DNA of 64,000 nucleotides from an uncultured Nitrososphaerota archaeon (GTDB taxonomy: Archaea; Thermoproteota; Nitrososphaeria; Nitrososphaerales; CADDZS01), in assembly GCA_963799845.1 (NCBI GenBank), contig CAWCYI010000006.1, positions 1,120,001 through 1,184,000 on the forward strand, given 5' to 3'. The notes beneath the pieces are model-generated. The model was not told the DNA's origin. It made no database searches and was given only the letters and a program-made list of their open reading frames with translations. A program made the position numbers and the translations under genes. The first letter of the stretch is position 1. Each line of letters opens with the position of its first letter. Shown piece by piece: positions 1 through 64,000 of the stretch.

Positions 1-544
1 CGGGAAATACTTCAAAGCAAATCAAATTTATATGTACACGAGACCCCGAACTAATCTGAAAGTTTACTTCTCAGGGGTCGGTCCCAAGGCTGCTAGGAAT
101 GCTGGTGAGTTCGGAGACGCCTTGATTACCCTTTCCCACGCCAACCCGTTCGAGCGATGCAGAGACTTGATTTTCCCTGCTTTTGAGGAAGGCGCGAGGA
201 GCGCGGGCAAAGATCCGTCAAAAATGGAAAAGATAGTCTCGCTTAGTTTCACTCTGAAAGATCCCACAACCTTTTCGAAAACTGAAAGGGTGTATGCTGG
301 AATCGCAGCGAAGAATTCCACGGACGTGGCCGATCCGAGGGTGATTGAAAAGATGGGATACGACATGTCAGACGAGGAGCTGTTCCATTCAACGACATTT
401 TGTCAAAAGTGGTCCGATGTCATTGATCTGATTTCAAAGTACCAGGAGTTGGGAGTAACCCAGATTGCCCTCAATTCCGGCGCTGACAAGAAAATGATCA
501 GAACTTTTGCCGCCAAGGTTCTTCCGCACTTCAAGAAAAAGTAG
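1..544 (+). CDS. Luciferase-like (LLM) oxidoreductase, probably F420-dependent, 5'-truncated by window edge
   Basis: Frame is open from position 2 (GKYFKANQIYMYTRP). Clear paralogue of the C-terminal half of 30473..31480 (YTRPRTNLKVYFSGVG vs YTKPRTDLKIYFSAVG; IRTFAAKVLPHFK vs IRTFAKKILPNFK). Confidence 0.85.
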   Translation, partial: GKYFKANQIYMYTRPRTNLKVYFSGVGPKAARNAGEFGDALITLSHANPFERCRDLIFPAFEEGARSAGKDPSKMEKIVSLSFTLKDPTTFSKTERVYAGIAAKNSTDVADPRVIEKMGYDMSDEELFHSTTFCQKWSDVIDLISKYQELGVTQIALNSGADKKMIRTFAAKVLPHFKKK

Positions 545-609
545 TAATACGATTCATTCTAACTACAAAAGGCCGCATTTGAGAGCCGGTCACGTAGAGA
601 GCTGGTAAG

Positions 610-1749
610 ATGGGCGAGCCTTCGAAGCCTGACCTAGGAATATATTATGAGATGCTTCGGAGTCTCCCGCCGAAGGAGCCGTCGCTGTCACTTCTCTCGA
701 AAGAATGGCCTGACGTAGATGAGTGGCGAAGGCAGGCGAGAGAAAGAACAATCGAACTAATGGATTTCTCCCCCAAAAGCATCCCCTTGAACCCGTCGGT
801 TGATTCGACGCGATCCGAAGACGGAATCGTGCTCGAAGAGATTTCATACGACATGCCATACGGTCCGAGGACGCGAGGCTTTTTCCTTTATCCGAAGGAT
901 GGAAAGAAGTTGCCTGCAGTGGTCGCGCTGCATGATCATGGTGGCTTCTTCTACTACGGGAAGGAGAAGATCGTAGATTCTGGAATACAAAGTAGATCGC
1001 TCGAAGAGCACAAGAGGCAGTGCTATGGAGGCAGGAGCTGGGCTAGCGAGCTTGCAAAGCGGGGATACGCCGTTCTCGCGATTGACTCGTTCATGTGGGG
1101 CAGCAGGAAGATACCGATGGACTCAATGAACGAAGAGCTGCTTGCACCTCTCGAAGGCCCCGAACCAGGTTCAGAGGATTTCATCCAGGCCTTCAATATT
1201 TTCTGGGACACGATCGAGTCCCCGATAACTTTGAGCACCGTGCTAGCCGCTGGCACGTCTTGGCCGGGAATACTCTTCTATGAAGACATGAGGAGCATTG
1301 ACTTTCTGCTTACCCGGCCAAAAATAGATCCCGAGAGAATTGCGTGCGGTGGTCTTTCCGGAGGCGGCCTCCGTACCGTGTTCCTCGCCGGGCTTGATCC
1401 CAGGATAAAAGCGGCGTTTTGTGTCGGATGGATGAGCACGATGGGGGATTTGCTCCGAAATCACGTTCACGGGCATGGGTTGGCGATGTACGTCCCTCGC
1501 CTTCTTAGGTTTCTAGACATACCTGACGTGATCGCACTGCGCTCACCATCACCGCTCCTCGTTCAGTACGATATAGACGACGGGCTCTTCTCTTTGGAAG
1601 GTCAGAAGGAGGCCGATCGAAAGATATCGAGCATCTACGAAAAGATGGGCCATCCAAAAGAATACGTTGGCAAGTTCTACCCAGGACGACACAAATTCGA
1701 TGTTGAAATGCAAGAGGACGCGTTTAAGTGGCTTAATGAGACACTCTAA
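610..1749 (+). CDS. Alpha/beta hydrolase (dienelactone hydrolase / carbohydrate esterase-like)
   Basis: PAVVALHDHGG, nucleophile motif GLSGGG, C-terminal GRH catalytic His region. Confidence 0.8.
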   Translation: MGEPSKPDLGIYYEMLRSLPPKEPSLSLLSKEWPDVDEWRRQARERTIELMDFSPKSIPLNPSVDSTRSEDGIVLEEISYDMPYGPRTRGFFLYPKDGKKLPAVVALHDHGGFFYYGKEKIVDSGIQSRSLEEHKRQCYGGRSWASELAKRGYAVLAIDSFMWGSRKIPMDSMNEELLAPLEGPEPGSEDFIQAFNIFWDTIESPITLSTVLAAGTSWPGILFYEDMRSIDFLLTRPKIDPERIACGGLSGGGLRTVFLAGLDPRIKAAFCVGWMSTMGDLLRNHVHGHGLAMYVPRLLRFLDIPDVIALRSPSPLLVQYDIDDGLFSLEGQKEADRKISSIYEKMGHPKEYVGKFYPGRHKFDVEMQEDAFKWLNETL

Positions 1750-2011
1750 GTGGCGCCTAACCCTTATACATGATCTTTGCCCTAAAACGGCCGACATCTA
1801 TTTCAAAATAATCCTTAGAAGTTCGGAATATCTGGTAAATCTATTCTCATACAGATAAAACAGAATCTGAGTCGCCGAACTCGGGGAGTGCTCCTCTGTC
1901 AGTCGAACAAAGTGATGCAAATTCTTCACCTAACCTAACTCGACTGATAACGTGAAAATGTAATTGGCATAAAGCTCGCTCGTTTCAAATATAGATAAAT
2001 AATCCAATTCG

Positions 2012-3769
2012 GTGTCGAGAAAGAAATCTCTCAGCGCTGTCGATCGCCACATGGACAAACAGGGAAAAATCGCATTCATGGATGGGGAAGAGTATCTACT
2101 CTGGGAGTCGGGGGTGGGGCGCGCGATCCGGGCGAATGCACCTCAGTTGACTTTGCAGGAACCGAAGGACTTGGTGAAGTTGCCGATTACGGTCGCGCTA
2201 ACAAAGCACTCGAGCCGGCGCGGGGACGCCATGTTGGAATATCGGCTGGGCCTGAACGCAAATAGCGTCAAGATCACCGGCACAGCTATGGTGAGCTTCA
2301 CTCTGCCTCATCAGGATGAGGGTGACGCGCTGTTGTGCCAAGTGGAATTGGCGTTTCGCGAGCTGGTCAGGTCGAATGTGACGGCGGAGTTCTCGTTTGA
2401 CTTGCAGTGTCGAGCACCGGAAAAGGTAGTTATTCCACAACGTGACGGAATTCTACAGACGGTGGCGTTCCCGGCTGGGTGCTGTTTTAAGCTGGGGCAG
2501 GCGGCGAATGACGGTTCTCCGTTGGGGATGCCGGTCGTCGGATATGTTTGGGACGACCTGCAGTTAGCGGTGTCAGCTGACCCGTATTGCGGGTGTGCCA
2601 TAAACGGAACTACCGGCAATGATGGTATCCAGATTTCGGTGGCGACGAATTATCCAGGATCGGTTGTGCCTGTGCAATCGGAACGACGAACGTTTGTGCT
2701 GGAGTTTCACCGCAAGGGAGCCGACGGAACATTACGGAGCTTTTACCGGACGATACCGGAGATCGAGCCGGACGCGCCCTGGACACAAGCGATCCATTTG
2801 GTTTATTTCGATTACCTGTCGCAGGGGGGCGAAGGATGGTTCAAGGATCTCAAGGTGTTGGCGGAACGAATACCCTCGCAGAATCGCGGCCACGTCGCGG
2901 TCTGTTTGCATGGCTGGTACGACTATTTTCAGCAATACGGTTACGATCATCCGCACAGGGTGTTGCTCAAGGAGTGGACAGCGTTCCCTAGCACGTACAA
3001 AGTGCCGATGAGCCTTGCAGAGATGCACCGGCGTTTGAAGTTCGCGAAGGACCTCGGCTTCCGGGTGCTGCTCTACTTTGCTGACGGGACGAACAGTGAT
3101 TCGGGTGCACCGAATTTTCGCAAGGAGTATTTGCTGAAAGATAAAAACGGCGAGACGTTTTCGGGTTTTAAGGGACCGGATTCCGTGGGACAGCCGTTGA
3201 TGATGGATCCGAGCGTTCCGGGACTGCGAGAGTGGTATAGGGGCTACCTGCGAGCACTACTGGATGAATACGCACGGGTCGTCGATGGGTTCGTGTGGGA
3301 TGAAACGTTTTACATTCCGGCGGATTTTATTTCTTATTCACAGGCAGAACCGGCCCATGCAGATCGCGCGATGATGAGCCTGGTGTCGGAGTTGACGCAG
3401 ATGGCACAGTCGTATCACCAGCAGAATCCGGACCTTGTGTTCCTCGCCTCCGATTGTGGGCAGACCAGCTATGCATTGGTCGCAAACGGCACGTTTCAGG
3501 ACAGCACCATGGAGGAGGAGGCCTGGGGGCCGAGCATGTTCGCCAACTACCGGAATTGCCTTTGGAGTTGCAACTGGTTTCCGTTGCGGTACGCGGAACG
3601 AAACAAAATTGCCGCGGAGAAGTATGGTCTACCGCAAGGAGTATCCAATGGCTGGCAAGACAACTGCGGCCCGAGTCAAATGCCACCGGAGCTTCTCGAA
3701 GCGGTTTTGAGGCGATTCACCAAGAACGTGGAGTCCAGCCGGCAAAGGTTGCGGTACCTGATTTCGTAA
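2012..3769 (+). CDS. Uncharacterised glycoside-hydrolase-like TIM-barrel protein, GC-rich relative to flanks
   Basis: 585-aa ORF with barrel-like motifs VCLHGWYD, GFRVLLYFADG, DGFVWDETF. Start codon uncertain. Confidence 0.6.
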   Translation: MSRKKSLSAVDRHMDKQGKIAFMDGEEYLLWESGVGRAIRANAPQLTLQEPKDLVKLPITVALTKHSSRRGDAMLEYRLGLNANSVKITGTAMVSFTLPHQDEGDALLCQVELAFRELVRSNVTAEFSFDLQCRAPEKVVIPQRDGILQTVAFPAGCCFKLGQAANDGSPLGMPVVGYVWDDLQLAVSADPYCGCAINGTTGNDGIQISVATNYPGSVVPVQSERRTFVLEFHRKGADGTLRSFYRTIPEIEPDAPWTQAIHLVYFDYLSQGGEGWFKDLKVLAERIPSQNRGHVAVCLHGWYDYFQQYGYDHPHRVLLKEWTAFPSTYKVPMSLAEMHRRLKFAKDLGFRVLLYFADGTNSDSGAPNFRKEYLLKDKNGETFSGFKGPDSVGQPLMMDPSVPGLREWYRGYLRALLDEYARVVDGFVWDETFYIPADFISYSQAEPAHADRAMMSLVSELTQMAQSYHQQNPDLVFLASDCGQTSYALVANGTFQDSTMEEEAWGPSMFANYRNCLWSCNWFPLRYAERNKIAAEKYGLPQGVSNGWQDNCGPSQMPPELLEAVLRRFTKNVESSRQRLRYLIS

Positions 3770-4041
3770 TTAATGTAACACAAGTTTTGCGCGAATAGAA
3801 AATGCCTGTGGACTATTATTGACGTAACGATTTATGGTCGACGAAGACTCACACTAAGCTATCTAGTTCAAACGCACTAAAATCTCAGGATAGCTGGCAA
3901 CGCGCATGGAATGTCTAGTTGTTAGAATTTGACACGCACGGATCGGAGGACTCCTTTGTGAAGCAGGGGCAGGGACTCGATAGTCGCAATCTTCTCCATG
4001 CCCGAGAACTCGGACATGGCTGAACACTGCAAGTGATAGTA

Positions 4042-4091
4042 GGGAAAAAGTAGCAGGAAAGCAACCGGTTTCCAGAAAAACCGGAGACCGG
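4042..4091 (-). terminator. Putative terminator: hairpin followed by pyrimidine tract
   Basis: Inverted repeat ccggtttcc (4065-4073) / ggagaccgg (4083-4091) just past the stop at 4108, then TTTCCTGCTACTTTTTCCC on the minus strand. Confidence 0.4.
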
Positions 4092-4107
4092 CTTGAGCTA
4101 TCTGTGC

Positions 4108-6162
4108 CTATTGACTAGGCTTGGGTGGAGTGGATGGAGAGGGTGGAGCAGGCGCACTCGCTCCTCCTCGTCCTCTTCTCATCATTGCCACGACGGCTGC
4201 TATGACGACTAAAATCACGACAACTGCCGCCGCGATGTAGAGGGTTGTATTGTTTGATGTACTCGAGCTTGTGGAGGTTACGACCGTCGAGGTGCTCGGA
4301 GGTACAACCGTTGTGCTTGAGGAAACCACAGCCGTTGAGGTGGTCGATGAGCTCGATGCCGGAGCAGTGGAGCTAGTCACCACCGTGGGTGAAGACGATG
4401 TGGTTACAGTAGTAGCTGTTGTTGTGGTCGAGACGGAGGTCGTCGTGCTAGATATCGGTGCTACGACATCAAGAGCAAGATCATAATACTCCAGCCCCGT
4501 GGTCGATTGTGGATAGTAGACCCCGGTTAGGTTAGCCGGATTGCCCCAGTAGAAATCATTGCTGACCGCCTCCCAGTTATAGACGTTGAATAACGGAATT
4601 TCTGGGACTCCTTGAGTGTAAAGCGTAGCCGCAGCTCGGGCGTCAGCGTTGAATTGCGAAGAGTTCGCAGGTTCGTTGATCATCCGTTGAACAATGGCGT
4701 AGAAGCTGGAATTCCATGACACATGCATACTATTCATGGTAACGTAGTAGTCGCCAATGTCCGATAGGATTCCAGGGCCGGGTGTGACTCCGTTGTCAGT
4801 CTGCGGGCCGAGGACACCAGTAGCAATCACCTGCCAGCCCGTAGCATTGTTGGCACCCGCGCGTAGGGTAGAAGATGGAACTGAGACTGGGCTCACCGTT
4901 ATTCCCAGCTGACCCCATTCAGTAGTAAGCAATGTAGCGACGCTGGCCGAGTAGGGCTCAGTTGTTCTGTACTTTATTGTAAGCGAAACCGTCGTGCCGT
5001 TAGGATACTCTAAGGTATTGCCTGAATATTTGAAGCCAATTGATTGCAGTATCTGCTTACCCTGTGTGACATTGTAAGTGTACCCGATCGGACCCGTTCC
5101 GTTGCCAAAACCGATCTGCTGGTTGTATGAAGGTAACAAGAAGTCTTGATTGCTTGAGCTCTCGTTGGCGTACGGGCCGCTCAGTTCACTGTTGATCAAT
5201 GTGGCATTGGTAGCGAACGCGAGGGCACGCCTGAATCCTGTTATGTTAGTGGGATACACCCAGTCGTTCAAAAGTGCAGCGACGGTCAAACCTGGAGTCG
5301 CGTAGGGAGGGCCAATCAATGAGTGTCCTGTCAGGTTGGCGATGGCTTCCAGTCCGGAGTAAGCTCCAGTGTAAGAGACCCCATCTATTTGGCCGGCAAC
5401 GTAGGCGTTGAACTCGCTGGACTGGCTACTAAACAAATAGAAGTCCATGCTCTGTAACTTTGGAGGACCGTTCCAGTAGTATGGGTTTGCCTGGTATACT
5501 ATCGGATTCTGTGCAGAGTAGCTTGTTATTACAAACGGACCATCTGCCACGATATTGTTCAGGTTCTGAAATGATGAAAGATTGCTCAAAGAAACTTGGC
5601 TGAATGTCTGGTACGGCAGGACAGCAAATCCGTTGTAAATAAAGCCCGTGAGTATGAACTGCAAATTCTCGCTAGCAAGATTTACCTGTACGGATGTCGA
5701 GTTGAGGATTGACATGTTTGTTATATCCGGTGAAAAATATCCAGATTCGTTGTAGAGTTTCAACGTGTACCAGAGATCCGTCGAGTTCAGAGGAGAGCCG
5801 TTATCCCACTTTAGGTCGGGCCTTAAACTGATAACATATTGGGTGCCATTAGCGTTTGAACTATAGCCCCCAGCCATGACATTAGTGATAATCGGGAGAG
5901 GAGGCCAATTAAAAGAGAACATATAGTCATACAGAATTCCAATCGTCGTGAAATCTGAGGATGGATTGAATGGATTGATAGCGGGAAGTGGCGGTACGCC
6001 CAACTCACCGATAGAAAGTGTAGTGGTGGCAGAGGAAGCAGCTTGTACGTGTTCTCGGGTACTGGCTCCTGAGAAAAGGGCCGGACTGACGAGCACAGCC
6101 AGCATCAATAATGCGATTAGTTTGAAGTGTACTGCGTGAGATCTAATAACCTTCACAATCAT
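4108..6162 (-). CDS. ABC transporter substrate-binding protein, family 5 (OppA/DppA-like)
   Basis: Signal peptide, LRPDLKWDNGSPLNSTDL motif, NPYYW, Ser/Thr-rich linker, C-terminal TM anchor. Confidence 0.9.
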   Translation of the reverse strand: MIVKVIRSHAVHFKLIALLMLAVLVSPALFSGASTREHVQAASSATTTLSIGELGVPPLPAINPFNPSSDFTTIGILYDYMFSFNWPPLPIITNVMAGGYSSNANGTQYVISLRPDLKWDNGSPLNSTDLWYTLKLYNESGYFSPDITNMSILNSTSVQVNLASENLQFILTGFIYNGFAVLPYQTFSQVSLSNLSSFQNLNNIVADGPFVITSYSAQNPIVYQANPYYWNGPPKLQSMDFYLFSSQSSEFNAYVAGQIDGVSYTGAYSGLEAIANLTGHSLIGPPYATPGLTVAALLNDWVYPTNITGFRRALAFATNATLINSELSGPYANESSSNQDFLLPSYNQQIGFGNGTGPIGYTYNVTQGKQILQSIGFKYSGNTLEYPNGTTVSLTIKYRTTEPYSASVATLLTTEWGQLGITVSPVSVPSSTLRAGANNATGWQVIATGVLGPQTDNGVTPGPGILSDIGDYYVTMNSMHVSWNSSFYAIVQRMINEPANSSQFNADARAAATLYTQGVPEIPLFNVYNWEAVSNDFYWGNPANLTGVYYPQSTTGLEYYDLALDVVAPISSTTTSVSTTTTATTVTTSSSPTVVTSSTAPASSSSTTSTAVVSSSTTVVPPSTSTVVTSTSSSTSNNTTLYIAAAVVVILVVIAAVVAMMRRGRGGASAPAPPSPSTPPKPSQ

Positions 6163-6194
6163 TTTTAATCTTGGCTTGAGAAGAATTCTCTCAA

Positions 6195-6201
6195 TTTAAA
6201 T
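6195..6201 (-). promoter_or_regulatory. Putative archaeal TATA box
   Basis: TTTAAA about 33-38 bp upstream of the ATG at 6162. Confidence 0.4.
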
Positions 6202-6277
6202 CTTTAGCGATGATCTATTCGTATTTGTCCTAAATTCGAAACCTGCTAAGATTCTGTTAGATCCCTGGTCTGATTGA

Positions 6278-8406
6278 TCAGGCTTCGACAACAACCGCAA
6301 CTCTAGCAGACTTCACAGAGATCTTGCGTGACGAAAGTTGTGTGATCGGGTTTGTGAATGGTTCGTATACTTTGAAGCGCTTAGAATTTCCGCCGTCGAG
6401 AAGGACATTTACTCGCTTATTCACATCGCTAGTATTCATCAAGACAACTGCTTTCTTGTTAGCCTCCTTGTTGATGTGGACACCGTAGAGAATCCCCTCG
6501 GTCTCACCCTCAACAGTAGCGCCGACAGTATCTCTGAATTGTCCATTCCACAGATAATCACCCAGCTCCCTCCGGATTCTCACGATCTCTTTGATATAAT
6601 TTCCCAATTTCGGCGCTGAGGCGATCGTTTCATGCGCGTTATGAATTTCCACATTGATGACGTACCCGACTCTCAGACAATTGTTTATCGAGTGATAATC
6701 AAACTGATCTACACATGCAGTGAGCATGATCTCGGGAAAAGTGTATCTGCAAATGGGTGACCGATCCCAGTCTCTCAACCTGAAGAAACCTATGTTTGCG
6801 TACGGCCACAGGTAAGGAGGAGAGGCTTCGACTGATATCAGAAATTCCGGGTTGTACTTGCGACATACCTCGCTTATTCTCCTGAGCGTCTCAACTATGC
6901 CCTTGGAAAAGGCCTCGGCAGGCTTGTGACCATGGGTCTCATCGTAGCATAATCCGTAATCCGTGACTTTGTCTATTTCCAAACCGTTGAATCCCAGTTC
7001 CGCGACTTGCTCGAACCGTTCAACTATCAGATCCTGGTACGGCTTTGCATACGGACACATCAAAGCAAGCTGTCGGTACCCCCACTTGTTCTTCTCCGCG
7101 AAGGTGTGCATCCCGTATCCGATGCGCACCTGATTTCCGAATCTGTCTTTAGCAGCATATTTGTAGAGTTCTTTTTTGAATTCTCCGGTATTCACGTCCG
7201 CGACTTGGATGTTGACGAAGGGAAGCACCTTGACATCCAGCTTGTTTGCTTCCCTTATTCCTTCGGAGAGTTCCTCCCTAGTACCAAGTCTAGGGTCCGG
7301 GGAATAGTCTGGGTATCCCCTATCCATTCCTCCGCGGTGGAAGCCGGTTAAGTTGATAACATTCACTCCGTATTTTATAGCGTCTCTTGCCAACTTGGGG
7401 ATGTCCGAGAATCTGAAAAGAAGTAAATCGTCGGGATAACCAAAGACAACAGTCTCCCAGGTCATTCCTCCCGCCACCCAGTTTGGCCTCTCGGCAATCT
7501 TCATCCATGTGTCAACCCATCGGCGGTATCTGTCAGCACCACTATGCCAGTCGCCCTTGTGAAAGTTGATGCAGGCAGGCGCCGAGGCCCAGCTTTCACC
7601 CGGTTTGATGAACGGGAGCTTCGCTATGCTGCAGTTCACGCCTATCGGAGTATTCGGGCCTGCTTCTTCTCGTGTGGGCCATCGATCGAGCTTCCCCGCT
7701 GAACCATTCCGGGCTGGAGCTCAAAGTGGAAGAAAGTGACTTGAGGAGAAAGATCGTGGCTGGCAAGATAGATGCCTTCGTGCGTTTCGCCGTTACTGAA
7801 ATCAACCCATTGCATCGTCAATTCCCATGGATAGGCTAGCTCGAAATAATCATAATACTCGTTCCAATATGGAAAATAGCTCGGGAACCTGTCCAAAACC
7901 TTTCTTCCGAAGCTTGGAGTACCGGAGCCGTCCCATAGTGCGGCGGAAAACTCCGTTTTCTTTCTGTCTCTGATCCCGTGGAAACCGCCTAGCATTGGGG
8001 ACCAAACCTCCTCGATTGTGTACTTGCTTCCATTGCTTACAGATGTTGTCACCTGAATCTCGTTTTCCTCTGGCCCTAATTCGAAAGACTGTTTCAGACC
8101 TATCTCGAATGTACCGTTCTTATTCTGGAGATTGTCCCAAGACAGAGTGCATGAATTCTTTGCGCTTTCGAATCGAACGAGCTTCTGCTGTGAACCAACC
8201 AGATAGTTGTGCCTTAGTTCTGGAAGCGGTACGAGAAGTTTGAAGTTCGAAGCGAGTCTCGGCTCACCGATCGCTTCAAAATGCGATTTTTTGTGGAACA
8301 CGCTCTTGAGCGCCCCCGTTGCTATCTCAAACTTCAGCTTGAAGGTGTCGTTCTCAAGTTTGTATTGCATAATGACACAAGAAACCTTCTCATTATTAAG
8401 AATCAT
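6278..8406 (-). CDS. DUF6259-like glycoside-hydrolase-like protein, split by a single frameshift near 7690
   Basis: ORFs 7642..8406 and 6278..7639 join if one base is added at about 7688-7697 (...MVQRG/LDRWPTREEAGPNTPIGVNCS...), giving about 709 aa. Motifs HKGDWHSGADRYR, GGMDRGYPDYSPDPRLG, GFNGLEIDK. Confidence 0.7.
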
Positions 8407-8606
8407 TTACGTAAGATATGACGAAAGGAACACCATTGATTGAGTGGGAAATACCCCACCTTCAATATAGTCGTATACAGACATTTTTACTCATTCTAAT
8501 GGCGAAAAATTAGAAGGTTCAAAACAGAGTGAAAACATGGTTAGCTTTTTCACGACTTTCTTTAATTATGGCGTTGTAAACAGGATTACGAACAAGGGGA
8601 CAACAG

Positions 8607-10067
8607 ATGACTACAGAGATTTTGAATTTCATTTCAGGCCAGTGGGTAAAATCGGAAACCGGCGAGACGTTTCAAAACGTTAACCCGGCTCACACGTCAA
8701 TCCCGACGGGTGCTTTTCAGGCCTCAAGTAAGGAGGATTCGCGGAGGGCCATTCACTCCGCAGCAGAAGCTTTTCCGATATGGAGAAACACGCCTGCCCC
8801 TCAGAGGGGAAAAATTCTGTATGCCGCATCCAATATACTGGAAAGCCAGGCGGACGAGCTCTCAAAGATTCTGACGCAAGAAGAGGGGAAAACTATCGCG
8901 GAAAGCAAAGGAGAAGTCCAAAGATCGATAGATATTTTCCGATACTATGCCGGTATCGGCAGTCGCCTCGCCGGTAAAACCTTCCAGTCTGGAATCAAGA
9001 GAACTCTGCTCTACTCGGTCCGAGAGCCGCTTGGGGTAATCGCTATTATGACGCCATGGAATTTTCCGATAGCGATACCGACGTGGAAGATCGCGCCTGC
9101 CCTAATTTCTGGGAATACGATAGTTTTCAAGCCTGCGTCTCTTACGCCGCTGATTGCCCAAAAGATGACTTTATCTCTTGAAAAAGCAGGCCTGCCAAAA
9201 GGAGTCCTGAATTATGTTACCGGAGCTGGCTCGGTTGTAGGAGCCGAGTGAAGTGTCAATCCGGATGTAGATGCAATCTCATTCACCGGTTCGTACGAGG
9301 TTGGGTATGGCATTCAGAAAGCCCGTGCAAACTCAAGCAAAATAGCAAGGATTCAGCTTGAGATGGGCGGCAAGAACCCAACTATAGTCCTGCCAGATGC
9401 GAACTTGGATGAAGCAGTCTCGCTTGTCGCGAAGAGTGCATTTGGACTGACAGGTCAGGCATGTACTGCCACCAGTCGCGTAATAGTTCATGAGGAGGTG
9501 AAGCAGCGGTTCGTTGAGAAGCTGAAAGCCGAAGCCAATCAGACAAAAATCGGAGATGGACTGCAACCTGCTACGATGATGGGTCCGGCGGTTTCTGATC
9601 CTGAACTCCAGAAAGATCTTCGATATGTTGGCATCGGCATAGAAGAGGGTGCCAAACTCGTAGCCGGTGGTGAACGAATTAGGGGCGAAGGACTGGAGGA
9701 CGGATATTTTATCCGGCCGACGATATTCGACGAAGTTTCTTCAGATATGACAATTGCGAAAGACGAGATATTCGGCCCTGTTATCTCGGTGATGAATGCG
9801 AAAAATCTGGATGAAGCAATCCAAATCGCAAATAATGCCGAGTTTGGTCTGACTGCAGGATTATGCACCTCGAATCTCTCAAGCGCGCTCAGTTTCGCGG
9901 ACAAAGTTGATGCCGGAGTTATCAAGATAAACAAGATGACGACCGGTCTTGAGCTGCACGTGCCATTCGGGGGCTTCAAGAAATCGAGCGCGAACACGTT
10001 CAAAGAACAGGGAGAGGAAGCTATCGACTTTTACACCAGAACTAAGGCTGTCTACATCGGATATTGA
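8607..10067 (+). CDS. Aldehyde dehydrogenase (2,5-dioxopentanoate/KGSA dehydrogenase-like) with in-frame TGA at 9249-9251
   Basis: Both ORFs are in one frame: ...VVGAE*SVNPDVDAISFTGSYEVG...LEMGGKN...GQACT...EIFGP; 486 codons if read through. Confidence 0.85.
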
Positions 10068-10295
10068 TCGCAAACAAGCATTCACCTGTCTCTTGGCCAA
10101 CGAATTTCGGAGATAGTTTCTTGAAGTAAATTTGGCGAAGTGTTAAATATCAAAAACTCGAAATATGCCGGTACTCTTTTTCATGATCGCTAGCCCTAAA
10201 GATGTCCTTTGCGAAAATGATTTCATCGGGGCAATTGTTTGAGGAGGCAATTCCTAAGTCCTTATTCTTTCGGGAACAAATAGGAGAGAAAGCCC

Positions 10296-11291
10296 ATTCG
10301 CCTTAGAAGCAGGTTCTCGAAAAAATACCTAATCGGTAGATTCGTATCCCTATTCATTGTGCTCCTCGCGGTACTCGTTCTGAATTTTCTCTTACCCCAT
10401 CTGCTGCCAGGGGACTTTGTCGAGACCTACGCTTCGATAATTTCCGGTGCTCATCACCTTCCTTACGCTAATGTCCTTGCTAGACTCGAGAAAGTTTTTG
10501 GGAAACCTGAGCCGCTCCCGATTGCATTTGCAAACTACATGAAGCAGGTTTTATTTTCTTTTCCGCCTAACTTCGGCCCATCGTTCCAGTACTACCCGCT
10601 GTCCGCTTGGACAATAGTTCTCTTCGCTCTCCCTTGGACGCTTTTATTGCTCGGCGTCTCTCAAGCAATTGCTTGGATTGCATCCATTTTCGTAGGTGTG
10701 TACCTTGCTCTACACAAAAACAAATTCATCGATCGAACCCTGCAGCCCGCACTCTACTTTCTGAACTCTATTCCGGGTTTCTGGCTCGCTCTTATGTTTA
10801 TTTTTATATTTGCTCTCGAGCTGAAGTGGCTTCCTCCGGGGCAGGCTTATTCAGTCCTTCCAACTCTTTACACCGTGCTTGTACACTTGATTCTTCCATT
10901 ATCTGTGATCATAATCATATCACTGCCGAGCCACGTATTGGTCATACGGAGTGCCGCAATTGATATCGTTGGCAGTGATTTTGTTGCCGCTACGAAGGCC
11001 CAGGGTCTTAGTAATAGGATGATCATAAATAGAGTGTTGAGGAATTCCCTCATTCCTTCGCTAACACAGATGTTCCTCTCCGTAGGCTATTTAATCGGGG
11101 GAATAATCACTATTGAGTACGCATTCTCATATCCCGGAATGGGGACGATTATCGCTCAATCAGTTGCAATTGAAGATTTTCCAGTGATGCAGGCGGCCTT
11201 CTACGTAATTACGATTGTAGTGCTCATCTCGAACCTCGCTGCCGACTTGGTATACCCACTGATCGACCCAAGGGTGTCGTATGCAGAATAA
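10296..11291 (+). CDS. ABC transporter permease (OppB/DppB-like)
   Basis: Typical permease with LLPGD, FSYPGMG and DPRV end. Frame is open back to 10284 and includes the typical KYLIGRFVSLFIV N-terminus, so the start is probably upstream of GTG 10359 (ATT 10296 is a guess). Confidence 0.85.
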   Translation: MRLRSRFSKKYLIGRFVSLFIVLLAVLVLNFLLPHLLPGDFVETYASIISGAHHLPYANVLARLEKVFGKPEPLPIAFANYMKQVLFSFPPNFGPSFQYYPLSAWTIVLFALPWTLLLLGVSQAIAWIASIFVGVYLALHKNKFIDRTLQPALYFLNSIPGFWLALMFIFIFALELKWLPPGQAYSVLPTLYTVLVHLILPLSVIIIISLPSHVLVIRSAAIDIVGSDFVAATKAQGLSNRMIINRVLRNSLIPSLTQMFLSVGYLIGGIITIEYAFSYPGMGTIIAQSVAIEDFPVMQAAFYVITIVVLISNLAADLVYPLIDPRVSYAE

Positions 11292-12185
11292 ATGACAGCG
11301 ACCCAGACAACCTCGCGCAGCTTTATCGGTCGGCTAAGATCCGGTAACGGATTTGCAAGCTTACTTTTCAAGTCAGTATTAAAGAGAAGAGATGTTAAAG
11401 TAGGACTAGGTATTCTCGGTTTTTTCGTCATTCTTGACTTTGTGAGCGTTGTCTACCTCCCGTACAATCCGTTAGCTCCAGTATCAGTCTCGATACACAA
11501 TCCAGCGCCTCCATCTTGGAAATTTCTGTTCGGAACGACAAATTTAGGCCAGGATGTGTTCAGCGAATGGATGTTTGGTACTCAGGCGACGCTTTTCGTA
11601 GGTTTTCTTGCTGCTCTAGTTACTGCTTTACTTGGCGTTACTACCGGGATAATTGCAGGATACATGAAGATGTGGGACGAACCGCTTATGAGGGCTGCGG
11701 ATGTGATACTTACACTGCCATCGCTTCCTCTGTTGATTGTCGCGGCGGCATTTTTGAAGCCAAGTGATTTTAATGTCGCGATTTTGATTGCCGTACTGGC
11801 TTGGGCTGGTATGTCCAGAACCTTAAGGTCCTCAGTCCTTTCCCTGAAGCGTCTGCCCTTTGTTGAAGTCGCGGAGTTGAGCAACGTCCCGGCGTGGAAA
11901 ATAATGTTTGTAGACATGCTAAAGCACACCTTGCCGCTTATACTCACCTATTCCCTCTTTGCAGTCGGTGGCGCGATTCTCACGGTCGCCTCTCTCGACT
12001 TCATTGGTGTAGGTCCCGTAACTGACTACAGTTGGGGTTCAATGATTTCATTATCAAACGACAACAACGCATTGCTCCAAGGGGCATGGTGGTGGCCGGT
12101 GCCGCCGGGCTTGAGCATCGCGATTTTGGTTACGTCCCTCGCTCTAATCGCATATGGACTCGAGTCCGCCTTCAAGAACATGTAG
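11292..12185 (+). CDS. ABC transporter permease (OppC/DppC-like)
   Basis: PPSWKFLFGTTNLGQDVF, EAA-like loop, WWWPVPPG. Confidence 0.9.
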   Translation: MTATQTTSRSFIGRLRSGNGFASLLFKSVLKRRDVKVGLGILGFFVILDFVSVVYLPYNPLAPVSVSIHNPAPPSWKFLFGTTNLGQDVFSEWMFGTQATLFVGFLAALVTALLGVTTGIIAGYMKMWDEPLMRAADVILTLPSLPLLIVAAAFLKPSDFNVAILIAVLAWAGMSRTLRSSVLSLKRLPFVEVAELSNVPAWKIMFVDMLKHTLPLILTYSLFAVGGAILTVASLDFIGVGPVTDYSWGSMISLSNDNNALLQGAWWWPVPPGLSIAILVTSLALIAYGLESAFKNM

Positions 12186-12202
12186 AAGGAAATCGAAGAA
12201 AG

Positions 12203-13168
12203 TTGGCGAGCAACCAAGCTTTGCAAACTGGCACTGCTCTAAGTATCAAAGATCTCAATGTATCCTATTTCATAGGGTCGAAAAATAATCTGATGGCATG
12301 CAGGGACGTCCAGTTTGACACGAAAGTTGGAGAGAGTGTGGGTCTCCTCGGCGAAAGCGGTGCGGGGAAAAGCACTGTTGCCTACGCGGTGATGGGACTG
12401 ATAGAGCCGCCAAACAAAGCGACAGGCGAAATAATCTATGGTGGAAAAAATGTTCTAACAATGTCTCAAGACGAGCTACGCAGCTTTAGGTGGAATGAGG
12501 TCGCAATGATATTCCAGGCCGCAATGAACTCGCTCGATCCGATTGTGACGGTAGGGAAAAACATGGACGAGCTTATCTTGGATAAGGGCGTCGTCCACAA
12601 TAAGCAGGAAGCAAGAGAGTTGTCCAAGAAGCTTTTGGCGACAGTTGATCTCTCGGAGGATGTCTACAAGATGTATCCATTCGAGCTTTCCGGTGGGATG
12701 AAGCAGAGAGTTATCATTTCGATGGCGCTCGTTACCAATCCAAAGATCCTCATTCTCGACGAACCAACTACTGCTCTGGACACGATAACTCAGTACTCTG
12801 TCCTGTCTACAATCAAGACTTTGAAAAACGAGGGACGAGTCGGAGGTCTGCTTTTGATCTCTCACGACATTTCGGTTCAGTCGTTCATGGTCGATCGAAT
12901 TCTAATAATGCTCAAGGGGCTGGTCGTTGAAGATGCGCCGATAAAGACTGTGATGGAGGACGCGAAACACCCTTACACGCAGGTCTTGACAGAGAAATTG
13001 AAGATCGACACGTCAAAAAGATCTGGTGCATCAAATGTATCTTCGACGAACGGATGCCCGTTTGCGAACTATTGCCCGTACGTGATGAGCCGCTGCCAAG
13101 AAGAAGTACCGAGATTAATCCAGATCGCTGACGGACACCGCGTCGCATGTTTTCTCTTTGGGGGTTAG
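12203..13168 (+). CDS. ABC transporter ATP-binding protein (OppD/DppD-like)
   Basis: Walker A GESGAGKS, LSGGMKQR, ILDEPTT, HPYT, C-terminal Cys cluster. Likely TTG start at 12203, after the permease stop. Confidence 0.9.
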   Translation: MASNQALQTGTALSIKDLNVSYFIGSKNNLMACRDVQFDTKVGESVGLLGESGAGKSTVAYAVMGLIEPPNKATGEIIYGGKNVLTMSQDELRSFRWNEVAMIFQAAMNSLDPIVTVGKNMDELILDKGVVHNKQEARELSKKLLATVDLSEDVYKMYPFELSGGMKQRVIISMALVTNPKILILDEPTTALDTITQYSVLSTIKTLKNEGRVGGLLLISHDISVQSFMVDRILIMLKGLVVEDAPIKTVMEDAKHPYTQVLTEKLKIDTSKRSGASNVSSTNGCPFANYCPYVMSRCQEEVPRLIQIADGHRVACFLFGG

Positions 13169-13172
13169 GGCA

Positions 13173-14159
13173 GTGCAAGAATCTGAACAATCCTTTGAAT
13201 TAAGGAAGACATCTTCTCCTGTGTTAGAATTCAAGAATGTCTGCCAGTACTTCAACGATAAAAATGGTGGGATTGTTACCGCAGCGGAAGATGTCAATCT
13301 CTCCATAATGTACGGGGAAGTAATGGCTTTGGTGGGTGAAAGCGGATCCGGAAAAACTACTCTCGGTAGGCTTTCAGTCGGCCTGGGAAAGCCGAGCAAG
13401 GGAGAGATACTGCTTAACGGAGAAAACGTCTCAAGTTACACGAAGCTGCAGCTGAGAGGAAAGGCTCAGTATATTCACCAAGATCCATACAGCGCGCTTG
13501 ACCCTTACCTTAGTGTTCGCGAAGTGTTGGAGAGACCCCTGATCCATGTTCGCAGAATAAAGGATCCCGCGAGGAGGGAGGATATAATGACAACAATTCT
13601 CGACGGCATGGGACTCGAAAGTTTCTACCTTTCCAAGAGCGTTCGCGAACTCAGCGGAGGTCAGAAGCAAAGGATTCTTGTAGCCAGGGCATTTGTGGTC
13701 GAACCGGAGTACGTGGTCGCTGACGAGCCGACTACCATGGTAGATTTCGTCAGGCGAAATGAAATCATTGCACTTCTAACGAACCTTAGACAGAAAATGG
13801 GTACCGCCGTGTTATTGATCACACATGATGTCTCTGTTGCCTCAAAGCTGTCGGATAGAGTGGCTGTGATGTACAAAGGTGAAATCGTCGAATCAGGAGT
13901 TACTTCCGAGGTCCTAAAGGATCCGTTGCACCCATACACACTGGCTCTCCTATCTGTTACTCCAGAGAAGCTCATGAAGCAAGAAGGACCGCTGCTTGCC
14001 GCGACAAGAAAAGGAAATGTCACAATTCCGTTGAAATTCGAGGGATGCAGATATTCTTTCGTTTGCCCTTTTGCTTTTGACCGCTGTCGGGCAGAACGAC
14101 CCAAACTCGTCGAAGTGAGTTCCGGACACAAAGTCGCCTGCTTCAAAGTTACGGGCTAG
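13173..14159 (+). CDS. ABC transporter ATP-binding protein (OppF/DppF-like)
   Basis: GESGSGKT, LSGGQKQR, ADEPT, HPYT, C-terminal Cys cluster ending HKVAC. Confidence 0.9.
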   Translation: MQESEQSFELRKTSSPVLEFKNVCQYFNDKNGGIVTAAEDVNLSIMYGEVMALVGESGSGKTTLGRLSVGLGKPSKGEILLNGENVSSYTKLQLRGKAQYIHQDPYSALDPYLSVREVLERPLIHVRRIKDPARREDIMTTILDGMGLESFYLSKSVRELSGGQKQRILVARAFVVEPEYVVADEPTTMVDFVRRNEIIALLTNLRQKMGTAVLLITHDVSVASKLSDRVAVMYKGEIVESGVTSEVLKDPLHPYTLALLSVTPEKLMKQEGPLLAATRKGNVTIPLKFEGCRYSFVCPFAFDRCRAERPKLVEVSSGHKVACFKVTG

Positions 14160-14192
14160 CCCGGCAGACATTATTAGCTCGCCATAAATCGA

Positions 14193-15335
14193 GTGTCCAC
14201 GAAAATGTCCGAAAATCAGATCAACGTCGCCGTTGTCGGCGCAGGGATGATTAGTATGATCTACCTGGCGAACCTTACGGGGTTCAAAGCAATCAAAGTA
14301 CGAGCGATCGCTGATATCATTCCTGAAAAGGCTCAGAAGATGGCACGGGACTTCAACATTGAGAAAGCCTGCTCCGTGGGCGAAGTTCTGGAGGATCCTT
14401 CGATTGAGATCATCGTGAATCTCACGGTTCCAAAGGCTCACGCCGAAGTTACGGTGAAGGGCATAGCTGCTGGAAAGCACGTCTACGGGGAAAAACCACT
14501 GGCGACTAATCGAGAAGATGGAAAGAAAATTCTTGAGGCAGCAAGGTCAAAGGCCGTCAGGGTCGGATCCGCCCCGGATACATTCCTCGGCGGAGGCTTT
14601 CAAACGGCAAGAAAGATTTTGGACGATGGTTGGATCGGAAAGCCAGTTGCTGCCGCTGCATTTAGGGCAGACCACGGACCAGATGAACACCCCAACGCGG
14701 CGTTCTTTTATCAAAAGGGTGGCGGGCCACTATTTGACATGGGTCCATATTATCTCACCGATCTGGTAAATTTACTTGGGCCTGCAAAGAAGGTAGTCGC
14801 ATTGATACAAGTGCCGTTTGCGGAGAGAACGGAACTGTCAAAAGCGCCCTGGGGCAGGACTGTAAAGGTCGAAGTGCCCACACTGGTGACGGGCGCGATC
14901 GAGTTTCAATCCGGCGTTTTATGCTCAACTGTGAACACATTTGACGTTTGGGCGACCCATCTTCCGCACATTGAAATTTACTGCACTAACGGCTCGCTTT
15001 CGGTTCCTAATCCTAACAGATTTGGAGGGAACGTCAAGATAAAGAAGCCTGATCAAGAGGAATGGACAGAGATCCCTCCGATGGGAGGATTCATGAACGA
15101 CATGGCGGACTACAGGGGCATCGGTACTCTGGATATGGCTCTCGCGATTCTCAACGGCAGAGAGCACCGTGCAAACCTGGAGCTCGCTTATCATGTCTTG
15201 GACATCATGCAGAGCTACTACGATTCCGCTCAAACTGAAAAGACTGTCTACGTCGAAAGCTCATGCAAGAAACCTGCCCCTCTTCCACTAGACCCGGTGA
15301 ATGGAGAAATCTCCCCAGCCACGGCGTACGATTGA
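14193..15335 (+). CDS. Gfo/Idh/MocA family oxidoreductase
   Basis: GAGMIS Rossmann motif, GKHVYGEKP, GSAPDTFLG, GGGPLFDMGPYY. Confidence 0.9.
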   Translation: MSTKMSENQINVAVVGAGMISMIYLANLTGFKAIKVRAIADIIPEKAQKMARDFNIEKACSVGEVLEDPSIEIIVNLTVPKAHAEVTVKGIAAGKHVYGEKPLATNREDGKKILEAARSKAVRVGSAPDTFLGGGFQTARKILDDGWIGKPVAAAAFRADHGPDEHPNAAFFYQKGGGPLFDMGPYYLTDLVNLLGPAKKVVALIQVPFAERTELSKAPWGRTVKVEVPTLVTGAIEFQSGVLCSTVNTFDVWATHLPHIEIYCTNGSLSVPNPNRFGGNVKIKKPDQEEWTEIPPMGGFMNDMADYRGIGTLDMALAILNGREHRANLELAYHVLDIMQSYYDSAQTEKTVYVESSCKKPAPLPLDPVNGEISPATAYD

Positions 15336-15358
15336 TGGTAGCTAGAGCGACTACGGAA

Positions 15359-16135
15359 CTACGATATTCCTAGCTTTTCCAAATAGTTCTTGCTCATTCT
15401 CAGGCTTTCAACCGTGTCTATGAGCGAGTCGTCTTGCTCGACGATGTACCACTCCACGCCGGAATATTTGCACGCATCAAGTATGTAGGGCATGTTCATG
15501 TTTCCTTCGCCGACCTCCATCGTCACTGGTTTTCCTTCCACTATTCCGAGGTCCTTGATATGAGTCAGCGGTACGCGGCCCTGAAACTTTCTTATCCATT
15601 CCGCAGGATCTCCTCCGCCATATTGCACCCAGCAGACATCGATTTCGGCGAGATAGTTTTTCCAGTTTGATTCGTTGAAGATAATCTCCATTGCAGTTTT
15701 TCCCCTGAATTTCTCGAATTCCTTTGAATGGTTGTGATAAGCGAATTTTATCCCATTGTTGTTTAGTTTCTTACCAAATGAGGCGAGCATGCTCGTCCCC
15801 GTCAGATATCCCTGTTCGTCCTTACAGAATCGATCTCTCGGGAGATTCGGGACCACTACGTATTCAAGTCCAATAGCTTTGATGTTCTCGATGGCGTCGT
15901 CGATCCCATACTCTAAACGCTCAAACTCTGTGTGCGCTGAAAAAGCCCTCATTCCCACCCGATTGAGAAGGTCCTTCAATTCTTCTACTTCGAATTGAAG
16001 AAGAAGGCCGTCTAGGTCTAGCTCGACTGCCGAGTAGCCTAGCTCGCGAATTTGTCTGAATGTTTTTTCAACGTTTTCGGGATTGTTTAGCTTATCACGT
16101 ACAGTATAGGAATTGAATGCCAGCTTCGTTGACAT
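15359..16135 (-). CDS. Sugar phosphate isomerase/epimerase (xylose-isomerase-like TIM barrel, IolE-like)
   Basis: YHNHSKEF, AEIDVCW, THIKD, IVEQD metal-binding motifs. Confidence 0.9.
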   Translation of the reverse strand: MSTKLAFNSYTVRDKLNNPENVEKTFRQIRELGYSAVELDLDGLLLQFEVEELKDLLNRVGMRAFSAHTEFERLEYGIDDAIENIKAIGLEYVVVPNLPRDRFCKDEQGYLTGTSMLASFGKKLNNNGIKFAYHNHSKEFEKFRGKTAMEIIFNESNWKNYLAEIDVCWVQYGGGDPAEWIRKFQGRVPLTHIKDLGIVEGKPVTMEVGEGNMNMPYILDACKYSGVEWYIVEQDDSLIDTVESLRMSKNYLEKLGIS

Positions 16136-16406
16136 GATGCTTTATTCTTGGTCGATTTTTTAGTTATCCATTTCTTAAGAGATGTGGTCATGATAGAAGA
16201 TTGCTGCTTCGACATGACTGATTATTCTTGCTTCAACACAGGCCTGCGAATTAGAATGATTCCACTAGAAGATTGAGCGGCAGTCCAATATTTTTCTAGG
16301 CCAAAAGATGAGTCAGTCGCGCTTGATTCCGACGATTGAATCTTAGAAAATGAAAAAGAAAACGCAACGAATTTCGGAATGCTGCCGAATGATTTGCGTA
16401 AGAAGC

Positions 16407-16413
16407 TTTTTAT
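16407..16413 (+). promoter_or_regulatory. Putative TATA box
   Basis: TTTTTAT about 25-30 bp upstream of ATG 16438, preceded by purine-rich AAGAAG. Confidence 0.35.
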
Positions 16414-16437
16414 TTCTGCTCCCTATTCGATGCACGC

Positions 16438-18441
16438 ATGCGGATTGGATCCAGCCTCGGGAAATCCACGAAACTCGTTATAGTTCTCCTCATGTTCGCT
16501 TTGCTAGCCCTTTCGTCGACAAGCCTTTCCTTCGGAGTAAAAGAGGTGCATGCTGCTTCAAGCGCATCCTCGACTGTACTATCCCTCGGCGAGGTAGACA
16601 CTCCTCCCATAGCCGCATTGAATCCTTTGAATCCCTCTTGTAATACTCACCTCTGCTCGCTCCTTTACGATTACGCGTACTCGATTAATTTTCCACCGTT
16701 AGCCTTCATCAGCCCGAGGATGGCCTCGGGATGGACGCAAAATGCGAATAACACAATATGGATCCTAAATCTGCGGCCGAACCTGAAGTGGAGCGATGGC
16801 AGTCCGTTGAATGCTACAGATTTGGCATTCACGTTAAACATTTACAACGAATCAGGTTACTACACGGCTCCGTATGTTAACGGTATTACGATCTTAAACT
16901 CAACAGCTGTTCAGGTGAATACTCAACCAGGCAATTTCATGCTCTATGATATTATTTTCAACGGATTTGAAATATTGCCAAAAGAGACGTTCGGGCAGTA
17001 TAACGGTACAACGGTATCCTCATTTCAAGACTTGACTAACATCGTATCCGATGGAGCTTTCTACTTAACAAACTACACCATTGGTGAAAATCCAGTAATA
17101 CTGAAGGCGAATCCCTACTACTGGCAGGGGACTCCAAAATACCAAACACTAGATTACTATCAGTATTCCTCAAATTCGGCTCTGCTGAGTGCACTGGAAG
17201 CTGGGCAAATTGGCATGGCTAGTTGCGGACCAGGGTCTTGCCTCACCATTCCGGGATTCTCAATCGTCAATCCTCCTCAAGCAATTCCGGGCCATACGCT
17301 TGGCATAGAGTTCAATGACTGGACGTATCCCTTCAATAATACGCTTGTGAGACAGGCGTTAGCCTATGCAACCAACATAACCCAGATTAACTACGCGGTG
17401 AATGGAGCATCCGCGCCGAATGCCTCTGAAAATCAAGACCTGCTTCTACCCGCGTATAATCAGGCAATCGGATATTCGAATGGCACAGGACCTGTGGGCT
17501 ATACTTACAACACGACGGAGGCTGAACAATTGTTTGTGCAGGCCGGATTCAAATACGCCGGTACAACTCTTGAATATCCCAACGGAACTGCTGTCGCCTT
17601 CACATTGCAATACGAGTCCATCAGACCCTGGCAGGCGAGTACTGCAACAATAGTATCAGCCCAGTGGGCCGATGTTGGTATCAGAGTACAGGACATTGCG
17701 GAGGAGCTTACAACGTTCAACAACTTGGCAACACAAGCCAATCCGGTTGGATGGCAGGTCGTTGTCGGTGAAGTAACTCCCGCCTATATGAATAACTGGG
17801 GAGTGACTCCCGGTCCCGGAATAACGCTAGAGCTTGGCACATATGAAGTTCCTGTTAACAATACCTTCACATTCTGGAACGCGACTTATGCACAGGTGTA
17901 TGCTAGATTACAGAATGATGTCGTAAATTCGTCGCAATACTATTCTGACGCTATGGAGTGCGCCTGGATCAACGCTCACGAGGTTCCCGTGATACCGCTT
18001 TACAATATCTTCGGAAACCTGATCATTTCGAACAACATCTATTGGGGCAGTGAATCCCAGTATACTGGAATCTATAACACGCAAGCTGAGACTAGCCCGG
18101 TGTTCTGGGATGAGACATTGTTCGAGGCCGCCCCGGTCAATTCCTCCTCAAGTTCGGTTGCAGTTTCGACAGTGACCGCGACGGTGAGCACGGTCTCGAC
18201 ACTTTCCTCAACGGTGCTCTCAACTGTCACCTCAGGAGGTTCTACAGTTGTGTCTACAGTAACTAGCGCGGTTCCAACTACCATAGTCTCTACCGCAGCT
18301 ACAACGACAACTTCATCTTCTTCCCCAACTCTATTGTACGCTGGAATCGGTGTTGTGATCATTATCATCGTAGCCGCCGCGGCGGCAATGATGATGAGAC
18401 GCAAACCGGAAGCCCAACAACCATCTGGGGGAAAATCCTGA
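16438..18441 (+). CDS. ABC transporter substrate-binding protein, family 5; paralogue of 4108..6162
   Basis: LRPNLKWSDGSPLNATDL; shares NGTGP.GYTYN and GVTPGPGI with 4108..6162; Ser/Thr linker and C-terminal TM. Confidence 0.9.
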   Translation: MRIGSSLGKSTKLVIVLLMFALLALSSTSLSFGVKEVHAASSASSTVLSLGEVDTPPIAALNPLNPSCNTHLCSLLYDYAYSINFPPLAFISPRMASGWTQNANNTIWILNLRPNLKWSDGSPLNATDLAFTLNIYNESGYYTAPYVNGITILNSTAVQVNTQPGNFMLYDIIFNGFEILPKETFGQYNGTTVSSFQDLTNIVSDGAFYLTNYTIGENPVILKANPYYWQGTPKYQTLDYYQYSSNSALLSALEAGQIGMASCGPGSCLTIPGFSIVNPPQAIPGHTLGIEFNDWTYPFNNTLVRQALAYATNITQINYAVNGASAPNASENQDLLLPAYNQAIGYSNGTGPVGYTYNTTEAEQLFVQAGFKYAGTTLEYPNGTAVAFTLQYESIRPWQASTATIVSAQWADVGIRVQDIAEELTTFNNLATQANPVGWQVVVGEVTPAYMNNWGVTPGPGITLELGTYEVPVNNTFTFWNATYAQVYARLQNDVVNSSQYYSDAMECAWINAHEVPVIPLYNIFGNLIISNNIYWGSESQYTGIYNTQAETSPVFWDETLFEAAPVNSSSSSVAVSTVTATVSTVSTLSSTVLSTVTSGGSTVVSTVTSAVPTTIVSTAATTTTSSSSPTLLYAGIGVVIIIIVAAAAAMMMRRKPEAQQPSGGKS

Positions 18442-18461
18442 GTTTTCCCTCAAACGACTTT

Positions 18462-21122
18462 TTATTCATGCAGCTTGAATTCGTAAAATCCTGAGCCGAT
18501 TTCGCATTCGATGTATCCATCAATGTTCTTGATCGATATTATTCCTTCTCTTTCGACTGTTCTTGAAATGCCATCCTCAAAAATAACTGTAGACCCTTCA
18601 TCAAGCTTGAACCGCTCAAGCCCGAGTTTTGGGAAACAAACAGTAGCCCAGCTGTTAGGAGGAACCTCAACGAATAATAGTAAGGATTCTCTTCCATTTT
18701 CTCTGTTCTTCCTCCACTCCGACCTCAATGTTCCCCGAGCAGTTTCGAGCGATGTAGAAGCAAATCTGAGATCGTTTGGAATTAGAGGTCTTATCAAAAA
18801 GTGTCCGTAATCTGTTGAAGATGGGTCGTGTTGGAAGCCACCCAGGGTATTGAAAAACCATCCATCGATTGCGCCAAACATTATGTGATTATGGGAGTTC
18901 ATCCCCACACCTCCCAAGTACTCCCACCTCTCCCACAGAGTAGTCGCACCTTCTCGTATCATGTAGCCGTAACTCGGATACGTCGTCTGTGTCGCAACCC
19001 TAAATGCGAGCTCGCCGAAACCGTACTTCGTAAGAACATGGAAGAAAAATCTAGTCCCTATGATTCCCGTATTAAGATGCCCATCATGGGTTATCTCGAT
19101 ATCCTGAATCAATCCTTCGATAACCTGCCCTAACTTGTCCTCTGGAACGATTGCGGCTTGTAAGGGTAGTAAATTACAGGTCTGGCTCAGACCATATCCC
19201 CAGAATTTCGAATACCGCTCGGCGTGGGCATAGTTGCGATCTTCCCTTTCAGCAAGAAATTTTCGATTGAACGAATTCTTGATTTCGTCTGACAACCGAG
19301 AATATTTTTCGGAATCTTCGAGGTTACCCAGTACCCGAGCGATTTCCGACAATCTCGAACAGTTTTGATGGAACCAAAAAGTCGATATCAACTCGCCGGG
19401 AGTTTCGATAGGTTTTACGTGGCTTGGGGAGCACCAATCCCAATACTTGCTCAAGTTGAGAGTGAGATCATTGGATTTTGAGATTTCGAATTCAACCCAC
19501 TTCTTCATTCCTTGATAGTGTTTCTCAAGAGCTCTTTTGTCTCCATAAAGTTCGTAAACGTTCCATGCAATCGCTATGTATGTCGCACCGCAGCTAGAAT
19601 CCGCAGGATATCTTTCCCCAAAAGATGGAACGACGTCCGGAATTGTACCGTCCTCATGTTGGGAGTCGAGTATGTCATCCAGGAGTTTCTCAAAAAATCC
19701 TAGCATCCAGAAATTCATCGTCGCCTCTTCTGCGGAAAGCATGGTGTCCTGAAGCCAGCCAAGTCGCTCGTTTCTCTGCGGGCTGTCGGTCGGGATCCCC
19801 ATGAGGTTGCTGAGCTGAGACCAGATCGTGTTCCGATGAATCGAATTCAATAGGTCATCAGAGCACGCAAAAGAGCCGGAACTTTCAACGTCAGAGTGCA
19901 CGAAACGGCCCTCAAGAGTTTCCAGTGTCGGAATGCCCGTGAACCCACTCAATTCGACGAATCGAAAACCATGGTACGTAAACCGGGGTTCGTATTCTTC
20001 GACTTTTCCGGCCCCTTTGAGGATGTAGACGTCAGTCGCCTTTGCTGCTCGGTTTGTCCCTCGGTTTAGAGTCCCGTCCGGATTCAGAAGCTCCGCAAAC
20101 TTCATTGTAACTTCGGTTCCTCTAGGGCCTTCAACCCTTAGCTTCGTCCAGCCGCTAAAGTTCTGACCAAGGTCAAAGAGATAGACTCCTGGAATTGGTT
20201 CCGAAATTCGGGAGGGTTTTAACGACTTGACAACTCTGATCGGGGGAAAGAAAGCGGAGGAAACGAGCCCACCGATTCCATTAACATCGGCAAGTTTGCA
20301 CTTATTCCACTTCTCCTGGAAATTGGGGCAGTCCCAGCCTTTCTTTTCCAATCTCGCGTCATACGTTTCTCCGTTGTAAAGATCACTGGAAACAATCGGG
20401 CCTTGGTCGGTTGTCTCCCAAACTTCGTTGGTGCCGACTGAATTTTTGACCCCTTTCTCATCTTCTATCACGAGCTGGACGATCGCGTTGTTCGAACCCT
20501 CTCGCCTCGCCCCGAGCATCAGGCCTACTGCGTTTCTTCCCGATCGAAGGACCGAAGTGATATCGAAAACTGCGTAGTAGACTCGCTTGCTTGCATCTGA
20601 AGGAGCCGGATCGAGGACCCGGTCACCTATTTTCTCTCCGTTGATCCTTAGTTCATAGTAACAAAGGCTTGAGACATATGCACGGGCTCTTGTCGGAGGA
20701 GCAGTGAGATCAAATTCAGTTCTCACAAGGTTATCGCCCTCGATCCATTTTGCTTTCCAGTCGTCCTCATACAGCAGGCCCATTTCCCACGAGGCGACCT
20801 GGCTGAAATCTGAAGGACTGTCATTTTCGTCCCAAACCCTAACCTTCCAATAACAGCAGTTTTCAGAATTCAGCTTTTTTCCGTCATACTCAACAGAAAT
20901 TGATTTGTCCGAGATCATCTTCCCCGTGTCCCAAAAATTACCTCGATCATTTATGAGCTCGTCAAGATTGTCAGAAACTATGACCTGGTATGCCGTTTGC
21001 CTTTTTCCTCGACCGCCAGCAGATTTCAATATCCAGCTTAATCTGGGTCTGCCTTCTTGCAGTCCGATCGGGTCGCTCACGTACTCACACCTTAAATTAG
21101 AAACCTCAACACCGCTTTGCAA
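18462..21122 (-). CDS. Alpha-L-rhamnosidase, GH78
   Basis: DLGQNFSGW, PRFTYHGFRFVE, IPTDSPQRNERLGW, GATTLWERW, MNSHNHIMFG. Confidence 0.9.
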   Translation of the reverse strand: MQSGVEVSNLRCEYVSDPIGLQEGRPRLSWILKSAGGRGKRQTAYQVIVSDNLDELINDRGNFWDTGKMISDKSISVEYDGKKLNSENCCYWKVRVWDENDSPSDFSQVASWEMGLLYEDDWKAKWIEGDNLVRTEFDLTAPPTRARAYVSSLCYYELRINGEKIGDRVLDPAPSDASKRVYYAVFDITSVLRSGRNAVGLMLGARREGSNNAIVQLVIEDEKGVKNSVGTNEVWETTDQGPIVSSDLYNGETYDARLEKKGWDCPNFQEKWNKCKLADVNGIGGLVSSAFFPPIRVVKSLKPSRISEPIPGVYLFDLGQNFSGWTKLRVEGPRGTEVTMKFAELLNPDGTLNRGTNRAAKATDVYILKGAGKVEEYEPRFTYHGFRFVELSGFTGIPTLETLEGRFVHSDVESSGSFACSDDLLNSIHRNTIWSQLSNLMGIPTDSPQRNERLGWLQDTMLSAEEATMNFWMLGFFEKLLDDILDSQHEDGTIPDVVPSFGERYPADSSCGATYIAIAWNVYELYGDKRALEKHYQGMKKWVEFEISKSNDLTLNLSKYWDWCSPSHVKPIETPGELISTFWFHQNCSRLSEIARVLGNLEDSEKYSRLSDEIKNSFNRKFLAEREDRNYAHAERYSKFWGYGLSQTCNLLPLQAAIVPEDKLGQVIEGLIQDIEITHDGHLNTGIIGTRFFFHVLTKYGFGELAFRVATQTTYPSYGYMIREGATTLWERWEYLGGVGMNSHNHIMFGAIDGWFFNTLGGFQHDPSSTDYGHFLIRPLIPNDLRFASTSLETARGTLRSEWRKNRENGRESLLLFVEVPPNSWATVCFPKLGLERFKLDEGSTVIFEDGISRTVEREGIISIKNIDGYIECEIGSGFYEFKLHE

Positions 21123-21204
21123 TGCATTGAAAAACCAAGAATTCTTTTTTTATCAACATTATCTTGAATGAGAACTTTGGTCGATAGGTACTAGGGGCGA
21201 ATGT

Positions 21205-23970
21205 GTGATGGTTTCTACTACTAATACTCCCGAAGTCGTTTTTCCCAGATTGAAGATTCTGCTAGATGGGGAATGGAGATTTAGGGAAGATGCCGACAGT
21301 TCAGGTGAGTCTCTCGGATGGTTTGGAAAGTCTCCTTGGACGGAAGAAACCAGAAAGTGTTTGATTTCCTCTCCATTTCAATCGCAGTTTGCCGATCTTC
21401 GAGAGTTCTGTGGATTTGTCTGGTACCAAAAAGAGGTTCACGTGCCAGATGAATTTATTGGGTCATCTGCGATCCTTAGATTCGGGGCGATCAACTACGA
21501 CCCAACGATTTGGATAAACGGAGTTCCCATTCCCGGAGATTTTGGCGGAGGATATCGTCCTGTCGTCGCCGATCTCGGCGACGTATTAGAATCTGGAAAA
21601 ACTAACACTTTCACTGTTAGAACCTACTTTCCTCATCCAAGAATTTTGCCGTGCTACCCTCATGGAAAACAAAAGTGGTACGGACATGCCGGAGGGATCT
21701 GGCAGGGCGGGTATTTGGAATTGCTGTCTAACGTACACATCGATGATTGCTTCGTCCGCTCAAATTCTTCTTTAAGGTCTGTCACATTATCAGTCAAACT
21801 AAGTGGCAATATTTCTAGTGACTATTCACTTAATACTCGAGTTTTTTCTTTGAAGAAGGTTTCCGATCCAGGAAGTAAAAGTGAACAGGTTGCCGAACGA
21901 GATGTTGATCTTGCCCGTTCTCCTCAGAAAGGAAAAATCGAATTCACCATCCCGATAAACGGTGCAAAGCTTTGGAGCCCCGCGAACGCGCATCTTTACG
22001 AGGCACGAGTGCGTCTCTTCCGTGGGTCAAAACCGATCGATGAAATCTCTGTCGAATTCGGAATCAGGAAAATCCAAGCCGTCGACAGCAAATTGTTTTT
22101 GAACAACGAACCGTTGCTGATTAAAGGTGCCCTGAACCAAGGATTCTATCCGGGAACATTGTACACGCCGCCAAGCGAGGCGTTCATTCGCCGCGAGCTC
22201 GAGCTAGCGAAACAAATGGGTCTCAATCTTCTGAGGCTCCATGTGAAAATCGAAGACGACAGGTACCTCAAATGGGCTGACAGGTTGGGAATTCTTATCT
22301 GGGAAGACCTCCCCAACGTCGAAATCTTGAACGACGATGCAAGAAACCGACTCGAACAGATATTCAAGGGCAATCTAATGCGGGATCGGAATCATCCGTC
22401 CGTCATCGTTTGGTGCATCGCAAATGAAGCCTGGGGTCCGGATCCCTCCAACCCGGATCATGCCAGATGGCTAAACAAGATGTATGCGATGGGAAAGTCC
22501 CTCTCCCCTGACACACTGGTCATCGATAATTCGCCGTGCTATCCGAATTACCATACTTCAAAGACCGACATTGCCGACTTTCACTTCTACACCGCTATCC
22601 CTGCCGGGTACAAGCGGTGGATTGAGTTTCTAGATTCATTATCTTCTCCTAAGAGAAGAAAGAAGCTGCTTTTTGGCCCCAACACACCCAATGAAGATAA
22701 GCCAATTGTTATTTCGGAGTTTGGCGCGTGGGGATTGCCAACTATTTCTCAGCGAGGAGAAGTTCCATGGTGGTTTTCTCAGGGATGGGAATCCGGGGTG
22801 CCAGCAGGATTCGAGAGAAGATTCGAGAATTCGGGACTCTCATCGGTGTGGAAAAATCTAGAGAACATGGAGGTAGCGACCCAGAGGCACGAATACAAAT
22901 CCCTCAAATTCATGATCGAATCTATGCGGAAAATGCCGGAGCTTTGCGGATACGTAATTACTCAGTTTTACGATCTGCATTGGGAAGCCAACGGTTTGCT
23001 TGATTTTCAGAGAGCAAGAAAGGAAGGCTTTGGAGATATACAGAAACTGAACGCCGACGCGATGTTGATTGTAGACCGGACAAGCACCAAAACCAACGTT
23101 TGGTCCGGCCAGACACTTTCGGTCCCGGTGCTTTTTTCAAATATGCGTTCCGGGGAAATGGCCAACTGCACTCTAGATTGGCGCTTCGGGAAAGAGAGTG
23201 GGGAGGAGAGAATAAAATTGATAAAGTCTTGTGGCCTATCCACCATTTCCAAAATTAGGCTCAAAGCGCCTCGAGTTACAAGACCTACAATGTTTGCTCT
23301 TGATCTAAATTTGAGAACCGAAGATCAAATCGTTTCAGAATCGATTGATTTTCTAGTCTCGCCGAAATTGAAAGCAAGATCGTCACCATCTTCACTCTAT
23401 TTTCACGAGCCAGCAGGGCATTTAGATCGTTTTGGCACCTTGAACCTGCTCAAAAAGAAGATTCAATCTAGTTCTTCTCAAATGAATATCGCATCGGATC
23501 CCAAACACATCATGATATCTTCAACTTGCGATGAAACGGTGAACCATCATCTCTCGATCGGTGGAAGGGCTCTGATCCTTCCTGATGAGAGTGGAGTTTT
23601 GAAAGTTGGAGAAAGGAGTTATACTGTGGAACCGCGAGAGGACGATGGAGTTCAGGGTTACAATGTCATAATGAGAAATGAAATGTTCTCGCAACTGCCA
23701 ATCGAGAACCCCATGAGTTGGTCGTACTCTGAAGTTTCCCCCAAGTACATAATTAGAAACATTCTTCCGGAGGATAGCGAGAAAATACATGCAGCTTACT
23801 TTCAGGGGTGGGTGCATAATTTCGGCGCAACAATCCTGAAAGCGAGGACGGACCAAGGCGGTCTTGCGCTCGTCTCTACTCTAAATTTCGGGGGCTATGG
23901 CAAAGATCCCGTGGCGACATTACTTTTTGAAAACCTCTTAGCCTCCCTCGAAGGGCCCCAATCCAACTAG
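21205..23970 (+). CDS. Glycoside hydrolase family 2
   Basis: LDGEWRF, GLNLLRLHVK, RNHPSVIVWCIANE (acid/base), IVISEFG (nucleophile). Confidence 0.9.
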   Translation: MMVSTTNTPEVVFPRLKILLDGEWRFREDADSSGESLGWFGKSPWTEETRKCLISSPFQSQFADLREFCGFVWYQKEVHVPDEFIGSSAILRFGAINYDPTIWINGVPIPGDFGGGYRPVVADLGDVLESGKTNTFTVRTYFPHPRILPCYPHGKQKWYGHAGGIWQGGYLELLSNVHIDDCFVRSNSSLRSVTLSVKLSGNISSDYSLNTRVFSLKKVSDPGSKSEQVAERDVDLARSPQKGKIEFTIPINGAKLWSPANAHLYEARVRLFRGSKPIDEISVEFGIRKIQAVDSKLFLNNEPLLIKGALNQGFYPGTLYTPPSEAFIRRELELAKQMGLNLLRLHVKIEDDRYLKWADRLGILIWEDLPNVEILNDDARNRLEQIFKGNLMRDRNHPSVIVWCIANEAWGPDPSNPDHARWLNKMYAMGKSLSPDTLVIDNSPCYPNYHTSKTDIADFHFYTAIPAGYKRWIEFLDSLSSPKRRKKLLFGPNTPNEDKPIVISEFGAWGLPTISQRGEVPWWFSQGWESGVPAGFERRFENSGLSSVWKNLENMEVATQRHEYKSLKFMIESMRKMPELCGYVITQFYDLHWEANGLLDFQRARKEGFGDIQKLNADAMLIVDRTSTKTNVWSGQTLSVPVLFSNMRSGEMANCTLDWRFGKESGEERIKLIKSCGLSTISKIRLKAPRVTRPTMFALDLNLRTEDQIVSESIDFLVSPKLKARSSPSSLYFHEPAGHLDRFGTLNLLKKKIQSSSSQMNIASDPKHIMISSTCDETVNHHLSIGGRALILPDESGVLKVGERSYTVEPREDDGVQGYNVIMRNEMFSQLPIENPMSWSYSEVSPKYIIRNILPEDSEKIHAAYFQGWVHNFGATILKARTDQGGLALVSTLNFGGYGKDPVATLLFENLLASLEGPQSN

Positions 23971-24085
23971 GATGGGATCCGCGCACACGATCCCGAAAAT
24001 ATGCGAGGGTTCAGGAATTTCGTCGGCTAGCATCTTGTCATCATTAATATTTAATTCGCCACTCGAGATTGAATTGTGAGAACAT

Positions 24086-25432
24086 TTGAAAATAACCATA
24101 ATTGGCGCGGGAAGCGCCGTCTTCTGGATGTCGATGATTCGCGACCTTTGTCTGATGGAAAGTGCGCCAGGATCGACCATTTCTCTAGTTGACATCAACA
24201 AGGGAAGGCTGGATGCCGTCCACGATCTGGGGACGAGGTACGCGAAGGAAGTCGGAGTAGACGTTACCTTCGAAAAGGGTGATGATCGGAGGAGCGCTTT
24301 ACGTGGTACGGATTTTGTTCTTAATACTGCTCTCGTCGGAGGTCACGATTATACTGAGAAGGTGCGAAAGATCGGAGAAAAGCATGGTTACTACAGAGGG
24401 ATCGATCACAGGCACGTCCGGTTCATCGGCGGATTCGACCAAATGAAACTCGCCCTCGAGATTGCAAAAGACATGGAGGAGATCTGTCCGGACGCATGGC
24501 TCCTGCAGATCGCCAACCCAGTTTTCGAGATCACCACGCTTCTTCACCGCGAGAGGAAGATCAAGGTCGCAGGGTTTTGCGATGGTTTCAGGAGCGGCTA
24601 CCTGCAACTTCTACTAGCTCTAGGTCTGAGTCCAGCCGAAGTTGACTTCCAAGTCGCAGGATTCAACCACTGCATCTGGCTGACCAAATTCTTCTACTCT
24701 GAGACCGGCAAGAATGCCTATCCTGTCATCGACGATTTTGCGCGAAACAGAGCCGAGGATTTCTGGAAAGAGCATAAGCTCGGTTTGTGGGAAGAGACAC
24801 TCAGTCCTGCTTCGGTTGACGCTTACAAGCACTTTGGCCTCTACCCGGTCGGAGACTCTGGTCGCGAGTTCCTCTGGAAGTATTATTATGACCTAGACAC
24901 TTTGAAGAAGTGGTTTGGACCAATCGGCGGGACCGATTCCGAGATCGGAAATCCACTTCGTCTCGAAGATTTCCAGAAAAACGTGGACAAGCTTTTCCGA
25001 CTGAGCAACGACCCGAAAGCTTCGCTGAAAGCTGAGATTCCTCCTGAGAAAGGCCTCGACCAGTTCTCCGACTTTATCGATGCAATCCATCTTGGGCGAG
25101 AAAAGCGACTGGTAATCAACGTTCTGAACAAGGGCGCAATCTCTCAGGTTCCGGATGACGTGGCTGTCGAGGTGCCTGTAGTGATGAAGGATGGAAGGCT
25201 TTACCCAGAAAAGATACCGCCCTTCCCCAACAGACTCCTGAATTTTGTTCTCATCCCCAGGATGCTCCGAATGGAGTGGGGTCTGGAAGCTTTCCTCTCA
25301 GGGGAAAGAGAGATGCTAGTAGAGATTTTGATCAGAGATCCGAGGACGAAATCGGAAAAACAGGCAAGAGATGCACTTGACGAGATTCTAGCCCTACCGG
25401 AGCACAGTGGTCTTGCATCGTACTACAAATAG
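24086..25432 (+). CDS. NAD-dependent glycoside hydrolase family 4 (alpha-glucosidase/galactosidase/glucuronidase clade)
   Basis: IIGAGSAVF, EKHGYYRGID, CPDAWLLQIANP, AGFNH, DPRTKS. Confidence 0.9.
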   Translation: MKITIIGAGSAVFWMSMIRDLCLMESAPGSTISLVDINKGRLDAVHDLGTRYAKEVGVDVTFEKGDDRRSALRGTDFVLNTALVGGHDYTEKVRKIGEKHGYYRGIDHRHVRFIGGFDQMKLALEIAKDMEEICPDAWLLQIANPVFEITTLLHRERKIKVAGFCDGFRSGYLQLLLALGLSPAEVDFQVAGFNHCIWLTKFFYSETGKNAYPVIDDFARNRAEDFWKEHKLGLWEETLSPASVDAYKHFGLYPVGDSGREFLWKYYYDLDTLKKWFGPIGGTDSEIGNPLRLEDFQKNVDKLFRLSNDPKASLKAEIPPEKGLDQFSDFIDAIHLGREKRLVINVLNKGAISQVPDDVAVEVPVVMKDGRLYPEKIPPFPNRLLNFVLIPRMLRMEWGLEAFLSGEREMLVEILIRDPRTKSEKQARDALDEILALPEHSGLASYYK

Positions 25433-25477
25433 GCTCGATGCCCTAATTCAAAACATTGGACAAGAGACCGATAAAAA

Positions 25478-26377
25478 ATGGATAAGCCCTCCGGGATAAT
25501 ACCTGCCCTCAGTACTCTTACCGACACCAAGGGGATGTTTGACGAAGATAGCGAGCGCTCTCTGGTCAGAACGAGCATAGAGTGGGGAGTCAGCGGTGTT
25601 GCTGTATCGATCATCGCAGGAGAATTTTACAAATTTACCGATAATGAAAGGAAACGGACGTTTGAGGTCGCTGTCGATGAGGCAAACGGGAAGGTTCCCG
25701 TCTGGGCCGGCATCAGCCACCTCGGAACGGCCTCCTCAATTGAACTTGCGAAATATGCGAAGGATGCCGGAGCGGACGGAATCATCGCCCAGCCCGCATT
25801 GGTAGGAAAGGAAGCTGCACTCGCGCTTCACGAGCATTTCAGCACCATTTTTTCCAAGGTTGATCTCCCGGTAATGATTCAGGACGCCGAGGATTTCAAC
25901 GGAATCAAGATGGAACCGGGCCTCTACGCCAGACTCGCAAACGAATTTCCACAGTTCCTCTGCGTGAAGATAGAGGGCGGAAAGACCCTGGATAAGATCA
26001 GGGATACGAAAATCACGATTGGAAACAGGCTGTCTATCCTCGGTGGGATGGGAGGGCGGTTGCTCCTGGAGGAGCTTGCGCTCGGAGCCGTCGGGAGCAT
26101 TCCGAACCCGTGCATGGCCGACATCATTGTCCAATCGTACAACGATTTTAGGGCAGGAGATCTTGAAAAAGCCCAGAGAACCTTTTCAAAATACAAACCG
26201 TGGCTGGAGTTTCAGTCACAGCACTCCCAATCAGCTTTCGAAATCGTGAAGGAGACCCTTCGTTTGCGTGGTGTGGTGAAATCGTCGTTCACCAGGAGTC
26301 CACACGTTCCTCTGGCCGATGAAACGAAACTCGAGCTGAAAAAACTGATCGAAAATATGGGACTGCTGAAAATCTGA
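25478..26377 (+). CDS. DHDPS-family enzyme (2-keto-3-deoxy sugar acid dehydratase/aldolase-like)
   Basis: DHDPS barrel with AGEF, VMIQDAE and Schiff-base Lys in VKIEG. Lacks the GTTGE motif of true DapA. Confidence 0.8.
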   Translation: MDKPSGIIPALSTLTDTKGMFDEDSERSLVRTSIEWGVSGVAVSIIAGEFYKFTDNERKRTFEVAVDEANGKVPVWAGISHLGTASSIELAKYAKDAGADGIIAQPALVGKEAALALHEHFSTIFSKVDLPVMIQDAEDFNGIKMEPGLYARLANEFPQFLCVKIEGGKTLDKIRDTKITIGNRLSILGGMGGRLLLEELALGAVGSIPNPCMADIIVQSYNDFRAGDLEKAQRTFSKYKPWLEFQSQHSQSAFEIVKETLRLRGVVKSSFTRSPHVPLADETKLELKKLIENMGLLKI

Positions 26378-26378
26378 C

Positions 26379-27722
26379 TTATTTGTAGTATGCGGCCATT
26401 TCCCTGTTCTCCGGCTGCGATAAAATATCGTCCAGAGCTTCCCTTGCCTGTTTCTCTGAGTGCGTCCTTGGATCACGGATTAGAATCTCGGCCAGCATCT
26501 CTCTTTCTCCCGAAAGATAAGCTTCCAGCCCCCACTCCATGCGCAAAAGTCTTGGAATTATCATAAAATTCAGCAGGCGGCTCGGGAACGGATCGACGTG
26601 CTCTGGGTAAAGCTTCCTATTCTTGATATTGACTGGGACTTCAACGGCCGCATCGGAAGGAAGCTGTGGCAGCGCACCGTTGTTTGGTATGTTGAGGACC
26701 AGCCTCTTTTCCTCTCCGAGGTGGATTGCGTCGATAAAGTCGGAGAACTCGTCCAGCCCCTTTTGAGGTGGCAGGAAGGCTTTGACCGAAGCGTTAGGAT
26801 CGTTACTCAGTTTGAATAACTCATCTACGTTCGCCTGAAACCTCTTGAGGCGCATGGGGTTCCCGATTGAAGAATCAGTCCCGCCGATCGAGCCGAACCA
26901 TCGCTTCAAAGTATCGAGGTCGTAGTAGTACTTCCAGATGAATTCCCTTCCGGTATCACCGATTGGATAGAGGCCGAAGTGCTTGTAAACGTCCACAGCC
27001 GCGGGGCTGATCGTCTCCTGCCAAAGACCAATCTCGTTATTTTTCCAGAACTCTCCTGCCTCATTCTTTATCCAGTTGTCGATCATCGGGTAAAGATTGC
27101 TGCCGTCCTCTTTGTTCTGGAACTTTGTCAGGTAGATGCAATGATTTAGTCCAGCGACCTGAAAGTATACGTCAGCGGGACTCAAGCCGAGTGCCATCAT
27201 CAGGCGGTAAATCCCGACGAAGCCATCGCAGAAACCAGCGACCTTGACTTTGCGCTGTCTGTGAATCAATGTCGTGATGTCAAATACCGGGTTCGAGATC
27301 TGCATCATCCAAGCGTCCGGGCAGATGTCCTCTACATCTCTTGCGATTTCAAGGGCGAGCTTGAACTGGGAGTAGCTTACGATGAACCTTACCTGGCGGT
27401 GGTCGATCCCCATGTAGTAGCCATGCTTCTCGCCGATAGCTTTCATCTTCTCCGCGTACTCATGTCCTCCGACCCATGCGGTGTTCAGGACAAAGTCTGC
27501 GTTTTTTAAGGCCTGGCGTCTGTTCTCGGCTTTTTCAAATCTAATGTCAACTCCAACCTCTTTCACGTACCTCCTCGCAAGATCGTAAACGGCGTCCAAT
27601 CGCTCATTGTTTACGTCAACCAGTGATATTGTGCAGCCGGGCGCGCTTTTCATTACCGTGAAGTCTCTAAGCGTCGAGACCCAAAAAGCAGCACTTCCCG
27701 CTCCTACGATCGCTATTTTCAT
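26379..27722 (-). CDS. Glycoside hydrolase family 4
   Basis: MKIAIVGAGSAAF start at 27722; close paralogue of 24086..25432. Confidence 0.9.
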   Translation of the reverse strand: MKIAIVGAGSAAFWVSTLRDFTVMKSAPGCTISLVDVNNERLDAVYDLARRYVKEVGVDIRFEKAENRRQALKNADFVLNTAWVGGHEYAEKMKAIGEKHGYYMGIDHRQVRFIVSYSQFKLALEIARDVEDICPDAWMMQISNPVFDITTLIHRQRKVKVAGFCDGFVGIYRLMMALGLSPADVYFQVAGLNHCIYLTKFQNKEDGSNLYPMIDNWIKNEAGEFWKNNEIGLWQETISPAAVDVYKHFGLYPIGDTGREFIWKYYYDLDTLKRWFGSIGGTDSSIGNPMRLKRFQANVDELFKLSNDPNASVKAFLPPQKGLDEFSDFIDAIHLGEEKRLVLNIPNNGALPQLPSDAAVEVPVNIKNRKLYPEHVDPFPSRLLNFMIIPRLLRMEWGLEAYLSGEREMLAEILIRDPRTHSEKQAREALDDILSQPENREMAAYYK

Positions 27723-27862
27723 GATAATCCCATAATTGCAAAACACGATTTGAAATTATTTTCGCAGACAGACAAAATCTAGATGGAAGGTAGTTACTAG
27801 AACGGAACGTCGGCAAGAAGAATAAGAAGCGTGCCGGAAATTTTTCAAGGAAAAGGGTCCGG

Positions 27863-29230
27863 TCACTTGTAGTGCCTAGCCATATCAGAATTTTCCGGCA
27901 TGGTCATTATCGCCTCGATCGCATCGCGCGCCTGCTTCTCCGATTTTGTCCGCGGATCCCGAATGAGTATCTCGACCAAGACCTCCCTGCTTCCCGTTCT
28001 GAAAGCCTCTAGCCCCCACTCCATCCTCATCATCCTGGGAATCAAGACGAAATTAACGAGCCGTTTTGGAAACGGATCTACGTGCTCCGGCTTCATCTTT
28101 CCATCCTTTGATACCATGACAGGCAGTTCAACCGCAAGATCTTGTGGAAACTGCGTCAGTAGGCCGTTGTTTGGAATGTTCAGAAAGAGCCTCTTTTCTT
28201 CTCCAGTGATCGTAGCATCGATGAAATCGGAAAATTCCGAGTGCCCCTTTTCAGGAGGAACTTCGACGGTGAGCTTGGCGTTTGGATCGTTGGTGAGCCG
28301 GAACAACTTGTCCACTCCGGCCTGGAACCTCTTGAGCCTCAGCTCAAGTCCGACCTCGGAATCGGTACCGCCCAGGTGTCCGAACCATTTCTTTGCGGTT
28401 TCGAGATTGTAATGGTACTTCCATGTGAAGCTCCGTGTAGTGTCCCCAATGGGGTACAGCCCGTACATCTTGTACATATCAGCCGAAGCAGGGCTGAGTG
28501 TTTCCTGCCACAGACCAATCTCGGTGGTCCGCCAGAACTCCGTCGCTTTGTTCGCGATCCAATCGTCAATCACCGGGTACAGGTTGGCACGGGTACTCGC
28601 ATCTCTGAACTTTGTCAGCCAGATACAGTGGTTGAAACCCGAGACTTGAAACTCAACGTCTGCCGGGCTCAGTCCTAGCGTCATCATCAATGGGTAGATT
28701 CCGATGTACTCGTCGCAGAATCCGACCGTTTTGATCTTACTTTTTTCCTTCCGCAAAAGCGACGTCACTTCGAAAATGGGATTTGCAACCTGAAGGAGCC
28801 AAGCATCCGGGCAGGTTTCTTCCATGTCCGAAGCAATGTCCAGAGCTAACTGGTACTGCTTGTAGCCGAGAATCGTGTAGTAGTCGGATACAAAGTTGAA
28901 CTCGACGCTGTCTATGCCCCGGTAGTAACCGTGTTCTTCACCAATCGCACGCATCTTCTCCGTATAATCGTGGCCGCTCGGGAAGGCGGTGTTCAATACA
29001 AAATTCGCGTCCCGAAGAGCCCTACGTCTATCCAGGGATTTCTCGAATTTTATTTCAACGCCTAACTCCTTTGCATACCTCTTCGCAAGTCCGTAGGCCG
29101 CGTCAAGGCGCTGCTCGTTTACATCGACGAGAGAAAACGTGCTCCCTGGAGCACTTTTCATTATGCAAAGGTCCCTGATCCATGCTATTGAAAATGCGGC
29201 GCTCCCGGCTCCGATAATTGCAACCTTCAT
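27863..29230 (-). CDS. Glycoside hydrolase family 4
   Basis: MKVAIIGAGSAAF start at 29230; GYYRGIDSVEFNFVSDYYT resembles Thermotoga AglA-type GH4. Confidence 0.9.
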   Translation of the reverse strand: MKVAIIGAGSAAFSIAWIRDLCIMKSAPGSTFSLVDVNEQRLDAAYGLAKRYAKELGVEIKFEKSLDRRRALRDANFVLNTAFPSGHDYTEKMRAIGEEHGYYRGIDSVEFNFVSDYYTILGYKQYQLALDIASDMEETCPDAWLLQVANPIFEVTSLLRKEKSKIKTVGFCDEYIGIYPLMMTLGLSPADVEFQVSGFNHCIWLTKFRDASTRANLYPVIDDWIANKATEFWRTTEIGLWQETLSPASADMYKMYGLYPIGDTTRSFTWKYHYNLETAKKWFGHLGGTDSEVGLELRLKRFQAGVDKLFRLTNDPNAKLTVEVPPEKGHSEFSDFIDATITGEEKRLFLNIPNNGLLTQFPQDLAVELPVMVSKDGKMKPEHVDPFPKRLVNFVLIPRMMRMEWGLEAFRTGSREVLVEILIRDPRTKSEKQARDAIEAIMTMPENSDMARHYK

Positions 29231-29279
29231 CGCTCTAACTTCCTTGCTTATCAAAAGAGACTATTCAGGTCGGTAACTT

Positions 29280-30368
29280 TTACTTCATTTTGCCTCTGGC
29301 GGCGACCTTCCAGACGTTTTCTACATTCCCTTTTCGGAGAGCAATCATCTCGTCGTGCTGATTTATAAGCGTGCAACAGTGCTGTGGAATAGCTTGAACC
29401 CGGTCTCCCACCTTGAGGGATCTGCTCGGTCCCTTCAACGAAACATGACCGTGCTCTTCGGAGAATCCGTAAATTTGAGCGCCTTCAAGCCCAACGAGCC
29501 AAGGATAAGCACAGTGGTCGAAGTGAAACGCCTTGCTCCCCGCATCCAGTATGGCTCGATCCTCTGTCGGTTTGCTCATGACAGTTGATAGTAATGTTAG
29601 GGCACAATCGTCGATCGTGGCTACGTCTGCCTCTATCAAATTTATCGCGTTGAAAAGGTACATTCCAGGTTGAACCTCGGTAACCTCTGGTCGCTTGGCA
29701 TCTGTCCATGTACTGACCGAAGATCCTACGCTCGTGACTTTGATCTCGTGGCCTCGCCGTTTGATTTCTTTCTGGGCGATTGCAATCTGATCCATCGCCT
29801 CGTTTGGGATTTTTTCTCGCTCCTCTTTTGTTTTTCCACCCTTTGCGTGTCCATCATAGCCCATGATTCCGGTAAAGACAAGATTCTTCAGGCGTGCAAC
29901 CTTATCCGCCAAGTCTCCGGCTTCGATTGGGAGAACTCCACAGCGGTGAAGACCAACGTCAACATCCACTAACACTTTGATTTCTGTTCCAATTTCCGAA
30001 CAGGCTTTGGAAATTTCAACCGCGTTGTCGTAATTGTCAACAGCAACCTTGAGATCAATTCTGTCAGCGAGGCGAGCTAGTTTTGGGTACTTGTGATTCC
30101 CGACGACTTCATTTGTTATGAAAATGTCCGTGATCCCGTGATCGGCAAACACCTCCGCCTCGCTCAGCTTCTGGAGGCAGACTCCTTTTGCGCCCCCGTC
30201 GAGCTGCAACTTTGCAATCTCCGGAATCTTGTGAGTCTTTACGTGCGGTCTGAGATCAACATGGCATTCTCTTGTAAAGTTCGCCATCCTGCGCAGATTT
30301 CGTTCCATAATATCCATGTCTACGATCAGGGATGGAGTATCAAGGTCGTCTATGGTCTGGGTCGGCAT
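29280..30368 (-). CDS. DSD1/D-threonine aldolase-like PLP-dependent enzyme (alanine racemase fold)
   Basis: LDTPSLIVD, LRPHVKTHK (PLP Lys), GLHRCGV, SEEHG, IPQHCC. Confidence 0.88.
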   Translation of the reverse strand: MPTQTIDDLDTPSLIVDMDIMERNLRRMANFTRECHVDLRPHVKTHKIPEIAKLQLDGGAKGVCLQKLSEAEVFADHGITDIFITNEVVGNHKYPKLARLADRIDLKVAVDNYDNAVEISKACSEIGTEIKVLVDVDVGLHRCGVLPIEAGDLADKVARLKNLVFTGIMGYDGHAKGGKTKEEREKIPNEAMDQIAIAQKEIKRRGHEIKVTSVGSSVSTWTDAKRPEVTEVQPGMYLFNAINLIEADVATIDDCALTLLSTVMSKPTEDRAILDAGSKAFHFDHCAYPWLVGLEGAQIYGFSEEHGHVSLKGPSRSLKVGDRVQAIPQHCCTLINQHDEMIALRKGNVENVWKVAARGKMK

Positions 30369-30472
30369 TCATCAAGACTGTTCTTGCGGATGCTAATATT
30401 CTGATTGGATTACTCAAGAGAAAAGTAGAGCGGAGATATCTTCCGGAGACTGCTTACCCACTAATGGAGAAT

Positions 30473-31480
30473 TTACTTAAAATTCGGAAGGATTTTCTTC
30501 GCGAATGTTCTGATTCTTTTCTTGTCGGGGCCTGATGGGAGCACGATCTGGTCCACACCTATCTCTTTGTACCTGTGGATGAGTTCGACGACATCCGACC
30601 AGTCGGAGCAAAAGTTCGTACTCTTCAGGATGACATCGTCCGGCAGGTCGGCGCCCATGTGTCCGATCTTTCTCGGATCGGGCTCGGAGAGGGCGTTCTT
30701 TTTCAGATTGCCTGCGTACTGCTTGTGCGTTTTCAAATAAGTGTCAGGGTCTTCCAATGTAAAACTTACTGTCAGGATTTTTTCCATTTTATCTGGATCT
30801 TTGCCGACACTTCTCGCACCCCGATCAAAACTAGGAAATAATACGTCTCGACATTTCTCCAGAGGGTTTCGGGAACCGACAGTAATCAGACCGTCGCCAT
30901 ATCTGCCAGAGATCTCAGCAAATTTTTCGCCAACTGCTGAAAAGTAGATCTTCAGATCAGTTCTCGGTTTCGTGTATAGGAAAATCTGCTTCTCCCTGAA
31001 AAATGAGCCGTCGAAATCAAAGTAAGAAGCACTTGTCCATAATTTTCGCATTAGCAGGGTCCCTTCAACTAACCTTTGGGCCCTTTCCTTCCACGGCGGC
31101 CAACCCCCCGGAAGAAACATCGCTTCATTGACCGCTTCTCCTGTTCCCACCCCCAAGAGAAATCTTCCGGGATACATGTTGTCAAGGGTAGCGGAGGCCT
31201 GCGCAATTATGGCAGGATGATACCTGGCACCTATTGGAGTGGTCACGTAAGGTCCAATCTTAATTTTTCTTGATGCTTCGAGAGAGGACGCGATGAGCGA
31301 CCAAACGTAAGCAGAGCGGTTGCCACTATCCATCCAAGGCATGAAGTGGTCGCCCAGCCAAGCGACGTCGAACCCCAATCTTTCCGCGAGAACCATAGCA
31401 TCTCGGAATTCCGTTGGATCTTTCTCGTTTTCTCCAATGTCCAGTGAAATCTTCAATCCTGTTTTGGATTTCCTCGTCAT
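30473..31480 (-). CDS. LLM-class oxidoreductase, F420-dependent glucose-6-phosphate dehydrogenase-like
   Basis: GDHFMPW, RYHPAIIAQASATL, YPGRFLLGVGTGEAVNE match the Fgd-like subfamily. Confidence 0.85.
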   Translation of the reverse strand: MTRKSKTGLKISLDIGENEKDPTEFRDAMVLAERLGFDVAWLGDHFMPWMDSGNRSAYVWSLIASSLEASRKIKIGPYVTTPIGARYHPAIIAQASATLDNMYPGRFLLGVGTGEAVNEAMFLPGGWPPWKERAQRLVEGTLLMRKLWTSASYFDFDGSFFREKQIFLYTKPRTDLKIYFSAVGEKFAEISGRYGDGLITVGSRNPLEKCRDVLFPSFDRGARSVGKDPDKMEKILTVSFTLEDPDTYLKTHKQYAGNLKKNALSEPDPRKIGHMGADLPDDVILKSTNFCSDWSDVVELIHRYKEIGVDQIVLPSGPDKKRIRTFAKKILPNFK

Positions 31481-31503
31481 AAGAGGCTGCCAATAACTCG
31501 TAG

Positions 31504-31509
31504 TTTAAA
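31504..31509 (-). promoter_or_regulatory. Putative TATA box
   Basis: TTTAAA 24-29 bp upstream of ATG 31480, consistent with a near-leaderless transcript. Confidence 0.4.
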
Positions 31510-31607
31510 ACCAGATAAAATTGTTCCGAGTGTGTCTTGTGTGAACTGAAAAATTGACTTTTTGATTCCAAAAACTGTTTTTAGCCGATCGATTCTCTGC
31601 GGAGTTA

Positions 31608-32399
31608 ATGGTACAAGAAAATTCAGAAAATTTGCTAGAACAGATTGAAAATTCTACGAGCGTCGGTAGAGCAAGGATCTGGGGTCTAAGCGGGGCAGGA
31701 TTTGTTTTGCGCTATCGAGGTGATGTAGTTTACATCGATCCCTGGCTAGTTCCCCCTGACGCAAAGAGAACAACTCATCGGGCGTACCCCATCCCTTTCC
31801 CGCCGGAAAAAGTTCGGAAAGCCAATGCTGTGATTTCGACCCATGAGCACGCAGATCACTGTGATGTCCCAACCATCGCAGGAATCGTAAGGTCAACGGG
31901 TGCCGTTTTTATTGGACCAAAATCTGCGACGGACAAAGCAATCAACGGGGGACTATCATCTTCGAAAGCGATCACAGTTTCTCCCGGAATGAAACTCGAG
32001 ATTTCGCCATCCTTCAACGTTCGAGTCTTTAGCTCGAGTGACCCGTACGAGCCACAGGCGGTGATGATACTCTTGGAAACACCCACCGGAAATATTTTGC
32101 ACAGCGGAGACACGTCCTACTTCGGGGGATTCAAGGAAATTGGTGACAGCTACAGCGTCGATGTCGCTCTTCTGAATTTCGGGAAGCAAATTCCGAACCC
32201 AGAGAAACCGTACTACATGAACGCTCAGAAGCTGGCAATGGCTGCCAGAGACCTTCGAGCGAAGATTGTAGTTCCGATGCACTGGAACCTCTGGGAGGAA
32301 ACAAAGGAAGACCCCAGCTCGATCGAGCCGATTCTAAGAATAGAAAGTCCGGGCTCACAATTCAGGGTCGTAAATTTCGGGGAACTTCTTCAGGTCTGA
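31608..32399 (+). CDS. MBL-fold metallohydrolase (UlaG lactonase-like)
   Basis: IDPWL, STHEHADHCD, HSGDT, VVPMHWN. Confidence 0.85.
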   Translation: MVQENSENLLEQIENSTSVGRARIWGLSGAGFVLRYRGDVVYIDPWLVPPDAKRTTHRAYPIPFPPEKVRKANAVISTHEHADHCDVPTIAGIVRSTGAVFIGPKSATDKAINGGLSSSKAITVSPGMKLEISPSFNVRVFSSSDPYEPQAVMILLETPTGNILHSGDTSYFGGFKEIGDSYSVDVALLNFGKQIPNPEKPYYMNAQKLAMAARDLRAKIVVPMHWNLWEETKEDPSSIEPILRIESPGSQFRVVNFGELLQV

Positions 32400-32494
32400 A
32401 TGCGATTGTGACGAACTAATTGTGGTGAATTAATGTTTGGAATCCAGATGGTTCACTAAGACATAAAACTGTCCTGTAATGCTGTCATTTCAGT

Positions 32495-34840
32495 TTGGCC
32501 CAGCAGCAAATTTTCGAGACAGTGGAAAAACAGGTTGAAGTCGCAGAGTCCGCTCTCATCGTTGGTAAATCGCTGAAAAGGAGCGAGGATCCCAGGCTTG
32601 TCACCGGACAGGGCAGGTATGTTGATGACCTAAAGCTTCCGAATTTGCATAGCGCGATCGTGGTTCGCAGTCCGTACGCGCACGCGGCCATTAGAAAAAT
32701 CGATGCTTCGGATGCTCTCTCAGCTCCTGGCGTAAAACTGGTCATCACATCCAAAGATCTACCGGAAAACGTAGTCCTCCCCGTACTCGCGATGCCGGAC
32801 GGGCGGAAGATCCCGAGGCCCGTACTTGCAAGCAGGGAAGCCTGTTACTTCGGAGAAGCTGTTGCATTCGTTGTTGCGGATACCAAAGACCACGCTCTGG
32901 ATGCAGCTGAACTCGTCAAAGTTGAGTATCAACCACTCGGAGCCGCCGTCGACATGGAAAAAGCGATCGAAAAAGAAAGCCCGATCGCTCAGAGCTCACT
33001 TCAGAGCAATGTAGCACTTGTTGATCGTTTATCCTACGGCGACGTAGACCTCGCCTTCAAAAATGCATTCAAAACGGCGAAGGTCAAACAACTGAATCAG
33101 AGGCTAGCGCCGGCGCCCCTGGAACCGCGTGCCTGCCTTGCGGATTATTCGTCCGCTTCGGGGTTTCTGAATTTCTGGATTTCGACGCAATCCCCTTTCA
33201 GCGTGAGGTCCGGTCTATCTAACATCCTGCAGATTCCCGAAAACAAGATTCGGGTGATCGGACCCGAAGTGGGCGGCGGCTTTGGTGCGAAACTCGCGCT
33301 CTATCCCGAAGACCTACTTGTATGCATCGCTTCCATGAAACTGGGTCAACCGGTGAAGTGGATCGAAAGCAGGACCGAAAACTTTCAAACTATGACGCAC
33401 GGCAGGGGACAGATCCAGAACGTCGAGCTCGCGGCCGATGAAAAGGGAAAGATCCTTGGGCTGCGGGTAAAACTGATTGGTGATGCCGGCGCCTACCTCA
33501 CCGGCGACTCTTCCGACGTCACATTCACGATACGCATGATTGGCGGTTCGTACGTCATCCCAGCCTATGAAGGGGAGGCGACTGTCGTATTCACCAACAA
33601 AGTACTTCACGACTCCTATCGGGGCGCGGCGAGGCCGGAAGCAACCTTTGGCATTGAGAGGGCAATTGATGAACTGGCAAGGGTCATGGGAATGGATCCT
33701 GCGGAGATTAGGCTGATCAATTTCGTACCGAAAGATGCTTACCCATACGACATACGGACCGGTTTTAATTACGACAGCGGGGATTACGCCATGACTCTCC
33801 AGAAAGCTCTCGATCTGTCCGAATACGAAAAGTGGAGGGAGATGCAGCGTCAGGCAAGAAAGGATGGGAGGTTGATTGGAATCGGCCTAGTCAGCTACGT
33901 TGAGATCTGCGGCTTCGACCCCGACAGTCCGCAGACTGCCTCGATAACCGTAAGCGCTAGCGGAAGAGTGATGATCACAACTGGAACGTTTCCCCACGGT
34001 CAGGGTCATGAGACACCGTTTGCCCAGATCGTCTGCGACGTAATTGGTGCCCCGAGGGATAGCATCAGTGTCAGCTACGGCGATACCTCGCAGCTAGCCT
34101 GGGGGACGTTTACCGCGGGCAGTCGGTCGGCCTCTCTCGGAGGGACGGCCGTACTAATGTGTGCAAACAAAATCAGGGAGAAGATGGCACTCGTTGCGGC
34201 AAATAACCTCGGGACCAGCGCGGATGATCTCGTTTTCGAGTCGCAACTAGTACGTTCGAAAACAAATCCTGAGAAGAAACTAACCTTTCAGGAAGTCGCG
34301 TCTCTCTCGTACAAGCCTGCGAAACTACCCGAAGGAGTCGAGCCAGTCCTGTTCGCGTTCAGCGCGTTTGCACCGAAGAATTTCACATTCCCGTTCGGAA
34401 CGCACGTCGTCGTCGCCGAGATCGACAGGGACACGGGCAATCCGAAGATCCTGGAGTATACCTGCGTGGACGACTGCGGCAAGGTAATCAATCCGATGAT
34501 AGTTGAAGGGCAGATCCACGGCGGCATCGTCCAGGGTTTAGGGCAGGCAATGCTGGAGGGGATATCGTACGATGACAACGGGCAACTAATCACCAGCTCC
34601 TTCCTGGACTACCAGATTCCCCTGGCAGAAGACATACCCCTTTTCCATAATTACAGGACGGTGACGGCTTCGCCCTCCAATCCGCTCGGAGTAAAGGGAA
34701 TAGGTGAGGCGGGAGCTATCGCTTCAACCGCGGCGATCGCAAATGCTGTCTGTGATGCGCTGTCGAGCATTGGCACCACGGCGAGCGAGATGCCGTTCAC
34801 GCCGGGCTATCTATTCGAACTCATAAAGAAGGCCAGTTAA
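32495..34840 (+). CDS. Xanthine oxidase family molybdopterin-binding large subunit (CutA/CoxL-like aldehyde oxidoreductase)
   Basis: EDPRLVTGQGRYVDD, VGGGFGAK, SYRGAAR, HGQGHET, GQIHGG, KGIGE. Confidence 0.9.
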   Translation: MAQQQIFETVEKQVEVAESALIVGKSLKRSEDPRLVTGQGRYVDDLKLPNLHSAIVVRSPYAHAAIRKIDASDALSAPGVKLVITSKDLPENVVLPVLAMPDGRKIPRPVLASREACYFGEAVAFVVADTKDHALDAAELVKVEYQPLGAAVDMEKAIEKESPIAQSSLQSNVALVDRLSYGDVDLAFKNAFKTAKVKQLNQRLAPAPLEPRACLADYSSASGFLNFWISTQSPFSVRSGLSNILQIPENKIRVIGPEVGGGFGAKLALYPEDLLVCIASMKLGQPVKWIESRTENFQTMTHGRGQIQNVELAADEKGKILGLRVKLIGDAGAYLTGDSSDVTFTIRMIGGSYVIPAYEGEATVVFTNKVLHDSYRGAARPEATFGIERAIDELARVMGMDPAEIRLINFVPKDAYPYDIRTGFNYDSGDYAMTLQKALDLSEYEKWREMQRQARKDGRLIGIGLVSYVEICGFDPDSPQTASITVSASGRVMITTGTFPHGQGHETPFAQIVCDVIGAPRDSISVSYGDTSQLAWGTFTAGSRSASLGGTAVLMCANKIREKMALVAANNLGTSADDLVFESQLVRSKTNPEKKLTFQEVASLSYKPAKLPEGVEPVLFAFSAFAPKNFTFPFGTHVVVAEIDRDTGNPKILEYTCVDDCGKVINPMIVEGQIHGGIVQGLGQAMLEGISYDDNGQLITSSFLDYQIPLAEDIPLFHNYRTVTASPSNPLGVKGIGEAGAIASTAAIANAVCDALSSIGTTASEMPFTPGYLFELIKKAS

Positions 34841-34858
34841 TTCGGTCCCGAGAGAACC

Positions 34859-36202
34859 CTAATTTCTCCTCGTGACTTTCATCCTTATCCCGTTCTTCGG
34901 TCGCAGTGTAATTCTCGGCAGCATCTCTACTTTCTGAGCTTGGACGAGTGAAAGGTTCCAGCTCTGCGCCATTCGCGCGATTATCATGGCGCCCTCCATC
35001 CAAGCAAACGGCTCGCCCACACAGCCTCTGGGACCTCCGCCAAAGGGAAAGTATGCGAATTTCGGCAGCTCCACTCTGAAATCCTTCGTCCAGCGGTCGG
35101 GATCGAATTTCTCGGGATCTTTGAAGAATCGTCCATCGTGGTGAACAACGTACTGGCTCATGAGAACGTCTGTCCCCGCAGGAATTGAATATCCCCCGAT
35201 GATGCAGTCGTTCAACGCCTGTCTCGTGAGAATCCACGCAGGTGGATAGATTCGCATTCCTTCAGTCAGGACGTTTGTCGTGTAGGCAAGTTTAGGCACA
35301 TCTTCAAATGTCGGGACCTTATTCCCGAGAACAGCATCGACTTCCACCCGCAGTTTTCTCTCCACATCAGGATGTTGGGAGACCAAATACCACGTCCAGC
35401 TGAGAGCGTTGGCTGTCGTCTCGTGTCCAGCTGCGAAGAGTATGAGCGCTTCATCACGGATCTGCTTGTCCGACATTGCTTTACCGTCCGCGTCCCGCGC
35501 GCTCATCAGCATTGAGAGTAGATCGCCATAATCGTGTGGGTTTTTTTGCCTCTCTTCGATCATGCCGTAGACCATCCTGTCGACGGTTTCTACTGCCCGG
35601 CTGTACTTGCGATTGCTCGGTAGCTTTTCCAATAGCCACGCGAACGGACTGGAAAGTCGATTGAAGTATTCGATTATGTCGGTCAGGGATCCACTTATGG
35701 ACCTGGACTTTTCCTCCACGTCCTCGTTGAAAAGGCATTTTGCCACTATCGCCATCGTCAACTTGGTCATTTCTGCGTGGATATCCAGAACTTCTCCGCT
35801 GTGCCACGAGCTCAGGACTCGATCCGTGTATGCGGTCATGGTCTCGGCGTAAGCGGCGATTCTAGAGTGGTTGAAGGCCGGCTGCACGAGCCGCCGTTGT
35901 CGGTGGTGAAAATCTCCCTCGCTGGTCAAGAGGCCCTCGCCGAAGACTTTCTTTGTCCTCTGGAGGAAATCTCCCTTTACAAAATTCTTGTGCTGGTTTA
36001 CAAGTATTTCCTGGATGAGATCAGGCTCGCTCACCAGATAAAAGTCAAACAGGGGAGACTTGAGCTGCGCCATCTCGCGGTGTTTCTTTGCAATTTTGCT
36101 AACGGTAGAGGTAACGCTGGTGCTTGGAACCACAACCGATCTCGGAGGTTTTTTCCCAACCACATCCGGTTTCTTGATCTGCTCTTCGTGTACGGTTCCC
36201 AA
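34859..36202 (-). CDS. Cytochrome P450
   Basis: AGHETT (I-helix), EGMR (ExxR), FDPDRW, FGGGPRGCVG heme ligand. Confidence 0.95.
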   Translation of the reverse strand: MGTVHEEQIKKPDVVGKKPPRSVVVPSTSVTSTVSKIAKKHREMAQLKSPLFDFYLVSEPDLIQEILVNQHKNFVKGDFLQRTKKVFGEGLLTSEGDFHHRQRRLVQPAFNHSRIAAYAETMTAYTDRVLSSWHSGEVLDIHAEMTKLTMAIVAKCLFNEDVEEKSRSISGSLTDIIEYFNRLSSPFAWLLEKLPSNRKYSRAVETVDRMVYGMIEERQKNPHDYGDLLSMLMSARDADGKAMSDKQIRDEALILFAAGHETTANALSWTWYLVSQHPDVERKLRVEVDAVLGNKVPTFEDVPKLAYTTNVLTEGMRIYPPAWILTRQALNDCIIGGYSIPAGTDVLMSQYVVHHDGRFFKDPEKFDPDRWTKDFRVELPKFAYFPFGGGPRGCVGEPFAWMEGAMIIARMAQSWNLSLVQAQKVEMLPRITLRPKNGIRMKVTRRN

Positions 36203-36245
36203 TTCAACTCAGATCCGCGAAATTAGATAGAGACTAAATCGGCAT

Positions 36246-37067
36246 TTAGCTATTAATGAAGATTGGATGTATTCTCATGCCGTCCAGGTCGCAAAACTTT
36301 TTGCTTCTGGCTTCATCCTTGCTGTACTTTTTTCCGCATTTTGAGCAGCAGTAGATAACTTCCCTCGTCTTGGATTTGTGACGCAGTTCCGCTTTTAGAT
36401 CAGACACGGTCTTTACCATGAGGCAGGTTACGTACATCGACTTGAGCTGCGATAATTTCGACTTGAATAATTGCTCGTCATTCCTAGCAATGGTTGCGAA
36501 TGCTACGTCAATTACTGGGGTGACTGGATTGTATGGTTTGTCCTCATCTTTCATCCTGTTGATTCCCTCGGCGCGGATTTGCTTCGCCCTCTCGAACATT
36601 AGATCGATTGAGGTCTCGTCAATTTTGTTTGTCTGCATTTGAAACTGGGGATCGTAAATTGCTCGCTCGGACCAATTATGTTCTTTTATCTTCGCGTAAA
36701 CTACTGTCTCGAAATCGTCGTCGATCCGTTTCATCGCTTCCAGAAGGGCGTCCTTTTCCCGTGAGTGATATTCCGTCAGAATGTTCTGCAACTTTTCGAC
36801 ACTTGAGACCGTGTTGCAACGGAGGCCGATTCTCATTGTCGCGCCGTTTAGCCTCAGGTCGATGTGCGGGTCAGGTCGATTCTCGATTTCTTCCTTGCTT
36901 GTTTCGCCAGGCAGAGGGAGAGCGACCCAGTTCGAGTTCGACACGAGCGATACAATTTCCTCGTCTGGAATTTTCGGCAGTAAGTCTTGAAGTACGACCT
37001 CGGACAACCTGAAAAAAGGGATATAGTCGGATTTTCCGATCTGGATTTCCAAGTCGGAATTCTGCAA
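36246..37067 (-). CDS. Hypothetical protein with C-terminal zinc ribbon
   Basis: 273-aa ORF ending CCSKCG-x11-FCDLDG. Confidence 0.65.
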   Translation of the reverse strand: MQNSDLEIQIGKSDYIPFFRLSEVVLQDLLPKIPDEEIVSLVSNSNWVALPLPGETSKEEIENRPDPHIDLRLNGATMRIGLRCNTVSSVEKLQNILTEYHSREKDALLEAMKRIDDDFETVVYAKIKEHNWSERAIYDPQFQMQTNKIDETSIDLMFERAKQIRAEGINRMKDEDKPYNPVTPVIDVAFATIARNDEQLFKSKLSQLKSMYVTCLMVKTVSDLKAELRHKSKTREVIYCCSKCGKKYSKDEARSKKFCDLDGMRIHPIFINS

Positions 37068-37124
37068 TTCCTGTGTGCATAAATCTTTTAGTGGAATTAG
37101 TCGAGCCGGGTCTAAGCAGTAAGA

Positions 37125-37910
37125 GTGGTATTAAACCTGAAATCACGTGACCTCTTCGATCTCTCTGGCAAGTCTGCGCTTGTGACCGGGGGTGGAAGAG
37201 GAATAGGCAAGACGATGGCCACCGCGTTAGCTGAAGCCGGGGCCGATGTTGCAATCGCCTCGCGAAATCTAGAATCTTGCATTGAGGTCGCAGGAGAAAT
37301 ATCGAAGGCGACGGGAAAGACGGTTCTCCCGGGAAAGCTTAACGTGACAGACAGAGACAGTGTCCATGAGCTCGTAACTTCCGTAGAAAAAAAATTTGGG
37401 AAGATCGACATCCTCGTGAACAACAGCGGGTCGACCTGGGGAGCCCCATTTGAAGAGATGCCGTTTGACAAGTGGGAGCAGGTCATCAAAACAAACCTCA
37501 CTGGAACTTTTCTCGTGTCCCAAGCGGTCGTCCCGATAATGAAACGCGTCGGATGGGGGAGGATAATCAATGTGTCTTCGATCGTAGGACTGGTTGCGCC
37601 GCCGGATTTCATGAGCACCATTGGTTACACAGCGAGTAAAGGAGGCATCATTTCACTTACCAGGGAGCTCGCGGTGAAGCTGGCTAAAGACAATATTATT
37701 GTAAACGCGATCGCGCCGAGCTTCTTCCCGTCCAAGATGACGAGTGCCTTCGTGCAGAAGTTCGGAGACAAGATCAGGGATTCAAATCCCATGAAAAGGA
37801 TGGGCGAGGAGGACGATCTCAAGGGTGTAGTAGTCTTCCTCGCGTCGCAGGCAGCGAGTTACATCACCGGTCAGGTAATCGCGGTCGACGGTGGCTATAC
37901 CGCAACCTGA
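37125..37910 (+). CDS. Short-chain dehydrogenase/reductase (gluconate 5-dehydrogenase-like)
   Basis: TGGGRGIG, NNSG, YTASK, ITGQVIAVDGG. Confidence 0.9.
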   Translation: MVLNLKSRDLFDLSGKSALVTGGGRGIGKTMATALAEAGADVAIASRNLESCIEVAGEISKATGKTVLPGKLNVTDRDSVHELVTSVEKKFGKIDILVNNSGSTWGAPFEEMPFDKWEQVIKTNLTGTFLVSQAVVPIMKRVGWGRIINVSSIVGLVAPPDFMSTIGYTASKGGIISLTRELAVKLAKDNIIVNAIAPSFFPSKMTSAFVQKFGDKIRDSNPMKRMGEEDDLKGVVVFLASQAASYITGQVIAVDGGYTAT

Positions 37911-37939
37911 ATCGACTTTATGCGAAACCCTGCGAAAGC

Positions 37940-39067
37940 TCAATTCACTCTGTGCTTATCGACGTACGAATCATCGATTTCAATCCCGAGACCCGGCCCG
38001 TCGGGAATTTTCACGTACCCGTCCTTTGGTACTTCGATCGGTTTCTTCAACATCTTGTCATGTCCCCAGTTTAGGGCAGGAAGATCTATTCCATACTCGA
38101 CGAACGGCGCATTTGGAACAGATCCTATTAATTGCAGTGCCGCAGCGAGAGTGATCGCCGCGTCGAAGGAATGCGGAACAAACAGCTTGTTTGCTGCTTC
38201 GGCGAGAGCGGCGACCTTCTTCAACTGCAGGATTCCGCCCGACGCGCATACATCAGCCTGGATGATGTCAAAGCAGTCTCCGTCAATCAGTTCTTTGAAC
38301 CGGAAGAATCCGTTTTCGTCTTCTCCGCCTGCAATCTGGACGTCCACTTCTCTCGAAAGCCTCGCCAGATCTTCATGGGCTGCGTGATAAAGCGGCTCTT
38401 CCAGCCAGTAGACGTTCAGCTTTCCGAGTTCTCTCGCAGTTTCCAGAGCTCTTCTGTATGTCCAGAAGGGGCCGGAGAATGTCGCCGCCTGGTTTGCATC
38501 AACCATGATCTTCATCTCGTCCTGCACAGCATTCCTGACGGCCCTTATGGGCGCGACGTCTTTTTCCAGGTCTTCGCTGTGAATCCTGATTTTGATCGCT
38601 CTAAATCCCATCTCCAGATATTTCAGAGCGTCTGCGGCATGTTCCTCCGGAGTTTTCAGCATGCCCGTGCTTGCATACGCCATTACACGATCCTGGGCAC
38701 CGCCAAGCAGTTTGTGAATCGGCTTGTTACAGGCTTTTCCAATGGCGTCCCACATCGCCACCTCGACGCCCCAAAGATCTACCGTGTTCATGCTGTAGGT
38801 GATGCCGTTGAGAATACGGATGATTTTTTCAGTGCTGAAGAGATCGGTTCCCAGCACGAGATCTTTGAAGACTCGAGACTCTCCAACAATTTTGATTTCT
38901 GATCCGAATGAATTCTGCCAGCCGTAGCCTGTAATTCCTTCGTCGGCGTGGACTTTGATTAGAGTACCGTCGGCAGTTCTCTGCGTGACGTTAGGAAACC
39001 ACGCGGGATGGAACGGAGCGTCCAGTGGTAGGGAGACGGGAATGAATTCGACGGAGGAGATTTTCAA
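37940..39067 (-). CDS. Mandelate racemase/enolase superfamily enzyme (sugar-acid dehydratase-like)
   Basis: WDAIGK, KIRI, MVDAN, WLEEP, GGE, PHS, PDGPGLG. Confidence 0.9.
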   Translation of the reverse strand: MKISSVEFIPVSLPLDAPFHPAWFPNVTQRTADGTLIKVHADEGITGYGWQNSFGSEIKIVGESRVFKDLVLGTDLFSTEKIIRILNGITYSMNTVDLWGVEVAMWDAIGKACNKPIHKLLGGAQDRVMAYASTGMLKTPEEHAADALKYLEMGFRAIKIRIHSEDLEKDVAPIRAVRNAVQDEMKIMVDANQAATFSGPFWTYRRALETARELGKLNVYWLEEPLYHAAHEDLARLSREVDVQIAGGEDENGFFRFKELIDGDCFDIIQADVCASGGILQLKKVAALAEAANKLFVPHSFDAAITLAAALQLIGSVPNAPFVEYGIDLPALNWGHDKMLKKPIEVPKDGYVKIPDGPGLGIEIDDSYVDKHRVN

Positions 39068-39119
39068 ATTTTTTTTCGAAGTCAGATCAGGTGATTTTGA
39101 ATTTAATGCTTACAAGCCA

Positions 39120-40944
39120 TCAGGGAAAGATGCGAATGCACGGCCTCGTGAAAAGCTGCCAGTTTCCCGTAGACTTGTCATACTTTGAATTTACGAATAC
39201 ATGCCAGTTCTCATCATCAAGTTTTGGAAAGTCAGCCCTGTAACAGTATCCCGGCCATCGCGTCTCCTTCCGGAATATGGTGTGTCTCAAAACAGACTCG
39301 GCGGTCATTACTCTGTGGTGAAGCTCCCAAGCCCTTTGAAGCTGGTGCAAATCCTCAGCCGCGATGTGCGCCAGATCCTCCCTCAGCATCGTCATGAGTT
39401 CCAATCCCCGATTGAGGAGCATTTCGTTCGTCGTGTACATCGGCCCCCAGCCGCCGGCGTACTCATCCATTAACTTCTCCAGTCTAACGACGAACTGGTC
39501 AGCGTACAGGTAAGACGGGGAGATGGTTCCCTTCGTTATCAAGTTCCTCCCTAAGGAAAAATTCTTCAGCGGTTGGAATATCTCTTCCTTGAGTTTCGCC
39601 ACTGCCTTCTCCGAAACTTCAGGCAAGTCTGAATGATCCATCGCGTATGCGACCGCCGCCTTACCCGCCAGCCTGCCCTCGGTGAAAGAACCGGAAGAAA
39701 ACTTGTGGGCGGACCCGCCTATAGTATCGCCGGCACCGAACAGTCCTTCGATAGTGGTCATTCGATTGTATCCCCAGAAGTATTCCTTCGGGGAGACGTC
39801 CTGAGGGCCGCTGGCCCACGCTCCGGAGCATGTGGCGTGCGACCCCATGATGTACGGCTCTGACGTCTGTAGTTCAGACGGTCTTTTCTTCGGATCAATG
39901 TTTTGCGAAGCCCAAACTATAGTCTGGCTCATAGTCATGTCGAGGAAATCTTCGTGCCCGAGCTCCTCCTTCTCCCTCGTATCAAGAACTCTCTCGGTGT
40001 GTATGTAGATTGGCTGTCTGCCCGCCTTTATCTCTCTGAGCATGGCGTCATTTCGAAGACACGTGGGAAACGGTTTGGAATCCACGTAGTTGCCGTACAG
40101 CGCTCTCTGATCTTCAAGATACCTCAACTCATAATCCTCGCCGTACGCGTTTGTCGCTACGGCCTTCAAAGCGAGGAACCACGCACCTACGGGCCCGTAC
40201 CCATCCTTGAACCTAGTGACAACAAGCTTGTTTTCCATCTGCGTCATCTCGGCTCCCACTCCGATAATTAGGGCGTACGCAGAACCCGTGCTCCAGGGTG
40301 CATACCATGTTCTCCCCGCCCCCTCTCCCACCGATCTCGGTCGGAAGATGTGTGTCCCTCCTCCCGAGGCGACGATTACTGCATTGGCACGGAAAATGTA
40401 GAATGCTCCATCCCTTACGTGAAATCCGACTGCACCGGCGACGCGATTCGGATTTGTCTCGTCGACCAGGAGATGGGTGATCATTATTCTGTTGTAGATC
40501 TTGGTTGCAGCTTTGGTTGCAGCTTCGGCAACAATCGGTTTGTACGACTCACCGTGAATCAGGATCTGCCACCTTCCCTCCCGCTTGTAGCGCCCCGTCT
40601 GGCTGTCGTAGATTATGGGTAGGCCCCACTCTTCAAAGAGGTGCACGGTAGAATCGACGTGCCTTGCGATATCAAATTCTAGATCCTCCCTGACGAGGCC
40701 CATCAGATCGTTCCTAGTGTACCGTACAAAGTCCTCGGGGGTGTTTTCGTTCCACCGCATTCCCATGTAGCAATTGATTGCGGAGAGGCCCATCGCCACG
40801 GCCCCGCTCCGCTCAATGTGGGCCTTCTCGACGACGACCACGTTCAGATTGCGTCCCCAGTACCTCAGCTTCGTACGCGGCTCCGCATCCAGCCATCCCC
40901 CCTCCAATCACCAGGATGTCACAGTTCACGGTCCTCGTCTTCAA
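39120..40944 (-). CDS. aprA: Adenylylsulfate (APS) reductase alpha subunit; one extra base near 40866
   Basis: TTG at 40944 gives MKTRTVNCDILVIGGGMAGCGAAYEA. Removing one base joins it to RYWGRNLNVVVVEKAHIERSGAVAMGLSAINCY; also RFKDGYGPVGAWF, EPYIMGSH, HKFSSGS, RKETRWPG. About 607 aa. Confidence 0.93.
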
Positions 40945-40978
40945 GATCTATCACTTTTTCAGAGAAGGCAGCATGAAG

Positions 40979-41437
40979 TTACTTTTTGATTTGCGCAAGT
41001 GTCGGCAGCCCGCGTTCTATCTTTAGATATTCAGGTTCATGTGAAAGAAGCTGCGAGCGAATATCCTCGGGCTTTGGTTGGTCGTAGTTTTGAGGTGCCT
41101 TTATCGAGCCCCACTTTGTCGTCCGAATCGGAAACGTAAATTGATTCTTTGAGTTATCCCTGTATTTTATTTTCCAGTGAATCTCATTCTTCTCTTCGTC
41201 GCGAAGAACAGTGAGCTTGTGGTCCAAGGGAGCAAAATCTGCATAACCACGAATGTCAATTGCGTGTTGAGGGCACTCCTTCACGCAGGAGTAGCACTCC
41301 CAGCAGTAACTCGGTTCGATGTTGTAGGCCTTCCTTCCATTGAAGATGCTGTGAGTTAGGTGCATGATATCACTGGGGCAGATGTCGACGCACTTGCCGC
41401 ACCCGTCACATAATGATGCATACACGAATGTTGGCAA
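40979..41437 (-). CDS. aprB: APS reductase beta subunit (2x[4Fe-4S])
   Basis: MPTFVY-x3-CDGCGKCVDICPSDIMH, AYNIEP-x2-CWECYSCVKECP, RGYADFAPL. Confidence 0.95.
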   Translation of the reverse strand: MPTFVYASLCDGCGKCVDICPSDIMHLTHSIFNGRKAYNIEPSYCWECYSCVKECPQHAIDIRGYADFAPLDHKLTVLRDEEKNEIHWKIKYRDNSKNQFTFPIRTTKWGSIKAPQNYDQPKPEDIRSQLLSHEPEYLKIERGLPTLAQIKK

Positions 41438-41443
41438 TTTTAC

Positions 41444-42217
41444 TCACTTGTTTCTTTCGGAATTTTCTTTATTCATCGTGTCGGTTGATGCCTCCGCAGC
41501 TGGGAGAAGTGGCTCTACACCTGTTCTTTTGTCGATCTCTTCGTAAAGGAGAGAAATTGGTTTTGAGATCGCATGGAAGAATTTGGTAAATGGAGCTGTC
41601 GCGAGCAGTGTTATCACAAATGCCATGTGAACCCAGAACGAGCTCGAAACCCACTCCGATCCCATGGAAGAGTATATCGTTTGTTGCGCGATGAAACCGG
41701 TCACAACGGCCAGGAACAACGTCATGAGAAATACATCTGAGCGAGTCAAACGCCAGATCGGGGCGCCCTCGCGGTACCTGACATAGAACATTCCTAGAAA
41801 ACCAATAACGACGAGCACTCCGCCCACGTTGCCGAATAGCTTGACCGGATTGTAGAGCGGTAAAACGAGGTCAGTTGGATTTGTGAGGAACGCAAGAGTA
41901 GTGGATATTCCGAGGAAGACAAAGCCCCAGAAAATGGCGAGATGCGATACGCGTTTTGTCTTGCTGCAAGTTTCGAGAACGCGGAAGGCAAAGACTTCGC
42001 GTAACAAAATAGTAAAGAAACTTGGAACGATTTGTGACGATGAATTGGGTTCAGCGGTCTTCCCTTTCGTTCCCCCAGAGAAAATCTGCCACTGAAAGAA
42101 GTGATGCAGCGCACCCCCTTTCAACCTGTAAACTATGCCCAGAATAACAAGCAGAAGTACGATCAGACTTCCCGCGTCGATAACCAAATTGGGGATGGGC
42201 AGATTCATGAATGGCAT
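41444..42217 (-). CDS. aprM: AprM-like membrane anchor (NarI/QmoC-TM related)
   Basis: Multi-TM protein directly upstream of aprB; RVSHLAIFWGF and H-x10-PFTKFFH-x3-KP motifs. No Fe-S domain, so not full QmoC. Confidence 0.65.
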   Translation of the reverse strand: MPFMNLPIPNLVIDAGSLIVLLLVILGIVYRLKGGALHHFFQWQIFSGGTKGKTAEPNSSSQIVPSFFTILLREVFAFRVLETCSKTKRVSHLAIFWGFVFLGISTTLAFLTNPTDLVLPLYNPVKLFGNVGGVLVVIGFLGMFYVRYREGAPIWRLTRSDVFLMTLFLAVVTGFIAQQTIYSSMGSEWVSSSFWVHMAFVITLLATAPFTKFFHAISKPISLLYEEIDKRTGVEPLLPAAEASTDTMNKENSERNK

Positions 42218-42251
42218 TTGCTAGAACCTCAGCAATAAATCCGGGAAAATT

Positions 42252-43403
42252 CTACTCCGTAACTCTGACCCACTTTTCACTTCGGTTGGATTCAGCAATC
42301 GCGTCCATGATTAACATCGCTTTGTACCCGTCGTGAAATGTTGCGCCAATTGGTCCGAGCGGCTTGTCCGCAGCCAAGCACTCGATGAAGTGATTCAGCT
42401 CATTTGTAAACGAGTACTGCCAGGCAAAGCCCACTCCCTGATTTGTCCAGAACTTTTTCATGTGAGGATGATCCTTCATAACAGTCGGAACGCGTTTGAA
42501 TCCATCCAATCCTTTCTGCCCGTCCTTGATGAAAACTTCGAGCTCGTTCAGGTTTTCGAGGTTGAAACGGATCGTTCCCATCGTTCCGTACACTTCAAAT
42601 CGCAGGTAATCGATTCTTCCGGAAGTTAGCCAGCTGGTCTCGAAGAGGCCTAGCGCGCCATTTTGAAATCTCATGCATGCGATAGTTGTATCGTCCACAT
42701 CCACTTTGGTTTTCTCAGAAGACCCTTCCTGAACGGGTCTTTCTTTGATGAAGGTCTCTGAAGCTCCAGAGACAGATGAAACCTCACCTACGAGAAATCT
42801 AGCCAGATCGATAGCATGTGTACCCAGATCGGCGAGTGCACCGTACCCGGCAGTTTCGGATTGATGAAGCCATCTGATTGGAAAATTTGGATCGTCAAAT
42901 CCCCCATCAAAATTCAGATATGCACTTTTGAAGTAGTGTATTTTACCTAGAGTTCCGTTTTTGATCAGGTCACGAGCGAAGGTCACTGCCGGGAGAAATC
43001 GATAGTTGAATCCAGTCATGTGCTTGACGTGCGCTCTTTCTGCCACATCGAGCATCCTCTTTGCATCCGGTGCATTTTTTGCAAGAGGTTTTTCGCAAAC
43101 GAGTTGCTTGCCTGCTTCCGCCGCTGCAATTGTTGGTTCTGGGTGCATGGATGGCGGCGCGCAATTGTCAAAAATTTCTACGCCTTTGTCTTTGACGAGG
43201 TCCTCCCAATTGGAATAGGTTCTTCCAATACCGAACCTGTCAGCTTCAAATTCTACATTATCTTTCGATCTCCCTGCGAGAGCAACCAGCTTCGGTTTGA
43301 GTTTAGGAGGATAAAAATAACGTGAAAGATCCTGCCACCCGTACGCATGAGCCTTTCCGATGGAGTAGCCCAGAATTCCTACTCCAATTTCTCTTTCCGA
43401 CAT
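42252..43403 (-). CDS. Gfo/Idh/MocA oxidoreductase (levoglucosan dehydrogenase-like subfamily)
   Basis: GKAH, CEKP, GFNYR, GALADLGTH, VDVDD. Confidence 0.9.
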   Translation of the reverse strand: MSEREIGVGILGYSIGKAHAYGWQDLSRYFYPPKLKPKLVALAGRSKDNVEFEADRFGIGRTYSNWEDLVKDKGVEIFDNCAPPSMHPEPTIAAAEAGKQLVCEKPLAKNAPDAKRMLDVAERAHVKHMTGFNYRFLPAVTFARDLIKNGTLGKIHYFKSAYLNFDGGFDDPNFPIRWLHQSETAGYGALADLGTHAIDLARFLVGEVSSVSGASETFIKERPVQEGSSEKTKVDVDDTTIACMRFQNGALGLFETSWLTSGRIDYLRFEVYGTMGTIRFNLENLNELEVFIKDGQKGLDGFKRVPTVMKDHPHMKKFWTNQGVGFAWQYSFTNELNHFIECLAADKPLGPIGATFHDGYKAMLIMDAIAESNRSEKWVRVTE

Positions 43404-43539
43404 GAATTCGGGAAGCGACCCTGATTCAAACTATAGAAATCTATCGGTCAAGGTAGAAATTAACAGATGGGTACAAGAACGACGAGTAGGACAAACGTCC
43501 TAACTCTGCGGAGAGCTCGACAAGAATTATGAAATTGAG

Positions 43540-44649
43540 CTAAGTCTTGGAAAGGAGTGGAATAATCTCCTTGCCAATTCGGCGATAGTTCTCTCGGCTT
43601 GATACGAAATTGGCGAAGAAAATTTGGGTCGCTCCCTCACGAATGAATTTTTCGATTGTTGAAAGGCAGTCGTCGACTGTTCCTACAGCAATTATTTTGT
43701 CTATCACCTTTTGCAAGACCTCATCAGAGATATTGAGCCTCTCAACCGCCGCGGCGAGAGCATTGTCATATTCAGGTCCCGGTGTTGCAAACTGATAGTC
43801 AAGCTCTTTTGGAAGTGGCTGTCCTAGATCCTCTTCGCTGATGCCAAGGACTCCCAGCAGGTACTGGCTCAGAATCAAGTTGACCTTGAGGGCGTGTTTT
43901 ATCTCTCCCATCATCTCGGCCTTCTTTTTGTCGTCGTCGCAAATGATAGTGGGGATGCTCGCGATCAAATCAATTTCATCAATGGATCGGTTCGATTTTG
44001 ATGCCTCTGCCATAATCATCCGAACCTTCTGTCCGAAAACTTCGGGCGTGTTTTGAGATCCAGGATACCATCCGTCAGCCAGCTCCCCAACGAGGCGCAG
44101 CATCCCCTTTGATGAAAAAGCCCCGATGTAAATGGGGGGACTCGGTTTCTGCACCGGTGACAAACTCAGGTGCGCAGCGTTCAGCGAATAAAATTCCCCC
44201 GCGAAATTTGCCGGTCGGTCGTAGGCGGCGGCCCAAAGCAGTTTGATAACCTGGAGATTTTCCCTGAGACGCCTAATTCGGACACTTTTTTCTTCCCACG
44301 GAATCCCGTAGGGTTTGGTGTTCATTATTTCCCCCGCTCCTATTCCGAGGACGGCCCGCCCCTTGGTGAGGTTGTCCAGCGTTGCGACCGTGTTTGCGAT
44401 CTTTGCGGGATGCATTCTCTGAATGTCGGTGACGCCCGAACCCAGTTTGATTTTCTGAGTCTTCGCTCCGATGAATGCGAGGGTGGTCCACGTGTCGGTA
44501 ACTGCCTGGACTGGTCGGATGTCAACGAGGTGGTCAGGTACCCAGACGACGTCGAAACCCAGCCGCTCTGCCTCAATTCCGTCCGCAACAATGTCATCGA
44601 CATTGTCACCTACCAGTTCGCGAGAAAATGTCAGAGCTCTTCTTGTCAA
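43540..44649 (-). CDS. LLM-class flavin/F420-dependent oxidoreductase
   Basis: GFDVVWVPDH, LGSGVTD, TLDNLTKGRAVLGIGAGE, PVQKPSPPIYIG. Confidence 0.88.
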   Translation of the reverse strand: MTRRALTFSRELVGDNVDDIVADGIEAERLGFDVVWVPDHLVDIRPVQAVTDTWTTLAFIGAKTQKIKLGSGVTDIQRMHPAKIANTVATLDNLTKGRAVLGIGAGEIMNTKPYGIPWEEKSVRIRRLRENLQVIKLLWAAAYDRPANFAGEFYSLNAAHLSLSPVQKPSPPIYIGAFSSKGMLRLVGELADGWYPGSQNTPEVFGQKVRMIMAEASKSNRSIDEIDLIASIPTIICDDDKKKAEMMGEIKHALKVNLILSQYLLGVLGISEEDLGQPLPKELDYQFATPGPEYDNALAAAVERLNISDEVLQKVIDKIIAVGTVDDCLSTIEKFIREGATQIFFANFVSSRENYRRIGKEIIPLLSKT

Positions 44650-44679
44650 GTAACTAAAACCTGATTTCCTTTGAATCTG

Positions 44680-45813
44680 TTACTCGACGTCGACCCATTT
44701 CTGCGATATACTCGATTTCTGGATCGCTTCAACGACCTGTGATACCTTCCATCCGTCGTAGAAATCAGGTTTCACCTGAGATGAATTAACGACGGCGTTC
44801 AACACTTCGTAGATTTCGTTATTCAGAGAATCCTGGAAACCAGCACCCGAGCCCGTTGCCGGAAACGAAAAAGCAGACCCGTACGGATGAACGGGGCCCA
44901 TCATGATCGCGCGATGGCCCTGCAGATCCTTTGGATCTGAATTTGAATAGTAGCTCAACTCATTCGGCTTCTCGAAGTTGAAATAGACCGATCCCTCCGT
45001 TCCGTTCACCTCGAAATCCAGGTAGACTTTCCTGCCCAGCGAAGCCCAGCTCGTCTCGAGCCGCCCAGGCACGCCGTTGTCGAAATGCAGCAGTGCGCAA
45101 GTGTAATCGTCTACATCGACTGCGGCGGATTCGGATGAAGTGTTGAGAAGTTTCCGCTCTTTGATGAAAGTGTCTTGCAATCCGCATACGGATCGAATAT
45201 CGCCGATCAGAAATCTCGAAATGTCAATGATGTGCGAACCCAGATCTGCCAGCGCTCCGCCTCCGGCCCTTTTCGAGTCGTACCGCCAAGTAAAAGGCAT
45301 GTCTGGATTTGCGCCCCAGTCTTCCAGAAAACTCGTTCGGAATTGAGTGATTTTACCCAGAGCTTGGTCGTTGATGAGTTTCTTTGTAAGCAGGACAGCC
45401 GGGAGCCTGCGGTAGTTGAACCCCATAGCGTTCACAACTCCGGCTCGCGTCGCCGCTTCGTACATCCTCCTAGCGTCGGAAGAAGACGCTGCAATTGGCT
45501 TTTCGCACAGTATGTGTTTATGGTGTTCTGCTGCCTCTACTGCCACGTCTGCGTGCAGGTAGGTCGGGGCAACTATATCGACCAGGTCGACTTCAAGAGA
45601 TGAAGTGAGCGATTTCCAGTCCGAGAAATAACTTCCAAATCCCAGCCTTGACGCAGCTTGTGATGCTAGTTCTTCGGTGGCATCGGCAATTACAGAGAAT
45701 ACCGGCTTTGCAGTTTCGAACGAATGAAGCAGAGGCACGGACTCGTATGCCAAAACGTGGGCTTTCGCGATCGCACCGCCACCGACCATACCAATTTTGA
45801 TTTGTTTTTCCAT
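44680..45813 (-). CDS. Gfo/Idh/MocA oxidoreductase (levoglucosan dehydrogenase-like subfamily)
   Basis: GGGAIAKAH, CEKP, FNYRRLPAV, FLEDW, AGGGALADLGSH, GPVHPYG. Confidence 0.9.
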   Translation of the reverse strand: MEKQIKIGMVGGGAIAKAHVLAYESVPLLHSFETAKPVFSVIADATEELASQAASRLGFGSYFSDWKSLTSSLEVDLVDIVAPTYLHADVAVEAAEHHKHILCEKPIAASSSDARRMYEAATRAGVVNAMGFNYRRLPAVLLTKKLINDQALGKITQFRTSFLEDWGANPDMPFTWRYDSKRAGGGALADLGSHIIDISRFLIGDIRSVCGLQDTFIKERKLLNTSSESAAVDVDDYTCALLHFDNGVPGRLETSWASLGRKVYLDFEVNGTEGSVYFNFEKPNELSYYSNSDPKDLQGHRAIMMGPVHPYGSAFSFPATGSGAGFQDSLNNEIYEVLNAVVNSSQVKPDFYDGWKVSQVVEAIQKSSISQKWVDVE

Positions 45814-45921
45814 TTTCTCGAAAGCGAAAAATGCGGAATTCGTTCTGAACTTTTAAGTCTGTAGATAGTGGTTAGGATCTTTGGCTGAGCCACAGAGTTA
45901 CAGTGGCACCCTTTAGCTTAT

Positions 45922-47214
45922 TTGCAAAGCGTTTTCGAGCATAGCCGAACTAATTTGGAACTGAAGATAACTGGCGTAAAGACTGCTACGGTTGTGGGCA
46001 ATTATTACTGGACTTTTGTCAGAGTTTATGCGGGTGACCTTTACGGGACGGGAGAAGGCTACACCGCGCCTCAGCTTGAAAACATAATTCTTGAACTGTC
46101 TCCGCTTATCATCGGAGAGAACGCGCTTGACCTGAATTATGTGTACGACAAACTGCGTTGGGCAGCCGTTCCCTCAGGAGTTTCTGGGATTACATACCAT
46201 GCGATATCTGCTATAGAAATCGCAATTCTAGACCTCGTCGGGAAGTATCTGAACGTTCCAGTCTACACTCTGCTCGGCGGAAAATTCCGAGACAAGATAA
46301 GGATGTATGTTGACACTCACGCCGGAGAATCCCTGCACGCCCGCGACAGAGCACTGCGTCCGGCCTACACCAAGTGGATGAAGGAACTCAAACCTAATTC
46401 GGAAGATGCCGACATGAGTCCCAACGACCCGATGTTCGGCAGATCTACGATTCAAAAATTCACTGAGGCGTACACGCCGAAGGCTTACTCGGATCGCGCC
46501 ATCAAGATGAAGAATGAAGGTTTCACGGCTATCAAATTTGACCTCGATATCCCGACACCGTATTCGACGAATTTAGGGCAAAAGTCAGGATCTCTGAACA
46601 ATCGAGAGATTGATTATCTCGCAGAGCTCGTCGGGGCCGTAAGGGAGGGTGTAGGCGAGGAACATGACATCATGTTCGACCTGCACTGGAAGTACGACCT
46701 GGGAAGCTCAATCCGTCTCTTGCGGGCGATGGAGCCGTTCGGAGTCATGTGGATCGAAGACCCGTTGCCTCCTGAAGATCTGTCGCTACTGGGGCGGTTA
46801 ACGAGAATTACGACGACCCCGATAGCAAGCGGAGAAAACGTCTACACGCGATATGGCTTCGCTCGATTGCTAGAGACCGGCATCCCGATAATAACTCCAG
46901 ATTCGATAAAAGCTGGAGGATTGACCGAGACAAGGATGGCGGCCGCTCTAGCGGCGATGGCCGAAGTTGTTGTTTCTCCGCACAACGTCAGCAGTCCGAT
47001 AGGTACAATCGCGCAGTCTCATCTTGCTGCGTCCATTCCAAATTTTGGAGTCCTCGAGTTTCACGGCAGGGACGTTCCAATCTGGTACAAGCTGACAAAA
47101 CACCAGTTGATCAAGGATGGATTCATTACTCTAAAGGACGAGCCGGGCCTGGGAATCGAATTGGAAGAATCTGTGGCAAAGAATTATGCCCTCGACGATA
47201 AATTTGATTTATGA
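45922..47214 (+). CDS. Mandelate racemase/enolase superfamily sugar-acid dehydratase (gluconate/galactonate dehydratase-like)
   Basis: LLGGKFRDKIRMY, KFDLD, FDLHW, WIEDP, SGEN, PHN, LEFH, EPGLG. Confidence 0.88.
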   Translation: MQSVFEHSRTNLELKITGVKTATVVGNYYWTFVRVYAGDLYGTGEGYTAPQLENIILELSPLIIGENALDLNYVYDKLRWAAVPSGVSGITYHAISAIEIAILDLVGKYLNVPVYTLLGGKFRDKIRMYVDTHAGESLHARDRALRPAYTKWMKELKPNSEDADMSPNDPMFGRSTIQKFTEAYTPKAYSDRAIKMKNEGFTAIKFDLDIPTPYSTNLGQKSGSLNNREIDYLAELVGAVREGVGEEHDIMFDLHWKYDLGSSIRLLRAMEPFGVMWIEDPLPPEDLSLLGRLTRITTTPIASGENVYTRYGFARLLETGIPIITPDSIKAGGLTETRMAAALAAMAEVVVSPHNVSSPIGTIAQSHLAASIPNFGVLEFHGRDVPIWYKLTKHQLIKDGFITLKDEPGLGIELEESVAKNYALDDKFDL

Positions 47215-47284
47215 TTTAGATCAGACAAGCATCATCGAATTAGCAAGCGTTATCGGGGCAGTCAAAGGATATGTCTATCCGTAA

Positions 47285-47499
47285 ATGGCGCCCAAAAAAT
47301 CTCGTTAAGGCTGGAAATCTACAAGAAGCTTTGCGAAGCAAAGAGGGAGAAGGAGAGTTTCAGCGACGCAATCGAACGGGTGTTGGACAAGAAACCGAGC
47401 ATACTTGTTTTTTCAGGCTCTCTGAAACCAGACGACGCGGAACTAATGTTCATTGAAAGGGAAGCAAAGAAACTACGAAAAAGTACCAAATTCATCTAG
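47285..47499 (+). CDS. VapB-like (DUF217-type) antitoxin, frameshifted in an A6 run; not in the ORF track
   Basis: ATG GCG CCC A6 then, with one added base, ISLRLEIYKKLCEAKREKESFSDAIERVLDKKPSILVFSG...KFI*. The K-x3-ESFSD-x-I-x-R pattern is typical of this family. Confidence 0.65.
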
Positions 47500-48698
47500 C
47501 CAAGTTTCCCTTTTTTCGTCGCAAATGCGCAGATCGCGCCTATTAGTATGAAAAGCCCGCCCATCATTATGAAGGAATACTGGTAGCCCCAAAATCCCCA
47601 GATGAAACTTCCGAGCGAAGACCCTATTAGAATGCCCACGTCCTCGGCAGCACCGTATAGTCCCATGATTCTGCCCCAGTATCCTCTTGATACTGAAGCC
47701 GTCAGAAGCGAAAGAGTGAGTGGGGTAATTGTCGAATATGTGACGCCAAGAATCAGCGTTACTAAATCCACCTGAGCAACAGTTTGAGTCAGAGTTAGGG
47801 CAAGGTAACAAACACCGGTAGCAGCGAGGCTGCCGACGATCCAGCTTCTGGGTTTCCGGGAGCCCATCGACCCCAAGAATGGCTGGAAGATACCGGAAGA
47901 CAAACTGTATATGAAGAGGACGCCTCCGACCTCGACGGGGCTTGCCAAGAATTTGGGTTCTTTTGCAAGAATGTTGGGAAATAGAAGGCTGAAGAAGCCG
48001 TTACCGGATGCAGCCGTAAGGCCGACCAATCCTAGCACGATTATACCGATCAGCTTTAGTTGCTGTTCGGCTTGAAATTTGCCTGAAACCCCCGAAGGCT
48101 GTTCACCGATGTCATCCGCAACCACATCATTCTTCGAAGACCTGCTCCCCAGCCAGACCGGAATTGTGGACGCCAGTGTAATTGCACCTGCTATGATGAA
48201 GGATGGAGACGGTCCGAGAAGGGCACCCGACACTCCTCCAATGAGTGAACCGCTGGATGCGCCAATAGAATAAGTCAAGCCAAGCATGCCGAAAGCTCGT
48301 CCGCGGTCGGCATATTTCGAAAAGTGCGCGACTGCCAACCTTGGGAAAACACCCGCTCCTCCCAGACCATTTCCCCACAGGATTTCGATCCCGACCACTT
48401 CGGCGAGGTTCGCCGGTCGGGAGAAAAGAAAAATTGCCGACGATGTCAAAATAATTGCAATTAATGGAACTGAACCTTTGATTCCAAACTTGTCGAATAT
48501 GAAGCCCCATAGAGCCTCGAACACTAGAAAGCTGAGCCCATATGCGGCGTACACCAATCCGATATCAATTGCCGATAGATTGTTTGAAAGAAAATACAAC
48601 GGGAAGAGGGGAAGCGTCATTCCCCTAGCGAATTGGTACAGGAACAAGAACGAGAGTAGCGGGACAAATATTCGTAAGCCAGAAATCTTCCCAATCAA
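47496..48698 (-). CDS. MFS transporter
   Basis: About 12 hydrophobic segments; WGFIFDKFG motif A; RGRAFG. Confidence 0.9.
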   Translation of the reverse strand: MIGKISGLRIFVPLLSFLFLYQFARGMTLPLFPLYFLSNNLSAIDIGLVYAAYGLSFLVFEALWGFIFDKFGIKGSVPLIAIILTSSAIFLFSRPANLAEVVGIEILWGNGLGGAGVFPRLAVAHFSKYADRGRAFGMLGLTYSIGASSGSLIGGVSGALLGPSPSFIIAGAITLASTIPVWLGSRSSKNDVVADDIGEQPSGVSGKFQAEQQLKLIGIIVLGLVGLTAASGNGFFSLLFPNILAKEPKFLASPVEVGGVLFIYSLSSGIFQPFLGSMGSRKPRSWIVGSLAATGVCYLALTLTQTVAQVDLVTLILGVTYSTITPLTLSLLTASVSRGYWGRIMGLYGAAEDVGILIGSSLGSFIWGFWGYQYSFIMMGGLFILIGAICAFATKKGKLG

Positions 48699-48952
48699 GG
48701 TCAGTTACACAGTTTGCTACTTGCTGAAATGTTTTCGAATCCGAGGAAATAACAAGCTATAGATCAGTACCTGCAGAATCGACAAGTACCTGTGTACGTA
48801 CTCGAACGTCATTCATGAAATCATGAGACAAGTCTTCTGGGTTTTCGTCTCAAGCCGAGGCTCATAGCGGAGTTCTGGGTCGGGTAGACTTCACTGTGGA
48901 TATTTGCCCAACCCAAGAAAAATAAGGAGAGGTTAAGCTCTCGTAAAAGAGC

Positions 48953-50975
48953 CTAACTCGCCGGGACTACTGTGTTCAGTATTGCTGTCGTAGATTCTCC
49001 GGTGAACGTGGGGTCCAAAAGGAAGCTTTTGATTGCGCTCTTGTCATATGCGATTGAACCCGAGGCGAATGCCAGCTTTGGCGAAGCCAACCAGATGTAC
49101 GGAGCATCGTTGTAGACTTGCTTGTATGCTGCGGTGCAGAGATTGGTTAGCAGGGTCTGATTCGTGGTGGTAAAGAATCCGTTAACACACGCTGTGACAG
49201 TAGGGTTGCCATAGTTAGCATAATCTCCCCCCACACCATTCGGATTAACAAACGCAAGCCATGCATCAGCCGGAGTTGGCTCATTAGGTGCGAAGCTTGG
49301 ATAACCCATCCAAGTCATTTGGGCCTCTACTTTCGAATAATTTGATATGGATAATGCATTGGAACCATATCCCGAAACATATGGAAATGCTAGTTCTGTA
49401 GTGGGAATCACGCCAATGCTTATTGGGATGCCAATGACGCCAAGATCCGCTTGAATAACCTGCGCTCCTGATATACAGACACCACAGCCTGCTGCGACGT
49501 CGAAGGTAAGCGGTTGAAGGCTTGCCGTATTCACGCCAGATGCCTTCATGTCGGCCATCAGCTTCAGTAAGATTGTAGTTATAGGGCGGCAGGTTTCCTA
49601 GATCGTAATACTGGCTGAATGCCGCATACTCCGGTCCCAACAAGGGTGCGTAATCCCCAAAGAAAACAGATTGTCCAAAGCTCGTGTAATTTATTGCATG
49701 AACAATTGCTTGCCTGACGAGTGTGATATTCGTCGGATAACGTAGCGTGTTCATGCCTACACCCTCAATTATCATTGATTGGTTTGGTATGCTTGCGGCA
49801 CCGTATTTTGCCGGATTCTGTTGTATTAAAGGCCAGTCCTGCGCGAAAATAGTAGCTATTTGGGCCTGTCCCGTCGAAAGATCAGTGTATCTGACGAGGT
49901 CATCCGTCTTACCATAAACGAATATTGTCTTGTAGTGTCCTGGGTCGATGTATGGATCAGTTGCTATTTGAGCCGAAGTTAAATTACGACCCCAATAGTT
50001 TGGATTCTGCTGGAATTCTTCGTAACCGTTCTGGACATATTGCGTCATAATATATGGACCGGTGCCTGGGACATAGAGTGCAGAGGAGGACGGATCACTG
50101 AAGTCTGGATTGAAGCCACTGGAAGGAGTGCCAAATCCTCCGTTATTTATGATAAATTGGGAATCAACAATCATTCCAGGATACTGAACCAGCACTAAGG
50201 GCACATACGCAAATGGTACCACACGAAGAACCAGAGTGTTTGCATCAGAGCATGAAATCGGCCAGGCTGAATTCTGCATTACAGAAAGCAATTGCGAGGA
50301 GGGATTGACTATTCCAGTCCCATTCATCATGTCATCTGTGGAGACACCAAAGTTAACGCCTGTGAAATTGAAGAGTGGATAACTTTGCATAAAGTTCGAA
50401 GCATTTCCTGACACCCAGTAGACATTGTACCATTCGGCCCAGACCTGATAACAATTGAACGGATCACCGTTTGAAAAAGTGACGCCCTGTCTCAAATGAA
50501 AAGTGTAAATTGTCCCGCTTGCAGAAACGGTCCAATTCGCAGCAAGATCAGGTTCTGGCGTTACTGTCCCATTTTGATACAATGAATTCCCGTTGTCTGT
50601 TACAATACTTTGAAAGACAGACTCTAACCACCAATTACTTCCTGTAACATCGAAAAGCGCGGCGAATGGACTCGCCCCCAGTGTTGGCAAGAAAGCTTCG
50701 TCAACTGTTAGAGTGCTGGAAGGGGCAACGGAGCTGCTGCTTGATGATGTAACCGAGCTTGATGAGCTGATGGAAGAAATGGAACTGCTTGACGTTGACG
50801 ATGAAGAAGTCGAAGAGGAGCTAGTCGTGGTAGATGTGGTCGTGGATGTCGAAGCTGTCAGCAAAACTGCCGCCGCACCCGCGACTACAATAATTACAAC
50901 AATCACGACAATGATAGCTATTCTACTGATCGCGTTTAAAGTCAGAGTTTTTTTATGAATGCTCGATGAAGACAA
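48953..50975 (-). CDS. ABC substrate-binding protein family 5, split by one extra base near 49559
   Basis: YNYNLTEA joins MADMKASG when one base is removed (about 673 aa); PDLAANWTVS, LRQGVTFSNGDPF, GTGPY; N-terminal anchor plus Ser/Thr linker. Confidence 0.85.
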
Positions 50976-51124
50976 CAGGTTTGCTCTTTGTGTGTCGTTA
51001 TTTAGGATTTGCTACCATCCGGGAGAACAGTGCTCGATAACGAAAATCTTAATTGATTCTTCGCAGGCCAGAAATTTTTCTGGATTACTCGTAAATCGGA
51101 TCAGAATATCGACAATTAATGCCC

Positions 51125-51937
51125 TTACCAGAGCAATAGCTTCTCAATCGACTCTTTCGCTCTCTTCACGACGCTGTCTTCGTTCATCAACCAGTATTTT
51201 TGGTTAAACAACTCTACAGAAACCGGCCCCTCGAATTTTCTCTCGCGCAGTTCTCGCATGTACTTCTGGAGGTCGATGACTCCCTCGAAGGGAAATACCC
51301 TGTCCGTATCCACGAGATTTTCTATCTTAATAGCCGGAGCGTCATTGACGTGGAAAGCCAGCAGTTGGTCGGCGAATCTTTGCGGGAGAGAATTGAAAGT
51401 TTCCCCGCTTCTATACATGTGAAACACGTCCAGCACGAGATCGATTTTTCCGTTCCACTTCTTTAGACTGGCAACTGTTTTTCTCAACGTGTTCGTGACC
51501 TTATTGTCGTAGCTCACAAATTCGTAGCCTAGTCTTAGGCGATGTTTCTCGGCGATCACGGAGACGTTCTCGATGAACTGATCAAATCTCTTCTCCGTGT
51601 CAGCCTCCCATCCCGGATTAAAGTTGGCTGGGTTGACCACGATAATGTCAGAGCCGACATCATTACACAGTGCGATAACAGTCTCCGCGCGTTTCAGAGA
51701 CTCCTCCATTTCGCCTTCGGCCATGATCGGATAGTTATCAATCGCGTTCAAACTCACGACATTGATGTCATTGTCTTGGAGTGTTGCCCTAAGTCTTGGC
51801 AATCCTTCCTTCTTTATGGTTGCTTCGGTCTTGTCGATGTCGAGTTCGATGTCAGCAAAATCGTGTTTTCGAGCGCTCTCAATGAATCTAATTGTATCAG
51901 TCGTCATGACCGTAGCCTGATTTATGCACTGTATCAA
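51125..51937 (-). CDS. Sugar phosphate isomerase/epimerase (IolI-like)
   Basis: CINQAT, GYEF, VLDVFH, FHVND, DRVFPFEG, VELFN. Confidence 0.88.
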   Translation of the reverse strand: MIQCINQATVMTTDTIRFIESARKHDFADIELDIDKTEATIKKEGLPRLRATLQDNDINVVSLNAIDNYPIMAEGEMEESLKRAETVIALCNDVGSDIIVVNPANFNPGWEADTEKRFDQFIENVSVIAEKHRLRLGYEFVSYDNKVTNTLRKTVASLKKWNGKIDLVLDVFHMYRSGETFNSLPQRFADQLLAFHVNDAPAIKIENLVDTDRVFPFEGVIDLQKYMRELRERKFEGPVSVELFNQKYWLMNEDSVVKRAKESIEKLLLW

Positions 51938-51987
51938 TTGAAATGAAACCTACCCGATCGTATCCGATAAAAATAATGTTGCTGGGC

Positions 51988-52563
51988 TTACTTGTGAACC
52001 GGAAGATCTCTCCGGCTTCCTCGGAGGAATGCCACGATCGGGATTGCAACGATCGCTTTGACCGCATCTACTGGAATGAATGGAATCGCGCCGACGATGA
52101 TAGCCTGTGAAAGACTAATTTTTGTAAACTCGCCAAGCCATACGACTCCAATTCCGTAAATCAAAAGAAGGGCGGCTGCTGAAGCAAGTGAAACTTTGAT
52201 GAGATCAGTAATTTTCGATGTTGAGACCTTTCCAGAAATTCTGCCCCCCAAAAGTGTCGCGACCGGGAAAGCGATGAGGTAACCACCCAGCGGGCCAAAG
52301 AGAACTCCGGGTCCGGCGCTCCCACCCGCGAAAACCGGGATACCGGAAACGCCCAGTAGAAGATACACAAGACACGATAGGGTGCCATAATAGGAGCCAA
52401 GCAAGTTGATGATTAGAAAGACCACGAACACTTGAAGCGTAATCGGGACCGGCGAGAACGGAAGAGGGATGCTGATCAGCGAAAAAATTGCGAGCAAGAC
52501 AGCGAAAAGTGCCGTAAGTGTGATCCCTCTGGTTCGTGAATAGCTATTTCGCGTTTGCAGCAT
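51988..52563 (-). CDS. bioY: Biotin transporter BioY
   Basis: PVPITLQ, YLLLGVSGIPVFAGG, GPLGGYL, PFIPVD. Confidence 0.92.
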   Translation of the reverse strand: MLQTRNSYSRTRGITLTALFAVLLAIFSLISIPLPFSPVPITLQVFVVFLIINLLGSYYGTLSCLVYLLLGVSGIPVFAGGSAGPGVLFGPLGGYLIAFPVATLLGGRISGKVSTSKITDLIKVSLASAAALLLIYGIGVVWLGEFTKISLSQAIIVGAIPFIPVDAVKAIVAIPIVAFLRGSRRDLPVHK

Positions 52564-52766
52564 GAGAATCGGGTTCTGATCTGAGACGTCCGGACTAAAT
52601 TTTCCGGAGTACTAAAAAATTAGGTTGCCATTGGAATAATTCACTCTTGAAGAATGCAGGTTAGGCTACATTAGCACTCTAATCGCAACCGTCTAAACCA
52701 CTTCTGGTTATCATAAATGATAATCGCATTGCAAGTTAAGTAGCGGAACCCGGTCCTTCCTCTTTA

Positions 52767-53240
52767 GTGGCACATATGAATCAAAAAGGAGCTTCTGTTC
52801 CGGCTTACCGGAAATCGAGCTGGGTAATATTACACGTCGCGAATCCGTTGACCCGCTTTTTCGTGGGAAGGCTTGGCATGGGAGCTTCTAGCGGAGTGCG
52901 AATTCTCGAAGTCAAGGGAAGGAAAAGCGGCGTCTGGCATGCCACCCCAATCAGATTGCTTGAGCTCGACAGCAAAAGATATCTTGTTGCACTGCAGGGA
53001 GAAACATACTGGGTTAGAAATCTAAGGGTCCAGGGGAGTGGGCAACTCAAAATTGGTGGTAAAGTGACGGACTTTAGGGCGATTGAACTCCCGAACGAAG
53101 AAAAATCGCCAATCCTTAGGGCATATTTGAAACGATGGTGGCCTGTATGCAAAGGGCTCACTACAATAAAGTCTCCGGATGCTCCCGACGAAGAATTCGC
53201 GAGCGCAGCCCCGTTGCACCCAGTGTTTGAGCTAAAGTAG
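52767..53240 (+). CDS. Deazaflavin-dependent nitroreductase-like (DDN/DUF385) protein
   Basis: LEVKGRKSG, WVRNLR, C-terminal HPVFEL. Confidence 0.8.
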   Translation: MAHMNQKGASVPAYRKSSWVILHVANPLTRFFVGRLGMGASSGVRILEVKGRKSGVWHATPIRLLELDSKRYLVALQGETYWVRNLRVQGSGQLKIGGKVTDFRAIELPNEEKSPILRAYLKRWWPVCKGLTTIKSPDAPDEEFASAAPLHPVFELK

Positions 53241-53335
53241 GAACTTCGGGATTCATCGAGGAATCTCATATCTGATGATCGTCTACGGACCTTAAATGAG
53301 GCGTGAGCTGTTATCCATTATTGGTGGCTATTCGA

Positions 53336-53830
53336 ATGCAAGCTGAATCTCGAGCCCAAACTCAAAGGCGAGGGAGGAATAACGAAATACTGAGCATTCC
53401 TCAGCGGTTTGGAGAGATGGTATCAGTCGCAGTTGTCTTACTTATACTCGGCTTCTACCTTTACCATCAATTTGCTAATACCGGCTTCTTCACTACCAAA
53501 TTTGGAGGATGGGAAATGTTCGCATTTTACGGCTCAGTGGTCCTATCGTTTCTTCCACCGCTTGCGAGAGCTTTCATAGGTCGTAGAAATCCTGTCCGGC
53601 CATTGGAGGTATTCTGCAACATCTTTTTCGCGTTCGCATCACTTGGGCTTTTGATAGTCTTTCCATTCAACTTCGGGCATTTCACGGCTGCATTGCCTGA
53701 CGGGCTTCGTTTCTTGTTATCCTGGGTAACAAACGATATGGCCAGGGCAGTACTTCTGCTAGCGTTTTTTGGTGGGCTTGCCTCGGCAGCTTACAACATT
53801 GTCAGATACCAGTCTTTTCGTCGCAGTTAG
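53336..53830 (+). CDS. Hypothetical membrane protein
   Basis: About four hydrophobic segments; ATG at 53336 preferred over GTG 53303. Confidence 0.6.
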   Translation: MQAESRAQTQRRGRNNEILSIPQRFGEMVSVAVVLLILGFYLYHQFANTGFFTTKFGGWEMFAFYGSVVLSFLPPLARAFIGRRNPVRPLEVFCNIFFAFASLGLLIVFPFNFGHFTAALPDGLRFLLSWVTNDMARAVLLLAFFGGLASAAYNIVRYQSFRRS

Positions 53831-53910
53831 TTTAATGAATTAATTCGACTGACGTGCAGATCCCTCTTCAAGTATACTGCTGAGCTCACCTATCAGTTGG
53901 CACTTCATTG

Positions 53911-54282
53911 TTAATCATATTCCTTCTTCACCGAGTCAAAGCAGGACCACGTTCCGCGGTGGCAGGCGACGCCAATTTGATCAACCAGATACAGAATCGT
54001 ATCTTTGTCGCAATCGGTGTCGATTTTCTTGATCGTTTGCAGATTTCCCGATGTTTCGCCCTTCTTCCACAAGGACGAACGTGACCTGCTCCAGTAGTGC
54101 GCCATTCCGGTCGAGAAAGAAAGTGAGAGAGCTTCTTTGTTTGCATACGCAAGCATCAGGACATCCTTGGTCTCGCTGTCCTGTACTATGACTGGCACGA
54201 TCCCTCCTCCTTTCGCGAAATCGATCCCCTCGATGAGCTCGGCTGTACTTTTTTGTTGTTTTTCCATTTCTGACATGTTCAA
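53911..54282 (-). CDS. hisI: Phosphoribosyl-AMP cyclohydrolase
   Basis: [24 protein letters not shown]-x2-SCF; no HisE domain. Confidence 0.95.
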
Positions 54283-55049
54283 AACCTAACCCTAACTCCT
54301 ACGCCCCTGAGATACTCTTTCACCTCACCTACGGTCGATTCCCCGTAGTGAAAAATCGAAGCCGCAAGAGCTGCATCCGCCGCATTTGGCCCCTTCAGGA
54401 TTTTTGCAAAGTCGGAAATTTTCCCACAGCCGCCACTTGCTATGACGGGCACTGTGGTCTTCGAAACAACTGCCCTCGTCATTTCAGTATCGTAACCAAG
54501 CTTCGTTCCGTCCCTGTCAATTGAAGTAAGTAAAATCTCACCCGCTCCCTTCTGCTCCGCCTCCCTTGCCCACCAAATTGCATCAATGCCGGTGTCCAAT
54601 TTTCCTCCATACGTGCATACGGTAAGACCTGAATCTGTGGCGTTACTTCTTTTCGCATCTATCGCGACCACCACGCATTGCGCGCCGAAAATATCTGAAA
54701 GCTCGCTCACAAGCGATGGATTTTCAACCGCGCTCGTGTTGACGCTCACCTTGTCCGCGCCATTCGATAGAACGGTTCGCGCATCTTCGATTGAAGATAT
54801 CCCGCCACCGATAGTAAAGGGGATGTCGAGCTCTTTGGCGACCTTTCTGACAAGATCTACTCTTGTCTTTCGTTTCTCCTCTGAAGCCGAGATGTCCAGA
54901 AACAGCAGCTCGTCGGCACCGTCGTCGCGATATTTTCCTGCAAGCTCTACAGGGTCGCCCGCAAGTTTCAGGGATACAAAGTTCGTCCCCTTTACCACTT
55001 TGCCTTCCTTGACGTCCAGGCAGGGAATGATCCTCTTTGCGAGCGGCAT
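54279..55049 (-). CDS. hisF: Imidazole glycerol phosphate synthase cyclase subunit
   Basis: [33 protein letters not shown]. Confidence 0.97.
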
Positions 55050-55793
55050 CTATGGTTTCGCCCATTGCATTTGTCCAAGAATCGATATGGGGATTGTTTC
55101 TTCGTAGAATCCCTTGCCGATTATCGCCTCATCGATTCCTATGTTCGATAGTTTCGAAATGTCTTCAATGGTCGTTACTCCGCCGCTTGCGATGATCTTA
55201 CCTTCATCGCCCATTGCGCTTCTGAAATTCTCTAGATTCTCAATGTCAGGGCCTTTCATCATTCCGTCTCGATCAATCGAGGTCATCAGGAAATTTGTAA
55301 AGCCGAGTCTCGAAAACCTTGAGATTGCCCTTAGGGCAGACTCTCTTTCCGCTTTAGTCCAGCCCGATGTCTTGATATTGCCGACACTATCGTAATCAAG
55401 TGCGAGTACTAACTTGTTTTCGCCTAGCGACTTTAGAATTTCAATCGCAATTTCCGGCGCCGAATATGCGATGGAGCCGACGACGATTTTCGCCGCTCCT
55501 CGATCGATTAGGGATCTTGCATTGGTGATGCTCCTTATTCCTCCGGCGATTTGAAACTTGACTGAATCTCCCAGATCTGTTAGCAATCTATCTATCGTTT
55601 TTTCATTCCTTTTTGGATCGGATTTCACAGCCGCGTCCAGATCAACAACATGTATTATCGCCGCACCGCTTGCAACGAACTTTTTGGCAGTTTCAACTGG
55701 GTTGTCGGAATAAACATGCACGCGATTCAGATCTCCTTGTTGTACTCTTACAACTTGCCCGTCAAGCAGATCTATTGCTGGCACCAAGATCAT
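55050..55793 (-). CDS. hisA: ProFAR isomerase
   Basis: PAIDLLDGQVVR, HVVDLD, GGIR, IDRDGMMKGPD. Confidence 0.95.
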   Translation of the reverse strand: MILVPAIDLLDGQVVRVQQGDLNRVHVYSDNPVETAKKFVASGAAIIHVVDLDAAVKSDPKRNEKTIDRLLTDLGDSVKFQIAGGIRSITNARSLIDRGAAKIVVGSIAYSAPEIAIEILKSLGENKLVLALDYDSVGNIKTSGWTKAERESALRAISRFSRLGFTNFLMTSIDRDGMMKGPDIENLENFRSAMGDEGKIIASGGVTTIEDISKLSNIGIDEAIIGKGFYEETIPISILGQMQWAKP

Positions 55794-55800
55794 TTAGAGA

Positions 55801-56445
55801 TCAGCACTTTGAATATGACAGGACGGACTTTGCAAAGTTGGAAATCAACTGAAGCCCAAACTCTCCCGACTTTTCTGGATGGTACTGAGTCCCGCATACA
55901 TTCCCCTCCTGCACGATCGAAGGGAATGTGCAATTCCCGTACGAAGTTTCCCCCAATACAATCCCTTTGTCATCAAGTCGAGGATAGTACGAATGAGCAA
56001 AGTATGCCCAATCTTTCGACTTCAAGTCAGCGACAAGTCCTGCTTTCGAAGACGGGAGAACCAGATTTACCTTATTCCAGCCCATGTGCGGAACTTTCAC
56101 TCCGTGTCCTTTGTTGAAACGGACAACCTCCCCTGAGAATAGTCGCAGACCTTTTCCCTCGCCTTCTTCGCTTTTCTCAAACATCAGCTGCATTCCAAGA
56201 CAAATTCCGAGAATCGGCATTTTCTCCTTCTGGACATCGTTGAGAATATCATCCCGGCATTCGCCCAAGACCTCCTGGGCGGATGTGAAACTGCCCACTC
56301 CCGGAAGAATCAATCCGTCAGCCCTACCCGCCTCATACTTTGGGGAAATTCTTACGGTACTTCGACCAGAAACCTTCGCAAGGGAATTGCGTATGCTAAA
56401 TAAATTACCAGAACCATAGTCCAGAATCTGAATCAGGGCGCGCAT
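55801..56445 (-). CDS. hisH: Imidazole glycerol phosphate synthase glutaminase subunit
   Basis: Start at ATG 56445 (MRALIQILDYGSGN); LPGVG, GICLGMQ, QYHPEKS. Confidence 0.95.
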   Translation of the reverse strand: MRALIQILDYGSGNLFSIRNSLAKVSGRSTVRISPKYEAGRADGLILPGVGSFTSAQEVLGECRDDILNDVQKEKMPILGICLGMQLMFEKSEEGEGKGLRLFSGEVVRFNKGHGVKVPHMGWNKVNLVLPSSKAGLVADLKSKDWAYFAHSYYPRLDDKGIVLGETSYGNCTFPSIVQEGNVCGTQYHPEKSGEFGLQLISNFAKSVLSYSKC

Positions 56446-56446
56446 G

Positions 56447-57028
56447 TCACATCGAACCTTTCGAGCTTGGTATCGTTTCCCGTCGAGGGTCTTTCTCCGC
56501 CGCGGATCGAAGCGCGAGTGCGAGAGCCTTGAAGCATGCCTCGATCTTGTGATGGTCGTTGGTGCCGTATTCAACTCTGATGTGCATCGTGCACTGGATC
56601 GAATCGCAGAGCGAGGCAAAAAAATGGGCCGCGTCTTCCCTCGGTAAATCTTCTACGGAGTTTCTCCTGATTTCGAAATTGGAGAGGACAAAGTATCGGC
56701 GCTTCACGAGGTCCACTGAGGCGAATGCGAGCGTCTCATCCATCGGGACGAACGCGCTTCCGAATCTCCTTATTCCCATCCTGTCGCCGAGAGCACCTGA
56801 GATGCACTTTCCCAGTGCGAGCGCGGAATCCTCGACGATGTGGTGCTTCAGGTCTCCGACTGCTCGAATCTCGATGTCAAATAGACTGTGAGTGGAAAAA
56901 GCCGAAATCATGTGATCGAGGAACTTTGTTCCTGTCGAAATATCGTTTTTCCCGGTTCCATCCAGATTTACGTAAACTTGGATCTGAGTTTCTTTCGTCT
57001 TGGTCTCGATGCGGGCTGATCTCTTCAA
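56447..57028 (-). CDS. hisB: Imidazoleglycerol-phosphate dehydratase
   Basis: TKETQI, FLDHM, HHIVED, PMDE, NDHHKIE, PSSKG. Confidence 0.97.
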   Translation of the reverse strand: MKRSARIETKTKETQIQVYVNLDGTGKNDISTGTKFLDHMISAFSTHSLFDIEIRAVGDLKHHIVEDSALALGKCISGALGDRMGIRRFGSAFVPMDETLAFASVDLVKRRYFVLSNFEIRRNSVEDLPREDAAHFFASLCDSIQCTMHIRVEYGTNDHHKIEACFKALALALRSAAEKDPRRETIPSSKGSM

Positions 57029-57029
57029 A

Positions 57030-58127
57030 TCAAAGTATCCTCCTCAGTGCGTAGAGAAGTTTTCGATTAGCTTCCATAGATCCAACAGTTATCCGGAGAA
57101 ATCCCTTCTCCCGTCCCAGCTCTGGAAAATATTTTAGTGCGATGGCGTACTTTGATAACAACTCTTCCGCGATCTCTTTCGCGTTGTTCGCCTGAACAAG
57201 AATGAAATTTGTGTCCGACTTTGGAATGACTCTAATTGAATCAAGTTTCTGCAGGGAAGCTATCAGCTCCTCGCGAAATTTCTTTGTCTTTTGCGCCCAT
57301 TCCAGTACGACATCCTTTCGCCTCAGCAGTTCTATCGCCATTGCGATCGATAGCCCGGTGACAGGATACGGATACTGAACGTCATTGTTGAATCTCTTGA
57401 TGAATTCAGCGTCGGAAGACAGGATATACCCGAGCCGCAGAGAAGCAAGGCCGAAAGCCTTTGAGAAAGTCCGCAGGATCACTAGGTTCTTGTGCGATTT
57501 CATTAGGCGTTTTGTGGCGTCGTACTTGGCGTACTCAACGTAGGCTTCGTCCAGCATGACGGTCTTGTTCGGCGAAGTATCAAGAATATCTTCAACCGTC
57601 TCGATTGGAAACTGGTTTCCCGTGGGGTTGTTTGGCGAAACGAGGGCCAGCAACTTCGCGTTGCTTTTGTGCCACGCATCCTTGACATCACCAATAGGAA
57701 GCGAAAACGGTTCTTCTGCAGTTGAGAGATTTAGCCAGAGTTCCCTGAATTTGGAGCCCTGTCTTCTCGCGAAGATCGAGTACATCGAGAAGGTCGGTGA
57801 TACTATCAGGAGTACGTCGGAGGGCTTTGGAAGTTTCATCCTGAACAAGAGGTCGATGAGCTGATCTCCTCCCACGCCTATTGCAACCGAGCTTGACGAA
57901 CAACCGCAGTACTTCGCGATCTCCTGGTTAAGGACAAGAGAATCTCCTTCATCGATTGCAGGCGGGTATATCCGAGGATCGTACTCGTCTACGCATTTGG
58001 CGAGTATCGACCGCATCAGGTTCTTGGGGAACACGATATTCTCGTTTAGATTCATTCGTTGAAGGTTCTGCTGGAAATAATTGATATTGAAAAGGGACTG
58101 CGTATATCCGAGATCTGATGTGTTCAT
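57030..58127 (-). CDS. hisC: Histidinol-phosphate aminotransferase
   Basis: SPNNPTG, DEAYVEY, RTFSKAFGLASLRLGY; position in his operon. Confidence 0.92.
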   Translation of the reverse strand: MNTSDLGYTQSLFNINYFQQNLQRMNLNENIVFPKNLMRSILAKCVDEYDPRIYPPAIDEGDSLVLNQEIAKYCGCSSSSVAIGVGGDQLIDLLFRMKLPKPSDVLLIVSPTFSMYSIFARRQGSKFRELWLNLSTAEEPFSLPIGDVKDAWHKSNAKLLALVSPNNPTGNQFPIETVEDILDTSPNKTVMLDEAYVEYAKYDATKRLMKSHKNLVILRTFSKAFGLASLRLGYILSSDAEFIKRFNNDVQYPYPVTGLSIAMAIELLRRKDVVLEWAQKTKKFREELIASLQKLDSIRVIPKSDTNFILVQANNAKEIAEELLSKYAIALKYFPELGREKGFLRITVGSMEANRKLLYALRRIL

Positions 58128-59440
58128 TGATTTTTTCTCCCACTCTTACTGAATCTCGATAGAGGGGCAGATGCGTGGTTGGGAAATCCCTCCAGATTTG
58201 CTAACCTTGAGACAAACTTCGAGCCGGCGTATAGAGAATTTTTGCTCCCAGCAACCGTAGTACATCTTTTCAGGAATCTTTCGACGCCCAGGCCCGGATA
58301 AAATCTGGCAGTGCCCCCCGTGGGCAGGATGTGGTTTGTCCCCACGATGTAATCTGAAGATGCACACGGTGCGTAATCCCCGAGGAGGATGAGTCCGGCA
58401 TTCGACAATTTTTCGGCACTGCGTTTCGGATTCTTCATCATAACTTCGAGATGTTCCGGCGCAAGTTTCTGCGAGAATTCTATCAAAAGATCTTTAGATC
58501 GCGCATAGACGCAGAATAAAATTGATCGAGAAATGTGTTCCTGTCTAGGTCGTTTAACCTCGTTGGATAGAATCTGTCTGACCGAATTGATCGTTTCTCT
58601 GGAATTGCTGGCAAGGCCGCAGATGGTGCGGTTTCCGTGTTCGGCCTGCGAGATCAGATCCTCGGCGATGTACTCAGGCTTGGCAGACTCATCGGCGACG
58701 ATTAGAAGCTCGGTGGGACCTGCGAGGCTGTCGATGAGGACGTTCTCGGATGAGCTGATCTGTTTTTTCGCCTCCGCGACGTATTCGTTTCCGGGCCCGA
58801 CTATCAAGTGAACTTTTCTGACCTGCGAAGTACCCACTGCCATGGCAGCTATAGCCTGAGCGCCGCCTAACTTGAATATCTCGGTCGCTCCGCCTAAAGA
58901 TGCTGCAACAAGCACGGAATCTGGCAGATTTCCATCACTCTTGGGAGGAGTCGCGAGGACGATCTCTTTCACCCCCGCTTCTTTGGCGGGCACGCATATC
59001 ATCAAGACGGTGCTCGGATACGCCGCGAGCCCACCTGGAACGTATCCTCCGATCCGATTGAAGGGCGAATATTTTTCAGTTATCAAAAATCCAAGTGGAG
59101 ACCGAAATTTGGTTTCCCGGAAACGCGACATTTGATTTTTTGAAAATATCCCAATCTGCTGGGCCGCCATCTTTAGGGCGCTAAGAGACGGAGGATCTAT
59201 TCTCGAGAATGCTCTTTGAATTTCCTCTCTAGTAACTACAAGATCTTTAGTTCGGGAAACGTTAGCAGAGTCGAATTTCCTTGTCAGCCTGAGGAGCTCT
59301 TCATCGCCCTTCTCTCTGACCAGACTTATGATCTCGGAGACCCGGGATGATATTTCGCTGGAATCCTTGCTGCTTCTGAGATCAGATACAACCCTACTGA
59401 CGCCCTCTATGTTCTCTACTTCGTACTCCCGAACGTTCAA
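58124..59440 (-). CDS. hisD: Histidinol dehydrogenase
   Basis: YVPGG[10 protein letters not shown], [34 protein letters not shown]. Confidence 0.97.
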
Positions 59441-59473
59441 ACCGACACCCCTGCCAGCCCTTGCTAAAAGCTT

Positions 59474-60469
59474 CTATCGAGATTCGTTACCGAACGATTC
59501 AATTTCTTCAAGCGGCAGTATCTGACGTGGCTCGTGCACGACCAATCCCTGGGACAGTTTCCTCAGAGTAGGCACCGCCTTGATCAAGTACTCCTTGTCG
59601 ATTATCGTATTGACCGAGTACCAGTTTTCGTCTGACAGCTTGCTGATGGTCGGATTCTTCAGGGCAGGCAGCGTCTTTAGTAATTTTTCGAGATTGTTTT
59701 TGTGGACGTTCACGAAAATGTGGAGCTTCTTGGAACCTTCAACAGCCCCCCTCAGCATTGACATTATGTCCAGAATCTTTTCTCGCTTTTGGGGATCCTC
59801 GAGCGCTTCGGGCGACCCAACCAGATGCGCGGTTGAATGCAGTAGGGTCTCGATCGGCACCAGACCGTTCTGTTCAAGAGTAGTTCCAGTTTCGACGACG
59901 TCCATTATCGCATCCGCGTCCTCGGGCGGCTTCGCCTCGGTCGCCCCGAATGACAAGTAAATACACGCTAGATCGTTGTCGCCCTTCGTCCACCAGGGAG
60001 TAATTTGCTTGGGAGTCTTCTTTCCAAAGAATTCGGAATAGAAGGGAAGGGACGTGAGATAGTTAGAAGCGATGTTCAGGTACTCCGTTGAAATCCTCAG
60101 TTTCTTGGAATTATTCCAGTAGCTCTTGCAAATTTCCGGGAAGCTTTTGACAGCCATAGGCTTCGGGACAGCCATGACAAGATTGACCGCGCCGTATTCA
60201 AGGTCAAGCAGGTTTACGATGTTTGCCCCTGTTTCTTTGATCCAGTCAGAACCCGTGATTCCAAGGTCCTGATCGTCCTCGGCTACAAACTGGGATATTT
60301 CCTGAGGACGAAGTATTTTGACCTCTATTTCCGAATCGTTGATCTTCGGGCGGTAAGTCCTGTCCTGGCCCCTGATTTTGTACCCGGCTCTTTCAAAGAA
60401 GGCAAAAGTTGCTTTCTCCAGCGAACCCTTTGGTAGGGCGAGTTTGATCAGCTTTCCGTCTGAACTCAT
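59474..60469 (-). CDS. hisG: ATP phosphoribosyltransferase (long form)
   Basis: ALPKGSL, LRPQEI, DLGITGSDW, SFGATE, DVVETGTTL, C-terminal regulatory domain. Confidence 0.97.
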   Translation of the reverse strand: MSSDGKLIKLALPKGSLEKATFAFFERAGYKIRGQDRTYRPKINDSEIEVKILRPQEISQFVAEDDQDLGITGSDWIKETGANIVNLLDLEYGAVNLVMAVPKPMAVKSFPEICKSYWNNSKKLRISTEYLNIASNYLTSLPFYSEFFGKKTPKQITPWWTKGDNDLACIYLSFGATEAKPPEDADAIMDVVETGTTLEQNGLVPIETLLHSTAHLVGSPEALEDPQKREKILDIMSMLRGAVEGSKKLHIFVNVHKNNLEKLLKTLPALKNPTISKLSDENWYSVNTIIDKEYLIKAVPTLRKLSQGLVVHEPRQILPLEEIESFGNESR

Positions 60470-60674
60470 TTACTTTTCCCTCCCATGTTTCGAATGAGAT
60501 TTTTGGAAGGACAGAAAAGATTCTGGTACGCGATTGAGCTATTCAGGAGGACGAAGGTTAGGAGTGAGGATTTGGTTCGCTTTTTACTCAAGCGATTGAT
60601 GAAGGCAAACACCGTCGATGAAGACAGTCACCTTTGGACAACATTTTCCACCAAAACTCTTCGTAGAAAATACA

Positions 60675-60682
60675 CTATTAAA
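60675..60682 (-). promoter_or_regulatory. Putative TATA box of his operon
   Basis: TTTAATAG on the minus strand preceded by CCGAAACAA, about 205 bp upstream of hisG. Confidence 0.35.
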
Positions 60683-60725
60683 CATTGTTTCGGCGTTGTA
60701 GTAAAAGTTCCGCGATTCCCGCGAA

Positions 60726-61370
60726 CTAGCTTGAAAAATCAATGCCAAATTCATAGACATTCATTGTAGTTTCTTCGTTTGTGATTGTGAAATACATTGA
60801 CCCACCCGATGCAATGTTTCCGGTGTAATTTATTCTTGTTCCAGATTCGGTGAAAACTGTTGTGCCGTTTTCCACGATTACTATGGAAACGCTCTGACTT
60901 GCGTTAATGGAGACCACATATTGACCCACCAGCTGGGGCGAACTGAATGCTGAACCCAATACGTTTTGCTTTATCGATTGATTTGGTTGAAGGTTGGCAG
61001 AGCATTCGAAGTAGATTGAATTGATGAAGGTGATATTGTCATCATAATTATTGACAAAACAAAGGTTGCTAACGGATGATTTCGAAACGGTCGTTTCTGT
61101 TGAAGTAGACATAGATGAAGTAGATGTCGCGGTTGTAACAGTAGCCGAACTAGTAGCTGAGCCCGTAGCCGAACTCGATGTCAAACTGCTAGCCGAACTT
61201 GATGTTGAACCACTCAGACTGGATGAAGTCGCAGGAAGTGTAGTCGTTGAGCTAATGCTCGTTTGACCACCGACGTGAGAATTTTGAAGAGCAAGATAAG
61301 TGCCCACTGTCGCGATAACTATGATCACTACCACAATAATTGTCTTTGTTTTAGTTATCAGGGCGACCAT
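60726..61370 (-). CDS. Hypothetical membrane-anchored surface protein with Ser/Thr linker
   Basis: N-terminal hydrophobic anchor, long S/T tract, beta-rich C-terminal domain. Confidence 0.7.
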   Translation of the reverse strand: MVALITKTKTIIVVVIIVIATVGTYLALQNSHVGGQTSISSTTTLPATSSSLSGSTSSSASSLTSSSATGSATSSATVTTATSTSSMSTSTETTVSKSSVSNLCFVNNYDDNITFINSIYFECSANLQPNQSIKQNVLGSAFSSPQLVGQYVVSINASQSVSIVIVENGTTVFTESGTRINYTGNIASGGSMYFTITNEETTMNVYEFGIDFSS

Positions 61371-61453
61371 TTCCTACGTATACTGTCGGCTTGTATTTTT
61401 GATTCAGCCCCTACAAGCGCTGGCTGGAGCCTTGAACTTTTTCCGATGAAGTC

Positions 61454-61775
61454 TCATTGTTCTTTAAAGTGCGAGCTAAGGTACTCTAGGTCGTCCTCAA
61501 GTCGCCTGTGATTCTCTTTATGGCTCTTGTTCATCACAACCAAAGCGTTGATCTTCTCCACAACCTCTGCATATCCGTATTCATGGACTGCCTTGTTCAG
61601 CGCATCCCTTCTCTTAAGCTGCCCCTCTTCGACCCTGTAGCCCTGTTGTATAAGCGATCCTGCGTGCTTGATTCCAGAGCTAGGATAATCATGATGGCGG
61701 TCTTCCTTCCTCTTCGATCTTTCAGCCTGCCTCTTCTCTCAGCTCCGTCCTGGAATCTCTCTCCTCTTTGCTCAT
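61454..61775 (-). CDS. Small DUF5771-like protein, split by one extra base at about 61740; not in the ORF track
   Basis: Removing one base gives a 106-aa ORF: MSKEERDSRTELEKRQ...GSLIQQGYRVEEGQLKRRDALNKAVHEYGYAEVVEKINALVVMNK...DDLEYLSSHFKEQ*. Confidence 0.65.
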
Positions 61776-62149
61776 GGATAGCTACTCTCCGGTTGTGAGT
61801 CTCTTGCCAAAAGCCTGTCTGACGTTATTGTTTGGAGCCTCAACTTCTCCACTGGGAAGATGAAGATGGGAACCGTATTTAGACCTTCATTTAGGCAGTG
61901 TCCTGTTTCGTCACCGGTTGGTGGTTACTCTACGGCTCAAGGACGATCTACCAATCAGGGAGTCAAATTTTGGCTATGCAGCTACGGCGTACCATACGAC
62001 ACCATGAGAATACCATCTGCAGTTATATCCTCGTATTTCCAACTTACTCTGCCGTTATCTAATTTCGTTTCATTCACTTTAAGATTCATATAGCTCCCGC
62101 TGCTTCGCTGCTTTAGATCAGTTCACATTGAAGCGTTCTTGATTCGACA

Positions 62150-62878
62150 CTATTTCTTTTGCAGCCCGTCATCAAACTTGATGCTTGCATGGCTTCCGTT
62201 GCAAAAAGGTTTGTTAACGGAGACGCCGCACCGACACAGGGTCACTCTGTTTCTCCTTTCGTACGGGACGCCATCATGCGACTCGAGGGTTATTCCTCCA
62301 CGAACCCAGAGGGGCCCGCTGCAACCAAGCGCAGGATCTTCAACGATGCCAATAGATGGGTTAAGGGGATTTTCGATTGCCTTGTCAGTCTTCTTGTCGT
62401 AAACGACCAAGCGTCCGGCTGGGCAGTGATTTGCTTCTCGTATTGCGAGTTCGCGTGCTTCGGAACCGTCCTGCTCGATTACATTCCAGATCTTGCCTTG
62501 AGGATCGCAGAACCGAGCAAATGCGCAAAGATCTTCTACATCGCTCAACTCCAATGTCGGTCCATCAAAAGTTTCGGCCTGTCTGGCATAGGGGACGCGG
62601 CTCGCAGTTTCCTTTCCATTGAAACCAATCTCAGAGTGAGTGCCATCACAGAAAGGAATGTTTTTTGAATGACCGCAGCGGCAAAGTTTGTAAGTACCTT
62701 TTGTCTCGAACTTTCTGCCTTCAATCCAGTCCCAGGAAAAACCCTCCTTGTTGGGCGTTATGACCTGGATGCTTAGAGGCACATCACCAGAGACGACGTA
62801 GGGCCCATTCTTGCTTACTACAATTTTCATTTTTCCATTAGGTTCAGGCATGCCAGGAGCAGAGGTTACAGATCGCAA
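62150..62878 (-). CDS. CDGSH iron-sulfur domain protein with internal ferredoxin-like domain
   Basis: LCRCGHSKNIPFCDGTH and LCRCGVSVNKPFCNGSH, flanking CAFARFC...CPAGRL. Confidence 0.9.
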   Translation of the reverse strand: MRSVTSAPGMPEPNGKMKIVVSKNGPYVVSGDVPLSIQVITPNKEGFSWDWIEGRKFETKGTYKLCRCGHSKNIPFCDGTHSEIGFNGKETASRVPYARQAETFDGPTLELSDVEDLCAFARFCDPQGKIWNVIEQDGSEARELAIREANHCPAGRLVVYDKKTDKAIENPLNPSIGIVEDPALGCSGPLWVRGGITLESHDGVPYERRNRVTLCRCGVSVNKPFCNGSHASIKFDDGLQKK

Positions 62879-62976
62879 ATAAAGTAAATGTTAGCTGGAT
62901 ACACATGCTTGCATTCGAATTGAAGACGTTTCCAGAGCTACTTCCACAGTAAGATCTTCAAAAATTATCTTTTGAA

Positions 62977-63278
62977 CTATTGTTTCTGCAGTCCAACATT
63001 GAACAGCAGTTCGTAAGTCCCATCATTCTTCCTTTCTTTTTTCCAGTTTAGTTCATTTATTTTGTAAAGTCCTTTCAGTGCGGTTCCATCATCCGTCAAA
63101 ATTTCAATTTCCTCCGTGTGACCTTCTCTCAGCTTGTACAAATCTTCTTCAGTCTGCTTGAGATCTTTCTCGGATTGTATGCGACCCCTGATCCGATCGA
63201 GCCGCCAGCGTAAGATGTGATCGTATACTGAGCCTGCTCGCTCCTTGCAAACACGACGTTACCGATTTTGACAAACAT
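62977..63278 (-). CDS. Hypothetical protein of about 100 aa, split by one missing base at about 63202; not in the ORF track
   Basis: MFVKIGNVVFARSEQAQYTITSYAG joins LDRIRGRIQSEKDLKQ...GLYKINELNW...LFNVGLQKQ* with one added base. Confidence 0.55.
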
Positions 63279-63323
63279 TCCCGATCGAACTGGATGAAAT
63301 TTGCACGAATAGAGTGCAGCGAT

Positions 63324-63593
63324 CTACCTTGTGATTACGGCAATTATCTTTCCATTGGCATTGTCCCTTACGTTGATCTGTTGCGGATGAACCGCAAACA
63401 CAACGAAACCCAGACAATCGACGAGCTCTTGCGTTACTCCAGAAGCCGACTTTCCCGCGCTACCCGCCGAAATCATCGCATCCATCGCTTTCCTTGTCTT
63501 CGGTACTCCGTTCTTCGATATTTCCCGCACTACATCTGGCTCGTTGTAGAATCTTGCTCTTTGAGCAATGTCCGCTTCTTTGTTGTTTGACAT
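63324..63593 (-). CDS. Hypothetical protein
   Basis: 89-aa ATG ORF co-directional with neighbours; TTTATA about 37-42 bp upstream. Confidence 0.5.
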   Translation of the reverse strand: MSNNKEADIAQRARFYNEPDVVREISKNGVPKTRKAMDAMISAGSAGKSASGVTQELVDCLGFVVFAVHPQQINVRDNANGKIIAVITR

Positions 63594-63720
63594 AATACTT
63601 GACTAACCGTTTTCTGGATATCGCGAGATATAAACCACAATGGCGACGTGACGAGTGATAGCTCTGCTTTCTCTAGAAGGCCTTGCGAATTGCAAAAGTG
63701 GAACGGCGCGAACGGTAGGG

Positions 63721-64000
63721 CTAACGATAGTATGAAACCGCAACCCTTTCCGGCGGTTTGCCATCTCGCGATGACCGAACTTTCCTTATTGCATCCTCGA
63801 AGTGTTTCATGTTCACGATTGCTTCCGAGACGTGTTTTTTGGCGTCCTCAGGCTTTGGATAAGCCGAGATGAATTCCTGGAGAACGAGCGATACAGCAGT
63901 ATTGACCACGGTAGTAATGTCTGCACCGCTCAATCCATCTGTCAGCTCGGCAAGCCTATCTCAGCTCCATGCCTGCTACGATCTGCTTACCTTGCGTGTG
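63721..64000 (-). CDS. cdc48: CDC48/VCP AAA ATPase, C-terminal fragment (one extra base at about 63962)
   Basis: HTQGKQIVAGMEL/DRLAELTDGLSGADI...HFEDAIRKVR, ending in a penultimate-Tyr tail (YYR); runs off the window edge. Confidence 0.8.

Follow-up and report, generated by a model that had tools for sequence, protein, structure and literature searches.

In the Nitrososphaerota, the one word for which heavy methylation is on record is AGCT (PMC11033074; 10.1101/2021.05.08.442635): N4-methylcytosine (m4C) at AGCT in Thaumarchaeota is associated with M.Nca01I, M.NspBD3I and M.TarMY3I (PMC11033074), and AGCT modification ratios of 82–91% are given for two marine MAGs (10.1101/2021.05.08.442635). 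Methylation-induced errors in nanopore sequence, on the other side, are mostly A/G and C/T ambiguity near motifs (PMC11610573; 10.64898/2026.01.14.699587). The consulted portions of these two papers describe such errors as substitutions, the word ‘indel’ being absent from that of PMC11610573, and a one-base insertion is therefore no documented signature there. The literature search made here found no paper on nanopore frameshifts linked to AGCT. Here we describe one-base insertions of this kind in the genome of a soil archaeon, where the affected genes are very probably intact and are interrupted by systematic consensus errors at AGCT, most likely arising from modification of that word.

The window, by which we mean the whole stretch of 64,000 nucleotides that was analysed, comes from a metagenome assembly of nine contigs (4.6 Mb in all, the largest 2.1 Mb) with a completeness of 86.7%. 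Its contiguity and the type of error suggest that native-DNA long reads, probably from a nanopore platform, went into it. The host's order also includes ammonia oxidisers, and a search of the contigs of this genome, 86.7% complete, found no amoA.

Four genes on the minus strand of the window change frame at one and the same hexamer, as their three-frame translations reveal, and TCAGCT is present on the plus strand at 40865, 49558, 61739 and 63961, the four places for which the original prediction had claimed it:

40865–40870, minus strand: aprA; the assembly reads TCAGCT (AGCTGA on the coding strand), one base in excess, and seven of seven relatives are without that base
49558–49563, minus strand: SBP_bac_5 peptide-binding protein; the assembly reads TCAGCT, the true sequence is TAGCT (short reads)
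61739–61744, minus strand: DUF5771 protein of about 105 aa; the assembly reads TCAGCT, the true sequence is TAGCT (short reads)
63961–63966, minus strand: Cdc48-like AAA ATPase; the assembly reads TCAGCT, the true sequence is TAGCT (short reads)

The labels of these genes, and of the aldehyde dehydrogenase discussed below, are backed by Pfam (AprB and AprA, SBP_bac_5, DUF5771, AAA then AAA_lid_3, and Aldedh). In aprA the frame switch falls between the FAD-binding N-terminus and the remainder of AprA; the DUF5771 domain is found in the downstream 94-aa frame; and in the Cdc48-like gene AAA lies upstream and AAA_lid_3 downstream, in differing frames. All seven relatives of aprA read E-A-R-Y at the break, with the codons GAA GCN (AGG/AGA/CGC) TAC and one base fewer, which backs the proposed excess within AGCTGA, the surplus base being T or G. 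Two codon phases are represented, GAA GCT GAx in aprA and the binding protein and GAG CTG AGA in the DUF5771 and Cdc48-like genes, and in the former pair the TGA of the hexamer lies in neither coding frame. Copies of the hexamer are not in excess in the window (43 versus 36.0 ± 6.6 expected), and its coincidence with four of the seven breaks there is far above expectation.

Short-read contigs from one soil-metagenome study were aligned to 20 kb of the window (locus L081). They come from three runs (X1, X2 and X3), the best-matching of which may be the source sample itself, and one contig ends in an adapter that we take to be Nextera, which would mean that the contigs derive from short-read libraries; the sequencing runs listed included no RNA run. 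Across these 20 kb the contigs disagree with the assembly at six places, namely three one-base omissions and three A/G substitutions, with no other indels or substitutions. Each omission is that of the C in TCAGCT: at window position 49559 (L081 5059) in X1, at a depth of 5.4 of 5.4, and at 61740 (L081 17240) and 63962 (L081 19462) in both X1 and X2. All three of the predicted indels covered by short reads are thus absent from them, and the true reading put forward for these sites, AGCTA instead of AGCTGA, is matched exactly. Each of the substitutions, in turn, lies within a true AGCT:

45331 (unstranded): substitution error; the assembly has A (AACT), short reads G, the true word being AGCT (X1, X2 and X3)
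46095 (unstranded): substitution error; the assembly has A (AACT), short reads G, the true word being AGCT (X1 and X2)
57543 (unstranded): substitution error; the assembly has G (AGGCT), short reads A, the true word being AAGCT (X1 only)

X2 agrees with X1 at the four places that it covers (45331, 46095, 61740 and 63962) and X3 at one (45331). The errors therefore exist, are absent from short reads, and are confined to AGCT: six of six differences fall within the true word, for which the chance probability, given about 98 AGCT sites, is some 6e-10, and this is the signature expected from motif-specific modification. The majority of AGCT sites are correctly read, the original prediction having noted many normal readings in the window; in the 20 kb, errors affect 3 of the 33 sites flanked by A, and 6 of the roughly 98 AGCT sites in all.

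The same hexamer stands out across the genome. We considered 571 intervals in which allowing for a surplus base would connect two frames that are each at least 100 codons long, and 508 intervals of the opposite sign. TCAGCT occurs in 44 and AGCTGA in 40 of the 571 intervals, versus 12.3 expected for each, ranking first and second of 4096 hexamers (p = 2e-12 and 3e-10); with repeats removed the enrichment holds (41 and 39 versus 11.8 expected). Both orientations of the hexamer relative to the coding strand are thus enriched, with no shared sites, so that the errors are independent of gene orientation, whereas the opposite-sign intervals have no excess of either (13 TCAGCT and 11 AGCTGA, versus about 11.5 expected). 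Enrichment in both orientations and the lack of an opposite-sign excess together exclude, in our reading, both ribosomal recoding and real lesions. When the fifth base is deleted from AGCTGA, two frames that are each at least 100 codons long become one at 201 of 3348 sites, versus 77 expected, an excess of about 124 sites that puts this deletion at the top of 4096 contexts (p = 6e-33). The genome-wide enrichment that the original prediction proposed to look for at AGCT is accordingly found in the A-flanked hexamers, which come out top, but not in AGCT among 4-mers, which is not enriched in the junction intervals (152 of 571, outside the 14 most enriched 4-mers). Nor does the excess lie at base runs (GGGG in 80 intervals versus 73 expected). 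As for missing bases, no AGCT context appears in the top 20 of a genome-wide insertion model, and these top 20 are mostly one repeated element and GC-rich words.

Four sites outside the window were examined as well. At two predicted sites, where TCAGCT is on the coding strand, the assembly has one base more than three of three relatives, and at a third (G000:C6:1307369) the alignments obtained gave no convincing coverage. The last (G000:C4:897955) is where one gene stops and the next starts in the ordinary way, and has no indel. Within the window, AGCTGA at 37229 was a scored candidate, but the short-chain dehydrogenase gene in which it lies is intact, and the frames that would be joined are antisense.

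Three further breaks had been attributed to AGCT, and for these the case is weaker:

7689–7697, minus strand: DUF6259-like gene; the coding strand lacks one base between GGGG and AAGCT (7693/7694), from homologues
TGA at 9249–9251, plus strand: aldehyde dehydrogenase (ALDH); in-frame stop where relatives carry Leu or Met
63185–63200, minus strand: 100-aa gene; lacks one base at GGA^TC (near 63192) within TCGATCGGATCAGGGG

In the DUF6259-like gene, a protein search returned three full-length homologues that read QPGMVQRG|KLDRWP without a gap, and the missing base, opposite in sign to the TCAGCT sites, lies one base 5′ of the AGCT at 7689–7692. The missing base is thus next to AAGCT but also beside a G run, and from the sequence context the break may be either AGCT-linked or a homopolymer error, the latter explaining it equally well. 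A search for relatives of this gene within the host's family returned a C-terminal fragment only. In the ALDH gene, relatives carry Leu (two) or Met (two) at the position of the TGA, and the Aldedh profile match is split at profile positions 198/203. AGTGA accounts for 19 of 221 in-frame junctions genome-wide, where the baseline is 4.8% (p = 0.01 without correction for the 16 contexts compared), an excess too weak to support the conjecture that this stop arose from AGCTA. For the 100-aa gene the original repair, at about 63202, was wrong: homologues read AGGSIG|IRGRIQ, which places the missing base at GGATC near 63192, in TCGATCGGATCA, with no AGCT there, and the break lies outside the AGCT pattern. 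One short-read contig ends at L081 18699, and none was shown to span position 63192 or thereabouts.

Most likely a modified base distorts the signal, the base caller then gets some of the reads wrong, and at a minority of AGCT sites the consensus follows them. At a true TAGCT (AGCTA on the other strand), flanked by A/T, an extra base is sometimes called to give TCAGCT (AGCTGA), which shifts the frame by one and creates a false pseudogene, while at other AGCT sites A is called for G, or G for A. The organism itself probably methylates AGCT, by analogy with others of its phylum at N4 of cytosine. A profile search of the genome yields 12 matches to PF01555 (N6/N4 methylases) and none to PF00145 (C5 methylases), and three of the PF01555 matches carry the motif TSPPY or TSPPF:

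G000:C8:12140–12946: TSPPY methylase gene (PF01555)
G000:C6:1380695–1381639: TSPPY methylase gene (PF01555)
G000:C4:1979746–1980624: TSPPF methylase gene (PF01555)

The TSPPY/TSPPF form of motif IV marks N4-cytosine enzymes. Candidate genes for the AGCT methyltransferase that was to be sought are thus present, but conservation across 81 genomes of the order allows none of them to be assigned to AGCT: both TSPPY enzymes have close relatives in the host's family and in some others, but in those complete genomes of the order that bear amoA they find weak matches only. The genome does not avoid AGCT (ratio 1.10) and thus gives no hint of a cognate restriction enzyme. A more speculative and rather improbable extension is that, in this large-genome member of the ammonia oxidisers' order, AGCT is modified nearly completely by an orphan N4-type methylase other than the ammonia oxidisers' enzyme; the unusual insertion-type mis-call could mean a cytosine mark different from, or bulkier than, m4C. 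If this were true, long-read MAGs in public databases could be searched for fingerprints of this type, giving modification maps without raw signal.

The alternative that survives best, although we think it unlikely, is that the base caller or polisher errs in the context TAGCT/AGCT in any DNA, independently of modification. Such a fault would fit errors that are strictly word-specific, modification is here inferred with no methylase tied to AGCT, and insertions are not among the errors that the consulted portions of the methylation-error papers describe (PMC11610573; 10.64898/2026.01.14.699587). In contrast, the A/G substitutions agree with the methylation-linked bias reported in one of them (10.64898/2026.01.14.699587), and AGCT is the one word for which the phylum is known to have heavy methylation. 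Furthermore, only a minority of sites are affected (the 3 of 33 above), which is more readily expected of a signal close to the decision boundary than of a fixed fault in the software. Current base callers are also accurate on unmodified DNA at such simple words, which we count against a context error.

That the indels are instead real, being frameshift mutations or the product of a mutational hotspot at AGCTGA that left pseudogenes behind, would account for their presence in the assembly and their recurrence at one word, but is very improbable, as all three checkable indels are missing from the short-read contigs (two of them in two samples), the aprA indel is missing from relatives, the genes hit include housekeeping ones (Cdc48-like and AprA), and lesions at the roughly 124 excess sites would inactivate a considerable part of the proteome. 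Least probable of all, to the point of being negligible, is programmed +1 ribosomal frameshifting or transcript editing at AGCUGA on correct DNA that the cell reads through: four genes sharing one UGA-containing hexamer superficially resemble stop-codon-linked +1 shifting, but the extra base is not in the DNA at any of the three covered sites, the reverse-complemented hexamer is equally enriched on the coding strand and confirmed there by relatives at the two sites outside the window, and the two codon phases, with TGA in neither coding frame of aprA and the binding protein, speak against recoding as originally argued, the more so given enrichment in both orientations.

We therefore return to intact genes and consensus errors at an AGCT that is probably modified. 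The original prediction that the genes are intact is borne out by short reads at three sites and by relatives at aprA, and aprA and the genes for the peptide-binding protein, the DUF5771 protein and the Cdc48-like ATPase should be treated as such. Artefacts of this kind are already known, and the consequences of this one extend over the whole assembly, which probably contains well over a hundred false frameshifts (the excess of about 124, with both arms at least 100 codons) and probably also many silent A/G errors at AGCT. False frameshifts distort pseudogene calls, gene counts and the completeness of 86.7%, and annotation should come after short-read or methylation-aware polishing. The fingerprint also offers indirect evidence that AGCT marking, as known in ammonia-oxidising Thaumarchaeota, is present in a relative whose contigs yielded no amoA, and suggests that such a word can leave a one-base insertion as its signature, besides substitutions.

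Compared with the AGCT m4C systems of the Nitrososphaerota, the phylum and the four-base word are the same, and the host has PF01555 enzymes with TSPPY and no C5 methylase match; those systems are known from PacBio kinetic measurements on ammonia oxidisers, whereas ours is deduced from sequence in a host whose contigs yielded no amoA. The homopolymer indel errors of long-read assemblies likewise produce false frameshifts and lower apparent completeness, and are gone on short-read polishing, but the excess here is at TCAGCT/AGCTGA and not at base runs, with only the DUF6259-like break possibly of the homopolymer kind. The methylation-induced nanopore errors of bacteria (PMC11610573; 10.64898/2026.01.14.699587) share with ours a short strain-specific word of which a fraction of occurrences is affected, conflict with short reads, A/G ambiguity and false allelic differences. 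The present case differs from them in that the word is AGCT and the source an uncultured archaeon in a metagenome, for which platform and modification are both deduced, and in that one-base insertions, with the broken reading frames that they cause, make up half of the verified errors.

The hexamer TCAGCT stands on the plus strand at 40865, 49558, 61739 and 63961, all four being the places originally given, and in three-frame translations each of the four minus-strand genes crossing them, where the coding strand reads AGCTGA, changes frame at the hexamer. Counting both strands, the window contains the word 43 times, not an unusual frequency when shuffles give 36.0 ± 6.6, and AGCT itself numbers 275 there. 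In the frame used upstream, aprA and the binding-protein gene have GAA GCT GAx, with TGA in neither coding frame, and the DUF5771 and Cdc48-like genes have GAG CTG AGA, so that the hexamer does occur in two codon phases. When 53 further long frames of the window were scanned with Pfam, most matched full length and no additional split gene came to light.

Pfam matches at the interrupted genes
40865, minus-strand gene: aprA locus, APS-reductase beta adjoining FAD-binding flavoprotein
49558, minus-strand gene: binding protein, SBP_bac_5
61739, minus-strand gene: DUF5771 in the downstream 94-aa frame
63961, minus-strand gene: Cdc48-like, AAA, then AAA_lid_3 in a different frame
Aldehyde dehydrogenase (ALDH) gene: Aldedh, split at profile positions 198/203

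At aprA, seven of seven relatives read GAA GCN (AGG/AGA/CGC) TAC TGG where the window has GAAGCTGAGGTAC, one base longer, and the alignment makes the surplus base T or G. For the other three sites we compared window 44501–64500 (L081) with Logan contigs from three runs (X1–X3) of one soil-metagenome study, which have 0.89, 0.48 and 0.17 of sampled words in common with this stretch. One loose contig end carries an adapter that we take to be Nextera, and the runs are therefore treated as short-read libraries; the best-matching run may be the source sample of the assembly, which suits an error check but does not amount to a biologically independent replicate. The contigs depart from the assembly by six indels and substitutions in total.

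Differences between short-read contigs and assembly within L081
Window 49559 (L081 5059): C of TCAGCT omitted, X1
Window 61740 (L081 17240): C of TCAGCT omitted, X1 and X2
Window 63962 (L081 19462): C of TCAGCT omitted, X1 and X2
Window 45331: assembly A, reads G, AACT to AGCT
Window 46095: assembly A, reads G, AACT to AGCT
Window 57543: assembly G, reads A, (A)GGCT to AGCT

All six lie inside true AGCT (chance about 6e-10, given some 98 sites per 20 kb and allowing one base either side). A-flanked sites (AGCTA/TAGCT) in L081 are correct in 30 cases and wrong in three, error rates that form a biased sample, the stretch having been picked for its four claimed sites. AGCT(G)A is the solution shared by the aprA alignment and the short-read comparison at the three remaining sites, and this upholds the reading of AGCTGA as AGCTA plus one extra base. 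The four genes are intact, and their frameshifts are artefacts of the assembly. Separately, in the his operon (window 54917–55009, L081 10417–10509) a single X1 contig jumps over 91 bases; the shorter side of the joint is just 22 letters, loose ends flank the place, and the contig is probably from the conserved his gene of another organism, not from a variant of the present genome.

The same signature extends across the assembly (4,603,561 bases in nine contigs, GC 47%, zero N; the window is C6 1120001–1184000). A junction was any place where two open frames, each of 100 codons or more and on a single strand, overlapped in different frames. TCAGCT and AGCTGA rank first and second of 4096 hexamers in the extra-base set and lie near expectation in the set of opposite sign. 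Their flanks are diverse, and no site was counted from both strands.

Junction intervals containing each hexamer
One base too many (571 intervals): TCAGCT 44 (p = 2e-12), AGCTGA 40 (p = 3e-10), expected 12.3 each
Opposite sign (508 intervals): TCAGCT 13, AGCTGA 11, expected about 11.5 each
One base too many, minus intervals sharing 14-mers: TCAGCT 41, AGCTGA 39, expected 11.8 each

In a position-wise test, in which the fifth base of every hexamer was deleted and joined frames of at least 100 codons were counted, AGCTGA came first among 4096 contexts: 201 of its 3348 sites joined frames, where 77 were expected (p = 6e-33). The surplus, about 124, is a minimum, since three of the four window sites have one arm shorter than 100 codons. 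AGCTA is still common (5544 occurrences, 0.90 of Markov expectation), so flipping affects a minority of sites only. Beyond the window, two predicted sites whose coding strand has TCAGCT each carry one surplus base at the hexamer against three of three relatives. A third proved an ordinary stop/start boundary with no indel, and convincing alignments did not cover a fourth. None of the conclusions depends on the genome that is marked as unpublished.

Other words also recur at junctions. Second-tier hexamers in the extra-base set (about 2.7-fold, each paired with its reverse complement) include CAGACT/AGTCTG (22 and 20–21 intervals against 7.5–7.8 expected), CAGTAC, AGTACC and AGGTAC, and may be additional error-prone words, e.g. 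AGCT with a base inserted mid-word, or a GTAC motif. Among missing-base junctions, CCGTAG, CACCGT, ACCGTA, CCCGGA and others occur in 22–43 intervals each; this excess vanishes once intervals sharing 14-mers are dropped, and the set looks like a multi-copy mobile element with two overlapping frames, perhaps a transposase that uses a programmed −1 shift.

Three further breaks had been assigned to AGCT in the original prediction, and these fared unevenly. In the DUF6259-like gene, three homologues (696–698 aa) read through the junction as QPGMVQRG then KLDRWP, so that CAGCGGGGAAGCTCGAT is short of one base at the boundary of GGGG with AAGCT, a single position away from AGCT 7689–7692; the location stands and the sign does not, the base being missing rather than surplus. 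An error in the G-run or A-run accounts for this break equally well, and AGCT context was not seen in the genome-wide insertion model for missing bases. At the TGA of the ALDH gene two relatives have Leu and two Met; AGCTA is a possible source, for which the genome gives a weak hint. For the 100-aa gene 36 homologues were found, and in the eight inspected AGGSIG, or a form close to it (GGGSIG, MGGSIG and SADTIG, one each), precedes IRGRIQ or a form close to that, which places a missing base at GGA^TC, near window 63192 within TCGATCGGATCA (window 63185–63200). The proposed repair at 63202 fails, as it would change residues these homologues conserve, and the break is not at AGCT. TCGATCGGATCA contains two GATC words, and a short-read contig ends 5 bases from the break; in Thaumarchaeota the motif reported alongside AGCT is GATC, as m6A (PMC11033074).

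The gene content of this organism also bears description. No member of the amoA family was found in the assembly (86.7% complete) or in one same-genus genome; in a positive control, it is present in three of three complete genomes that represent three further families within the order. This member of an ammonia-oxidiser order without detected amoA carries an aprBA pair (APS reductase, window 39120–41437). The nearest public AprA relatives are Nitrososphaerota/Thaumarchaeota MAGs (74–89% identity), and beyond these few the next belong to Pelagibacterales and sulfur-oxidising Gammaproteobacteria (about 64%), which, on sequence comparison, points to lateral acquisition and to a sulfite/APS metabolism that is not usual in the phylum. 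Genes for taking up and degrading sugars and peptides are densely clustered at window 4108–30368 (three family-5 binding proteins, ABC permeases and ATPases, alpha-L-rhamnosidase, GH2 and three GH4), in keeping with a heterotrophic way of life.

Candidate modifying enzymes are present. The methylase complement is rich, with 12 matches to the N6/N4 family PF01555 and none to the C5 family PF00145. Three PF01555 matches contain TSPPY or TSPPF, which we take to mark N4-cytosine enzymes. One TSPPY candidate has relatives (57–83% identical) in six of eight searched genomes of its own family and, across the order, in eight genomes of five other families; in the amoA-bearing complete genomes, the matches to both TSPPY candidates are no more than weak. 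Also present are three paralogous large PF01555 methylases (618–654 aa) that carry DPPF (C4 33904–35853, 210555–212516 and 213682–215535), two of which are separated by 1.2 kb, and several smaller ones.

The pattern is real and far beyond chance, and AGCT modification is its probable cause, a well-motivated reading under which modified AGCT would confuse the long-read base caller and leave frameshift artefacts. In published work, several Thaumarchaeota carry N4-methylated AGCT (PMC11033074), two marine MAGs have it 82–91% modified (10.1101/2021.05.08.442635), methylated words give word-specific nanopore errors at odds with Illumina, chiefly A/G and C/T ambiguity (PMC11610573), and A-to-G and G-to-A errors surround methylation motifs in native DNA (10.64898/2026.01.14.699587). 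A search of the literature, supplements aside, turned up no account of frameshift errors tied to AGCT. The main rival, a context error independent of modification, seems to us unlikely. The short reads contradict real lesions at the hexamer, as do the relatives. Recoding, against which the two codon phases had already been argued, and transcript editing are excluded, because they require an extra base in the DNA, absent from the short reads, and a fixed orientation and phase, both of which vary. Such artefacts are of a known kind, at a motif with precedent in the phylum; they appear here in a new lineage and with an insertion-type signature.

Follow-up and report, generated by a model that had tools for sequence, protein, structure and literature searches.

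The closest described counterparts of the gene cassette analysed here are the aprMBA(-sat) loci of lineage I sulfur oxidisers such as Allochromatium vinosum and Thiobacillus, together with the apr genes of SAR11. Related arrangements occur in archaeal metagenome-assembled genomes (Nitrososphaerales A_CRE_07, Marsarchaeota G1 and Sysuiplasma), where apr-sat is accompanied by sulfur-oxidation genes of the sHdr, DsrE and LplA type, the product of which is sulfite. The genes around the cassette can be compared with the sulfoquinovose pathways (GH188 or YihQ gateway, SmoC route, sulfo-ED) and with the levoglucosan and 3-keto-glycoside pathways; the described levoglucosan pathway is not known to contain an F420-type LLM oxidoreductase or enolase-type dehydratases.

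Within the 64,000-nucleotide stretch of DNA that was analysed (the window), a preliminary description had reported seven co-directional genes, and all seven open reading frames (ORFs) were recovered on the minus strand with unchanged coordinates. They encode the Gfo/Idh/MocA dehydrogenase Gfo1 (44680-45813), which is related to levoglucosan and scyllo-inositol dehydrogenases, a luciferase-like (LLM) oxidoreductase (43540-44649), a second, levoglucosan-dehydrogenase-like Gfo/Idh/MocA protein, Gfo2 (42252-43403), the membrane anchor AprM (41444-42217), the iron-sulfur subunit AprB (40979-41437), the FAD subunit AprA (39120-40944, literal ORF 39120-40907) and the enolase-superfamily sugar-acid dehydratase MR1 (37940-39067), which matches galactonate dehydratase 5olc with 172 bits. 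The previously reported gaps of 30, 136, 34, 6 and 52 nt were reproduced, but the gap of 34 nt between aprB and aprA is obtained only with a TTG start of aprA at 40944; on a literal reading, in which the longest aprA ORF starts at 40907, it measures 71 nt. Since the gaps flanking the apr genes are only 34 and 52 nt long, these genes are probably co-transcribed with the sugar genes, and such short spacing together with the lack of a visible T-run terminator after aprA makes it probable that their expression is coupled. The arrangement is not a mis-join, because a read-derived contig of 5568 nt, whose run may equal the source sample, covers MR1-aprA-aprB-aprM-Gfo2 with zero mismatches.

Both enzyme subunits score above the curated equivalog thresholds of their families (AprA with TIGR02061, 893.4 bits, cut-off 641.75; AprB with TIGR02060, 165.4 bits, cut-off 135.65). 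AprB further possesses the C-terminal APS-reductase_C tail (PF12139, 91.9 bits), the sequence motifs quoted for it in the preliminary description and two CxxCxxCxxxC motifs, whose eight cysteines for two [4Fe-4S] clusters are all present. Meyer and Kuever (2008) describe a charged K-G-x-D/E-K/R loop after the second cluster cysteine of AprB in sulfate reducers and lineage II; direct reading of AprB of the window gives C-D-G-C-G-K-C, with no loop insertion of the sulfate-reducer type. AprM shows about 5-6 hydrophobic segments in a hydropathy scan and matches the QmoC membrane domain with 74 bits, which is below the cut-off. Its identity to the protein encoded immediately before aprB is 24-31% in bacteria and other archaea and 58-80% in close archaeal relatives; of 80 loci, 41 have an aprM homologue at this position (E<0.01). 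In the window aprM directly precedes aprBA, and a scan of 47 window ORFs showed neither qmoABC nor an HdrA-like gene. The three genes are a genuine cassette under purifying selection, with dN/dS values against the metagenome contig L104 of 0.035 (AprA), 0.047 (AprB) and 0.16 (AprM) at a dS of 0.6-1.0.

The aprA frame is broken in the window by one extra base at 40866, which cuts the FAD-binding N-terminus off the rest of the protein; the N-terminal FAD-binding GxGxxG motif DILVIGGGMAGCG is present upstream of this base. The motif YEARYWGR by which AprA had been recognized is not literally encoded, as the spurious base splits it over two frames (...YEAEVLG and ...KLRYWGR). The extra base is absent from four homologous loci in an alignment and missing in the read-derived contigs of X1 and X3, both of which are runs covering the site. 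Since these contigs were assembled from reads without it, base 40866 is an assembly error, and its absence from homologous loci and read-derived contigs alike indicates that aprA is intact in the organism.

In an AprA tree of 93 rows, built by a quick search with SH-aLRT as the sole support measure and lacking Caldivirga/Pyrobaculum and the sulfur oxidisers of lineage II, AprA of the window falls with 99% support into a 14-row clade of Nitrososphaerota and Marsarchaeota. This clade is sister to Thermoplasmatota and Pseudomonadota, including Thiobacillus and SAR11, and the Deltaproteobacteria type lies outside. With this sampling, the protein is placed as sister to bacterial lineage I and Thermoplasmatota, outside the reducer type, rather than inside lineage I. 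The proposal of an AprM-linked APS reductase of the non-reductive type is supported by the aprM homology, the loopless AprB, the position of AprA outside the Deltaproteobacteria type, the failure to find dsrA and the location of sat elsewhere. The locus has in common with lineage I and SAR11 the order aprM-aprB-aprA, an AprA that is 64-72% identical, an AprM homologous at the 24-31% level, an AprB likewise devoid of the sulfate-reducer loop and likewise no qmoABC among the scanned window ORFs; the host is heterotrophic and no dsr was found in it, a parallel to SAR11. It differs in its archaeal host, in the separate sister clade of its AprA and in the position of the cassette inside a sugar operon.

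The usual surroundings of apr are different. Of the 86 loci compared, 13 have sat immediately after aprA, and nine of these fall in the archaeal clade (14 rows); the relative L010, for instance, has the order aprM-aprB-aprA-sat-cysC. In seven archaeal loci, sHdr-like, DsrE and LplA-like genes adjoin apr-sat. The window agrees with these loci in its aprMBA order and in its Apr, which belongs to their clade or to a sister of it, but its sat is not adjacent and its genome yielded no sHdrB, sHdrC, DsrE or LplA homologues (tblastn, E<=1e-5, 86.7% complete), with only weak HdrA-like matches. The 47 scanned ORFs of the window include no sat, dsr or qmoAB-like gene, as had been stated before. The search of the whole genome that had been proposed located sat at C6:1522143-1522769, about 361 kb from aprMBA and thus unlinked, as in most loci examined, and did not find dsrA in this 86.7% complete assembly. 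It shares 41% identity with the sat that follows apr in L010; the apr-linked sat typical of the archaeal clade is lost here, leaving only one of the housekeeping type. Since the assembly is 86.7% complete, gene absences from the genome are provisional.

We compared the operon with that of related genomes. The sugar cluster of the window extends beyond the seven genes and comprises a cytochrome P450 (34859..36202, minus strand), the conserved 273-aa protein hyp273 (36246..37067, minus strand; 61% identity in genome G004, no Pfam family and no Atlas match), a short-chain dehydrogenase (SDR; 37125..37910, plus strand; same position in G004, 81% identity), a second enolase-superfamily dehydratase, MR2, divergent from Gfo1 (45922..47214, plus strand; 87% identity in G004), an MFS transporter (47496..48698, minus strand) and a family-5 solute-binding protein (SBP; 48953..50975, minus strand), which the window shows as two overlapping ORFs and G004 as one ORF of 668 aa. 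Contig C36 of G004 is collinear with the window (P450-hyp273-SDR-MR1-Gfo2-LLM-Gfo1-MR2-MFS-SBP) without apr, and contig C164 of G002 carries Gfo1-LLM-Gfo2-MR1, again without apr. In these two genomes, which belong to the same genus as the window, Gfo2 and its ancestral neighbour MR1 are separated by 78 nt (G004) and 13 nt (G002), whereas the window holds between them the inserted apr segment (39068..42251, minus strand), consisting of the aprM-aprB-aprA cassette with short flanking spacers. G004 does possess aprMBA, on a separate contig amid genes unrelated to the sugar operon. These comparisons suggest that the operon functions on its own and that the three apr genes were inserted into it.

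Two metagenome contigs of close relatives, L103 and L104, also carry the embedded arrangement (dS about 1; every gene under purifying selection). Contig C3 holds a decayed second copy, which retains the apr-MR1 junction (hyp273 of this copy is 76% identical). Because it is present in both contigs and in the decayed copy, the arrangement has persisted and could be selected. Apart from these close relatives, the predicted conservation of synteny between aprMBA and the oxidoreductases was not observed: no Gfo, LLM or MR homologue lies within 10 kb of aprA in any of 80 genome loci, and apr is surrounded by other genes also in L105, L106, L107 and L108. Within the family, 3 of 13 genomes contain apr.

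Every curated-family match of the sugar genes lies below its cut-off. Levoglucosan dehydrogenase is the best curated and best solved match of both Gfo1 and Gfo2, with 394 and 299 bits against an equivalog cut-off of 650 and with 322 and 259.5 bits to 6a3f, respectively, and for Gfo1, Gfo2 and Gfo3 the best solved relatives are levoglucosan or scyllo-inositol dehydrogenases. The suggested likeness to GH188 sulfoquinovosidases was not borne out: the GH188 entry 8qc2 (FlSqgA) reached 33.9 bits with Gfo1 (rank 59, best 60 of 65 matches), no GH188 entry appeared among the 58 matches of Gfo2 at E<=1e-6, and 8qc2 was not among the matches of Gfo3. The LLM protein, for which a resemblance to SmoC had been considered, is closer to F420 enzymes, both by profiles (TIGR03560 138 bits, Mer 131, SsuD 53, all below cut-offs and nearest to F420-dependent subfamilies) and against solved proteins (Mer 101 bits, SmoC 7oh2 39.8, SsuD 32.9). 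No recognised desulfonating enzyme was found in the window, and its 47 scanned ORFs include no flavin reductase, sulfo-lyase, Xsc, TauE or GH31 (YihQ-type) protein. A sulfoquinovosidase in the cluster was rejected on these grounds, as was a C-S cleaving enzyme, the sole SuyAB-like pair being on another contig. The likeness to sulfoquinovose pathways is one of folds alone (Gfo/Idh/MocA, luciferase-like, dehydratase, aldolase, SDR), the locus differing in sequence similarity, in gene content and in the unconserved link to apr. Two xylose-isomerase-like TIM-barrel genes, as in the levoglucosan and 3-keto-glycoside pathways, are also encoded in the window (15359-16135 and 51125-51937). The genes surrounding apr probably form an independent catabolic unit, whose predicted substrates are neutral or anhydro sugars or cyclitols.

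The seven-gene string had been interpreted as one system, in which the Gfo, LLM and enolase-type enzymes would oxidise a sulfonated sugar and strip it of its sulfonate group, leaving the resulting sulfite to be oxidised by AprMBA. The tight, co-directional spacing speaks for it, as do the persistence of the arrangement under purifying selection and the duplicate with its apr-MR1 junction. The window is moreover rich in NAD-dependent oxidation-elimination glycosidases (three GH4), and another contig carries a split SAF + GD_AH pair of SuyAB-like size adjoining a KDG-type aldolase and a lactaldehyde-dehydrogenase-like gene. For SAR11, AprAB has been put forward as a remover of sulfite derived from organosulfur compounds. 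Nevertheless, because same-genus genomes keep the sugar operon contiguous without apr, a sulfo-sugar pathway is unsupported; the neighbours of apr differ in all 80 genome loci, the Gfo and LLM proteins resemble other enzymes, no desulfonating candidate was found among the scanned ORFs, and the window genome and G004 alone combine a SuyB-like gene with apr (G003 has the former only, G010 the latter only). The genome, at 86.7% completeness, yielded no Xsc above cut-off and no TauD. We consider the one-system interpretation improbable.

Somewhat better placed, though still unlikely, is a quinol-fed AprMBA working reductively, converting APS supplied by Sat into sulfite for biosynthesis, for example by ComA-type phosphosulfolactate synthases, which require sulfite. 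CysH-type PAPS/APS reductases were found in none of 13 family genomes, ComA homologues occur in 12 of 13 family genomes (a tally that counts the unpublished genome G001), one of them beside sat-cysC in the genome of the window, and the gene order of L010 would suit such a role. However, the archaeal AprA clade groups with oxidative, AprM-linked enzymes, sHdr/DsrE-type genes stand beside apr-sat in the seven related loci, and since apr is found in 3 family genomes as against 12 with ComA, ComA does not generally depend on apr. The catalytic direction is unreadable from sequence: Meyer and Kuever (2008) found oxidative and reductive enzymes to be near-identical at the active site. That the apr genes are functionless, decaying passengers of a rearrangement might be read from the frameshifted aprA, the patchy distribution and the C3 copy, whose 3960 nt contain 56 gap openings as well as in-frame stops, but the extra base is missing in the contigs of both runs, dN/dS is 0.03-0.16, and AprB keeps all eight cluster cysteines and AprA its FAD motif, which makes this highly improbable.

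We favour with moderate confidence a maintained AprMBA from an archaeal sister clade of lineage I that was relocated into a pre-existing sugar operon and serves sulfite disposal with energy gain. Within one species-level lineage of Nitrososphaerales-type soil archaea with a heterotrophic lifestyle, aprMBA would have been relocated exactly between Gfo2 and MR1. AprBA would convert sulfite and AMP to APS, AprM may pass the two electrons to the quinone pool, and the distant ATP sulfurylase would turn APS into sulfate and ATP; on balance, sulfite would be removed and some energy conserved, in line with the proposal for SAR11. In keeping with this direction, no reductive partner was found: neither dsrA nor NIR_SIR in the genome of the window (86.7% complete), and no PAPS reductase in any of 13 family genomes. 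Against this interpretation count the failure to find a clear sulfite source, as the genome yielded no sHdrB, sHdrC, DsrE or LplA homologue, no Xsc above cut-off, no TauD and no cysteine dioxygenase, as well as the persistence of the embedded arrangement and its probable coupling to the sugar genes. Co-transcription of apr with the sugar genes is best read as a consequence of the landing site and not as evidence for a sulfo-sugar pathway. There is only a slim chance that one subclade of heterotrophic soil Thaumarchaeota recruited and kept aprMBA because the operon degrades a sulfonated or otherwise sulfite-yielding sugar; if true, archaea would possess a sulfo-sugar pathway that combines levoglucosan-dehydrogenase-like, F420-LLM and enolase-type enzymes and incorporates an energy-conserving oxidation of sulfite.

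All seven open reading frames of the minus-strand string were recovered in the window with the coordinates, gaps and AprB motifs reported in the preliminary description. The window corresponds to positions 1120001–1184000 of contig C6 of the underlying assembly (4.60 Mb, 9 contigs), which is rated 86.7% complete. Comparison with Pfam and NCBIfam models identified Gfo1 (44680–45813) and Gfo2 (42252–43403) as Gfo/Idh/MocA dehydrogenases, with levoglucosan dehydrogenase as the best curated match of Gfo1 (394 bits, cut-off 650) and scoring 299 bits with Gfo2. The luciferase-like oxidoreductase LLM (43540–44649) matched F420-dependent subfamilies best (138 and 131 bits) and SsuD with 53 bits, all below the cut-offs, and the enolase-superfamily dehydratase MR1 (37940–39067) likewise stayed below those of the arabinonate and galactonate dehydratase models (180 and 159 bits). 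Between Gfo2 and MR1 lie genes for an AprM-like membrane protein (41444–42217; QmoC membrane domain, 74 bits, below cut-off), aprB (40979–41437; 165 bits, cut-off 136) and aprA, whose literal reading frame (39120–40907) reached 893 bits (cut-off 642). The start codon of MR1 at 39067 is TTG, and an ATG follows the same A-run in G004, a genome of the same genus, and in the metagenome contig L104; the TTG could be a true substitution or one more small assembly error.

The N-terminal, FAD-binding part of AprA (…DILVIGGGMAGCG…) starts with a TTG at 40944 and lies in a frame other than that of the remainder of the gene, and aprA in the window contains one base more than four homologous loci, at position 40866. 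We aligned read-derived contigs from four soil-metagenome runs of one study to the window, and the two runs with coverage at 40866, X1 and X3, both lack the extra base. Hence, aprA is intact and extends from 39120 to 40944, and the 34-nt aprB–aprA spacer initially described holds once the spurious base is removed. We reject a pseudogenic aprA on the basis of the alignment of homologues, the read-derived contigs lacking this base and the dN/dS ratio. One contig of X1, which may be the source sample of the assembly, comprises 5568 nt, spans 37940–43506 with zero mismatches and confirms the order MR1–aprA–aprB–aprM–Gfo2, so that we reject mis-assembly of the cassette junctions. Other genes of the window are also split, namely an aldehyde dehydrogenase at 8607–10067 (two reading frames covering profile positions 1–198 and 236–461), a family-5 binding protein at 48953–50975 (two reading frames; its counterpart in G004 is a single one of 668 aa) and the hisH region at 55801–57028 (two overlapping reading frames). 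These may be further indel errors of the assembly, and such errors could have lowered its completeness score too. The window additionally harbors a complete his operon (54279–60469) and a dense carbohydrate island (16438–32399) with three GH4 glycosidases, a GH2 enzyme, a GH78 alpha-L-rhamnosidase, a DHDPS-family aldolase, a D-serine-dehydratase-like PLP enzyme, a second LLM and a metallo-beta-lactamase-fold protein.

The closest AprA proteins are 74–93% identical and stem from metagenome-assembled genomes labelled Nitrososphaerota, Thaumarchaeota, Nitrososphaerales or Marsarchaeota, followed by the named sulfur oxidizers Thiobacillus, Sulfuriferula, Thiodiazotropha and Pelomicrobium (68–72%), Thermoplasmata (67–71%) and SAR11 (64–65%). 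Among solved structures, Archaeoglobus AprA (1jnr) scored 680 bits and a second AprA (3gyx) 586 bits. We calculated a quick IQ-TREE phylogeny (LG+G4, SH-aLRT) of 93 AprA rows, consisting of 86 from loci, the window and six outgroup representatives, the latter being the only full-length rows from a representative-library search that returned mostly fragments, some of them carrying source labels. In this tree, built without the lineage II sulfur oxidizers and the Caldivirga/Pyrobaculum group, the window protein falls inside a 14-row clade of Nitrososphaerota/Marsarchaeota type with 99% support, which is sister to a clade of Thermoplasmatota and Pseudomonadota lineage I; two deltaproteobacterial AprA proteins stand outside on a long branch. 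In bacterial loci and in further archaeal ones, the gene immediately preceding aprB encodes a protein homologous to the AprM-like protein of the window (24–31% identity); at E<0.01, 41 of 80 loci contained such a homolog. AprB contains two CxxCxxCxxxC motifs and lacks the charged loop, which Meyer and Kuever (2008) describe as a trait of sulfate reducers and lineage II. A genome-wide search found sat approximately 361 kb away and no dsrA in this 86.7% complete genome. Because of the tree, the upstream AprM, the missing AprB loop, the distant sat and the dsrA search, the first half of the original interpretation holds, and identification of the enzyme as an AprM-linked, sulfur-oxidizer-like APS reductase is supported.

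The decisive result concerns the sugar genes. A 12.3-kb contig of G004 (C36) is collinear with the window, carrying P450, a 273-aa protein, SDR, MR1, Gfo2, LLM, Gfo1, the second dehydratase MR2, MFS and a binding protein at 58–87% amino-acid identity to the window genes, and here MR1 follows Gfo2 after 78 nt with the apr genes absent between them. The aprMBA genes of G004 reside on a different contig among genes foreign to the sugar operon, and their AprA is 91% identical to that of the window. In G002, which belongs to the same genus, contig C164 shows the order Gfo1–LLM–Gfo2–MR1 with a Gfo2–MR1 spacer of 13 nt. Conservation of synteny between apr and these oxidoreductases was also not apparent from the apr side: in flanks of up to 10 kb around aprA in one-per-species genomes, homologs of Gfo1, LLM, Gfo2, MR1 and MR2 (E≤1e-10, coverage ≥50%) were found at 0 of 80 loci. 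In 61 genomes, aprA occurs in four, i.e. in this genome, one of six of the same genus, two of 12 of the same family and one further genome of the order. The sugar genes thus appear to be an older operon independent of apr. The conserved 273-aa protein gave no usable match in the Protein Atlas.

The arrangement of the window was found only in two short metagenome contigs, L103 (MR2–Gfo1–LLM–Gfo2–AprM–AprB) and L104 (Gfo2–AprM–AprB–AprA–MR1; AprA 93% identical to that of the window), and in a second copy within the genome of the window. Among eight metagenome loci with an AprM at least 58% identical, Gfo2 is located immediately upstream in two, four (L105, L106, L107 and L108) show at least 1.1 kb of upstream sequence without Gfo2 and the other two are too short. 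The second copy (C3:58472–65254, locus L096) consists of the 3′ part of aprM, aprB, aprA, MR1, SDR and the 273-aa protein; it retains the apr–MR1 junction. Its nucleotide identity is 82–84%, 56 gap openings occur across 3960 nt, and stop codons interrupt its reading frames. We consider it a decayed duplicate; a co-binned relative whose contig was insufficiently polished is a possible alternative. On the same contig, C3:1–7262 repeats C2:29064–36319 with 99% identity. Two short repeat families of about 130–250 nt, with dozens of copies each at 75–92% identity over C1, C4, C6 and C7 (further examples at C3:16725–16887 and C3:55603–55846), look like miniature mobile elements; no copies of either were seen within the window in that search. 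Inspection of the junction sequences revealed neither direct repeats nor genes of mobile elements flanking the cassette.

In the simplest history, the three-gene cassette (39068–42251) would have relocated to the gap between Gfo2 and MR1 within a single subclade of the genus. Since synonymous divergence between the window and L103/L104 amounts to about 0.6–1.1, the embedded arrangement is not brand new. The dN/dS ratios of AprA (0.035), AprB (0.047), AprM (0.16) and the sugar genes (0.03–0.08) indicate purifying selection on all of them. The string appears to reflect a cassette that landed in a pre-existing operon, an unusual site for apr. The spacers flanking the apr genes (34 and 52 nt) leave little space for an archaeal promoter before aprM. 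Reading the spacers by eye, we noted putative A/T-rich, TATA-like hexamers ahead of Gfo2, at a distance of about 30 nt, and ahead of Gfo1, at about 42 nt; the 34 nt preceding aprM contain none at a suitable position, and no T-run was seen after aprA. The short spacers and the missing T-run suggest that apr is probably transcribed together with Gfo2 and MR1.

The preliminary description had further envisaged oxidation and desulfonation of a sulfonated sugar by the neighboring enzymes, pointing to the Gfo/Idh/MocA-like fold of GH188 sulfoquinovosidases and to the luciferase-like character of SmoC. The best solved relative of Gfo1 and Gfo2 is levoglucosan dehydrogenase (6a3f; 322 and 260 bits), and scyllo-inositol/L-glucose dehydrogenase scored 199 and 165 bits, respectively. 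The GH188 enzyme FlSqgA (8qc2/8qc8, identified from its paper) reached 33.9 bits with Gfo1 (8qc2, rank 59 among the best 60 of 65 matches) and was not among the matches of Gfo2 or of a third Gfo protein (14193–15335). For LLM, F420-dependent Mer (101 bits) exceeded both 7oh2, a structure from the SmoC paper (39.8 bits), and SsuD (32.9 bits). Genome-wide, we found no Xsc above cut-off, no TauD, no cysteine dioxygenase and essentially no sulfatase; three TauE-family exporters and six sulfite-oxidase-fold molybdoenzymes are present. A split pair of SuyAB-like size, SAF (94 aa) and GD_AH (390 aa), is encoded at C4:1335222–1336669 (locus L118, 15223–16670) next to a KDG-type aldolase, a lactaldehyde-dehydrogenase-like gene and an enolase-type dehydratase. 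Its best curated match, galactarate dehydratase, is far below cut-off, the SuyB-like protein fell into generic UxaA/galactarate-dehydratase clusters of the Protein Atlas only, and the pair could act on 6-deoxy sugars or sulfolactate. It occurs in G000 (the genome studied here), G004 and the related G003, and apr in G000, G004 and the related G010, an overlap that is not informative. With an operon that exists without apr, Gfo proteins that are not GH188-like and an LLM that is not SmoC- or SsuD-like, the sulfo-sugar system as proposed is not supported, and we consider it unlikely.

As to the direction of the enzyme, AprBA would oxidize sulfite with AMP to APS, pass the electrons via AprM to the quinone pool, and the unlinked Sat would convert APS and PPi to ATP and sulfate. 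Sat is encoded directly downstream of aprA in 13 of 86 loci, nine of which belong to the 14-row archaeal clade, and in L010 an APS kinase gene follows. A conserved extra set of neighbors lies beside apr in seven archaeal loci, comprising in L011 (1242–8172) HdrC-, HdrB- and HdrA-like proteins, two DsrE-family proteins, a lipoate-ligase-like protein and an AprM paralog (Pfam), which we take to be an sHdr-type sulfur-oxidation system. The product of such a system is sulfite. Since apr–sat stands beside this sulfur-oxidation gene set, the oxidative direction is favored for the archaeal clade. An apr–sat unit beside an sHdr-like/DsrE/lipoate-ligase-like cluster is also present in L014, L030, L034, L108 and L117 (archaeal metagenome-assembled genomes), and the AprM paralog, found within the cluster in at least L011, L108 and L117, may be a membrane anchor of the sHdr-like system. 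No HdrB, HdrC, DsrE or LplA counterparts were found in the genome studied here. In Allochromatium, aprMBA is reported to be co-transcribed with sat. The single sat of the genome studied here (C6:1522143–1522769), which shares 41% identity with its apr-linked counterpart in L010, is unlinked, about 361 kb from apr. The region around it (C6:1519500–1525200; locus L097, 7522–13103) contains sat, an alkaline-phosphatase/phosphodiesterase-family gene and an APS kinase gene and adjoins a divergent fusion of ComA (phosphosulfolactate synthase) and MarR.

It is conceivable that Apr instead runs reductively and makes sulfite for ComA, as a CysH-type reductase was found in 0 of 13 family genomes and ComA homologs, often near sat, in 12 of them. 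However, only three of these 13 genomes contain apr (aprB likewise in three), so that ComA cannot depend on apr in general. NIR_SIR was found in two of the 13, this genome not being among them (the NIR_SIR and ComA tallies include the unpublished genome G001), and we reject assimilatory sulfate reduction via Apr to sulfide, because neither NIR_SIR nor dsrA was found in this genome. Overall, we regard oxidation of sulfite as distinctly more probable than the reductive reading.

In the literature searched on aprM, adenylylsulfate reductase, sHdr and aprAB in archaea, no account of this clade or arrangement was found, and the terms apr, adenylyl, sulfite, sulfate and sulfonate are absent from the main text of the paper on Gagatemarchaeaceae and heterotrophic terrestrial Thaumarchaeota; supplementary tables may list such genes in either case. 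That paper reports soil lineages with a G+C content of 46–48%, similar to that of the window, and many F420-dependent LLM paralogs; no assignment of the window to its genomes is implied. The locus is a known kind of Apr at an unusual genomic site, and it advises caution in deriving function from gene neighborhood, as a tight, co-directional and even conserved string appears to be due to a cassette landing in an operon. It extends AprM-type APS reductases to heterotrophic, non-ammonia-oxidizing soil archaea of Nitrososphaerales type. For SAR11, a 2025 paper names AprAB as the likely means of removing the sulfite released by organosulfur degradation, with suyAB, xsc and a sulfur dioxygenase as sources; in the archaeon, where Dsr and sHdr genes were not found, the gene content hints that soil archaea also dispose of sulfite through APS.
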